DNA of 32,000 nucleotides, taken from positions 1,952,180 to 1,984,179 of the forward strand of contig NZ_LT963434.1 of assembly GCF_900199515.1 (NCBI RefSeq), given 5' to 3'. Below the pieces are notes generated by a model that made no database searches, was not told where the DNA came from, and saw nothing but the letters and a program-made list of their open reading frames with translations. Positions 1-32,000 of this stretch are shown here, piece after piece; positions within the stretch are counted from its first letter, which is position 1; each line of letters begins with the position of its first letter. A program made the translations under genes and the position numbers. This stretch comes from Massilicoli timonensis (lineage in GTDB: Bacteria > Bacillota_I > Bacilli_A > Erysipelotrichales > Erysipelotrichaceae).

Positions 1-419
1 TTTGCAATTCCTTCCGGAACTGCATGAGCAAGCAGCAGTTCAATGCTGTCGATGTCATCAATGAACATTTTTTTGAGAACACCGTTTCCTTTTTCCTGAA
101 TAACACCTAAAGGAAGTTTTTCAAGACAGTCCTGCAGATAGGTACGGATATTCTTCAAGGTATGATAGGCGCTTTCGTGGGATAATGCCAGTCCTTTCAC
201 ATATAAGATGCCGTGCATGATCATACATAAGACGATGACGGCGATATGAAGCAGGCAGTAAGACATGGAAATGTCCTGTCGATTGAGCAGCGGATTGATC
301 AGTCGGTAAATCATAAAATAAGGAATAATGCTGAAAACAACAGCAATAATCAATACTATGATGGATTGATATGTTTTCTTTTTATATTCATGAGCGTATT
401 GAAAGACTTTTTTAAACAT
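1..419 (-). CDS. ABC transporter permease/ATP-binding protein, N-terminal (membrane domain) part; gene continues past the left window edge
   Basis: Absent from the ORF track because no stop lies in the window. Reverse-strand ATG at 419-417 follows GGAGGA (430-425). The translation MFKKVFQYAHEYKKKTYQSIIVLIIAVVFSIIPYF...LSHESAYHTLKNIR parallels the N-termini of the other fused TMD-NBD proteins here. The + strand ORF 246-446 is its antisense shadow. Confidence 0.75.
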   Translation of the reverse strand, partial: MFKKVFQYAHEYKKKTYQSIIVLIIAVVFSIIPYFMIYRLINPLLNRQDISMSYCLLHIAVIVLCMIMHGILYVKGLALSHESAYHTLKNIRTYLQDCLEKLPLGVIQEKGNGVLKKMFIDDIDSIELLLAHAVPEGIA

Positions 420-436
420 AGATATCCTCCTTGCGT

Positions 437-452
437 GTTAGTCTAAGCTAAC
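437..452. promoter_or_regulatory. Shared palindromic operator GTTAG-N6-CTAAC, copy 1
   Basis: GTTAG TCTAAG CTAAC. It lies in the 66-nt gap between the TetR stop (486) and the ABC start (419), 17 nt from that start. Confidence 0.7.
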
Positions 453-485
453 TAACAGTTAATTTTTTTAGCTCCCGATAGAGAG

Positions 486-1103
486 CTAATGTTTAAATCC
501 TAAAACCTTATACCAGTCAAACAGATTGCAGACAAGCTGATTGTATCTTATGATTTCTTCCCAGCTGAAATCATGAACGAAAGGTTCATAAATGGTTTCC
601 CAGAAGGCAGATAGAAGTACGTGCATTTCTCTGCGGGAAACCTGTACCTCCGTCAGATGTCTTCGATAGGCTTCCTTGTAGTATTCATATGTGTAATCAG
701 ACATTTTCTGTACCCAGTCATGGCTGAAGGTTGAAAATTTTGAGCCTTCGCTTCTGCATAGAAGAAGCTTAAAGCATTCCTTTCTCTGATATAGAAATTC
801 AAACCACCAGAGCATATAGCTTTCATCCATATCCCAGCTTCTGATTAGTGCTTCATCAGATACGGTATCGGGATCAGTCAGCTTTTTTTGATTGATGATC
901 TCATTTAAGTCATCCAGCAGAGGCTGAACGACAGCAAGAAACAATTCCTCTTTGCCTTTATATCTTTTATATAAAGCTCCGGTTGTGACTTCAGCATTTC
1001 CGCATATGGATTTTAAAGAGGCATTCAGGAAACCTTCCTTCAGAAACTCCTGCTTGGCACTGTCTAAAATTTTAGGATCCAGTGTAGTATCTCTTTTTGA
1101 CAA
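486..1103 (-). CDS. TetR/AcrR family transcriptional regulator (T1)
   Basis: 205 aa. N-terminal TetR HTH (ILDSAKQEFLKEGFLNASLKSICGNAEVTTGALYKRYKGKEELF). TTG start at 1103 with GGAG 8 nt upstream. Confidence 0.85.
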   Translation of the reverse strand: MSKRDTTLDPKILDSAKQEFLKEGFLNASLKSICGNAEVTTGALYKRYKGKEELFLAVVQPLLDDLNEIINQKKLTDPDTVSDEALIRSWDMDESYMLWWFEFLYQRKECFKLLLCRSEGSKFSTFSHDWVQKMSDYTYEYYKEAYRRHLTEVQVSRREMHVLLSAFWETIYEPFVHDFSWEEIIRYNQLVCNLFDWYKVLGFKH

Positions 1104-1127
1104 ATGACCACTCCTTTACTGATAACT

Positions 1128-1143
1128 TAATTATCGATAATTA
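1128..1143. promoter_or_regulatory. Private palindrome of TetR T1 (TAATTATCGATAATTA)
   Basis: Perfect 16-bp palindrome 7 nt downstream of the -10 of the T1 promoter, which is the expected autoregulatory operator position. Confidence 0.55.
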
Positions 1144-1150
1144 CATTATC

Positions 1151-1178
1151 ATTATATCTTATTGTATGCAGTTGTCAA
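1151..1178 (-). promoter_or_regulatory. Sigma-A-type promoter for TetR T1
   Basis: Reverse strand reads TTGACA (1178-1173), a 16-nt spacer, then TATAAT (1156-1151). Confidence 0.65.
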
Positions 1179-1238
1179 TCATTTACTGATATTTTTAAAT
1201 TTTCAATAAATTTTGAAGTCAAAAATTTCCTGAATCAA

Positions 1239-1267
1239 TTGACAAAAGGAAAAAGATGTTTTATATT
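1239..1267 (+). promoter_or_regulatory. Sigma-A-type promoter for TetR T2
   Basis: TTGACA (1239-1244), a 17-nt spacer, then TATATT (1262-1267). It diverges from the T1 promoter. Confidence 0.6.
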
Positions 1268-1268
1268 T

Positions 1269-1294
1269 AAAACAGTGTTACGTAACAGTGTTTT
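1269..1294. promoter_or_regulatory. Private palindrome of TetR T2
   Basis: AAAACAGTGTTAC/GTAACAGTGTTTT, with 12 of 13 positions paired. It starts immediately after the -10 and lies 20 nt before ATG 1314. Confidence 0.55.
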
Positions 1295-1313
1295 AAAAGT
1301 TTGGAGGTGAGCC

Positions 1314-1925
1314 ATGCCAAAGAGAAAGGAAGGCGTTTATGAGAAAATCCTGGACGCCGCAAAAAAGGAGTTTCTGTCTAAGGGATTTCGTGATGCATCG
1401 CTTCGAGTGATTGCCAGAGAAGCAGATACCAGCACAAGTTCAATTTACACAAGATTTAAAGATAAGCAGGGACTTTTTGATGCTATCATTCAGCCTGTTG
1501 GAGATGAATATATAGAGATGTTTACGAAGATTCAGGAACAGTTCTGGCAGATGGAATCCTATGATGATTATGACTATATGCTGGAATACAGCGAGAACGG
1601 ACAGAAAATGCTGCTGAATTATATCTATGAACACTTTGATGAATTTCAGCTGCTGTTATGTCAGGCGGATGAAGCGCAGAAGGATCGTTTCATGAATACC
1701 CTGATTGATATAGAAACGAAGGGCTCACTGGAATATCTGGATGTCATGCAGCCAAAACAGCGTGTTGATGAAGAATTTATGCATATTGTCAATACAGCTT
1801 TTTTCAACGGCTTTTTTGAAATCGTCCATCATAAGATGGACAGGGAAAAAGCTTATCAGTATATTACAAGACTGAGAGCATTTTATAACGCCGGATATGC
1901 GACTGTTTATGATGCGGAGTTCTAA
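1314..1925 (+). CDS. TetR/AcrR family transcriptional regulator (T2)
   Basis: 203 aa. TetR HTH (ILDAAKKEFLSKGFRDASLRVIAREADTSTSSIYTRFKDKQGLF). RBS GGAGGTGA. Clearly paralogous to T1 (shared LLLC motif). Confidence 0.85.
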   Translation: MPKRKEGVYEKILDAAKKEFLSKGFRDASLRVIAREADTSTSSIYTRFKDKQGLFDAIIQPVGDEYIEMFTKIQEQFWQMESYDDYDYMLEYSENGQKMLLNYIYEHFDEFQLLLCQADEAQKDRFMNTLIDIETKGSLEYLDVMQPKQRVDEEFMHIVNTAFFNGFFEIVHHKMDREKAYQYITRLRAFYNAGYATVYDAEF

Positions 1926-1950
1926 GGAACTCTTTCTTTTAAAGAATTTG

Positions 1951-1966
1951 GTTAGCTAAAACTAAC
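1951..1966. promoter_or_regulatory. Shared palindromic operator GTTAG-N6-CTAAC, copy 2 (distal)
   Basis: GTTAG CTAAAA CTAAC, 26 nt after the T2 stop. Confidence 0.7.
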
Positions 1967-2048
1967 TTCTGAAAGTGAGATGATAGGAATAGACAATACA
2001 AATAATAGTGATAAGGGTTCACAGGAACTCATTTATTTAAAATGATGA

Positions 2049-2064
2049 GTTAGCTAAAACTAAC
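2049..2064. promoter_or_regulatory. Shared palindromic operator GTTAG-N6-CTAAC, copy 3 (proximal)
   Basis: GTTAG CTAAAA CTAAC, with a spacer identical to copy 2. It ends 14 nt before ATG 2079, directly before the RBS. Confidence 0.7.
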
Positions 2065-2078
2065 AGAAGGGAGAAGTT

Positions 2079-3824
2079 ATGGAAACAAAGAAAAAATCCC
2101 CTCTCCTTCGTCTATGGGATATGGGGAAGGAAGAACATGGAAAACTTATATTGGCAATCGTACTGGCTGTGGTTGGCGTAACCTGCAGCATGGCTGCTTA
2201 TTACAGTGCAGCACAGATGATCATCGGACTGCTTCATGGCAATCAGAATTTCAGCTTTTATCTGACATGGTGTGCTATTGCATTAGCAGGATATGTTATC
2301 AAGGCGGTACTGTATACGCTGGCATTGTCAAAGTCACATCAGGCAGCATTCTCGATTATGAAAAACATCCGTATTCAATGTATGCATAAGCTTACCAGAG
2401 TACCGATGGGAAATCTGCTGGATGTATCAAGCGGGCAGATGAAGCAGCTCATTGTCGATCAGGTAGAAAGCATGGAAACTCCTTTAGCACATCTTTTGCC
2501 TGAAATGACCAGCAATGTGTTGGCGCCGCTCTTTGTCTTTGTTTATCTATTGATTCTTGACTGGCGTATGGCACTCATTACTTTGATTTCGCTGCCGATC
2601 GGATTATTCTTCATGTCTTTTATGATGAAGGATTATGCGAAAAAATATCAGGGCTCCGTTGAAACTGCACAGAAGATGAATACCGCCATTGTAGAATATA
2701 TCAATGGCATTGAAGTCATCAAGGCATTTAATCAGGGCAAGAATTCTTATCAGAAATATGCGGATGCGGTAAAGGCCAATGCTGAATATTTTTATCAGTG
2801 GATGAAAAGTTGTCAGCTTCCTTCGTCTGCAAGCCGTATAGTAACGCCTTCAACAATGATTACGGTTCTTCCGTTTGGATTATGGTTTGTCATGAACGGA
2901 AGTCTTTCCGTTGAAAGCTTTATTGTGATTATGATTCTTGCATTCGGAATCATCGATCCTTTGATTGCGGCAATGTCCTTTACAGACAGTCTGGCAGTGG
3001 TAGGAACAATCGTGGATCTTGTGGAAGGTCTGATTTATGCTCCGGAACAGGATCATGGCAATATACCCGTTCAGTTTGAAGATACAGCTATCACAATGAA
3101 AGATGTATCCTTTGGCTATCATGAAGGTCAGGAGGTTCTTCATCATATTAATCTCAATATTCTGCCAAATGAGGTCTGTGCATTTGTTGGACCGAGCGGC
3201 AGTGGAAAATCAACGATTACCAAGCTAATTGCAGGCTTCTGGGACGTTGAAAAGGGAGATATTACGATTGGAAATCATTCTCTTAAGCAGATTCCGCTTT
3301 CTCAGCTGAATCAGATGATCGCCTATGTATCACAGGACAACTATCTGTTTAATGATGCAATCATGGAAAACATAAGAATGGGAAATCCTGATGCAGATGA
3401 CGCTGAAGTCATGGAAGCTGCTAAGAAGGCAGGCTGTCATGAGTTTATTCAGTCGCTGGAAAATGGATACCAGACAATCTGCGGCAGCAGCGGAACACAT
3501 TTATCAGGAGGAGAACGACAGAGAATTGCTATCGCAAGAGCGATGCTGAAGGATGCACCGATCATCATATTGGACGAAGCAACGGCCTATATCGATCCGG
3601 AAAATGAAGCAATCGTGCAAAAGGCAGTATCTTCTTTGGTCAAGGATAAGACGCTGATTGTCGTGGCACATCGTCTGTCAACGATTACGGAGGCATCAAA
3701 GATCGTTGTGGTAAATGAAGGAAGGATAGAAGCCATTGGCAGACATGAAGAACTGCTTGAAAACAATGCATTATATAAGCAGATGTGGCAGGCACATATA
3801 GGAACAAGGGAGGAAGCATTATGA
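2079..3824 (+). CDS. ABC transporter ATP-binding protein/permease (fused TMD-NBD half transporter)
   Basis: 581 aa. Walker A GPSGSGKST, signature LSGGERQRIAIAR, Walker B IIILDEAT, H-loop VAHRLST. The stop overlaps the next start (ATGA at 3821). Confidence 0.9.
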   Translation: METKKKSPLLRLWDMGKEEHGKLILAIVLAVVGVTCSMAAYYSAAQMIIGLLHGNQNFSFYLTWCAIALAGYVIKAVLYTLALSKSHQAAFSIMKNIRIQCMHKLTRVPMGNLLDVSSGQMKQLIVDQVESMETPLAHLLPEMTSNVLAPLFVFVYLLILDWRMALITLISLPIGLFFMSFMMKDYAKKYQGSVETAQKMNTAIVEYINGIEVIKAFNQGKNSYQKYADAVKANAEYFYQWMKSCQLPSSASRIVTPSTMITVLPFGLWFVMNGSLSVESFIVIMILAFGIIDPLIAAMSFTDSLAVVGTIVDLVEGLIYAPEQDHGNIPVQFEDTAITMKDVSFGYHEGQEVLHHINLNILPNEVCAFVGPSGSGKSTITKLIAGFWDVEKGDITIGNHSLKQIPLSQLNQMIAYVSQDNYLFNDAIMENIRMGNPDADDAEVMEAAKKAGCHEFIQSLENGYQTICGSSGTHLSGGERQRIAIARAMLKDAPIIILDEATAYIDPENEAIVQKAVSSLVKDKTLIVVAHRLSTITEASKIVVVNEGRIEAIGRHEELLENNALYKQMWQAHIGTREEAL

Positions 3825-5551
3825 TTAAGGTTTTAAAGAAAATATGGGATTTTGCTGGCGTTGAGCAGAAACACATAAAAAAATCTATTATTATCGGTAT
3901 TTTCTATGCTATCTTTCATATGTTCATGATTGGTGCCATTTTCTTTGCGGTAGAGGCAGTTGTCAATGAAAGTCATGATGTTCGTTATATATTCATGACA
4001 TTCTTCATGGTTCTGTTGAGCATAGTAGGACGAATTGCCTGCAACTATTCAACTCAGCTTCATCAGACACATGCAGGATACTACATGTCGGCATGGAAAA
4101 GAATTGACATAGGAAATCGCTTGAAGACAATTCCAATGGGATTTTTCAATGAGAACAGCCTAGGAGAAATTACCGGGATTGCGACAACCGTTTTGCAGGA
4201 AGTAGAAACAACCGTTCCAATGGTACTGGTCATTACCCTGACTGGCATCATCAATGCACTGATCTTTATCATGTATATCTTTTTCTTTGATTATCGTATC
4301 GGCTTTATTGTTCTGCTGGGAACGATCTGTTATTTTTTCATCACTTCCAAAATGGAAAAGAAATCCAGCATGATTGCTCCAAAACGCCAAAGATCAACAG
4401 CAAAGCTGGTAGAGGCGGTTTTAGAGAATATCAAAGGAATGTTTATTGTTCGCTCATTTAATCTTTCAGAAAACAATCATCAGAATATAGATGAAGCAAT
4501 TGAAAATAATCGTGCCAGCAATCTGGCAATGGAAAGACTATTCACACCATATACGATTGCTCAGGAAATAGTCTTAAAACTGTTTAGTATTCTGATTATC
4601 CTTGCGGCGATACAGTTTTACTGGAATCAGACAATGTCTTTGACTTACTGTCTGATGATGATTATTGTATCATTTCTGATATTTGCACAGATTCAATCTG
4701 CAGGCAGCGGTCTGGCAATTTTAAGACTGGCAGGAAGCTCCATTGATCATGCCAATAAGGTAGATGAAACTCCGATACTTGATGAACATGGAAAAGAAAT
4801 CAAGCCTGAGAATCAGGAAATTGTATTTAACGATGTCAGCTTTTCCTATGACAAGAGAGAAATTCTTCACCATGTTCAGCTGACAATTCCGCACCATTCT
4901 TCATTGGCTATTGTCGGACCTAGCGGAAGCGGAAAGACGACATTGTGTCATCTGATTTCCAGATTCTGGGATGTCAATCAGGGAAGTATTTCTATTGGCG
5001 GACATGATATCAGGGACTATACACTGGAATCGTTGATGGATCAGCTCAGCATGGTCTTTCAGAATGTTTATCTGTTTAATGATACGATAGAAAACAACAT
5101 TAAATTCGGCAGACCAGAAGCAACTTTAGAAGATGTGAAACTGGCTGCCCAGAAAGCATGCTGTGATGAATTTATTGAATCGTTGCCAGAAGGCTATCAG
5201 ACAGTCATTGGTGAGGGCGGATCTTCGTTATCAGGTGGTGAAAAACAAAGAATTTCTATTGCCAGAGCCATTTTAAAAGATGCGCCAATCATTATCTTTG
5301 ATGAAGCGACAGCTAATGTGGATCCGGAAAACGAGGATAAGCTGCAAAGGGCGATGGAAGAACTGATGAAGGATAAGACAGTTATCATGATAGCTCACCG
5401 CTTGAAAACAGTGAAACATGCATCAAAGATTATAGTAATCAATAATGGTCAAATCGTTCAGCAGGGAACACATCAGCAGCTGATAAAGGAAGATGGGTTA
5501 TATAAAAAGTTTGTTGAACAGAAAAATGAAACTGGTTCTTGGAAGTTATAA
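3821..5551 (+). CDS. ABC transporter ATP-binding protein/permease, partner of 2079-3824
   Basis: The track ORF starts at 3785. ATG 3821 (MIKVLKK) is preferred because it has RBS GGGAGGAAG and an ATGA overlap. Walker A GPSGSGKTT, signature LSGGEKQRISIAR, Walker B IIIFDEAT. Confidence 0.9.
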   Translation: MIKVLKKIWDFAGVEQKHIKKSIIIGIFYAIFHMFMIGAIFFAVEAVVNESHDVRYIFMTFFMVLLSIVGRIACNYSTQLHQTHAGYYMSAWKRIDIGNRLKTIPMGFFNENSLGEITGIATTVLQEVETTVPMVLVITLTGIINALIFIMYIFFFDYRIGFIVLLGTICYFFITSKMEKKSSMIAPKRQRSTAKLVEAVLENIKGMFIVRSFNLSENNHQNIDEAIENNRASNLAMERLFTPYTIAQEIVLKLFSILIILAAIQFYWNQTMSLTYCLMMIIVSFLIFAQIQSAGSGLAILRLAGSSIDHANKVDETPILDEHGKEIKPENQEIVFNDVSFSYDKREILHHVQLTIPHHSSLAIVGPSGSGKTTLCHLISRFWDVNQGSISIGGHDIRDYTLESLMDQLSMVFQNVYLFNDTIENNIKFGRPEATLEDVKLAAQKACCDEFIESLPEGYQTVIGEGGSSLSGGEKQRISIARAILKDAPIIIFDEATANVDPENEDKLQRAMEELMKDKTVIMIAHRLKTVKHASKIIVINNGQIVQQGTHQQLIKEDGLYKKFVEQKNETGSWKL

Positions 5552-5564
5552 TCATATATATAAA

Positions 5565-5598
5565 GTCACATGCCTATCAAAAAGGGTGTGTGATTTTT
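5565..5598 (+). terminator. Probable intrinsic terminator after the first ABC pair
   Basis: Imperfect hairpin CACATGCCT...AGGGTGTGTG followed by ATTTTTC. Confidence 0.45.
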
Positions 5599-5601
5599 CT
5601 A

Positions 5602-5630
5602 TTGTACATATATTATGTATGTGGTAGTAT
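5602..5630 (+). promoter_or_regulatory. Candidate promoter of the AraC-family gene
   Basis: TTGTAC (5602-5607), a 17-nt spacer, then TAGTAT (5625-5630) preceded by TGG. The shared operator starts 5 nt later. Confidence 0.45.
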
Positions 5631-5634
5631 TTTG

Positions 5635-5650
5635 GTTAGAATTAACTAAC
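5635..5650. promoter_or_regulatory. Shared palindromic operator GTTAG-N6-CTAAC, copy 4
   Basis: GTTAG AATTAA CTAAC, 19 nt before ATG 5670. Confidence 0.7.
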
Positions 5651-5669
5651 TTCAGGGGTGGATATTGAA

Positions 5670-6614
5670 ATGAAATTAAATGAATCATGGTATGGAAATA
5701 AGGCAAAGATCATTAAACAAGGAAAAGATTATGCGGTTATAGAATATGGCTGTAGCGGAAAGGGAATTGTGTCAACCTATCAGCTCTTTGATGGGATTTC
5801 CCTTTGTTTTCTGGATTTTGATACTGAAGATATCATGCCTTCTCAGCAATTTAATCCAAATATCATTTCAATTGTATGCTGCTATAGCGGACGCTATGAA
5901 TGCGAGTTTTCCAATCATCAAGTGTTTTACCTTTCTGAAGGATCTTTTGCTGTTATGGGAACAAAATATCTGCCTTCATTCTTTTCTTTTCCATTGAAAA
6001 AGTGCTTTGCATTTAGCTTAGTCATCGACATACAGTCACTAAGCTGCAATTCCATTCAGCTTTTAGATTCATTTGATCTGAATATAAACAAAATTAGTGA
6101 GCATCTTAGACTTGACGAGAATGGATACCTATGTCATGCAGGAAAAGAACTTGGACATATATTTTCGGAAATTTATGAAGCAAAGGATATAAATGATATT
6201 TCATATTTTCGCATAAAGGCGATAGAATTCTTGTTTCGTATCAATAAGTTTTCACATGATGAGAATCAGTCATTTCAGTACTATGACAAGAAGTATATAC
6301 AGAAGGCAAAGGAAATACACAATCATATGATAGAACATTTAGACGAAAAAGTTTCATTAAGGCAATTAACTGCTGAAAAGGATTTTAATTTATCTTTATT
6401 CCACAAGGTTTTTACTCAAATATATGGCGATACTCCGTATGCTTATATAAAAAAGTACAAAATGAATATCGCCGCTAATGAGCTAAAAAATACCGACAGA
6501 AAAATAAATGATATTGCTTTAAGCTTGGGGTATAATAACGCAAGCAAATTTTCAATAGCGTTCCATTCAGTATATGATATATTGCCAAAAGATTATCGAA
6601 AACAAAATAATTAG
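5670..6614 (+). CDS. AraC family transcriptional regulator
   Basis: C-terminal double AraC HTH (LRQLTAEKDFNLSLFHKVFTQIYGDTPYAYIKKYKMNIAANEL...INDIALSLGYNNASKFSIAFHSVYDILPKDYRK). The track start is GTG 5658, but ATG 5670 has better spacing to AGGGGTGG. Confidence 0.85.
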   Translation: MKLNESWYGNKAKIIKQGKDYAVIEYGCSGKGIVSTYQLFDGISLCFLDFDTEDIMPSQQFNPNIISIVCCYSGRYECEFSNHQVFYLSEGSFAVMGTKYLPSFFSFPLKKCFAFSLVIDIQSLSCNSIQLLDSFDLNINKISEHLRLDENGYLCHAGKELGHIFSEIYEAKDINDISYFRIKAIEFLFRINKFSHDENQSFQYYDKKYIQKAKEIHNHMIEHLDEKVSLRQLTAEKDFNLSLFHKVFTQIYGDTPYAYIKKYKMNIAANELKNTDRKINDIALSLGYNNASKFSIAFHSVYDILPKDYRKQNN

Positions 6615-6691
6615 CATTTTTGGGCTATTTTAAGGCGATATATATAGTTATGGGGTAGAAAGAAATATGGAAAGTAATTAAAATGGTGTAT

Positions 6692-6707
6692 GTTAGCTAT
6701 GACTAAC
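6692..6707. promoter_or_regulatory. Shared palindromic operator GTTAG-N6-CTAAC, copy 5
   Basis: GTTAG CTATGA CTAAC, 32 nt before ATG 6740. Confidence 0.7.
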
Positions 6708-6739
6708 TACATCATTTTTATTTAGGAGGGATTATACTT

Positions 6740-8557
6740 ATGGCAAAAAAATCGCCAAAACAACAAAAACCAAAAACTGGTTTAGCTCGCTGTTTGGAAC
6801 TGGCTTCAAACAAGAAAGGATTAGTCTTTTTATCAGCAATTCTTTCATCATTAGCGTCTGTCGCTTCATTTGTTCCTTATATAGCAGTTTATTTTATCAT
6901 CGTTTCCATTATTCAAGTCTATCCTGATTTAGACGGATTAAATATGAGTGAAGTTATGGGATATGGCTGGCTTGCTTTAGGAGGCATAATAGCTAATATA
7001 TTACTATACTTTTTGGCTATCTTCTGTTCTCATATTGCGGCTTTTGGAACACTATATGAATTGAAAATAAAATTTTCTGAACACATCACGAAAATACCTT
7101 TAGGTTATCATTTAACTATCGGTAGTGGACGATTCAGAAAGATAATGGACGATAATATAGAAAGTGTTGAGGGTTTTATTGCACACCAGTTTCCTGATTT
7201 TGTCGCTTCCGTAACCGCACCTGTTGTTATGGTTATTTTACTGTTTGCGATAGACTGGCGTTTTGGTTTGGCTTCTTTAGTAGGAATTATATTAGCTTTT
7301 ATTGTACAGTTCATGGGCTATGGTAGCGGAGCCATGAAAGAAAATATGGAAAAATATCAAGTTGCACTGGAAGATATGAATAATGCTTCTGTTGAATATG
7401 TGCGTGGTATGCCTGTGGTAAAAGCATTTAATCAAACAGCTAATTCGTTTGAAAGATTGAAACATGCAATCACTGAATACACACAATGGGTATTAAAATT
7501 TTCGTTGGGGTGGCAGAACTGTATGCCTGCATTTACAACTATTATCAATAACATCTATCTTGTGTTAATTCCAGTAGGTATACTTATAGGTTCTAATACA
7601 TCAGACTTTAAAACTTTTTTGATGACTTTTGTTTTTTATTTGCTATTTGTACCTGCCGTTGCGGGAGTATTAAACAAAATCATGTATGTGTCAGAGTCAT
7701 TTATGCAAATAAATGGTAATGTAGCAAGAATGGATGAGATATTTAATATTCCCGTATTACCAGAAACTGAAAATCCTAAAAAGCCAGAAAACAATGATAT
7801 TGTTTTTGATAAGGTGAGCTTTTCTTATACTGGAAAGGAAAACGACTTGGCAATTCAGAATGTTTCTTTTAAGGCTAAGCAGGGAGAAATTACAGCGATT
7901 GTCGGTCCATCTGGCGGTGGAAAAAGTACAATAGCAAATTTGATTTCCAGATTTTGGGATGTCACTACTGGTAGCATTAAAATAGGTAATGTGGATATTA
8001 GAGATATAGCTATGAATGATTTAATGAAACATGTCAGTTTTGTATTTCAGGATATTTTCCTGTTTAAGCAGAGCATATATGACAATATTGGTATGGGAAA
8101 TCCTAATGCAACAAAAGAGCAGATTATTCAAGCGTCAAAAGCGGCTCAATGCCATGATTTTATTATGAAGCTGCCTAACGGCTATGATACTGTGATAGGT
8201 ACAAAAGGTATACATCTCTCTGGTGGAGAGCGTCAAAGAATTGCTATTGCAAGGGCAATTATTAAAGACGCCCCTATCATCGTATTGGACGAAGCAACGG
8301 CGTTCAGCGATCCAGAGAACGAATACTTGATACAAAAGGCTTTTGAAAAGCTCATGCAGAATAAAACAGTTATCATTATTGCACACCGTTTATCAACAAT
8401 CCGTAATGCTGACAAAATTCTTGTAATGGAAAAAGGGCATTTAATTGAATGTGGAAATCACGATAGTTTAATACAGAGAAATGGACGTTATTTCCAAATG
8501 TGGCAACACTACACAGAAGCAATAGACTGGAAAATCATTGGAAAGGCGGTGCTGTAA
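6740..8557 (+). CDS. ABC transporter ATP-binding protein/permease (fused TMD-NBD)
   Basis: 605 aa. Lys/Gln-rich N-terminal tail, then the TMD. Walker A GPSGGGKST, signature LSGGERQRIAIAR, Walker B IIVLDEAT. RBS AGGAGGG. Confidence 0.9.
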   Translation: MAKKSPKQQKPKTGLARCLELASNKKGLVFLSAILSSLASVASFVPYIAVYFIIVSIIQVYPDLDGLNMSEVMGYGWLALGGIIANILLYFLAIFCSHIAAFGTLYELKIKFSEHITKIPLGYHLTIGSGRFRKIMDDNIESVEGFIAHQFPDFVASVTAPVVMVILLFAIDWRFGLASLVGIILAFIVQFMGYGSGAMKENMEKYQVALEDMNNASVEYVRGMPVVKAFNQTANSFERLKHAITEYTQWVLKFSLGWQNCMPAFTTIINNIYLVLIPVGILIGSNTSDFKTFLMTFVFYLLFVPAVAGVLNKIMYVSESFMQINGNVARMDEIFNIPVLPETENPKKPENNDIVFDKVSFSYTGKENDLAIQNVSFKAKQGEITAIVGPSGGGKSTIANLISRFWDVTTGSIKIGNVDIRDIAMNDLMKHVSFVFQDIFLFKQSIYDNIGMGNPNATKEQIIQASKAAQCHDFIMKLPNGYDTVIGTKGIHLSGGERQRIAIARAIIKDAPIIVLDEATAFSDPENEYLIQKAFEKLMQNKTVIIIAHRLSTIRNADKILVMEKGHLIECGNHDSLIQRNGRYFQMWQHYTEAIDWKIIGKAVL

Positions 8558-8558
8558 T

Positions 8559-10292
8559 ATGAAAAAATTAAAAGAAGCGTTATTTTTATCTGATAAAGGA
8601 TATTCTGATTTGAAAAAGGCAATCTTCGCTTGTACATTAACTAATATAACAATGTTGCTTCCATTTTGCATAACAGTAATGATTTTCAGCGAATTGTTAA
8701 ATCCGTTTGTTGGGAAAGAGCTTGAATGGGGACATATTTGGTTGCTATGGGGAGCTGGTGTCATTTCGGCAATTTTAGTCTTTTTTGCGGCGAAAAATGA
8801 TTATAGAAAAACATATATAGCGTCATATAAAGAGTCAAATGTTACTAGACTTCGTATTGCAGAACATCTTAGAAAGCTTCCTATGAGTTTCTTTAATACA
8901 AAGGATTTATCAGAATTAACAACCAATATGATGTCCGATTGTAGTAGTATGGAGTCCATGCTAAGCAGTACCATACCACCTCTTATTGCAAACATAATTT
9001 CTGCAACTATTACTTGTATCTTGCTTGCTTTTTTTGATTGGCGTTTAGCTATTTGTGTGTTCATAACTATGCCATTTGCATTTTTGATTATATGGCTCAG
9101 CAGAAAGTATCAGCAAAAATTATTTGAACGACAAGTTGACGCTAAATTACAGGCTTCAAGTCAGGTACAGGAATACTTAGAAGGAATGAAAATCATTAAA
9201 TCCTGTAATTTAAGTGGCTCTCAATTTTCAACATTAAATAAAGCACTTCTGACTATGAAAAAAATTGCAGTCAAAGTTGAAATGGCAGTCGGAGTTTTTA
9301 TGTCCAGCGCAAGCATGATTTTGCAAGCTGGTGTAGGCATAACAATCTTTGTAGGGACTTTATTGTTGCTTGACGGACAGATTGAATTGTTACCTATGTT
9401 GATGTTTTTCTTAATCGTGACAAAAATTTATGGTCCGATTCTGGCTATATTATCACAGCTAACTACATTATTAAATCTAAATGTAGTTACAGAAAGAATG
9501 AGAACACTTTTAACAACTTCTGTGATGAGTGGCAAAAAGGAAACACCAAAAAACTATGATATTGAATTGAACCATGTTTCTTTTGCTTATAATGAAGAAG
9601 AAGTTATCCATGATGTTTCATGCAAAATCCCGCAAGGCTATGTTACAGCTTTGGTTGGGACTTCTGGAAGCGGGAAAAGTACGATTGCCAAATTAATTGC
9701 AAGATTTTGGGATATACAAAAAGGGACTATAACCATTGGGAATAAAGATATTAAATCAATAAATCCAGAAAATCTTATGCAGAAAATGTCATTCGTTTTT
9801 CAAGATGTTACTTTGTTCAATGATACAATATTTAACAATATTCAAATGGGAAATCCAAACGCAACTAAAGAACAGGTATTTGCGGCGGCTAAAGCGGCTT
9901 ATTGTGACGAATTTGTTCGTAATATGCTTGACGGCTACAATACCTTGTTGGGCGAAAATGGAAGTACACTTTCTGGCGGAGAACGTCAAAGGATTTCTAT
10001 TGCTCGTGCCTTGCTAAAAGATTCGCCAATCATTCTTTTAGACGAAGCAACAGCGTCCTTAGATCCGGAAAATGAAGTGTTCGTACAGAAAGCCATTGCA
10101 AAATTAGTTGAAAATAAAACTGTCATTATAATTGCCCACCGTTTAAGAACCGTTGCTGACGCTGACCAAATTCTAGTTTTGGATAACGGAAAACTTGTTG
10201 AGAGTGGAACACATAGTGAACTTATGAAAAAGAATGGTTTATATTATAAGCTGTATCATATTCAGCAGGAAAGTTTAGGCTGGACAGTTTAA
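8559..10292 (+). CDS. ABC transporter ATP-binding protein/permease, partner of 6740-8557
   Basis: The track ORF starts at 8538. ATG 8559 (MKKLKEALF) lies 1 nt after the upstream TAA. Walker A GTSGSGKST, signature LSGGERQRISIAR, Walker B IILLDEAT. Confidence 0.9.
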   Translation: MKKLKEALFLSDKGYSDLKKAIFACTLTNITMLLPFCITVMIFSELLNPFVGKELEWGHIWLLWGAGVISAILVFFAAKNDYRKTYIASYKESNVTRLRIAEHLRKLPMSFFNTKDLSELTTNMMSDCSSMESMLSSTIPPLIANIISATITCILLAFFDWRLAICVFITMPFAFLIIWLSRKYQQKLFERQVDAKLQASSQVQEYLEGMKIIKSCNLSGSQFSTLNKALLTMKKIAVKVEMAVGVFMSSASMILQAGVGITIFVGTLLLLDGQIELLPMLMFFLIVTKIYGPILAILSQLTTLLNLNVVTERMRTLLTTSVMSGKKETPKNYDIELNHVSFAYNEEEVIHDVSCKIPQGYVTALVGTSGSGKSTIAKLIARFWDIQKGTITIGNKDIKSINPENLMQKMSFVFQDVTLFNDTIFNNIQMGNPNATKEQVFAAAKAAYCDEFVRNMLDGYNTLLGENGSTLSGGERQRISIARALLKDSPIILLDEATASLDPENEVFVQKAIAKLVENKTVIIIAHRLRTVADADQILVLDNGKLVESGTHSELMKKNGLYYKLYHIQQESLGWTV

Positions 10293-10302
10293 ATTAAGAA
10301 TG

Positions 10303-10346
10303 CACATACATAAGTCAGGAACATTAATGTATGTGTGTTTTTTTTG
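10303..10346 (+). terminator. Intrinsic terminator after the second ABC pair
   Basis: 9-bp stem CACATACAT (10303-10311) / ATGTATGTG (10327-10335) followed by a T-run (10338-10346). Confidence 0.7.
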
Positions 10347-10350
10347 TTTA

Positions 10351-10378
10351 TAAACATGTTCAAATTTGAACATGTTTA
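10351..10378. promoter_or_regulatory. Palindrome with TGTTCAAATTTGAACA core, copy A
   Basis: Perfect 28-bp palindrome TAAACATGTTCAAA/TTTGAACATGTTTA. No T-run follows, so it is not a terminator. Confidence 0.6.
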
Positions 10379-10423
10379 GCTATGATTAGAAAGATGTGGT
10401 TTTCTTGATTATTATCTTTATGC

Positions 10424-10451
10424 TTGACATTATCATGTACAAGGATATAAT
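10424..10451 (+). promoter_or_regulatory. Sigma-A-type promoter for TetR T3
   Basis: TTGACA (10424-10429), a 16-nt spacer, then TATAAT (10446-10451). Confidence 0.65.
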
Positions 10452-10477
10452 ATAACTAAGTTATATAACTTAGTTAT
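10452..10477. promoter_or_regulatory. Private palindrome of TetR T3
   Basis: Perfect 26-bp palindrome ATAACTAAGTTAT/ATAACTTAGTTAT abutting the -10 hexamer. Confidence 0.6.
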
Positions 10478-10491
10478 GGCGGTGATATGTT

Positions 10492-11115
10492 GTGGAAAAA
10501 TCTGATACACAGGAACGTATTCTTTCCTGTGGGAAAGAATATTTTTTAAAATATGGATTTAAAAGTGCACCATTAAGAAAAATAGTAGCCAAGGTCGGAG
10601 TGACGACGGGAGCTTTTTATGGATATTATGCTAATAAGGAAGAACTTTTCTATGCGCTGACGGATGATGCAGCGAAAGGCTTTATGGATGTTCTTCATCG
10701 TGTACTTGGTGAAATGAACAGCATTGCAGAAGAAGAAAGAATTTTTAAGATGTGTGATGTCTATATCAAAAGAATACCGGAGATAGCAGAATATCTCCTT
10801 GCACATCACGATGAGATGCTTTTGATTCTTGAATGTTCTCAGGGAACTAAGTATGAGAATTTTTTTGAATCTCTTCAGCGTTCCAATACAGAGAATATTG
10901 ATGAGTCCTCCAGACATTCAAAAAATAAATTAAATTTGATTTCATTGGATACTATGGAACTGCTGATGAGCGGCTACTTTTCCATTTTAAAAAGGATTAT
11001 CATAGAGGAAACAGATCGTGAGAAAATGATTCGCAGCATGAGTGAAGTAGCCAGAGTCTATGAAGCCGGCATTTTAACCTTGATGCAGAAAAGCAACAAC
11101 TATAGGATAATTTGA
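10492..11115 (+). CDS. TetR/AcrR family transcriptional regulator (T3)
   Basis: 207 aa. TetR HTH (ERILSCGKEYFLKYGFKSAPLRKIVAKVGVTTGAFYGYYANKEELF). The GTG start is the first in-frame start after a TGA. Confidence 0.8.
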   Translation: MEKSDTQERILSCGKEYFLKYGFKSAPLRKIVAKVGVTTGAFYGYYANKEELFYALTDDAAKGFMDVLHRVLGEMNSIAEEERIFKMCDVYIKRIPEIAEYLLAHHDEMLLILECSQGTKYENFFESLQRSNTENIDESSRHSKNKLNLISLDTMELLMSGYFSILKRIIIEETDREKMIRSMSEVARVYEAGILTLMQKSNNYRII

Positions 11116-11135
11116 CGGTATGAAGCAGTACCGTC
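11114..11135 (+). terminator. Hairpin at the T3 stop codon (weak terminator or attenuator)
   Basis: GACGGTA (11114-11120) / TACCGTC (11129-11135) with an 8-nt loop. Only a weak U-tract follows. Confidence 0.35.
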
Positions 11136-11152
11136 TAATTATAAAATTGTTA

Positions 11153-11168
11153 GTTAGCCATATCTAAC
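11153..11168. promoter_or_regulatory. Shared palindromic operator GTTAG-N6-CTAAC, copy 6
   Basis: GTTAG CCATAT CTAAC, 23 nt before ATG 11192. An extra overlapping GTTAG sits at 11149-11153. Confidence 0.7.
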
Positions 11169-11191
11169 TAAAGAAGAAAGGAGAATCACAA

Positions 11192-12193
11192 ATGAATAAA
11201 AAAAGTGTATTTGATCAGTTAGCTCAGTTATCTTTCCTACCGCTTTATACAAAGGTAGTGACTGCATCCTTGCAGCTGGATGTATATTCACATTTAAGTG
11301 CAGATATCAGTGCAAAGGATCTGGCTGCCAAGCTAGGGTGGAATGAAAGCAATACTGCTTATTTTTTGGAAGGGCTGACTTCAATAGGATTTGTAGTGAA
11401 GAACGACGAGATGTTCAGAAACAGCGATGAGGCAGAAACCTATCTTGTCAAAGGCAAACCGGAATATTTGGGAAGCTTTATCCAATATTACATCATGAAT
11501 GAAGGATCCATGCCATTTGATATCGTCAAGCTTGTAACGGAAGGACCTCAGCCTATGCAGCAGCAGACTAATGATCAGTCATTGGATTTTGCAGCAATGG
11601 GTGCAATGATGCGTCAGGCTCAGGAAGGATATCGCCAGAAGGAACTGCTGGATATTGTCCGTTCGTTGCCTGAAAATAAAACAATAAACAGTATTCTGGA
11701 TTTAGGATGCGGAACCGGTCTTCTTGGAATGTCGGTAGTAAAGGATGATGAAAAGCGCCAAGGAACATTTATTGATCTGATGCCTGCTTCCATCATAGAA
11801 GAATCAGCAAATCAGATGGAACTATCCGATAGAATAGAAGTCATCAATGGGAATTTTCTTACAGATGATATTGGAAAAGGTTATGATCTAATTCTTGCAG
11901 TATCTGTAGCATTGTTTGCAAAAGGAAACATGGATGTATTTTTGAAAAAGTGCTATGATGCTTTGAATCCTGGAGGAGTCATGCTGGTTATTTCGGAAGC
12001 AATCGCAAAAGATCATACTTCACCTTGGGATATGGTCATGGGATATCTTCCGTATTATATGCAAGGAATGGATATGGGTGTTCTAAAGAATGAGGTTAGT
12101 GAATCCGCTAAACGTATAGGATTTACGAATTGTGAAAAACGCACGGAATTGTTATGTTCCGGAATACAGGATATTGATATCTTAAGAAAATAA
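11192..12193 (+). CDS. Class I SAM-dependent (O-)methyltransferase with an N-terminal dimerisation/winged-helix-like domain
   Basis: 333 aa. SAM motif I ILDLGCGTGLLG and a later acidic motif (FIDL). RBS AAAGGAG. Confidence 0.7.
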   Translation: MNKKSVFDQLAQLSFLPLYTKVVTASLQLDVYSHLSADISAKDLAAKLGWNESNTAYFLEGLTSIGFVVKNDEMFRNSDEAETYLVKGKPEYLGSFIQYYIMNEGSMPFDIVKLVTEGPQPMQQQTNDQSLDFAAMGAMMRQAQEGYRQKELLDIVRSLPENKTINSILDLGCGTGLLGMSVVKDDEKRQGTFIDLMPASIIEESANQMELSDRIEVINGNFLTDDIGKGYDLILAVSVALFAKGNMDVFLKKCYDALNPGGVMLVISEAIAKDHTSPWDMVMGYLPYYMQGMDMGVLKNEVSESAKRIGFTNCEKRTELLCSGIQDIDILRK

Positions 12194-12207
12194 ACAATGA
12201 ATTTATA

Positions 12208-12246
12208 AAGAACAAGTGAGATTATAATCCGCCTGTTCTTTTTTTA
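12208..12246 (+). terminator. Probable intrinsic terminator after the methyltransferase gene
   Basis: AAGAACA (12208-12214) / TGTTCTT (12234-12240) followed by a T-run. Confidence 0.5.
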
Positions 12247-12320
12247 AAAACTAAAAATGTTATCACTGACTTCTTTTAAGATACGCGATAAAATGAACTT
12301 ATAGAAAGGGGTCGAAAGTC

Positions 12321-12587
12321 ATGGCGAAGATCAGTTTGACTGCACAGGCAGCAGGAAAAAGAATAAGAGAATACAGGGAAGAAAAGAAATGGACTATCAA
12401 TAAGATGGCAGCATTTGCTGGCATGGATGCGAAGCATTTAAAGAAACTGGAAGACGGTCTTTCTGAAGGAACATTTCTAATGTATATACATCTGATGGAA
12501 TGTATGAAGAAAAATATCAGTGATTTGTTTGATCAGAGATTTACAGCTATCCTGTATTCATTGGAAACAGGTGAAATGCTTTCATGA
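12321..12587 (+). CDS. XRE family HTH protein
   Basis: 88 aa. RIREYREEKKWTINKMAAFAGMDAKHLKKLEDG is a Cro/C1-type HTH. The stop overlaps the next start (ATGA). Confidence 0.75.
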   Translation: MAKISLTAQAAGKRIREYREEKKWTINKMAAFAGMDAKHLKKLEDGLSEGTFLMYIHLMECMKKNISDLFDQRFTAILYSLETGEMLS

Positions 12588-13132
12588 GAGTGAAATCAAC
12601 GTTGTCTGATCATGATCATATTCATCTGAAGACATTATCAAGACTTCTTGTCAGCAACAGGGAACAAAACGGGTGGTCTGTTGCAGATTTTTGTAAAATG
12701 GCACATATAGACCGCGACAGCTATACAAAGGTGGAAAGAGGAGAGCGTAATCCTACGATTGGAGTGCTGGAAAGTATTTTATCAGTTTATGGTATCAGTA
12801 TGCATATATTTTTTTCTAGCGTTTATCAACAGCTTTATAATGAAGAAATAACTGAATGGAAAATTGATCAAATGCTTAATGACAATCTATGCAGAATGAT
12901 TGACAGACAAAAGATCATTAGAATGATTAAGAAATTCAGAAAATCTCGCAAAATTAGTCAAAACCTGCTGGCAATGGAAATGGGCATTCAGAGAAACTAT
13001 ATTAACAACTTTGAATATGGTCGCTCAAAAGTTACGCCTGAATTACTAAAAGGCATAATGACAGTAATGGATATTGATATAGAAACACTATTGGATATGC
13101 TGGAGGTTCCTGAAAATTTGCGTAGATTTTGA
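12584..13132 (+). CDS. XRE family protein with two tandem HTH domains
   Basis: 182 aa. HTH 1 is NGWSVADFCKMAHIDRDSYTKVERGERNPT. HTH 2 is SRKISQNLLAMEMGIQRNYINNFEYGRSKVT. Confidence 0.75.
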   Translation: MRVKSTLSDHDHIHLKTLSRLLVSNREQNGWSVADFCKMAHIDRDSYTKVERGERNPTIGVLESILSVYGISMHIFFSSVYQQLYNEEITEWKIDQMLNDNLCRMIDRQKIIRMIKKFRKSRKISQNLLAMEMGIQRNYINNFEYGRSKVTPELLKGIMTVMDIDIETLLDMLEVPENLRRF

Positions 13133-13157
13133 TGTTCAAATTTGAACATCATTTTTT
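13130..13157. promoter_or_regulatory. Palindrome with TGTTCAAATTTGAACA core, copy B (also shaped like a terminator)
   Basis: Perfect 22-bp palindrome TGATGTTCAAA/TTTGAACATCA (13130-13151) that overlaps the TGA of the upstream gene. TTTTTT follows at 13152-13157. Confidence 0.6.
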
Positions 13158-13169
13158 GTTTGTTCTATA

Positions 13170-13198
13170 CTGACATATTCAATTATGCACGACATAAT
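13170..13198 (+). promoter_or_regulatory. Promoter of the XRE gene at 13222; homologous to the parA promoter
   Basis: CTGACA, a 17-nt spacer, then CATAAT. It contains GCACGACATAATG (13187-13199), identical to 21654-21666. Confidence 0.55.
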
Positions 13199-13221
13199 GA
13201 ATTTGGAGGTGAATGTAATAT

Positions 13222-13452
13222 ATGGAAGATAATTTAGATAATAGCGTGATTCTAACTCTATTTGGTGAACAAGTAAAGAATTACAGAACTAAGCAATATC
13301 TGACACAGGCGGAACTGGCAGAGAAATCACATCTGCATAGGAACTCCATTGTACTTATTGAGAATGGAAAACAGAATCCAACCCTTACACTCATGTGTAA
13401 GCTGTCTTTTGCATTGAATGTAAAGATGAAAGATCTGGTGGATAATTTATGA
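13222..13452 (+). CDS. XRE family HTH protein
   Basis: 76 aa. QYLTQAELAEKSHLHRNSIVLIENGKQNPT. RBS GGAGGTGA. Confidence 0.8.
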   Translation: MEDNLDNSVILTLFGEQVKNYRTKQYLTQAELAEKSHLHRNSIVLIENGKQNPTLTLMCKLSFALNVKMKDLVDNL

Positions 13453-13775
13453 GACAATCAAATGAAGAAATCATAGAAATGTACTTAAGGGCAGAACTAT
13501 ATGAAAGGCTGGATTGCTATGAGAAAGTGGATTATAAAACAAAGATAGATCGTCTAACTGAAATGATAGAGAAGATGAAAAAACTGCTTCCATCAGAGCA
13601 GCATGGACTGCTGCATGAGTTTGAGGATATCTATATGGATCTGCTTTCTTATTCTGATCCATATGAATTTGAAAACGGCTTCTGTTATGGAGTATCGTTA
13701 TTGCTGAGTGTCATGGAAAAGGAAAAAGAATTTAATAAAAAGTGGAAGAAAAGGGGAGATATAAGCAATGAGTAG
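13449..13775 (+). CDS. Small helical protein of unknown function (DUF6809-like by recollection)
   Basis: 108 aa, ATGA-coupled to the XRE gene. The C-terminal F-E-N-G-F-x-Y-G motif is typical of small proteins encoded after XRE genes on Firmicutes mobile elements. Confidence 0.45.
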   Translation: MRQSNEEIIEMYLRAELYERLDCYEKVDYKTKIDRLTEMIEKMKKLLPSEQHGLLHEFEDIYMDLLSYSDPYEFENGFCYGVSLLLSVMEKEKEFNKKWKKRGDISNE

Positions 13776-14127
13776 AAAAGACACTGCTTGCAATGATTCA
13801 GATATTGATAAGATCATGAAAATCTATATGGAGGCATTGGTTTATCTTCAAAATGATGATTATATGCTGAAAAGTCAGGAATATCTAGAAATTGATAACA
13901 AATTAGAGGAACAGAAGGCTTGCATTAAAGAAAAAGCTAAAGGTATACGATTTGAAGATAAAATAGAGAAACTATTAAACAGTTATGATGATACATGGCA
14001 GAGCATGAATTTTATTTATAGAACATATGGTTTTTTGGATGGGCTCATGATCGGACTTATTTTGAATAAACAGTCTAATGAGGAATTCTATCAAAAACTT
14101 TATATGATGGTAAAAAACAGATGGTAA
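13768..14127 (+). CDS. Small helical protein, paralogue of 13449-13775
   Basis: 119 aa, overlapping the upstream gene by 8 nt. Same layout, and its C-terminal YGFLDGLMIGL parallels NGFCYGVSLLL. Confidence 0.45.
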   Translation: MSRKDTACNDSDIDKIMKIYMEALVYLQNDDYMLKSQEYLEIDNKLEEQKACIKEKAKGIRFEDKIEKLLNSYDDTWQSMNFIYRTYGFLDGLMIGLILNKQSNEEFYQKLYMMVKNRW

Positions 14128-14265
14128 CTTTATAGATGATACTATGAAATTCTTTTATTATTCAAAATGATACTGTTATTTACCATTAGTACAATAGATA
14201 ATAATTTCATATAAAAAAGACTATGAAGTAATTTGATGATACAACATCAACACTTTTATAGTCTT

Positions 14266-14844
14266 TTATATTAAGCATTCTATGCGTTTTCCTTCGTAAA
14301 CACCATTTAGCAATTCATCGCGTGAGCGAGCATAAAGCTTAAATAATTCTTGCGCACGTTTAGGATTCGAATATACTTTCCAGCATCTGCATAGCAAGCA
14401 GGTTTCTTTTTTTATGAATCCTTTCACATCTGCTAAAGGATATCCCAAAAATATACCAATTTCATGAGGATAGCTGCAGCTTTCACATAATCTTTTATTT
14501 AAATGTCTGAAAATGGTTGCCAAATCTTTGGCTGGATAATCAAGAACATTTAAAAAAGAATGAACTTCTGATTGTGAAAGTCTGAGTTTTAATGCCTCCT
14601 TATGATAGACATAGATTGTAAGTCTTTGACAGCCTTCCTAAAAAAGATAAATATGCACACCATGATGAAACAGTATGTTTTGATAACGTTGTACCAATTC
14701 CCTTACATTGTTAAATTGTTTATCAGAAACATGAAACATATTTGCAATTTTAACCTTTTTTAGAACCAGACCACAGTACAAAGCTAACGGCTCTTCAAAT
14801 TCGACTTCATCCTTTGGTAAATCACATTTTGGACAGAATGTCAT
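14266..14844 (-). pseudogene. DUF3793-like gene interrupted by a single in-frame TAG (14640-14638)
   Basis: Track ORFs 14638-14844 and 14266-14523 are in one frame. The intervening 114 nt translate without stops (EGCQRLTIYVYHKEALKLRLSQSEVHSFLNVLDYPAKD). YPHEIGIFLGYPLADVKGFI and WKVY match my recollection of DUF3793. Confidence 0.6.
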
Positions 14845-15175
14845 TTATTGCTGCAATATCTTCATCTGTACCGTTGTTTTCTACCTTGTACAGACATTCA
14901 ACATCATATGTTTCTGCAATTTTATCTCCTGCTAGACAGTAAGCTTCTCCATAGCCCTGATCACCTGAAACAACAACGCCTTTTAGATTCATAGAATTAG
15001 CCAAAAGGAAAGTTTCCACTTCCATTGGAACATCACCATATCCGTCTGTATAGGTAAACAAAACATAAGGCTCATCTATTGTTTCGTTTCCTGTGTCAAT
15101 TCTTAAAGCATCAGCTCCTAATGCCTGTACAATGGATTCTACATTTCCTGTTCTTGAAGCATAAGCAATTTTCAT
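14822..15175 (-). CDS. nrdI: NrdI-like flavodoxin-fold protein
   Basis: 117 aa. MKIAYASRTGNVESIV, PYVLFTYTDGYGDVP, GVVVSGDQGYGEAY and KVENNGTDEDI align by eye with B. subtilis NrdI. RBS AGGAGA. No nrdEF genes are in the window. Confidence 0.55.
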   Translation of the reverse strand: MKIAYASRTGNVESIVQALGADALRIDTGNETIDEPYVLFTYTDGYGDVPMEVETFLLANSMNLKGVVVSGDQGYGEAYCLAGDKIAETYDVECLYKVENNGTDEDIAAINDILSKM

Positions 15176-15192
15176 AGTTGATTCTCCTTTCG

Positions 15193-15208
15193 GTTAGTCT
15201 AAACTAAC
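15193..15208. promoter_or_regulatory. Shared palindromic operator GTTAG-N6-CTAAC, copy 7 (proximal to the nrdI-like gene)
   Basis: GTTAG TCTAAA CTAAC, 17 nt from the reverse-strand ATG at 15175. Confidence 0.7.
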
Positions 15209-15222
15209 TACTTCATAGATAA

Positions 15223-15251
15223 ATGTTAGCATGAGCTAACTATTTTGTCAA
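15223..15251 (-). promoter_or_regulatory. Candidate promoter of the nrdI-like operon
   Basis: Reverse strand reads TTGACA (15251-15246), a 17-nt spacer, then TAACAT (15228-15223). Operator copy 8 fills the spacer and the -10. Confidence 0.4.
15225..15240. promoter_or_regulatory. Shared palindromic operator GTTAG-N6-CTAAC, copy 8 (distal)
   Basis: GTTAG CATGAG CTAAC, overlapping the putative promoter core. Confidence 0.7.
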
Positions 15252-15280
15252 TAGAGGATTCTAGAGTAATTTATAATATA

Positions 15281-15309
15281 TTGACAGAGTTAATCAAGAG
15301 TGTTATACT
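15281..15309 (+). promoter_or_regulatory. Sigma-A-type promoter for TetR T4
   Basis: TTGACA (15281-15286), a 17-nt spacer, then TATACT (15304-15309). Confidence 0.6.
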
Positions 15310-15311
15310 GT

Positions 15312-15344
15312 TCCTATGAACAAAACTAAAAAATGTTCATAGGA
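15312..15344. promoter_or_regulatory. Private inverted repeat of TetR T4
   Basis: TCCTATGAAC, a 13-nt spacer, then GTTCATAGGA: perfect 10-bp arms. The 3' arm overlaps the AGGAGG RBS, so it could be an operator or an RBS-sequestering hairpin. Confidence 0.5.
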
Positions 15345-15350
15345 GGAATT

Positions 15351-15932
15351 ATGCCAGTAGCTTTTACTCATGAAGAACAGCTGAATATCCAACTGAAATT
15401 AGAAGAATCTGCGCTTGCTCTAGTTAAGCAAAAAAGTGTAAAAAAGATTACTGTACGTGAGCTTTCTAATCAGGCGGGAATCTCTATAGGGGCATTTTAT
15501 AAGTTTTATCCAACAAAGGAGCATTTATTTTATTCCCTTTTACGTAGTCTGCATGGTAAGGTTTACGAATCTGCCATGAATGAACTTTTTGCCTCAGGTA
15601 ATATAAATCCTGCTGAACGATTAAGGAATTCTATTATTGCCGGCTGTGACGCCTTGGATAGAAGTGGTATGGAGCGTTTCTGGACGGAAGATGCCTTATA
15701 TGTTATGGAGATGATTCCGGATGTCGATAAAGAAGAACAGCGTATTTCAGAGAAAACGTTATATAAAAAATTCTTCAATATGTACGGAAATCTAGCGGTT
15801 TCAGAGGATTTAGCAATGGATGCATTGGGCAGCTTGCTAATGAGTGTTTCTCAGCGACATATATTAGGTGAGCATTATCCGACAATACTGCTTTGGCAGG
15901 CTGAAGGAGTCTGTAATCATATTTTTGAGTGA
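15351..15932 (+). CDS. TetR/AcrR family transcriptional regulator (T4)
   Basis: The track ORF starts at 15333. ATG 15351 follows AGGAGG at proper spacing. HTH is ITVRELSNQAGISIGAFYKFYPTKEHLF. More divergent than T1-T3. Confidence 0.8.
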   Translation: MPVAFTHEEQLNIQLKLEESALALVKQKSVKKITVRELSNQAGISIGAFYKFYPTKEHLFYSLLRSLHGKVYESAMNELFASGNINPAERLRNSIIAGCDALDRSGMERFWTEDALYVMEMIPDVDKEEQRISEKTLYKKFFNMYGNLAVSEDLAMDALGSLLMSVSQRHILGEHYPTILLWQAEGVCNHIFE

Positions 15933-15961
15933 GAAATCACTCAAAAAATTTTAATCATCGA

Positions 15962-15977
15962 GTTAGACAAAGCTAAC
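15962..15977. promoter_or_regulatory. Shared palindromic operator GTTAG-N6-CTAAC, copy 9
   Basis: GTTAG ACAAAG CTAAC, 30 nt after the T4 stop and 51 nt before ATG 16029. Confidence 0.7.
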
Positions 15978-16028
15978 TGAAATTCTCCTGAGTCTAAAAA
16001 CAAATTTATGAAAATGATGGAGGTTATT

Positions 16029-16637
16029 ATGAAAAAAATGAACAATGCAAATCGTTTAGACGTCCCAGATTTTATTTCAATTGGGATTTATACAGCAATA
16101 TATTTTGTGCTGGTTACCATAGCAACATTTTCAAGCGGTATTTTGTTTGCTGGTTTTGCATATGTATTGCTTCCTGCATTAGCCACTTTAATATCAGGAT
16201 GTGTATATATGTTAATGGTTGCTAAAGTACCTAAATTTGGGGCAATAACCATTATGGGTATTGTTATGGGACTGTTTTTCTTTGCGTCAGGTCATTTTAT
16301 TTTATCTTTTGGAGCTAATATTGTATGTGGCGTTTTAGCCGATATTATCTGTAAAATCGGAAAATATAAAAATAAGATGCTGATACTTTTGAGCTATATT
16401 GTGTTTTCATTTGGATTGACTGGACCAGTTCTTCCTATGTGGTTTATGAAAGATGCATATGTTGCTAATTTAATTGAACGTGGGAAAGATGCGGCTTACA
16501 TTGATGCAATGTTTGCTTCAATCAATATGGGAACCTTCGGCATCTGCTGTATTGCTATTTTAATCTGTGCAATTATAGGTGGAATATTTGGACAGCGAAT
16601 GATGAAAAAGCATTTTCAGAAAGCAGGCATTATATAA
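16029..16637 (+). CDS. Putative ECF transporter S component (MptD / Trep_Strep-like integral membrane protein)
   Basis: About 202 aa from ATG 16029 (RBS GGAGG). Five or six hydrophobic helices. It sits directly before the T component and the double ATPase, and overlaps the next gene in a TAATG. Confidence 0.5.
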   Translation: MKKMNNANRLDVPDFISIGIYTAIYFVLVTIATFSSGILFAGFAYVLLPALATLISGCVYMLMVAKVPKFGAITIMGIVMGLFFFASGHFILSFGANIVCGVLADIICKIGKYKNKMLILLSYIVFSFGLTGPVLPMWFMKDAYVANLIERGKDAAYIDAMFASINMGTFGICCIAILICAIIGGIFGQRMMKKHFQKAGII

Positions 16638-17314
16638 TGATTTGCCTTGATCCAAGAGTAAAATTATATCTGCTTTTAGAAGCCAATCTGCTGCTTTTCT
16701 TTCATGTGAATACTGTAACGGAAGTAATAATCGTTGTATTGTTTTTGTTGCCCTTTTTTCTTTCCGGAAAAACAAAAAGCGCTTTGCGTTTTACGATTAT
16801 CTATATGCTTTTGCTTATCATCGGAATGATGACTGATTCGGCTGGGACAAATACTCTACTCAATTTTGTCGCAATGGCAGCCGTTGGAATACGAATGATT
16901 CTTCCCTGTTTGATTGCAGGAGCCTATGCTTTTAGTACGACTACACCAAGTGAATTGTTTTGTGCTTTGAGAAAGTGTCATATTCCAGAAGGAATTATTA
17001 TCACTTGTGCTGTTGTTATACGCTTTTTTCCTACCGTTATGGAAGACTATCGACAGATTCGCGATGGTATGGCGATGAGAAACATTTATATAGGTATGTT
17101 TCATCCCTTACAATCTTTAGAATATGTCATTATTCCTTTATTGATGAATGGCAGTACGGTAGCAAGAGATCTTTCGGTAGCTGCTTTAACAAAAGGAATT
17201 GGGCTATCAGGAAGACATACAAGCATGGTACAGATAAAAATGCAAATTTACGACTGGATCTATATGATTATAAGTACGATACCGCTAATTATGTTTAAGG
17301 GAGGATTTTTATGA
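16637..17314 (+). CDS. ecfT: ECF transporter transmembrane (T) component, CbiQ/EcfT family
   Basis: 225 aa polytopic membrane protein between the S component and the ATPase. Coupled at both ends (TAATG, ATGA). Confidence 0.65.
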   Translation: MICLDPRVKLYLLLEANLLLFFHVNTVTEVIIVVLFLLPFFLSGKTKSALRFTIIYMLLLIIGMMTDSAGTNTLLNFVAMAAVGIRMILPCLIAGAYAFSTTTPSELFCALRKCHIPEGIIITCAVVIRFFPTVMEDYRQIRDGMAMRNIYIGMFHPLQSLEYVIIPLLMNGSTVARDLSVAALTKGIGLSGRHTSMVQIKMQIYDWIYMIISTIPLIMFKGGFL

Positions 17315-18738
17315 TGAATATCATATCTAGCAAAAATATCTCCTTTTCCTATATGAATAGTGAACAGGCTTCATTGAAAGAAATAACGATTGGAATAGAA
17401 GAAGGAGAGTGCATTGTTCTTTGTGGGAGAAGCGGCAGCGGAAAAACAACTTTTTCAAGACTTCTTAATGGATTGTGTCCTATGTTTTTTACAGGCAAAT
17501 TAAGTGGCGAATGCGATACATCTGGTTTACAGGCAGGAAATGCTACGATTGAAGAATATGTGCTTTATGTAGGAAGTGTATTTCAAAATCCTAAGACGCA
17601 GTATTTCAATACGGATACGACGGCAGAATTAGCTTTTCCATGTGAAAACTGTGGCTTTCCTTCTGATGAAATAAAAAAGAGAGTTAACGAATGTGTTCAA
17701 AGATTTCAATTAGATGGTCTTATGAATCGAAATATCTTTAAGCTTTCTGGAGGTGAAAAGCAACGTGTCGCTTTTGCAGCATCAACAATGCTTGATCCTA
17801 AAATATTGGTTTTAGACGAACCGACAAGTAATCTGGATGCGTCAGCCATCTCTAAATTACGTAGGATGATTCTTGAAATGAAACAGTCAGGTAAAACGAT
17901 CATTATAGCGGAACATCGACTTGCATGGCTCAATGATATTGCAGATCGATATGTATTATTTGAAAGTGGAGAAATAAAACAGGAATGGTCTGCAAAAGAG
18001 TTTTTGCAGTTTTCACAGAGCGAATTATATGAAGTTGGATTGAGAGCAACGCGACTTGATATATTGAAAGAAATTATAGAAAATAAATTGAATTCTCAGG
18101 CTGTAAGTGGAAATGTGCTATTAAAGGCTTCGAATTTAGTCATAGGATATGATAAAAAAACAGAAGTTTATAAGCTAAATACTTTTTGTTTATATAATGG
18201 AACAGTTGTTGGATTAGTAGGACATAATGGAGTAGGCAAGAGTACTCTGGCAAAGACATTATGTGGTCTGATCAAACCATTATCAGGTTCCATTCAATGG
18301 AAAGGACAGATGGTAAAAGGAAAGCAACTGACTGATCATGCCTTTCTTGTCATGCAAGATGTAAATTATCAATTATTTAGTGATTCTGTAAGAGATGAGG
18401 CATTGCTTGGAAATAGCAATCATGAACAATGTAATCAGGTATTGAAAATGCTAGGCCTTAGTGAAGTAAGTGAACGACACCCGATGAGTCTATCAGGAGG
18501 ACAGAAGCAAAGAGTTGCCATTGCATCTGCCATACTTTCAAACAAGGAATTAATCGTATTGGATGAGCCGACCAGTGGATTGGATCACTATCATATGACA
18601 CAGGTTGGAAATTTATTGCAGATGTTAAAAAAACAGGGAAAATGCGTACTTGTAATTACGCATGATGAAGAATTAACTGCCCAATGGTGTGATTATATTA
18701 TTCGATTAGATGGAGGTAATTATGGAACTGGATATTAA
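17311..18738 (+). CDS. Fused double ABC ATPase (EcfA-EcfA' type)
   Basis: 475 aa with two NBDs. Walker A GRSGSGKTT and GHNGVGKST; signatures LSGGEKQRVAFA and LSGGQKQRVAIA; Walker B ILVLDEPTS and LIVLDEPTS. Confidence 0.9.
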   Translation: MMNIISSKNISFSYMNSEQASLKEITIGIEEGECIVLCGRSGSGKTTFSRLLNGLCPMFFTGKLSGECDTSGLQAGNATIEEYVLYVGSVFQNPKTQYFNTDTTAELAFPCENCGFPSDEIKKRVNECVQRFQLDGLMNRNIFKLSGGEKQRVAFAASTMLDPKILVLDEPTSNLDASAISKLRRMILEMKQSGKTIIIAEHRLAWLNDIADRYVLFESGEIKQEWSAKEFLQFSQSELYEVGLRATRLDILKEIIENKLNSQAVSGNVLLKASNLVIGYDKKTEVYKLNTFCLYNGTVVGLVGHNGVGKSTLAKTLCGLIKPLSGSIQWKGQMVKGKQLTDHAFLVMQDVNYQLFSDSVRDEALLGNSNHEQCNQVLKMLGLSEVSERHPMSLSGGQKQRVAIASAILSNKELIVLDEPTSGLDHYHMTQVGNLLQMLKKQGKCVLVITHDEELTAQWCDYIIRLDGGNYGTGY

Positions 18739-19348
18739 AGAATGGATTGGTCAATGGGATAATTTTGAAAACTACATTAACAGTCATGATAAAAACATGT
18801 TGGCATGCTGGGAAGAAGCTGAATCTATCTGCCAAGGTATTCCGATGTTTTCAAAAGGAGTAAAAGTCTTTTGGCAACAATCATGCAAGACAATAACAGA
18901 AGAAAACTTAATTCAGATTTATGGCTGGAATATTAAAGAAAGCAATAAAGAAAAAAGCATTCTGACGATTGAATGGTTTACATCTGACAAGCAGATTATA
19001 GAGGTTTTTGATTATACACTGGATTCTATTGTGGAAAAAGGGTTAGAATCAAAGCCTAATTATCTTCTGCGTGCAATAAATGGCAGAGAAGGCAGCCCAT
19101 TTACTTATATATTGGCTATGCCTCCAATGCCTGAAAGATCTTCCATCAAGGAAGGAGGATTATTAAGCCATTTTCATTTTCAGTTTGCAAGTTCTCTAGA
19201 TAAATTGGTATGTGACGATGGAAAGCTTGCAAAACCAATGTGGTATGCGACCATGTGTTCAGCAGATGGTGATTTACTCGAACAATGCAATATTGTGCGT
19301 GCCTTGCATCGTTTACCAAAATGGAATAAGCTCATATATGAATTATAG
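18722..19348 (+). CDS. Cytoplasmic ZinT/YodA-like (lipocalin-type metal-binding) protein
   Basis: The track ORF starts at 18710. ATG 18722 follows GGAGG. No signal peptide. EWIGQWDNFENY, SHFHFQF and KPMWYATM resemble DWDGVWQSVYP, SHFHIFMG and NWPTYYP of E. coli ZinT (from memory). Confidence 0.4.
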   Translation: MELDIKEWIGQWDNFENYINSHDKNMLACWEEAESICQGIPMFSKGVKVFWQQSCKTITEENLIQIYGWNIKESNKEKSILTIEWFTSDKQIIEVFDYTLDSIVEKGLESKPNYLLRAINGREGSPFTYILAMPPMPERSSIKEGGLLSHFHFQFASSLDKLVCDDGKLAKPMWYATMCSADGDLLEQCNIVRALHRLPKWNKLIYEL

Positions 19349-19375
19349 TATGATTTTACATGTATAAATATAGAA

Positions 19376-19404
19376 ACAAGAGCGATAGAATTGTCGCTTT
19401 TTTC
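19376..19404 (+). terminator. Probable intrinsic terminator of the ECF operon
   Basis: AGCGA (19381-19385) / TCGCT (19394-19398), extendable with one mismatch, followed by TTTTTT. Confidence 0.5.
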
Positions 19405-19640
19405 TATATGTTTCCATATTCTTTCGGAGTCTATCCTTAGATTTTTAAAAAATGCTCTGAATGATAATCACAATCCTTTACAGTGATTAGACTTTTTACA
19501 AAATCCGATTTTATAAATTCTAATTTATCTATTCAACCCTCTAAAATCCCTTTGTTTTCAAGGCTTTACGTCTGTATTGTGTTCCAATCTTATGTATTTT
19601 CTCTGTTTTTGACCTTACGAGCCGAAACAAGGGGGATTTT

Positions 19641-19988
19641 TTATGCCTCGCCGACTACTTCATCCAGCAGCTTTGCGAAACTGCGCTTCGCTTCCTTTGT
19701 AGCGAGAGCGTAGATATTCATTGTGGTATTGATATCGGCGTGTCCAAAATGTTCCTTCACATCCTTCGGTGCTACCCCATTCGATAGCAGATTGCTTGTA
19801 AATGCGTGTCGGAGTTGATGACAATGGAAGCCTTCTAACTCCTCGACCTTCTTGTGTGCCGTCCTATACATAATCCCTACCGTACTCGCCACTTCATCCA
19901 CTCCGTCTGGGCTGAGGCAGACAAAGGATATTTCTCTGTAGTCATCGGGAATTCTTCTATTCTCGGCAGGCTGGATAAAATCCCTGAT
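19641..19988 (-). pseudogene. Tyrosine recombinase/integrase, C-terminal fragment only
   Basis: Residues 86-200 of track ORF 19641-20243 carry HCHQLRHAFTSNLLSNGVAPKDVKEHFGHADINTTMNIYA (the HxLRH, GH and catalytic Y region). The first 85 residues are low-complexity antisense of another fragment. The N-terminal core and the first catalytic Arg are missing. Confidence 0.65.
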
Positions 19989-20150
19989 ACATTCAAAGAG
20001 GAAGGTTATCCCAATGTACAGACGTTTATGCAGACCTATCGTGAAGCAGAAGCCGTTGTAAAGCAGCACAATCGCAGTCTTGCCGAATGGGGACGACAGG
20101 TTAAGGAAAAGAGTAGCCCGCAGAAGCCGCCCGAAAGGGAGAGCGTCTGA
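19965..20150 (+). pseudogene. C-terminal fragment of an unidentified mobile-element protein
   Basis: LDKIPDTFKEEGYPNVQTFMQTYREAEAVVKQHNRSLAEWGRQVKEKSSPQKPPERESV reads as a real protein tail. It has no N-terminus and abuts the integrase fragment head-on. Confidence 0.3.
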
Positions 20151-20312
20151 AACAGACCCAGACAGTTGCAGGAGATGCAGGAGCAGGATAGACAACAGCC
20201 ACACAGAAAGAAATCCTTTGACAGAGACATAGCAGATAGACACAGAAAAAACGTCGCTATGGTGTTACCCATACACGACGTCATACATATAGCTGAATGT
20301 TTTATAGCAACT

Positions 20313-20741
20313 TTATTCGTCTACGATTATCGTTTCGTCAGTTACTACCGGCTGGTTATTCTGAGTACCGTTATCGAGGTATTGAATGCTAAAGATGATA
20401 GCAATAAAAATATTTACCAGAATGATTGTCGCTAGTATAATGCCAATAATTTTCCAAATGCGATGTGAGCGACGGTTTTTAATTGCAAGCTGCTCATTTA
20501 TTCTGGATAGCTGCGTTGCAACATCGCTGGTAACATTTTCGTCTTCAATTTTCTCCCCTAACAATTCGCTGACAGATACCTCTAATATCTCAGCCAGACG
20601 AATTAAAGTAACCGCATCAGGAACGGATAAGTTTTTCTCCCATTTAGAGATTGTCTGTCTGGCTACATGAAGTCTTGCTGCTAGTTCTTCTTGGGAAAAG
20701 CCTTTTTGCTTTCTTAAGACTTTTAGATTTTCACTAAACAT
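20313..20741 (-). CDS. XRE family HTH protein with a C-terminal transmembrane helix
   Basis: 142 aa. LKVLRKQKGFSQEELAARLHVARQTISKWEKNLSVPD, then the hydrophobic segment IWKIIGIILATIILVNIFIAIIF. RBS AAGGAGG. Confidence 0.8.
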   Translation of the reverse strand: MFSENLKVLRKQKGFSQEELAARLHVARQTISKWEKNLSVPDAVTLIRLAEILEVSVSELLGEKIEDENVTSDVATQLSRINEQLAIKNRRSHRIWKIIGIILATIILVNIFIAIIFSIQYLDNGTQNNQPVVTDETIIVDE

Positions 20742-20994
20742 TATGTGTTTCCTCCTTGAATTTGATTAGTCAATTATAGAACGACATCTATTGTATGACA
20801 AGCAATGCAGATTAACAATAGCGCAACTGTTGATAACAAGGGCTTTTCGCTGTTTTATTTGAACCAAATAGTTTCAATGAATGTGTGATAGTTGGTTGAT
20901 TTCAGAAAACAACTGATTAAAAAGTATTTCTGATTTCTTAAAATGATTAGCGACAGAGATTTCTCTCTGCACCATTTATCTATGCAAAGATGAT

Positions 20995-21345
20995 TCACTT
21001 TTCTACAATCTCCTTTGCATACGCTCGTATGTTATTTATTCTCTGTGTCCATTCTAAAGCATTTTCTGCCTTCAACTGTTCCGTGATACCCTGTGCCTGT
21101 CTGTTGACGTCGCAAGGTAGGAATTGAACTTGCCGCTAGTAAGAAGAATGGTGTATGTAACTCTGTGGTATTCTTCCAGATACCGCAAATGACGCTGCCT
21201 CCAAGGCCAATAGGTCTTTCTTTTTCGGCTGGCTAGGTAAAGCAGGGAAAATAGTAGTCATCCTGCAATTCATACTATAATCCGTTATTCTCATCGTAAA
21301 TGTACTTGTCCATTGAAAAACCTCTGTTATAATATATTCGCACAA
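20995..21345 (-). pseudogene. TnpV-like remnant interrupted by an in-frame TAG (21138-21136) and an apparent internal deletion
   Basis: The frame reads ...SYIHHSSY*RQVQFLPCDVNRQAQGITEQLKAENALEWTQRINNIRAYAKEIVEK*. The tail resembles the GVTEELKA..M.WV..MN.IR..AEEIV C-terminus of clostridial transposon TnpV proteins (from memory). Confidence 0.35.
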
Positions 21346-21611
21346 ACATTACAGTTTTACGATCACCACACTCTCTTATATCTTGTTATGAGATTCTCTT
21401 GTCCTTGCATTTGCCCCTATGAGCAAGGAAAAATGAGTAAACTTGTGTGTAACCGTATAAAGAGCTAAGGTGAAGAATATGATAAATCCTTTATTTTCAA
21501 GGCTTTCGGATAATTTTGTTGAAAGCCTATAGCGGACAATAACCATTTATAAAATTGTGGTTTTCATATTATTATTTAAACTACATTTCTGCATTTTTAT
21601 GTATATATAAA

Positions 21612-21629
21612 ATGCTCAAATTTGAACAT
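21612..21629. promoter_or_regulatory. Palindrome with TGTTCAAATTTGAACA core, copy C, upstream of parA
   Basis: ATGCTCAAA/TTTGAACAT is an 18-bp palindrome with one mismatch. It ends 7 nt before the -35 of the parA promoter. Confidence 0.6.
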
Positions 21630-21636
21630 CTAGACG

Positions 21637-21665
21637 CTGACAATTACTCAAAAGCACGACATAAT
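21637..21665 (+). promoter_or_regulatory. parA promoter
   Basis: CTGACA (21637-21642), a 17-nt spacer, then CATAAT (21660-21665). It contains GCACGACATAATG (21654-21666), identical to the 13187-13199 promoter. Confidence 0.55.
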
Positions 21666-21684
21666 GTGTATCGAGGTGATACAC

Positions 21685-22503
21685 ATGAAGAAAATAAAGA
21701 ATAAAAACAAAAAAGGACATATCATTGCATTAACCAATCAGAAAGGTGGAACAGGCAAGACAACAGTAACCATCAATGCAGGTGTTGCATTATCTAAAAT
21801 GGGGTATAAGGTTTTAGTATTAGATAATGATGAACAGACAAATCTAACAACTGGCTTAATTGTAGATAATCATTTATATAAAGAGAAGAATTTAGGAAAT
21901 CTGCTTGATGATGTGCTGGATGAAAAGAAGATTAGATTAAATAGATATATTATCCGTTTACGTTATGTAGATATCATAGCAGGTTGTAGAAATCTCTTTA
22001 CCTATAAGGAAGAATTCAGAAACAGAAAAAATCGCAATACGATTTATAGAGATATTTTGGAGCAGGTAAGAAGCAAATATGATTTTATTTTGATTGACTG
22101 TCCTCCTGTAGCAGGGATTGAAAATGCACAGGCATATACAGCTGCTGACAGCATCTTAGTAGTATCAGAACCATCCATGTACAGTATGGATGGTATCGTG
22201 GACGCTGTTAGAATTGTAGGGGAAGCAAGGATAACTGAAAATCCAAAGCTAAGAGTGTTAGGGGTAGTGGTTAATAAGATGCATTTTATGAGGAGAGAAG
22301 ATAAAGGATATGTGCAAGAGATACGTTCCATGTGCAATGGAAAGGTACATGTATTCAATAGCATTATTCCTGAAAGTGCAGCTATCGCAAGATGTGCTTC
22401 ATTAGGAAAAAGCATTCTTCAGCATAGAAGCACATCGAAAGCATCATATGCCTTTCTTGATTTGGCACAGGAAATCGTAAGGGAGGTGTCATTAGATGCG
22501 TAG
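21685..22503 (+). CDS. parA: ParA/Soj family partition ATPase
   Basis: Deviant Walker A NQKGGTGKTT. The track start at 21664 lies inside the -10 hexamer. ATG 21685 (MKKIKNK) follows GAGGTGA. Confidence 0.9.
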   Translation: MKKIKNKNKKGHIIALTNQKGGTGKTTVTINAGVALSKMGYKVLVLDNDEQTNLTTGLIVDNHLYKEKNLGNLLDDVLDEKKIRLNRYIIRLRYVDIIAGCRNLFTYKEEFRNRKNRNTIYRDILEQVRSKYDFILIDCPPVAGIENAQAYTAADSILVVSEPSMYSMDGIVDAVRIVGEARITENPKLRVLGVVVNKMHFMRREDKGYVQEIRSMCNGKVHVFNSIIPESAAIARCASLGKSILQHRSTSKASYAFLDLAQEIVREVSLDA

Positions 22504-23473
22504 ACCTAGGGAAATACAGAATATTTTTGGCAATGATGGAACAATCAGATTTGAAAAGGAAGAATATACTTATCTTGATCCTGATTGTCTGGAAACACAT
22601 CCTGATCATAAGTTTAAGCTTCATACAGGTGTTCGTATGGAAAAGCTGATTGAGTCTATTGAATGTGCAGGTGTCATGCAGGCAATTCTGGTCAGTGAAA
22701 GAGATGAAAAACGATATTTGCTAGCAGGATATAATCGAGTATATGCAAGCAGGAAAGCAAACAAAAAGATGGTTCCTGCCATCATCAAAAGAGATCTATC
22801 AAGAATACAGGAAGTTCAGATTATCAATTTTACTAATTTCTTTTCCAGAGGAACCAGTGATTATTCATATCTTGAAAGAGTAAGAGCAATGAAAGCTGAA
22901 TACAATCAGCTGGTAAATAGCCGTAAGAGGTCTGATGAAAGCTATGAAAAACAGTCAACCAGGGAATATTTTGCCAGTCTTTATGAAATGACAGATTCTA
23001 CAATGAATAGATTTTTAACACTTGATAAGCTATGTGATGAACTTCTGGAATTTCTTGATGATAAAAAAATCAACATTTCTGTTGCATTGAAATTAGCAGA
23101 ACTGGATGATAAAAAACAGCAAAGAATTTATCGCTTTCTATTGGAAAGCAAAAGAAAAATCAGTATAAAAGAGAGTCAGCTTTTAATAGAGCAATTACAC
23201 AATGACGAAGAATTAAGATTAGATGTATTAAAAGATAAAAACAAAAAAGCAAAGTTGAGTTACGAGATTGATAAAACAATTATGGATAATATTCCATCAG
23301 GAAAACAGAGACAGGAAGCAATAGAACAGTCATTGATGTTCTCACAAAAAAGCCTACCAGATTGGTTTGAAAATCATGATATAGTAATTGCTGGAAAAAA
23401 TATATATGATTATGTCTTAAGTATTTTAGAAAAGGTGTATCTTGAATATCCTGAATTAATGAAAGATAAGTAA
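22496..23473 (+). CDS. parB: ParB N-terminal-domain (ParB/Srx-like) partition protein
   Basis: 325 aa, overlapping parA by 8 nt. HPDHKFKLHTGVRMEKLIESIECAGVMQAILV...YLLAGYNRVYASRKAN matches the ParB nuclease-like N-terminal domain. Confidence 0.7.
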   Translation: MRRPREIQNIFGNDGTIRFEKEEYTYLDPDCLETHPDHKFKLHTGVRMEKLIESIECAGVMQAILVSERDEKRYLLAGYNRVYASRKANKKMVPAIIKRDLSRIQEVQIINFTNFFSRGTSDYSYLERVRAMKAEYNQLVNSRKRSDESYEKQSTREYFASLYEMTDSTMNRFLTLDKLCDELLEFLDDKKINISVALKLAELDDKKQQRIYRFLLESKRKISIKESQLLIEQLHNDEELRLDVLKDKNKKAKLSYEIDKTIMDNIPSGKQRQEAIEQSLMFSQKSLPDWFENHDIVIAGKNIYDYVLSILEKVYLEYPELMKDK

Positions 23474-23507
23474 GTTTGGTGTGTGTAATAATTATTGATT
23501 ATACATG

Positions 23508-23530
23508 TTTCATTATTAGTAATAATGAAA
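23508..23530. repeat. AT-rich 23-bp palindrome after parB
   Basis: TTTCATTATTA g TAATAATGAAA, with perfect 11-bp arms. Confidence 0.5.
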
Positions 23531-23753
23531 TATATAGTCTATCAAGAAATAACTTAATAATTGTTCTAATGACAAAGTAAAAAATAAATGTAATAATAAT
23601 ATATTTTGAGAGACGAATACATCTTGAAAAAGCAGTAAAACAAGGCATTTTATATGGTAAAAATATAAAAATATTTTTTGCACTGCGAAAATAAGTACAT
23701 TCTAGTGATAACATGATATTGATGATAAGTGAATATTAATGATGATTTTGTGC

Positions 23754-23778
23754 AAAGAGCTGTTGTTGACAGCTCTTT
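23754..23778. promoter_or_regulatory. Inverted repeat upstream of the ArpU-like operon
   Basis: AAAGAGCTGT (23754-23763) / ACAGCTCTTT (23769-23778) with a 5-nt loop. It contains TTGACA and lies 16 nt before TATAAT (23794-23799). Confidence 0.4.
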
Positions 23779-23865
23779 TTGCATTGCAGGGAGTATAATG
23801 ATTTCTTTAATGATTCATTAGAGTATCTTATTATCTGACGGTTTGAAGGCGGGTGTTACTGATTG

Positions 23866-24219
23866 ATGAGATATACGAAAAAAGATGAAAGAAGACGAGC
23901 AATTTTAAGGGAACTGAAAAATTATAAGGGAAACAAGGAACTGATGAAATATTATCAGGAAATCATTGATAACCCACAGGATTCAATTCCTCAGGTATAT
24001 ATAGAAAGATGCAAAAAAGATCTAATCAGAGTCAAAGGAAATATGCAGTATGTATTGGGGCTCATTCAAAGACTTCCTGAAAAAGATCAGGAAATGCTGA
24101 TGGATGTATTTGTATTGGATATGAATAGAAAGGAATTGCTGTCTAAATATAATATGTCAGGAAATCTCTTATATTATCACTACAACCAGATTGCTCGAAA
24201 GCTTGCTGATATGGATTAG
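23866..24219 (+). CDS. Small sigma-70 region-4 / ArpU-like transcriptional regulator
   Basis: 117 aa. LPEKDQEMLMDVFVLDMNRKELLSKYNMSGNLLYYHYNQIARKL looks like a region-4 HTH. ATG 23866 directly follows TTG 23863. Confidence 0.4.
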   Translation: MRYTKKDERRRAILRELKNYKGNKELMKYYQEIIDNPQDSIPQVYIERCKKDLIRVKGNMQYVLGLIQRLPEKDQEMLMDVFVLDMNRKELLSKYNMSGNLLYYHYNQIARKLADMD

Positions 24220-24222
24220 AGA

Positions 24223-24717
24223 TTGGTAAAAACAGGGACTGTTCACACTGAAATCTTAAAGAGTCTTGTCAATGAATTTCTAAGCTACTCATACTGGCAG
24301 AGACAGAAAAGCGAGCTAGAAGAGGATCTGGCAATATTAGAGGAACGTATGTACGAATTAAGTGGTATTTCCTTTGATGGTATCCCACAGAAAAATCGTA
24401 AGCAGGATCAGGAAAGCAGACTTATTCAACTGATTACAGACAAAGAAAAATTGGAAGAACGTCTGCGTTTTATTCAAAGCAAAGAGGATTTTGTAAAAGA
24501 GATGATGGATATAATGTCTGAAAATGACCAGGAATTTATCATGAAATCACTGATATATCGCAGTGCCTATGATACAAATGACAGCATTGGGATGAAAAGC
24601 AGCATTACAGAATCCGGTGTCAGATATAAGATAAATACTATCATCAGTAAAACTTTTGAAGAGTATTTAACAAAAGAAACTAAGAAAGGAGGCAAGGTTG
24701 AACAAACTGCAGGATGA
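24223..24717 (+). CDS. ArpU-like phage-type transcriptional regulator (putative)
   Basis: 164 aa. GISFDGIPQKNRKQDQESRLIQLI...LEERL and the C-terminal ITESGVRYKINTIISK fit the ArpU layout. TTG start 3 nt after the upstream TAG, in the same frame. Confidence 0.35.
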   Translation: MVKTGTVHTEILKSLVNEFLSYSYWQRQKSELEEDLAILEERMYELSGISFDGIPQKNRKQDQESRLIQLITDKEKLEERLRFIQSKEDFVKEMMDIMSENDQEFIMKSLIYRSAYDTNDSIGMKSSITESGVRYKINTIISKTFEEYLTKETKKGGKVEQTAG

Positions 24718-25327
24718 AATCTTTGACAGCTTGTCACATGATGAATGGATTGTGATGAGCGAATTGCAGAAAACATTAAAGGAAAAGTTCAACCGAAATT
24801 ACAAGCCCAGAAGACTAAGGGAGCTTATCCGAGAGTGCAGGCTTCTATATAAGGAAAACTGTACAGATATGCTGATCATCAAGTCAAACAGAGGCTATAA
24901 GCTTAGCAATGATATGGATGAAATATTTAGGTTTACGCGTGAGCTGATTGAATGTGGAGAAAGCATGACTAGAGAAGGTCATGAAATCTATCAGGCTGCC
25001 TTATCTAGAAATCATCAGATGCCAAAATATCAGAAATATGAAGAATATTGCAGAGATTCCATTAAAAGAATGATGGAGGAAAATCAATTTTCTCACTTGC
25101 AGGTATTTGAGATTTCCAAAGGTTTGTCAACAGGGTTATCATACAGTCAGCTTTTTTTGTTTGCTAAAGCAGAATATCATCCATATCTGATGCGACTGGC
25201 AAGAACAGCATTATCAAATGGTGCTGATCAGGAACAGGTATTATCTATACTGATGGATAATCCAATTCCGGAAATTGCCATAGAAAGATTCAAGAAAATA
25301 GAAGAAAAGAGGAATATTGAAAGTTAA
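24698..25327 (+). CDS. Hypothetical protein: N-terminal winged-helix-like region plus two copies of the 29-aa repeat found in 31263-31931
   Basis: 209 aa. TTG start with a strong AAGGAGG 5 nt upstream. Repeats are FSHLQVFEISKGLSTGLSYSQLFLFAKAEY and HPYLMRLARTALSNGADQEQVLSILMDNPI. Confidence 0.5.
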   Translation: MNKLQDEIFDSLSHDEWIVMSELQKTLKEKFNRNYKPRRLRELIRECRLLYKENCTDMLIIKSNRGYKLSNDMDEIFRFTRELIECGESMTREGHEIYQAALSRNHQMPKYQKYEEYCRDSIKRMMEENQFSHLQVFEISKGLSTGLSYSQLFLFAKAEYHPYLMRLARTALSNGADQEQVLSILMDNPIPEIAIERFKKIEEKRNIES

Positions 25328-25679
25328 ACGACTGACTGCGGAAAAGCCTAATGGTGAAATCGTTCTAGTCAAAAAGGAAGTGGATTTTGACATGCTTTCT
25401 CCAGTTATTGCAAAAGTGCTGACAGAGGCTATCGAACAGCTTGCTCAATACGAACGCAGTCTAACCAGTGATGAACTGATTGAAATACCTTATCCTATCA
25501 AGAGCAGAATGAAACTGCAGGTTGAGGGACGTTTAATGGAAGTAGTCGTTGCTGGCTATGAGCTAAGCAGCAAAGAGATGATTATCGTTCTGGAAAATAA
25601 AGAAGGCATCACGCTTCACATTCCATATAGGGAAGCGTTCAACAGGCTTCAGAAGATTGGCAGCGTGAATGCTGTTTAG
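25317..25679 (+). CDS. Hypothetical protein
   Basis: 120 aa. TTG start overlapping the upstream gene by 11 nt. No recognisable motif. Confidence 0.45.
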   Translation: MKVKRLTAEKPNGEIVLVKKEVDFDMLSPVIAKVLTEAIEQLAQYERSLTSDELIEIPYPIKSRMKLQVEGRLMEVVVAGYELSSKEMIIVLENKEGITLHIPYREAFNRLQKIGSVNAV

Positions 25680-25687
25680 GAAATCAG

Positions 25688-26965
25688 GTGCATTTGAACC
25701 TGTATGAGCTATTGCATACTACATTCAAATGGCCGAAAGAAAAGACAATCAGAGTCTTTGAAACCTTTGCAGGTATTGGAGCTCAGGCAAAGGGATTTGA
25801 AAATCTTCAAATAAATCATGAAGTCACAGGAATAAGTGAAATTGATAAGGATGCCATATTGGCATATGCTGCTATCCATTGTGACCTTAACAGAATCATG
25901 CAAATCTATTCATTTCCTGAAAAGGAAGAAATGATAGACTATTTGCAGAAACTGGATGTGGGATATGACTTCAAAAATCAAAGGCATACAATTACAGAAA
26001 AAACAGGCATAGATAAAGTCAAAAGATATTATCTGGCAAATGTCTTATCCAAGAACTATGGAAATATTTCAAAGATACATATGAGTGATCTGCCTGAAAT
26101 AGATTTTCTGACTTATTCATTTCCATGCCAGGATCTAAGCAGAGCCGGAGCCATGAGAGGAATGGATAAGGAATCTCATACACGCTCTGGACTTCTCTGG
26201 GAAATTGAACGAATTCTAGAGGAAGGATATGCAATGAATCGACTTCCTATGATTCTTATGATGGAGAATGTTCCGGAAGTCATAGGAACAAGGAATTTGA
26301 AGAATTTCAGAAAATGGTATGCGAAACTGGAGGCACTTGGATATCAGTCATATTATAAGATTCTGGATGCTTCGGACTTTGGAGTACCTCAGCATAGAGA
26401 AAGATGCTTCATGATATCGATCTATGGAGCCTACCATTATGATTTTCCTATGCCAGTTCCTTTGACGATTTCACTTCAGGATGTGATGGAAAATAAGGCA
26501 GATAAATCTGATTTTATCAGTCATAAGGATATGCTGAAGATGATTTCCGTACATGATGAAACAATGAAGCTGCCTGATTGTTATGTTCCGCAGAATATAG
26601 AACATAAAAGATTTAATTTCATGAAATGCATCAATAGAAAGAATATTCATGGAAAAAGAGTATCACAGACCAATCGCATTTTTGACAGCAGAGGAATCTC
26701 TGCAACCCTGACATGCGGTTATACAGGTTATTACCTGGTAGATTCATCTCAATATCCTGATGAAGATATTGGCGATATGGCAAGAATAGGAGATCAGCTA
26801 GTTAGAAGGCTGACTGTCAAGGAAGCCTATCGACTGATGGGATTTACGGATGAAGATGTAGAAAAGGTCATATCAGCCGGTGTCAGCAGACATCAGATGT
26901 ATCGTCAGGCGGGAAATTCCATTGTTGTCAATGTGCTGATGGCTATATTTAATCAGCTGTTCTAA
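25688..26965 (+). CDS. dcm: DNA (cytosine-5)-methyltransferase, orphan
   Basis: Motif I FETFAGIGA, motif IV FPCQDLS, motif VI ENV, motif VIII QHRERCF, motif X GNSIVV. The start is uncertain (GTG 25688 or TTG 25694). No restriction endonuclease gene is adjacent. Confidence 0.85.
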   Translation: MHLNLYELLHTTFKWPKEKTIRVFETFAGIGAQAKGFENLQINHEVTGISEIDKDAILAYAAIHCDLNRIMQIYSFPEKEEMIDYLQKLDVGYDFKNQRHTITEKTGIDKVKRYYLANVLSKNYGNISKIHMSDLPEIDFLTYSFPCQDLSRAGAMRGMDKESHTRSGLLWEIERILEEGYAMNRLPMILMMENVPEVIGTRNLKNFRKWYAKLEALGYQSYYKILDASDFGVPQHRERCFMISIYGAYHYDFPMPVPLTISLQDVMENKADKSDFISHKDMLKMISVHDETMKLPDCYVPQNIEHKRFNFMKCINRKNIHGKRVSQTNRIFDSRGISATLTCGYTGYYLVDSSQYPDEDIGDMARIGDQLVRRLTVKEAYRLMGFTDEDVEKVISAGVSRHQMYRQAGNSIVVNVLMAIFNQLF

Positions 26966-26979
26966 ACAAAGGAGGAAGA

Positions 26980-28368
26980 TTGGAAGAAAATGTCATTAAG
27001 ACAGTTGTTGATCAGGTCGATATCGTTGATGTCATTTCAAATTATATAGATCTGAAAAAAACAGGAAGAAACTATGTGGGTATATGTCCCTTTCATGATG
27101 ACACGAATCCTTCACTAACCGTTAACAGAGAAAAGAAGCTGTTCAAATGCTTTGTCTGCGGGGCAGGAGGAAATGTCATCACATTTGTGATGAAGATGGA
27201 AAACTGTGGCTTTAAGGAAGCCTTTAATAAGGTGGTTGAGCTTGGAGGACTAAGCAATGACCTGAAGATGAAGATAACACAGGAATTCACCTATAATCCT
27301 TATAATGAGAAACAGCGACGTCAGATCAAGATGAATGAAATCATACAGGAATACTTATCCTACAATATTAAGACTGCAAATGCTGAAGGCAGTTATGAGT
27401 ATCTGACTGGACGTGGAATAAATGATGAGGCACAGAAGAGATTTGGACTGGGCTATATGCATGATGTTCATCTCGTTATTCGCTTTCTTCAGCAGAAATG
27501 CGGGTTTACAAGGGAGGAGATTGCTGAAAATGATTTCTTTCGCATAAATGACTTTGGGATTTACAGTCCCTATGAACATAGAATTACGATTCCTATATAT
27601 GATCGTTTCCATTATCTGATAGGATTTGCCGGAAGAAAAGGACAGTATGAAACAAAACTGGATGCAAAATACATCAACCCATCTACCACTGATTTATTCC
27701 ATAAAGGCAGGATTCTTTTTAATCACTACAATGCAGTTCATGAATCAAGGAGCAAAAAGGAAATCTATGTTGTGGAAGGCTATATGGATGCCATTACAAT
27801 GGATGCAAATGGGTATCCAAATACTGTGGCTATCATGGGAACAGCAATGACTCATGAACAGATTGAATATCTCAAGCAGATCAAACGAAATGTTGTCATT
27901 GTTCTTGACGGTGATGATGCTGGACAGAGAGCGATGTTTTCTATATACAGACAGTGCATCAAGGAAGGACTGGATGCTTCTTTTGCGGTTCTGCCTGATG
28001 GGAAAGATCCCGATGACATGCTAAGAACGCAGAAAGCAGAAATGGATGGAATTCTTGCCAATTATATGTATGGCTATGAATTTGCTGCATCCTACTGCTA
28101 TGATCCTGTCATGAACTTTCGCAGACAGAAAGAACTGATCATGGAAATGATGGATGATTTTATTCATCAGGATAGAGATGTTCTGGATAGATCCCATTTT
28201 TTCCATCTGATTCAGGAAAACTATGGATTAGATATGGAAAGTATCAGGGAAACCTACCAGCTATGCCAGCAGAAGATTCAGACAAAAGAAGCAACAGACA
28301 GAAAAATGGCAGACCGTACCTTTACTCCTGAAATTCCAATAAAAAAAGGAAGAGTCAATGAAGGATAA
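26980..28368 (+). CDS. DnaG-type DNA primase
   Basis: 462 aa. CHC2 zinc finger CPFHDDTNPSLTV...FKCFVCGAGGN. TOPRIM motifs VVEGYMDAIT and VLDGDDAGQRA. TTG start after AAGGAGGAAG. Confidence 0.85.
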   Translation: MEENVIKTVVDQVDIVDVISNYIDLKKTGRNYVGICPFHDDTNPSLTVNREKKLFKCFVCGAGGNVITFVMKMENCGFKEAFNKVVELGGLSNDLKMKITQEFTYNPYNEKQRRQIKMNEIIQEYLSYNIKTANAEGSYEYLTGRGINDEAQKRFGLGYMHDVHLVIRFLQQKCGFTREEIAENDFFRINDFGIYSPYEHRITIPIYDRFHYLIGFAGRKGQYETKLDAKYINPSTTDLFHKGRILFNHYNAVHESRSKKEIYVVEGYMDAITMDANGYPNTVAIMGTAMTHEQIEYLKQIKRNVVIVLDGDDAGQRAMFSIYRQCIKEGLDASFAVLPDGKDPDDMLRTQKAEMDGILANYMYGYEFAASYCYDPVMNFRRQKELIMEMMDDFIHQDRDVLDRSHFFHLIQENYGLDMESIRETYQLCQQKIQTKEATDRKMADRTFTPEIPIKKGRVNEG

Positions 28369-29029
28369 GAAACGTACATATTCCATCTTTGCAGATATCG
28401 TTCGATATGATAATGAACTATCATCAAGCTGCCGACTTTTGTTTTCTGAAATTGCAGCATTGTCAAAGCAGAAAGGGTATTGCTATGCCAATAATCAGTA
28501 TTTTGCTCAAACATTTGAAGTTTCTATAAGCAGCGTATCCAAATGGATACATCAGCTTGAGGAAAAAGGATATGTTGATATTGAATATATCCGAAAAGGA
28601 AGTCATGTCAGATGCAGAAAGATTTATCTTAATCTGGAACTCTGCGACGGATACAGATATCTGAAAAAGAAGATGGACCATTCCAATTCAAACGAACTGG
28701 AAAGCAATCAGAACGAAGAAACACTTCCAGCGGACACGAAGTATAAAAATAGTCTATCTAAAAATAAGGGAGAAGAACGCTTCGGTGTTTATGGAAATCT
28801 GAAGAATGTCTATCTAAGTGAAGATGAATACGAAAGCATCATAAAGAAGTGCGGATTCAGGGATGGTATGATTCTGATCAATGATTTATCTTATCATCTA
28901 GGTTCTACCGGTCGTAAATATAAATCACATTATAATACGATCATATCGTGGTATCGTCGCAAAGCATCTGAAAAAATCAGACGACCTTCACGATGGTACA
29001 TAGAGGATGGTGAAGAGATGGATGAATAA
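28358..29029 (+). CDS. Phage replisome-organizer / DnaD-like replication protein
   Basis: 223 aa. N-terminal wHTH (CRLLFSEIAALSKQKGYCYANNQYFAQTFEVSISSVSKWIHQLEEKGYV). The C-terminal VYLSEDEYESI...GRKYKSHYNTIISW is typical of replisome organizers. Confidence 0.55.
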   Translation: MKDKKRTYSIFADIVRYDNELSSSCRLLFSEIAALSKQKGYCYANNQYFAQTFEVSISSVSKWIHQLEEKGYVDIEYIRKGSHVRCRKIYLNLELCDGYRYLKKKMDHSNSNELESNQNEETLPADTKYKNSLSKNKGEERFGVYGNLKNVYLSEDEYESIIKKCGFRDGMILINDLSYHLGSTGRKYKSHYNTIISWYRRKASEKIRRPSRWYIEDGEEMDE

Positions 29030-29804
29030 TAGTCCTAAATATAGATTGAGCGAACAGACAATCATGGATATGGAACATGGTGTTGTCCTATACAGAATCG
29101 TAGCTGAAAGAACATTTGAGTCTATTGAACGCATTATAAAAAAAGGAACGGTTGGCGGATATGTCTGTGGCTATCATAATCTATCTCAGGATGACAGATG
29201 CTGGGTTGATGATAATGCAAAAATATTCGGACAGGCAAAGGTGCTGGAAAATGCTTTTGTTAAAGGGAGCAGCATGATTTCAGATGATGCTGAGATTAGC
29301 GGATACAGCAAGGTTATTGGCTGTGCGATTATAAGAGAAAATGCTCTGATTGGCGGAGAATCGGTTATTGAAGACAATGCTATCGTTGAAGGCAATGTAA
29401 TCGTTCAGGATCATTGCAGGGTCATAGAGAACGCAATTGTAACTGGTGATGTTCAGCTCTATGACAGGTGCATTATTGGCGGCAATGCTTATCTGTATGG
29501 CAAGGCAGAACTCAGGGGCAGATGTGAAATCAATGGTTCAGCTATCATAGGCGGTCATAGTCGTATAGAAGAATTTGTTACAGTCAGGGATAAGGCAATC
29601 ATCAAGGAGCATGCCTTTATTCATGGCCGTTGTCTGATCAATGGAAACGCGAAAATATTCGGTTATTCGGATATTAGTTATGATGTTGGTGGACTAAGCA
29701 TCATCAATGTCACCCTTTCTGAAAGGAAAGAGAGTATTCCTTTTCTGAAAAAGAATTTTATTGAGTCACTAGATATTGAAAGAGGAGGAAATCATAGAAA
29801 ATAA
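29007..29804 (+). CDS. YdcK-like left-handed beta-helix (hexapeptide repeat) protein
   Basis: 265 aa. The N-terminal KYRLSE...GTVGGYV...NLSQDDRCWV resembles E. coli YdcK (from memory). It is followed by 27 uninterrupted hexads (residues 64-225). The start may be ATG 29022. Confidence 0.55.
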   Translation: MVKRWMNNSPKYRLSEQTIMDMEHGVVLYRIVAERTFESIERIIKKGTVGGYVCGYHNLSQDDRCWVDDNAKIFGQAKVLENAFVKGSSMISDDAEISGYSKVIGCAIIRENALIGGESVIEDNAIVEGNVIVQDHCRVIENAIVTGDVQLYDRCIIGGNAYLYGKAELRGRCEINGSAIIGGHSRIEEFVTVRDKAIIKEHAFIHGRCLINGNAKIFGYSDISYDVGGLSIINVTLSERKESIPFLKKNFIESLDIERGGNHRK

Positions 29805-31266
29805 TTTTTATTCTGATAAAGCAATCGAAAAGATAAAGTATTCCGGTCTTCCAGAAGATAAGCAGAAGCTATACATGGATTATCTGATGTCGGAAGATAA
29901 AATAATGCTTCTTGCAGAACTGTGGGAACATTATGGACTTTATCCTCATTTTATCTTTGATGTTTTTGAATCTTTTTCTGAAGAAGAACTTAAAGATACC
30001 CAGTTCTGGATTAAAATGCAGATTGATGGTTATATGGAGTATGATGAACTTTTGCATAAGATTAATAACCTTTCAGAAAAACAAAGAAAGAAGTGGAATA
30101 ATCTTAAATTATTAGAGGCTGCTGTCATTAGAAATCTGGATGATAAATTGCTGCCTTATCTACAATCTGTTCATTTTAGAGTGCTTGATGAAATGGACAT
30201 TGAAAATGATAGGATATTTATGTCATTTGATGCACCTATAAGATATGAAGAATTATTAGACTATATTGAAGATCTTCGTAATCAAGAACTGCCAATTATT
30301 TCAGCTATGAGAGGATTCTGGATAGATTATCAATTCTGTGATGAGTATGGTTGTCATGAAAATAGAATTTGTGTAGATTTCAAATATCAGCAGATTATGT
30401 GCAAGGAATCCAGAGAAAGCATAGAGAAGATATTGGAAAACATAAATCAGGATTTTATGCCTAAGGAAATGCTAAGACATTATTATGAACAGATACAGGA
30501 TATAAAGCTGAATATTATGCAAAATGAATCTGAAGGAATTTGTCAGATGGTTAAATTCATAGAATCAGTGAAAATAAGAGATGTCAATGAACTAAGAAAT
30601 GAGATATTGAATCAAGAGGAGCTTAATGAATATACTCAGCATATTTCTAAAAATGGAGTTAGAGAACTCAAGATGTTTCTTGAAAACTATGACTCAGAAC
30701 ATGTTCACGATTTCTATTATCTTAACGAATCCAATCATCTGGAAAGATTGGATAAAGAGCTGGCTTTGATTTTAATGGATGATGCTTCTTCCTGCATTTC
30801 ATTTGACAGAGTAATGGGATATGAACAGACGAAAGATTATCTAAGTGATCTTTTGCCTAATGAAACAGAAGAGCTGATAAAGAAATGTCAGGAAAACCTA
30901 TGGCTGAAAAAGGGTGGAATTCCATTTGAGGATGATGACTTGAGTGAAGAGGAGTACGGATATCATTTTCGCAGATGTGAAAGAAGAATGGATTTAATGA
31001 ATGCTATCAGTGATGTCAGCTGGGCAATTAGAGATGGATTTGTGTATAAGAATATGGCTTTCATTCAGCAGGTCAATGGAGGTGACGAGTACTGGACATT
31101 GATTCATGATGGTGATAAATGGATTGATTATGAGTCAGTAACCTTTCGCCCTTCAATTGAAAATGACAGATTTTATAGTCTAGTTGATGAGCTTAAAAAA
31201 GAAGGCCAGAAGGCAATAGAAAGGGAAAGAAGCAGAAAAGACAGAAACAGGGGTGAAAGACTATGA
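29776..31266 (+). CDS. Large acidic hypothetical protein
   Basis: Open frame of 496 codons, D/E-rich, with no recognisable motif. The start is uncertain: TTG 29776 lacks an RBS, AGAGGAGGA (29781-29789) is followed only by ATC/ATA codons, and the first ATG is 29875. Confidence 0.5.
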   Translation: MKEEEIIENNFYSDKAIEKIKYSGLPEDKQKLYMDYLMSEDKIMLLAELWEHYGLYPHFIFDVFESFSEEELKDTQFWIKMQIDGYMEYDELLHKINNLSEKQRKKWNNLKLLEAAVIRNLDDKLLPYLQSVHFRVLDEMDIENDRIFMSFDAPIRYEELLDYIEDLRNQELPIISAMRGFWIDYQFCDEYGCHENRICVDFKYQQIMCKESRESIEKILENINQDFMPKEMLRHYYEQIQDIKLNIMQNESEGICQMVKFIESVKIRDVNELRNEILNQEELNEYTQHISKNGVRELKMFLENYDSEHVHDFYYLNESNHLERLDKELALILMDDASSCISFDRVMGYEQTKDYLSDLLPNETEELIKKCQENLWLKKGGIPFEDDDLSEEEYGYHFRRCERRMDLMNAISDVSWAIRDGFVYKNMAFIQQVNGGDEYWTLIHDGDKWIDYESVTFRPSIENDRFYSLVDELKKEGQKAIERERSRKDRNRGERL

Positions 31267-31931
31267 GGATTCCTAAAAGGACAGTTCGATTAATTCATAT
31301 CATGAGTGACAGACAGTTAAGTGAAGACCAGAAAGAAATCATTGAACGTGGTATTGATGCGGGTATGAATGATGATGAATTGACACTGCTAGCGAATAAG
31401 AATCTATCATGTGATCAGATCATGCAGGGATATTATGGAATCATGTGCGGACTATCAGTAGAGGAAGTTGCTACATATCTGAAGCCTGAAAAGAGTCTTG
31501 ATGTCATGCAGCAGATTCGTTTCATCTATTTCAAGCAGAGAGGAACAAAGATTCTTCCCCTTGTTTTAAATGACAATCTCACTAGCCAGCAGATTATAGA
31601 AATCCGAAAAGGTGCAGAACTCCCATTGCGTTATGTTAAGCTTTATGCTGATCCATGTTTCAGTGAAAAACAGATGGAGCAGATACGTATGGGTTTTGAA
31701 AAACATATCCCTTATAGCATCATGCAGTTTATATGTGATCCACGATTGTCGATAGAGCAGATGCGCTGCTTAAGAGAGATTGCATCCTTTGGAATATCTC
31801 CTGAAGAAATGAGAGAATTAGCACAGCCTGATATTCCAGAGGAATCCATGCAGTTCTATTTGAAAAAACTGAAGATTCGATATAGAAATAATGAAAAAAG
31901 AAAGCATATGATATATAATCTAACTATATAA
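31263..31931 (+). CDS. Tandem-repeat protein (six 27-31-aa repeats)
   Basis: 222 aa, ATGA-coupled. Repeats begin LSEDQKEII, LSCDQIMQG, LDVMQQIRF, LTSQQIIEI, FSEKQMEQI and LSIEQMRCL. Confidence 0.55.
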   Translation: MRIPKRTVRLIHIMSDRQLSEDQKEIIERGIDAGMNDDELTLLANKNLSCDQIMQGYYGIMCGLSVEEVATYLKPEKSLDVMQQIRFIYFKQRGTKILPLVLNDNLTSQQIIEIRKGAELPLRYVKLYADPCFSEKQMEQIRMGFEKHIPYSIMQFICDPRLSIEQMRCLREIASFGISPEEMRELAQPDIPEESMQFYLKKLKIRYRNNEKRKHMIYNLTI

Positions 31932-31965
31932 AGCATTTATTTTAAGAAAATTAAGGAGTATAACA

Positions 31966-32000
31966 ATGAAAGAGAGCGTAAAAATAGAAGATTATGTCAA
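31966..32000 (+). CDS. Start of a further gene (truncated by the right window edge)
   Basis: ATG 31966 lies 7 nt after AAGGAG (31953-31958). It reads MKESVKIEDYV... Confidence 0.4.
   Translation, partial: MKESVKIEDYV

What the first reader, a model, noticed from the sequence alone, without database searches (positions are those of the whole stretch)
437..16029. The same cassette built four times: TetR gene, then the shared palindrome, then the cargo operon, with a different private palindrome at each TetR promoter
The four cassettes are as follows. T1 (1103-486, minus strand), site 437, ABC gene starting at 419. T2 (1314-1925), sites 1951 and 2049, ABC pair. T3 (10492-11115), hairpin 11114-11135 plus site 11153, methyltransferase. 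T4 (15351-15932), site 15962, ECF operon. In every case the regulator is upstream on the same strand. The shared site lies in the short gap (66-153 nt) between its stop and the cargo start. Each TetR gene also has its own unrelated palindrome immediately after a good sigma-A-type promoter. These are TAATTATCGATAATTA (1128-1143), AAAACAGTGTTAC/GTAACAGTGTTTT (1269-1294), the perfect 26-mer ATAACTAAGTTATATAACTTAGTTAT (10452-10477), and TCCTATGAAC-N13-GTTCATAGGA (15312-15344). The 3' arm of the last one overlaps the RBS. This suggests two regulatory layers: private autoregulation of each TetR, plus one common gate on all cargo. I could not find strong promoters in the 66-nt T1-ABC gap. The shared site may therefore act as an intra-operon roadblock between regulator and cargo.
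Basis: partly seen in the sequence, partly recalled or inferred. Interest (0 to 1): 0.65.

Follow-up and report, generated by a model that had tools for sequence, protein, structure and literature searches.

The report
TetR cassettes gated by a metal-repressor box
Four (six genome-wide) transporter or enzyme cassettes each begin with their own TetR repressor gene, followed by a hairpin and a shared 16-bp DNA site that is most likely the docking site of a small iron/manganese-type (DtxR/MntR-family) repressor, so each cargo probably needs both "its own ligand present" and "metal scarce" to be expressed.

Summary
The box has 17 exact copies in the 2.5-Mb genome, 9 of them in this window, and all lie just upstream of genes.

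The box is most likely the operator of a small DtxR/MntR-family metal repressor, not a TetR site:
- It has the one-dimer IdeR geometry (TTAGN-N4-NCTAA).
- Its targets include feoAB, feoA-feoB and nrdI.
- Three box-headed operons end in a DtxR-like gene.
- Orthologues of the stand-alone DtxR-like gene carry boxes at their own promoters.
- Box excess tracks that gene across 148 related genomes.

The private repeats of T1, T2 and T3 are conserved in orthologues. T4's is less clear.

The cassette is general. Six of nine TetR genes here have it, and so do many gut-Firmicute loci.

A new regularity emerged. In 20 of 22 junction or leader boxes, an RNA hairpin ends 16-18 nt before the box. None of 12 promoter-type boxes shows this. 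This supports coupling to read-through transcription, much like YtgR at Chlamydia trpRBA.

The parts
3..419 (-). T1 cargo: 5' part of a heterodimeric ABC exporter pair, which continues left of the window
   Evidence: The ORF is. Orthologous cargo is ABC_membrane + ABC_tran.
437..452 (.). Shared box, T1 junction
   Evidence: It lies 16 nt after the hairpin and 6 nt before the RBS.
469..488 (-). Post-T1 RNA hairpin (-10.2 kcal/mol) overlapping the T1 stop codon. An A-run follows, not a U-run.
486..1103 (-). TetR gene T1
   Evidence: TetR_N, 38 bits. It belongs to a large clade of 947 homologues.
1117..1154 (.). T1 private operator: GATAAT-N3-ATTATC twice, with a perfect core at 1128-1143, placed at +1 of the T1 promoter
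   Evidence: The same 30-bp motif is present in 4 of 4 orthologous loci.
1151..1178 (-). T1 promoter, TTGACA-16-TATAAT
   Evidence: 12/12 match.
1239..1267 (+). T2 promoter, TTGACA-17-TATATT
   Evidence: 11/12 match.
1266..1297 (.). T2 private operator: two tandem AACAGTGTT palindromes
   Evidence: It is conserved in L009-L013, L047, L048, L057, L059 and in paralogue T6.
1314..1925 (+). TetR gene T2
   Evidence: TetR_N, 49 bits.
1916..1933 (+). Post-T2 hairpin followed by TTCTTTT: a weak, terminator-like element
1951..1966 (.). Shared box, T2 junction (distal copy), 17 nt after the hairpin
2018..2046 (+). Weak candidate internal promoter, TTCACA-17-AATGAT
   Evidence: 9/12 match.
2049..2064 (.). 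Shared box, T2 proximal copy, 2 nt after the weak -10 and 5 nt before the RBS
2079..5551 (+). T2 cargo: heterodimeric ABC exporter pair (2079-3824 and 3785-5551)
5635..5650 (.). Shared box at the AraC-family gene promoter (TGTACA-16-TAGTAT with TG, then 4 nt). No TetR precedes it.
   Evidence: The AraC gene is 5658/5670-6614.
6692..6707 (.). Shared box before the second ABC pair (6740-10292). No TetR precedes it.
10424..10451 (+). T3 promoter, TTGACA-16-TATAAT
   Evidence: 12/12 match.
10452..10477 (.). T3 private operator: a perfect 26-bp palindrome made of two 13-bp palindromes
   Evidence: It is conserved with symmetric changes in L049 and L050.
10492..11115 (+). TetR gene T3
   Evidence: TetR_N.
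11114..11135 (+). Post-T3 hairpin, GACGGTA-N8-TACCGTC
11153..11168 (.). Shared box, T3 junction, 17 nt after the core hairpin
   Evidence: The L049 orthologue has the same layout.
11192..12193 (+). T3 cargo: O-methyltransferase
   Evidence: Methyltransf_2 plus the dimerisation domain.
14822..15175 (-). NrdI-type flavodoxin, a box target with no TetR
   Evidence: TIGR00333, 87.5 bits. Pfam result.
15193..15240 (.). Two shared boxes (15193-15208 and 15225-15240) on the nrdI promoter TTGACA-17-TAACAT. One lies in the spacer and one at about +8.
15281..15309 (+). T4 promoter, TTGACA-17-TATACT with TG
   Evidence: 11/12 match.
15312..15344 (+). T4 private inverted repeat: 11-nt arms, 11-nt gap, with the 3' arm abutting the SD. 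It could be a TetR operator or a 5'-UTR hairpin.
   Evidence: Orthologues keep an inverted repeat with compensating changes but a variable gap.
15351..15932 (+). TetR gene T4
   Evidence: TetR_N, 32 bits. No orthologue was found in 148 genomes of the order.
15922..15947 (+). Post-T4 hairpin followed by ATTTTAAT: a weak, terminator-like element
15962..15977 (.). Shared box, T4 junction, 14-18 nt after the hairpin
   Evidence: A box is conserved upstream of 16 of 21 orthologous S genes.
16029..19348 (+). T4 cargo: ECF importer (MptD/Trep_Strep S component, CbiQ T component, double ATPase) plus a 212-aa protein with no family match

Best explanation
Each cassette is a TetR-first operon with two independent inputs.

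Input 1 is the TetR. It represses its own strong sigma-A promoter through a private operator at +1. This is inferred from position and from conservation in orthologues. It is solid for T1-T3 and weaker for T4.

Input 2 is the shared box GTTAG-N6-CTAAC between the TetR gene and the cargo. This is the operator of a small two-domain DtxR/MntR-family metalloregulator. The stand-alone gene is at C4:314568-314942 of this genome, and three operon-borne paralogues exist. The metal is most likely Fe(II).

The same box also represses ordinary promoters, including those of feoAB, feoA-feoB, nrdI, an AraC-family gene and other ABC/ECF operons. In the cassettes it sits 16-18 nt after an RNA hairpin that closes the TetR gene.

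Proposed mechanism, which is inferred and not shown:
- With metal bound, the repressor stops RNA polymerase coming from the TetR promoter. It also occludes any weak internal promoter.
- The halted transcript then ends just past the hairpin, leaving a capped TetR mRNA and no cargo.
- With metal scarce, read-through delivers cargo mRNA, but only if the TetR has been released by its own ligand.

The result is an AND-type gate: TetR ligand present AND metal low. The metal signal does not affect TetR itself.
For: Box identity:
- The core is TTAGY-N4-RCTAA. This is the one-dimer IdeR frame TTAGGNNNNCCTAA (PMC8464063).
- The genome has four small DtxR-family genes. They are nearest to MntR/IdeR/DtxR structures and fall below the MntR equivalog cut-offs.
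- They carry the Asn/Cys ligand pattern, the pattern reported for the SH3-less repressor EqbA (PMC3672683).
- Three box-headed ABC/ECF operons end in such a gene.
- In relatives, D1 orthologues have boxes at their own promoters, next to feoB or next to eno.
- Across 148 genomes, box counts against the control pattern are 850 vs 469 with a close D1 homologue and 80 vs 183 without (Mann-Whitney p = 2e-10).
- At ordinary promoters, boxes sit 1-7 nt after the -10, inside TTGACA-N17 spacers, or enclose the -35.

TetR layer:
- The four best promoters in the region are the four TetR promoters.
- The operators are conserved in orthologues.

Cassette generality:
- 6 of 9 TetR genes in this genome are followed by hairpin, box and transporter.
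- The same layout occurs in Lachnospiraceae, Schaedlerella, other Erysipelotrichales and many metagenome contigs.
- Variants L052 and L047 place the box and the TetR operator on a single promoter. The dual logic is therefore conserved even where the layout differs.

Coupling to elongation:
- A hairpin ends 16-18 nt before the box in 20 of 22 junction/leader boxes and in 0 of 12 promoter-type boxes (Fisher p = 1.7e-7).
- The hairpin sequences are unrelated between cassettes.
- A protein roadblock halts RNAP about 14 bp upstream of its site (PMC3064811).

Precedent: the DtxR-family repressor YtgR binds between trpR and trpBA. There it both represses an internal promoter and terminates read-through (PMC6504234).
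Against: - Read-through, internal start sites and box-dependent 3' ends are therefore all untested.
- About half of the junction hairpins carry a U-tract and could be ordinary terminators that end TetR transcripts regardless of the box (spacers).
- -10-like hexamers occur in several spacers, so a compact terminator-promoter-operator layout remains possible.
- The roadblock geometry predicts only a minimum spacing. It does not obviously explain the upper limit of 18 nt.
- D1 in this genome has no box of its own. Which of the four paralogues acts on the island is unknown.
- The metal is not determined. The protein is closest in sequence to MntR.
- The phylogenetic-profile statistics are not corrected for relatedness.
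- I assigned the junction versus promoter classes myself, partly after looking at the data.
- T4's inverted repeat has a variable gap in orthologues. That fits an RNA hairpin better than a TetR operator.
Confidence: 0.6

Rival explanations
1. The junction is a compact terminator, promoter and operator, with no roadblock. Each TetR gene would be a monocistronic, self-terminated unit. The cargo would be transcribed only from a weak promoter squeezed between the terminator and the box, and the metal repressor alone would control it. The TetR would then act on the cargo through some other site, or not at all.
For: - The T2 and T4 hairpins pass the terminator scan. L016, L021, L010, L017, L025 and L026 have clear U-tracts.
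- -10-like hexamers lie 1-7 nt before many boxes.
- Candidate promoters TTCACA-17-AATGAT (T2) and TTGACG-18-TAATTA (T3) exist.
- FeoAB follows an unrelated gene's terminator at the same 16-17 nt spacing and must have its own promoter.
Against: - It leaves the TetRs with no cargo to regulate. No copy of any private operator lies near a cargo start.
- T1, T3, L009, L048 and L056 lack U-tracts.
- The -10-like hexamers sit at variable offsets, whereas the hairpin offset is fixed.
- Promoter scores at cassette boxes (7-10 of 12) are lower than at TetR-less boxes (mostly 9-11).
- In L052, the cargo of an orthologous TetR has neither a box nor a promoter of its own. It is evidently co-transcribed with the TetR gene.
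Confidence: 0.25
2. The box acts as RNA. A GUUAG-N6-CUAAC stem-loop in the cargo 5' UTR would serve as an mRNA stabiliser, an RNase processing landmark or a protein-binding hairpin. Together with the upstream hairpin it would separate a short-lived TetR mRNA from a stable cargo mRNA, as in cggR-gapA processing in B. subtilis (own knowledge).
For: - The box folds as a hairpin in every junction, next to the RBS, with an AU-rich single-stranded spacer between two stems.
- Many boxes would lie at the very 5' end of the transcript.
Against: - The arms are invariant and show no covariation. Positions 6 and 11 do not pair in most copies.
- Several boxes lie in untranscribed DNA: in promoter spacers, upstream of the -35, or enclosing the -35.
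- The motif is symmetric and is used in both orientations.
- It tracks a DNA-binding repressor family across genomes.
- There is no Rfam match.
Confidence: 0.07
3. The shared box is bound by the TetRs themselves, or by the local AraC or XRE regulators of the island. The system would then collapse into simple local control.
For: - TetR operators are typically palindromes of about 16 bp.
- The box is adjacent to 6 of 9 TetR genes.
- An AraC gene inside the island has a box at its own promoter.
Against: - The TetRs are 15-27% identical and have different, conserved private operators.
- Most boxes serve units with no TetR, such as feoAB and nrdI.
- In other genomes, 47 of 49 TetR genes are not next to a box.
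- Boxes cluster at DtxR-like genes.
- AraC proteins usually bind direct repeats (own knowledge).
Confidence: 0.04

Closest known systems
YtgR control of the Chlamydia trachomatis trpRBA operon (PMC6504234)
   Same: A ligand-sensing repressor gene (trpR) comes first. A DtxR-family metal repressor binds the intergenic region before the cargo (trpBA). The authors show that it both represses an internal promoter and terminates transcripts from the upstream promoter, which they call 'iron-dependent trans-attenuation'.
   Different: That is a single locus in one organism, with a TrpR rather than a TetR, and YtgR is cleaved from a permease fusion. Here the layout is modular. It is repeated six times in one genome with unrelated TetRs, and it is widespread in gut Firmicutes. 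It also carries a hairpin at a fixed 16-18 nt before the operator, a feature I did not see mentioned in the abstract or discussion I read. Nothing here has been shown experimentally.
IdeR/DtxR iron box, one-dimer form TTAGGNNNNCCTAA (PMC8464063)
   Same: Both have a 5+4+5 inverted-repeat frame with the TTAG/CTAA core. Both are bound by a wHTH metalloregulator dimer and act as repressor sites overlapping promoters.
   Different: The fifth base is Y or R instead of G or C. An extra invariant G/C flanks the site. There is no overlapping second dimer site. The likely regulator lacks the SH3-like domain and is closer in sequence to MntR.
EqbA and the equibactin locus of Streptococcus equi ICESe2 (PMC3672683)
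   Same: EqbA is an SH3-less DtxR-family repressor with Asn at the DtxR Met10 position and Cys at the Cys102 position, the pattern seen in D1. It controls a locus that includes an importer (eqbHIJ) and fused permease-ATPase ABC pairs (eqbKL) involved in iron acquisition.
   Different: The paper describes the EqbA operator as a unique 36-bp palindrome unlike other iron boxes. No TetR layer and no intra-operon operator are reported.
Repressor roadblocks in Firmicutes: CcpA at internal cre sites and CodY at internal sites, Mfd-dependent (own knowledge); EcoRI* roadblock geometry (PMC3064811)
   Same: A DNA-bound repressor downstream of a promoter stops elongating RNAP. The halt is about 14 bp upstream of the obstacle.
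   Different: To my knowledge, those cases are not described with a dedicated RNA hairpin at a fixed distance, and they do not lie between a regulator gene and its cargo.
Classical TetR-first autoregulated efflux operons
   Same: A TetR gene heads the operon. A palindromic operator sits at +1 of a strong promoter. The cargo is a transporter.
   Different: A second, unrelated repressor site is inserted between regulator and cargo. The regulator is therefore exempt from the second signal while the cargo is not.

Membership tests
DtxR/MntR-family operator (the shared box) | Inverted repeat with the TTAGN-N4-NCTAA one-dimer frame | tested here: met
   17 exact GTTAG-N6-CTAAC sites with Y at position 6 and R at position 11. 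The frame is defined in PMC8464063.
DtxR/MntR-family operator (the shared box) | A DtxR-family regulator is encoded in the genome and is genetically linked to the sites | tested here: met
   There are four small PF01325 genes. Three of them end box-headed operons. Orthologues in G099, G017 and G019 have boxes at their own promoters.
DtxR/MntR-family operator (the shared box) | Sites and regulator co-occur across genomes | tested here: met
   Across 148 genomes, box counts against control are 850/469 with a close homologue and 80/183 without (p = 2e-10, not corrected for phylogeny).
DtxR/MntR-family operator (the shared box) | The regulon is enriched in metal-homeostasis genes | tested here: met
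   Targets include feoAB, feoA-feoB, nrdI, and ECF (MptD) and ABC transporters. In G019 the targets are feoB and a rubredoxin-like gene.
DtxR/MntR-family operator (the shared box) | Metal-dependent binding of the protein to the site | not testable with these tools
   This needs EMSA or ChIP with Fe(II), Mn(II) or Co(II).
MntR equivalogs (NCBIfam NF008273 / NF003025) | Score above the curated cut-off | tested here: not met
   D1 scores 88.7 against a cut-off of 153, and 68.1 against 138. In the alignment to B. subtilis MntR (1on1), D1 has Asn and Cys where the chain has an Asp and a Glu, which I take from my own knowledge to be the Mn ligands Asp8 and Glu99.
TetR-family autoregulated operon | N-terminal TetR HTH domain | tested here: met
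   PF00440 scores above cut-off for T1-T4 and for T5 and T6.
TetR-family autoregulated operon | Palindromic operator overlapping the gene's own promoter and conserved in orthologues | tested here: met
   for position. Conservation is shown for T1, T2 and T3. For T4 the result is inconclusive, because the gap is variable.
TetR-family autoregulated operon | Ligand-induced release from the operator | not testable with these tools
   The ligands are unknown.
Repressor roadblock / trans-attenuation (YtgR-trpRBA type) | The operator lies between a regulator gene and its cargo on one strand, downstream of the regulator's promoter | tested here: met
Repressor roadblock / trans-attenuation (YtgR-trpRBA type) | Upstream transcripts end at the operator in a repressor- and metal-dependent way | not testable with these tools
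The only indirect support is the hairpin ending 16-18 nt before the box.
Repressor roadblock / trans-attenuation (YtgR-trpRBA type) | An additional internal promoter repressed by the same operator | tested here: inconclusive
   Only weak matches were found, scoring 7-10 of 12.
Intrinsic terminator (the junction hairpins) | A G+C-containing stem followed by a U-tract | tested here: inconclusive
   T2 and T4 pass the scan, while T1 and T3 do not. By my own reading of the spacers printed, about half of the junction hairpins have at least 5 T in the next 8 nt.
Known cis-regulatory RNA (Rfam) | A match at gathering score | tested here: not met
   No matches in window 1-20000.

The most novel reading that the evidence does not exclude
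Hairpin, 16-18 nt, then metal-repressor box would be a portable 'trans-attenuator' module. The DNA-bound DtxR/MntR-type repressor halts RNA polymerase just after it has transcribed a capping hairpin. Inserted after any ligand-sensing repressor gene or leader, the module would turn an operon into a transcriptional AND gate (ligand AND metal scarcity) while keeping the regulator's own mRNA intact. It would be a widespread device in gut Firmicutes that has not been described in the papers I searched.
Probability: 0.35. Interest if true: 0.75.

Novelty: new variant of a known kind. Interest (0 to 1): 0.6.

Why it matters
If correct, a whole accessory island of transporters in a gut bacterium, and matching cassettes in many other gut Firmicutes, is wired by one simple reusable design. 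A private small-molecule sensor and a global metal sensor would be combined in series on one transcript.

The finding also supplies three concrete leads:
- A predicted operator and regulon for an uncharacterised clade of small DtxR/MntR repressors.
- A hint that the unknown substrates of these MptD-type ECF importers and type-IV ABC pairs are metal-related, such as metallophores or heme.
- A sharply testable sequence rule: a hairpin ending 16-18 nt before the operator. This could make repressor-mediated transcription attenuation directly measurable. So far I found it documented for a DtxR-family protein at a single locus, in Chlamydia.

Tried and rejected
- T4 orthologues within the order: none in 148 genomes. 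I used metagenome contigs of the ECF S gene instead. The first attempt used the wrong frame and the second was correct.
- Rfam scan of 1-20000: no family.
- Literature searches for a described GTTAG-N6-CTAAC box, or for a combination of DtxR, TetR and ECF: nothing specific.
- Consensus promoter scoring meant to decide between internal promoter and read-through: only a modest difference, so not decisive.
- The idea that the box is a recombinase core site or an integron-like attC: rejected. The spacers differ between copies, and all copies lie at fixed regulatory positions before genes.
- Crp/Fnr-type 5-6-5 site: considered. It was dropped once the links to DtxR-like genes appeared.
- The idea that TetR T3 reads the box through the shared TAACT: rejected, because the half-sites are everted in one site and inverted in the other (sequence).
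- Exact fit of the roadblock geometry to the intrinsic-termination point: it does not fit. The halted 3' end would lie 2-4 nt after the stem, not 7-9 nt. I therefore propose the hairpin as a 3' cap rather than as a roadblock-enhanced terminator.

Full report
**1. Observation**

The window is C4:1952180-1984179 of a 2.5-Mb, 44% G+C genome.

Pfam confirms the four TetR genes: 486-1103(-), 1314-1925, 10492-11115 and 15351-15932. It also confirms their same-strand cargos. These are ABC exporters, an O-methyltransferase, and an ECF importer with an MptD/Trep_Strep S component.

The shared site is GTTAG-N6-CTAAC.
- There are ten matches with up to 3 mismatches, against 0.34 expected.
- Nine exact copies lie in the window and only 17 in the whole genome.
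- A weight-matrix scan raises the total to about 25, of which 16 lie in one 47-kb island.
- All 17 exact copies lie just upstream of an RBS and start codon.

The four TetR promoters are the four best sigma-70 matches in 16 kb. The private inverted repeats are real.
- T1's 16-mer is the centre of a 38-bp element.
- T2's element is two tandem AACAGTGTT units.
- T3's is a perfect 26-mer.
- T4's has 11-nt arms and an 11-nt gap that touches the SD.

**2. What the shared box is**

At ordinary promoters the box sits at the core promoter. It lies 1-7 nt after a -10 (TATACT, TATAAT, TAAAAT, TAGTAT), or inside a TTGACA-N17 spacer where its right arm supplies the -10 (TAACAT). In other genomes it encloses the -35, as in GTTATTGACAACTAAC. 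This is the placement expected of a repressor operator.

Its targets here are several ABC exporter pairs, three ECF systems, feoAB, feoA-feoB, an NrdI flavodoxin, an AraC-family gene and enolase.

Its core, TTAGY-N4-RCTAA, has the frame of the one-dimer IdeR site TTAGGNNNNCCTAA (PMC8464063).

The genome encodes four small DtxR-family proteins without an SH3-like domain.
- Three of them are the last gene of operons that begin with the box.
- The fourth, D1, stands alone. It is nearest to MntR, IdeR and DtxR structures but scores below the MntR equivalog cut-offs.
- D1 has Asn and Cys at the positions that, from my own knowledge of DtxR, correspond to Met10 and Cys102. This is the pattern the authors report for EqbA, which binds DNA in a manner responsive to Fe2+, Zn2+ and Mn2+ (PMC3672683).

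In three other genera of the order, D1 orthologues have one to three boxes at their own promoters. One of them is divergent from feoB. In a fourth genus the orthologue lies directly downstream of enolase.

I compared box counts with a control pattern across 148 genomes of the order.
- In the 112 genomes with a close D1 homologue, boxes outnumber the control 850 to 469.
- In the 36 genomes without one, the counts are 80 to 183.
- The difference gives Mann-Whitney p = 2e-10, not corrected for phylogeny.

I therefore assign the box to this repressor clade with about 0.85-0.9 confidence. The regulon suggests iron as the metal, but this is not established.

**3. The TetR layer**

The four TetRs are only 15-27% identical. 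Their private sites are conserved at orthologous promoters.
- T1: GATAAT-N3-ATTATC twice, in 4 of 4 loci.
- T2: the AACAGTGTT type, in 5 of 5 loci. It also occurs in two further genera and in paralogue T6.
- T3: the 26-mer, with symmetric substitutions or with its two halves swapped.
- T4: orthologues keep an inverted repeat with compensating changes, but the gap varies. It may therefore be a 5'-UTR hairpin rather than an operator.

Every TetR gene in the genome with a recognisable promoter has such a site, whether or not a box follows it.

**4. The cassette is general**

Six of the nine TetR genes above the Pfam cut-off are followed on the same strand by a hairpin, a box and a transporter. 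The two outside the window are at C4:1732303-1732950(-) and C3:91567-92184(-).

The same layout is found in orthologous loci of Lachnospiraceae and Schaedlerella, in other genera of this order, and in many gut metagenome contigs. The divergent T1/T2 pair is itself conserved (L057 and L059).

The box also travels with the cargo when no TetR is present. Sixteen of 21 orthologous ECF S genes carry it.

Two variants place the box and the TetR operator on a single promoter (L052 and L047). The dual input is thus the conserved feature, and the window's layout is the version that exempts the TetR gene from the metal signal.

**5. How the gate works**

A hairpin follows every TetR stop codon.

I profiled hairpin stability against distance from the box.
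- In 20 of 22 junction or leader boxes, a hairpin of -6 kcal/mol or stronger ends 16-18 nt before the first G of the box.
- None of 12 boxes in recognisable promoters shows this (Fisher p = 1.7e-7).
- Other offsets in the junction set average 1.8 of 22.
- The hairpin sequences are unrelated between cassettes, so it is the structure and the distance that are kept.

An RNA structure held at a fixed distance from a protein's DNA site can only be related through the transcribing polymerase. A protein roadblock halts RNAP about 14 bp before its site (PMC3064811). A repressor on the box would therefore stop the polymerase 2-4 nt after the hairpin.

My inference is that the metal-loaded repressor blocks read-through from the TetR promoter and leaves a hairpin-capped TetR mRNA. 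It may also occlude weak internal promoters, such as TTCACA-17-AATGAT before the proximal T2 box.

The documented precedent is YtgR at the Chlamydia trpRBA intergenic region, which does both (PMC6504234).

Several points count against certainty.
- About half of the hairpins have U-tracts and may be plain terminators.
- -10-like hexamers occur in several spacers.
- FeoAB shows the same spacing behind an unrelated gene.
- No transcript data were available.

I put roughly 0.4 on roadblock as the main route. I put 0.25 on a purely compact terminator-promoter-operator layout. The remainder goes to mixtures of the two and to RNA-level effects.

**6. Comparison and novelty**

Each component is of a known kind: TetR-first operons, DtxR-type operators and repressor roadblocks. 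Three things appear undescribed in the papers I could search.
- This operator, for a small MntR-like clade of DtxR-family repressors.
- The modular, repeated insertion of that operator between TetR genes and their cargo.
- The fixed hairpin-to-operator spacing.

I class this as a new variant of a known kind.

Noticed in passing
genome C4:612174 (outside the window); locus L046 6230-8020: The best-scoring box in the genome sits 23 nt upstream of enolase. In relative G003, the D1-type repressor gene lies directly downstream of enolase, with a box inside or near the eno 5' end. This may mean enolase belongs to the metal regulon in this order.
   Followed up: partly
genome C4:758679-763960, 1525003-1531870, 1725368-1732950 (outside the window): Three operons of the form box -> ABC/ECF (plus MATE in one) -> small DtxR-like gene. 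The three regulators are near-identical to each other and about 40% identical to D1. Two lie next to G+C-rich, ICE-like DNA, so the regulator-plus-regulon unit may be mobile.
   Followed up: partly
loci L017, L023-L026, L047 (for example L025 at about 2307): A box variant, GTTATTGACAACTAAC, carries a perfect -35 hexamer inside its spacer. The repressor would cover the -35 directly. In TetR-less ECF operons this variant pairs with a second box about 90 nt downstream, behind a leader hairpin.
   Followed up: partly
loci L017 and L025, leader between the two boxes: A short ORF with its own GAGG RBS (16 aa in L017, 23 aa in L025) runs through the leader hairpin into the proximal box. It is a possible leader peptide, but its length is not conserved.
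   Followed up: no
window 1951-2064; 15193-15240: Boxes often come in pairs at varied centre-to-centre distances: 98 bp (T2), 32 bp (nrdI), 58 bp (feoA) and 22 bp (the ABC operon on C2). Cooperative binding or looping was not examined.
   Followed up: no
window 5658-6614: The AraC-family gene under box control has faint similarity to the siderophore regulators Btr and RhrA (about 20 bits, far below the cut-offs). Its likely start is the ATG at 5670, behind GGGGTGG, not the GTG at 5658.
   Followed up: no
window 15333/15351 and 16008/16029: Judging by RBS position, the likely true starts are 15351 for T4 and 16029 for the ECF S component. Both are downstream of the longest-ORF starts.
   Followed up: yes
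locus L050 2001-4431: In one T3 orthologue the operon reads TetR, ATC_hydrolase, hairpin, 16 nt, box, O-methyltransferase. The gate can therefore sit after the second gene and split an operon into an ungated and a metal-gated part.
   Followed up: partly
window 18710-19348: The last gene of the ECF operon encodes a 212-aa protein with no Pfam or NCBIfam match. I did not test this.
   Followed up: no

What the first reader, a model, noticed from the sequence alone, without database searches (positions are those of the whole stretch)
10351..21666. Second palindrome family (TGTTCAAATTTGAACA core) in three copies, plus a duplicated promoter cassette linking parA to an XRE gene 8 kb away: candidate parS/operator
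The copies are 10351-10378 (perfect 28 bp), 13130-13151 (perfect 22 bp) and 21612-21629 (18 bp, one mismatch). Copies B and C are each followed by the same promoter build, CTGACA-N17-CATAAT. Both promoters contain an identical 13-mer GCACGACATAATG (13187-13199 and 21654-21666) and a GAGGTGA RBS. They drive XRE gene 13222 and parA 21685 respectively. The core is a 16-bp palindrome that starts TGTT and ends AACA, like the chromosomal parS TGTTNCACGTGAAACA, but its centre differs. A site directly upstream of parA is the classic location for a centromere or partition operator. Alternatively, it is the operator of the XRE repressor encoded at 13222. Either way, the XRE block at 13.1-14.1 kb appears to belong to, or be controlled with, the replicon module at 21.6-32 kb. 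The two are separated by genes of the other regulon.
Basis: partly seen in the sequence, partly recalled or inferred. Interest (0 to 1): 0.7.

Follow-up and report, generated by a model that had tools for sequence, protein, structure and literature searches.

The report
Conserved parS-like palindrome on a gut-bacterial ICE
A 16-18 bp palindrome and a distinctive promoter are real, conserved control sites of a little-known conjugative element integrated in a gut Firmicute chromosome; the palindrome is most likely the binding site (centromere and operator) of the element's own ParB protein, which is a familiar kind of system in an unstudied element family.

Summary
TGTTCAAATTTGAACA occurs at 10357 and 13133 (perfect) and 21613 (one mismatch). 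CTGACA-N11-GCACGACATAATG occurs at 13170 and 21637. Neither is expected by chance.

The region is not a plasmid replicon. It is the left, regulatory and maintenance arm of an integrative conjugative element (ICE) inserted after rpsI in Massilicoli or a related Coprobacillaceae genome. Type IV secretion genes lie downstream.

In every related lineage examined (ParB 35-100% identical), the same palindrome sits upstream of the same promoter in front of parA. Usually 16-19 nt separate it from the -35. The surrounding DNA is unalignable.

The palindrome always accompanies parAB but not the XRE gene. In several lineages the XRE-DUF6809 promoter has no palindrome. The parA copy in the window cannot form a hairpin.

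ParB has the canonical CTPase and HTH fold, and its HTH block is invariant. The site has the length and outer bases of chromosomal parS. My best reading is a ParB-bound parS-like centromere and autoregulatory operator, resembling KorB/OB or BisD/bisS (confidence about 0.55). Binding is untested.

In one relative they are contiguous, so the window carries about 7.5 kb of inserted cargo.

The parts
10351..10378 (.). Palindrome copy A: 28-bp perfect palindrome with core TGTTCAAATTTGAACA at 10357-10372. It is an orphan site with no family promoter within 120 nt. It lies between the terminator of the ABC transporter gene and a consensus TTGACA-16-TATAAT promoter (10424) for the TetR gene at 10492.
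12266..12294 (+). Variant family promoter CTGACT-N17-TAAAAT (with ..CGCGA before the -10) in front of the HTH88/tandem-HTH operon. Homologous promoters in L018 (position 102) and L042 (position 6639) read GCACGT-TAAAAT and GCACGT-TATGAT.
12321..13132 (+). HTH88 (12321-12587) and a tandem double-HTH_3 protein of 182 aa (12584-13132). These are left-end ICE regulators, present in some lineages only.
13130..13151 (.). Palindrome copy B: 22-bp perfect palindrome overlapping the stop codon of the tandem-HTH gene and followed by TTTTTTG. It fits a terminator-like pattern and lies 21 nt upstream of the -35 of the XRE promoter.
13170..13199 (+). Family promoter CTGACA-N11-GCACGA-CATAAT-G driving the XRE76, DUF6809 and p119 genes.
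13222..14127 (+). XRE76 (13222-13452), DUF6809 protein (13449-13775) and a 119-aa protein (13768-14127). The XRE-DUF6809 pair is conserved in most lineages.
14128..21600 (.). Inserted cargo and debris separating the XRE block from parA. Contents: a DUF3793 fragment, an NrdI-like flavodoxin, a TetR gene, ECF-type transporter genes, a truncated integrase and a CI-like repressor. The last two are bracketed by a 19-mer direct repeat. All of this is absent from relative L018.
21612..21629 (.). Palindrome copy C: 18 bp with one mismatch, 8 nt upstream of the -35 of the parA promoter. It is identical in 14 independent contigs and predicted not to form a hairpin (-1.6 kcal/mol).
21637..21666 (+). Family promoter CTGACA-N11-GCACGA-CATAAT-G driving parA-parB.
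21685..22503 (+). parA: a 272-aa Walker-type ParA/MinD ATPase with no N-terminal HTH.
22496..23473 (+). parB: 325 aa with a ParB_N CTPase-fold domain (GxxRxxA motif = GYNRVYA) plus an HTH. The HTH block YEMTDSxMxR[FY]L[ST]LxKL is invariant across the family. This is the proposed binder of the palindrome.
23863..24219 (+). p118: a small ArpU/RinA-like protein with a sigma-region-4-like HTH, conserved after parB. It is a candidate reader of the family promoter (a hint only).

Best explanation
The palindrome (A/G)TGTTCAAATTTGAACA(T/C) is the specific binding site of the ICE-encoded ParB. It is a parS-like site.

Proposed mechanism (inferred):
- ParB dimers recognise the 16-18 bp palindrome through their conserved HTH.
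- The copy in front of parA lets ParB autoregulate the parAB operon.
- Copies at other family promoters (XRE in this element) and the orphan copies (A, and the copy near attL) add loading sites. Together they build a partition or silencing complex over the left arm of the element, which would act on the excised circular form together with ParA.
- The separate, element-wide promoter CTGACA-N11-GCACGA-CATAAT is read by RNA polymerase, probably with another element factor.

Shown here: the sites, their conservation, their positions, and the ParB fold.

Inferred: who binds the palindrome, and whether the effect is repression, activation or segregation.
For: 1. Universal linkage to parAB. Ten lineages with ParB 35-100% identical carry the palindrome upstream of the parA promoter: window, L030, L015, L018, L019, L023/25/42, L024, L034, L026 and L041. 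The arms are identical in all. Only L019 changes the central 4-6 bp. The neighbouring DNA cannot be aligned.
2. ParB-independent pattern scans of genome and metagenome collections returned almost only this ICE family. The match lay directly before parA in all family loci but L032, where it precedes the XRE gene on the same contig as L030.
3. Copies cluster around parAB in relatives: four within 3.5 kb in L023/L025, and copies flanking parAB in L024 and L041. No copy occurs in the 10 kb of T4SS genes beyond the window (L035), in the 10 kb upstream of parA in L041, or in about 21 kb of chromosomal flanks in L023, L024 and L042.
4. ParB is a canonical clamp-type ParB. It has a Pfam ParB_N domain and the GxxRxxA motif. 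Foldseek top hits are ParB, Noc and KorB over about 210 columns (E 6e-11 to 1e-7). Its HTH aligns with the Helicobacter pylori Spo0J HTH solved on parS. The HTH block is the most conserved part of the protein, matching an invariant DNA target.
5. The site has parS length (16 bp) and parS outer bases (TGTTC...GAACA). Compare Pseudomonas parS, TGTTCCACGTGGAACN, quoted in PMC12409273.
6. ParA lacks an N-terminal HTH, so it is unlikely to be the operator binder itself (inference from type Ia systems).
7. Copy C carries a mismatch that abolishes the hairpin yet is fixed in 14 contigs. A protein site tolerates this; a structural element would not.
8. Spacing to the -35 is held at 16-21 nt at non-homologous promoters: parA, XRE, and an unrelated gene in L041. 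This indicates functional coupling to transcription.
Against: - No binding data exist.
- Most loci were collected through ParB homology, which biases the co-occurrence argument. The pattern scans only partly remove this bias.
- XRE76's recognition helix is also partly conserved (H-[RK]-N). The XRE-DUF6809 pair is present in most lineages, so a trans-acting XRE that regulates parAB but not itself is not excluded.
- A site centred near -60 is an unusual place for a simple repressor.
- ParB box III lacks the catalytic Glu (TNFF instead of ENLQ), so clamp cycling may differ from canonical ParB.
- The remaining ~30 kb of this ICE downstream could not be scanned.
Confidence: 0.55

Rival explanations
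1. The palindrome is the operator of the small XRE repressor (13222-13452), possibly working with DUF6809. This XRE would control parAB and its own operon.
For: Copy B sits 21 nt upstream of the XRE promoter in the window, L032 and L018. XRE dimers typically bind short palindromes. The XRE-DUF6809 pair is conserved in most lineages. The XRE recognition helix keeps H-[RK]-N.
Against: In the L023/L025/L042/L034 lineages the orthologous XRE-DUF6809 promoter follows an ordinary terminator and has no palindrome. L026 has none nearby either. L015-L017 keep the palindrome, promoter and intact parAB with no XRE within 10 kb on either side. Extra copies cluster around parAB rather than around the XRE gene.
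Confidence: 0.15
2. The palindrome acts as a nucleic-acid structure rather than a protein site. Candidate roles are a bidirectional transcription terminator or insulator between operons, or a hairpin on transferred single-stranded DNA, such as a priming signal for the element's DnaG-like primase.
For: Copy B matches a terminator pattern and overlaps a stop codon. Copies A and B and the L023 copy fold well (z -3.2 to -4.1). Many copies have extra self-complementary outer arms that differ from copy to copy. Many copies lie at gene ends. The element encodes a primase.
Against: Copy C cannot fold (-1.6 kcal/mol, z +0.96) yet is fixed in 14 contigs, and the L015 copy is marginal. Only the B-position copies (window, L032, L018, L026) are followed by a T-rich run. 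The outer arms decay between close relatives (L038 versus window; L025 versus L023), so they are not under clear selection and may be template-switch by-products. The stem and loop sequences are invariant, which a hairpin does not need. Spacing to the -35 is constrained, which a terminator does not need.
Confidence: 0.12
3. The palindrome is bound by another regulator. Candidates are one of the left-end HTH proteins (HTH88, tandem-HTH), the CI-like protein, or a host factor. It would act as a class-I-type activator site centred near -60.
For: The centre lies about -58 to -64 from the start site at most promoters. The window's parA copy is about 10 bp, one helical turn, closer. A tandem-HTH protein could read two half-sites. 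Copy B directly follows the tandem-HTH gene.
Against: HTH88 and the tandem-HTH are absent from the L023, L024, L015 and L041 contexts, which keep the palindrome. The CI-like gene belongs to a decayed insert found only in the window lineage. No palindrome occurs in the chromosomal flanks, as a host regulon would predict. The arrangement is not a LexA (Cheo) box; this comparison is from my own knowledge.
Confidence: 0.1

Closest known systems
KorB/OB with KorA/OA on IncP plasmid RK2
   Same: A ParB-CTPase-fold protein is encoded with a ParA homologue. Its palindromic site occurs at several places on the element: some just upstream of the -35 of promoters, including the promoter of its own operon, and others remote from any promoter. 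At PkorA, OB lies directly upstream of the -35 and a second operator (OA) overlaps the upstream half of the -10 (PMC11790492). Here the palindrome lies upstream of the -35 and a conserved GCACGA block abuts the -10. KorB is among the Foldseek hits.
   Different: The host is a Firmicute and the element is an ICE. The site sequence is unrelated (16-18 bp versus the 13-bp OB). The gap to the -35 is 16-21 nt rather than about 4. No KorA/TrbA-like partner is identified, and the GCACGA block is not palindromic. Sequence similarity to KorB is only marginal (E about 1). Regulation is untested.
BisD/bisS of ICEclc (Pseudomonas)
   Same: A ParB-like CTP-binding protein on an integrative conjugative element recognises a few parS-like palindromes in the regulatory arm near attL and controls ICE promoters (PMC12409273).
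   Different: BisD carries an extra activator domain and works with BisC. Its bisS is a 23-bp site (11-bp inverted-repeat arms) inside genes. Here ParB is paired with a ParA, the sites are intergenic, and no activator domain is evident.
Chromosomal ParABS (Spo0J/Soj with parS TGTTNCACGTGNAACA)
   Same: A short Walker ParA is paired with an HTH ParB with the CTPase fold. The site is a 16-bp palindrome with the same outer bases TGTT(C)...(G)AACA, and several copies lie near parAB.
   Different: The central 6 bp are AAATTT rather than CACGTG. The sites sit at fixed distances from promoters. The system is on a mobile element. ParB is only about 20-25% identical to solved ParBs, and box III is altered.
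Tn916-type ICE regulatory module (XRE plus a small sigma-like Orf7)
   Same: It combines small XRE proteins with a small sigma-region-4-like protein (p118 here) near one end of a Firmicute ICE. This resemblance is recalled from my own knowledge and was not tested.
   Different: Tn916 has no ParAB and no such palindrome. No sequence relationship was established.

Membership tests
ParABS partition system | Walker-type ParA ATPase encoded next to parB | tested here: met
   Pfam AAA_31/CbiA/ParA/MipZ match with E 1e-41. The genes overlap (21685-22503 and 22496-23473).
ParABS partition system | ParB with the N-terminal ParB/Srx CTPase fold and the GxxRxxA motif | tested here: met
   ParB_N E 6e-8. 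GYNRVYA aligns to GERRWRA of Myxococcus ParB. Foldseek top hits are ParB, Noc and KorB, E 6e-11 and weaker. Box III Glu is replaced (TNFF), so hydrolysis is uncertain.
ParABS partition system | HTH DNA-binding domain homologous to that of parS-binding ParB | tested here: met
   phmmer alignment to HpSpo0J (4umk) spans residues 34-229, including the HTH. The model has pLDDT of about 89-93 over residues 171-240. The HTH block is invariant in 13 homologues.
ParABS partition system | Cis-acting palindromic site(s) close to parAB, conserved with the proteins | tested here: met
   The palindrome lies upstream of parA in all 10 lineages, and extra copies flank parAB in L023, L024, L025 and L041.
ParABS partition system | ParB binds the site; parAB plus the site stabilise a replicon | not testable with these tools
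   Needs EMSA or ChIP and a stability assay.
Canonical chromosomal parS (TGTTNCACGTGNAACA) | Match to the 16-bp consensus including the central CACGTG | tested here: not met
   The outer TGTTC/GAACA bases match, but the central six are AAATTT (consensus as quoted in PMC12409273).
KorB-type global regulation by a ParB-family protein | The same ParB site is present at several promoters of the element as well as at promoter-distal positions | tested here: met
   In the window, sites lie at PXRE and PparA plus the orphans A and pal0. In L041 they lie at PparA and one further promoter. In L023/L042 they lie at PparA and 67 nt upstream of the Y4mA_C promoter.
KorB-type global regulation by a ParB-family protein | A partner repressor (KorA/TrbA-like) with an operator overlapping the -10 | tested here: inconclusive
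   A conserved GCACG(A/G) block abuts the -10 in all family promoters, but no partner is identified. XRE76's match to TrbA (E 1e-5, 25 bits versus cutoff 96) is generic HTH_3 similarity.
Autoregulated XRE/Cro-type repressor-operator pair | The operator is present at the repressor's own promoter across orthologous elements | tested here: not met
   The XRE-DUF6809 promoters in L023 (12467), L025 (5752), L042 (11349) and L034 (6770) have no palindrome.
Intrinsic (Rho-independent) terminator | Stable stem-loop followed by a U-run at every copy | tested here: not met
   In the window only copy B fits. Copy C folds at -1.6 kcal/mol, and copies A and C lack a T-run.
Integrative conjugative element | Chromosomal integration next to a conserved gene, with conjugation (T4SS) genes present | tested here: met
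   rpsI flanks the left end in L038-40 and L042-43. T4SS_pilin, TrbL_4 and an NlpC/P60 surface protein lie downstream. A T4 coupling protein and integrases are present in L041. ParB occurs on a 2.09-Mb contig of Massilicoli timonensis. The relaxase and the right end were not seen.

The most novel reading that the evidence does not exclude
This Firmicute ICE family may run a KorB/BisD-style control circuit. A ParB-CTPase clamp would load at the TGTTCAAATTTGAACA sites and act at a fixed distance on a dedicated, element-wide promoter type (CTGACA-N11-GCACGA-CATAAT). It would cooperate with a second element factor that reads the conserved block at the -10, either the ArpU/RinA-like p118 or the XRE. 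Partition and global transcriptional control of the ICE's maintenance and regulatory arm would then be one system. As far as I know, that would be the first such case in Gram-positive bacteria.
Probability: 0.3. Interest if true: 0.7.

Novelty: new member of a known kind. Interest (0 to 1): 0.45.

Why it matters
ParB-family proteins that double as long-range transcription regulators are so far known from a handful of proteobacterial elements, notably RK2 KorB and ICEclc BisD. This ICE family lives in human-gut Erysipelotrichales and carries multidrug-type ABC transporter cargo.

It offers a compact test case with clear sequence handles:
- an invariant 18-bp site;
- an invariant promoter type;
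- a small set of candidate proteins.

The case could show whether ParB-based control of mobile elements also exists in Firmicutes. It also supplies ready cis-element signatures for recognising this ICE family and delimiting its cargo insertions. If the site is only a centromere with autoregulation, the finding is ordinary plasmid-type biology on an ICE.

Tried and rejected
- **Plasmid or phage origin.** Megablast of 12200-24300 found nothing in PLSDB and only a 400-bp unrelated hit in phages. The cassette pattern has no match in IMG/VR. tblastn of ParB against plasmids gave only 25-27% hits. I therefore rejected a known plasmid or phage.
- **Genome-wide repeat.** The pattern scan of 185k species genomes gave a single locus, L025 in Coprobacillaceae, which is the same ICE family. 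The metagenome scan gave 9 loci: 6 from this family and 3 that look like chance or satellite hits (L027, L028, L031). Rejected.
- **attC-like cassette boundaries or recombination sites.** Palindromes do bracket some modules. However, the cargo insertion after parB in L011/L012 has no palindromes at its edges, and nothing points to a recombinase acting on them. Not pursued.
- **LexA/Cheo box, CRP/FNR-type box or UP element.** The half-site orientation and the conserved G/C positions do not fit. This comparison is from my own knowledge only.
- **Dyad symmetry in GCACGACATAATG.** I found only inconsistent short symmetries between lineages, so I dropped it.
- **Co-variation between site variants and ParB or XRE residues.** The site hardly varies (position ±9 is A:T or G:C, and only L019 changes the centre), so no informative co-variation could be extracted.
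- **Literature.** The 16-mer occurs in none of the 8 million papers searched.
- **p118 homologue search.** It returned only two near-identical proteins, so no structure prediction was attempted for p118.

Full report
**1. Observation**

- Copy A, 10351-10378, is a perfect 28-bp palindrome.
- Copy B, 13130-13151, is a perfect 22-bp palindrome. Its first triplet is the stop codon of the upstream gene.
- Copy C, 21612-21629, is 18 bp with one mismatch.

The 16-bp core, searched with up to 3 mismatches, finds only these three sites against 0.58 expected. An arms-only scan (TGTTCA-N4-TGAACA, up to 1 mismatch) expects 0.135 per shuffled window. The 30-bp promoter build CTGACA-N11-GCACGACATAATG occurs twice with no mismatch and never in shuffles.

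**2. What the region is**

Pfam and NCBIfam annotation gives this gene order:
- 1-10.3 kb: TetR and AraC regulators and four ABC exporter genes.
- 10.4-12.2 kb: a TetR gene and a methyltransferase.
- 12.3-14.1 kb: HTH88, a tandem double-HTH protein, XRE76, a DUF6809 protein and a 119-aa protein.
- 14.2-21.5 kb: a flavodoxin, a TetR gene, an ECF transporter, a truncated integrase and a CI-like repressor.
- 21.7 kb onward: parA, parB, four small genes, a C5 methylase, a DnaG-type primase, an HTH_36 protein and further genes.

Evidence that this is an integrated conjugative element:
- ParB is 100% identical to a Massilicoli timonensis protein found on a 2.09-Mb contig.
- Walking downstream reaches T4SS pilin, TrbL/VirB6-like and NlpC/P60 surface-protein genes.
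- Walking upstream reaches rpsI.
- A related element (L042) sits directly after rplM-rpsI.
- Two others (L023, L024) sit directly after an rRNA/tRNA U5-methyltransferase gene.

The element matches nothing in the plasmid or phage collections. It is therefore an ICE, and the stretch in question is its left, regulatory and maintenance arm.

**3. Comparative evidence**

ParB homologues are rare: 30 clusters among 5.8 billion sequences. I fetched DNA for ten lineages whose ParB is 35-100% identical to the window's.

In every lineage the parA gene is preceded by the same blocks (alignment):
- the palindrome;
- a variable spacer;
- CTGACA;
- 11 variable bases;
- GCACG(A/G)CATAAT(G/A);
- a short leader and GAGGTGA.

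Between these blocks the DNA does not align. This is a clean phylogenetic footprint.

The palindrome arms never change. Only L019 alters the central bases (TGTTCATAAATGAACA). The position just outside the core is always complementary (A:T or G:C), so the conserved unit is 18 bp.

The gap from the core to the -35 is 16-21 nt at twelve promoters. These include non-homologous ones: parA, XRE, and an unrelated gene in L041. The gap is 8 nt in the window and its closest relative L030, which carry an 11-nt deletion. It is 67 nt at the Y4mA_C promoter.

**4. The promoter is a separate, element-wide signal**

The same promoter build occurs without any palindrome in front of:
- the XRE-DUF6809 operon in L023, L025, L034 and L042;
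- two integrase genes in L041;
- further operons in L026;
- in variant form, the HTH88 operon of the window (12266), L018 and L042.

So the shared 13-mer is not a private link between parA and the XRE gene. It marks a promoter family of the ICE's regulatory arm. Its conserved non-consensus C's (CTGACA, CACG, CATAAT) suggest a specific reader. The gene after parB (p118) encodes an ArpU/RinA-like protein with a sigma-region-4-type HTH (phrog_36 E 3.6e-10; SigF region 4 E 0.006). It is a candidate reader, but this is only a hint.

**5. Who binds the palindrome**

*Association.* The palindrome is always with parAB and only sometimes with XRE (section 4). HTH88 and the tandem-HTH are missing from several lineages that keep the palindrome. 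L015-L017 keep the palindrome, the promoter and intact parAB with no XRE within 10 kb.

*Distribution.* Extra copies cluster around parAB in relatives: four in 3.5 kb in L023/L025, and both sides of parAB in L024 and L041. No copy occurs in the T4SS stretch, in the 10 kb upstream of parA in L041, or in about 21 kb of chromosomal flanks.

*Protein.* ParB has the ParB_N domain with the GxxRxxA motif. Its model matches ParB, Noc and KorB structures over about 210 columns (mean pLDDT 75.6). Its HTH aligns with that of H. pylori Spo0J solved on parS. The HTH block YEMTDSxMxR[FY]L[ST]LxKL is the most conserved part of the family.

*Site.* It has parS length and parS outer bases (TGTTC...GAACA) with a different centre (for the Pseudomonas consensus).

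*Structure rivals.* Copy C cannot fold (-1.6 kcal/mol; 174 of 200 shuffles fold at least as well) yet is identical in 14 contigs. Only copy B looks like a terminator. The outer self-complementary arms differ between copies and are lost between close relatives. I read them as template-switch by-products of a strong palindrome, or at most as a secondary feature.

**6. Mechanism proposed**

ParB dimers bind the palindrome. The copy at about -50 to -60 of PparA provides autoregulation. ParA has no HTH of its own, so it is unlikely to fill that role. Copy B couples the XRE operon to the same control and probably also terminates the HTH88/tandem-HTH transcript. Copy A and the attL-proximal copy (L038:561, about 265 bp after rpsI) are promoter-distal loading sites. 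With ParA, the complex would segregate the excised circular ICE.

Whether ParB represses (as KorB does), activates (as BisD does) or only segregates is inferred, not shown. The constrained spacing argues for a transcriptional role beyond a pure centromere. Confidence that ParB is the binder is about 0.55.

**7.

- The parS/partition-operator idea is the favoured one.
- The XRE-operator alternative is disfavoured.
- The claim that the XRE block belongs with the parAB module is supported by L018, where the two are contiguous, and by L042 and L026.
- The 7.5 kb between them in the window is cargo plus a decayed integrative remnant bracketed by a 19-mer direct repeat.
- 'Replicon' should read 'ICE'.

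**8. Comparison with known systems and novelty**

The closest working analogues are:
- RK2 KorB/OB with KorA/OA. At PkorA, OB lies just upstream of the -35 and OA overlaps the -10 (PMC11790492).
- ICEclc BisD/bisS (PMC12409273).

Membership in the broad ParABS family is met for every sequence-testable feature. The site is not canonical parS. A KorA-like partner is not established. I rate this a new member of a known kind. The more novel reading, a KorB/BisD-type regulatory clamp circuit in a Firmicute ICE, has a probability of about 0.3.

**9. Limits**

- There is no experimental evidence of binding.
- The collection of loci is biased toward ParB homologues.
- Transcription start sites are unknown.
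- The right-hand ~30 kb of this ICE and the rest of the host genome were not scanned.

Noticed in passing
L038:561-576 (about 8.1 kb upstream of window position 1; same site in L039 and L040): A fourth copy of the palindrome (AGATGTTCAAATTTGAACATCT) lies about 265 bp after the rpsI stop codon, close to the presumed left end (attL) of the ICE. In L023, L024 and L042 the first palindrome likewise lies within a few hundred bp to about 2 kb of the chromosomal junction.
   Followed up: partly
L038:440-530: Next to that copy are four direct repeats of GGCGTAAT-like sequence (one reads TGCGTAAA) and two of ATGCAGCAAA. They look like arm-type integrase/Xis binding sites at attL. In L040 a second integrase-bearing element sits at the same rpsI 3' end, so rpsI appears to be an insertion hot spot.
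   Followed up: no
window 19549-19567 and 21488-21506: A 19-mer direct repeat CCTTT(G/A)TTTTCAAGGCTTT brackets a truncated tyrosine integrase (19641-20243, minus strand) and a CI-like XRE repressor (20313-20741, minus strand). This is probably the att duplication of a small, decayed integrative element inserted just upstream of parA.
   Followed up: partly
window 12266-12294, 13170-13199, 21637-21666; L041:5273 and 6617; L026 (reverse strand) 5245 and 6818; L023:12467: An element-wide promoter family, CTGAC(A/T)-N11-GCACG(A/G/T)-(C/T)A(T/A)AAT-G, has conserved non-consensus C's and very short leaders. It serves regulators, parAB, integrases and other operons of the ICE, mostly without the palindrome.
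   Followed up: partly
window 23863-24219: The conserved 118-aa gene after parB encodes an ArpU/RinA-like protein with a sigma-region-4-type HTH (phrog_36 E 3.6e-10; SigF region 4 E 0.006). It could be the factor that reads the promoter family.
   Followed up: partly
window 22496-23473 (ParB residues about 109-116): ParB box III reads INFTNFF where canonical ParB has (V)ENLQR. The catalytic Glu is replaced by Thr in all 13 homologues, whereas the GxxRxxA motif is kept. CTP hydrolysis and clamp cycling may differ from canonical ParB.
   Followed up: no
L011:10979-16034 and L012: A 90%-identical variant of the ICE carries an extra TetR gene and two ABC exporter genes between parB and p118. This intergenic region therefore also accepts cargo, and no palindromes flank the insertion.
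   Followed up: no
L023, L024, L025, L034 and window copy A: Beyond the conserved 18 bp, many copies carry 3-7 further self-complementary base pairs whose sequence differs from copy to copy. Close relatives lose them by single mutations. This may be palindrome extension by template switching rather than a selected structure.
   Followed up: partly
window 1919-1966 and 2017-2064: A 48-nt direct repeat (77% identity) ends in the inverted repeat GTTAGCTAAAACTAAC.
   Followed up: no
L041:1-10000: In one relative the T4 coupling protein, a DNA polymerase III beta-like gene, an N6 methylase, two integrases and an M78-peptidase protein lie directly upstream of parA. Either this contig crosses the joint of an excised or tandem element, or the family has a rearranged member.
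   Followed up: no
L008:235-1428; L034 (reverse strand) 2460-3433: An IS110-family transposase sits about 1 kb upstream of parA in one sample. In L034, parB is split into two ORFs by a frameshift or an assembly error.
   Followed up: no
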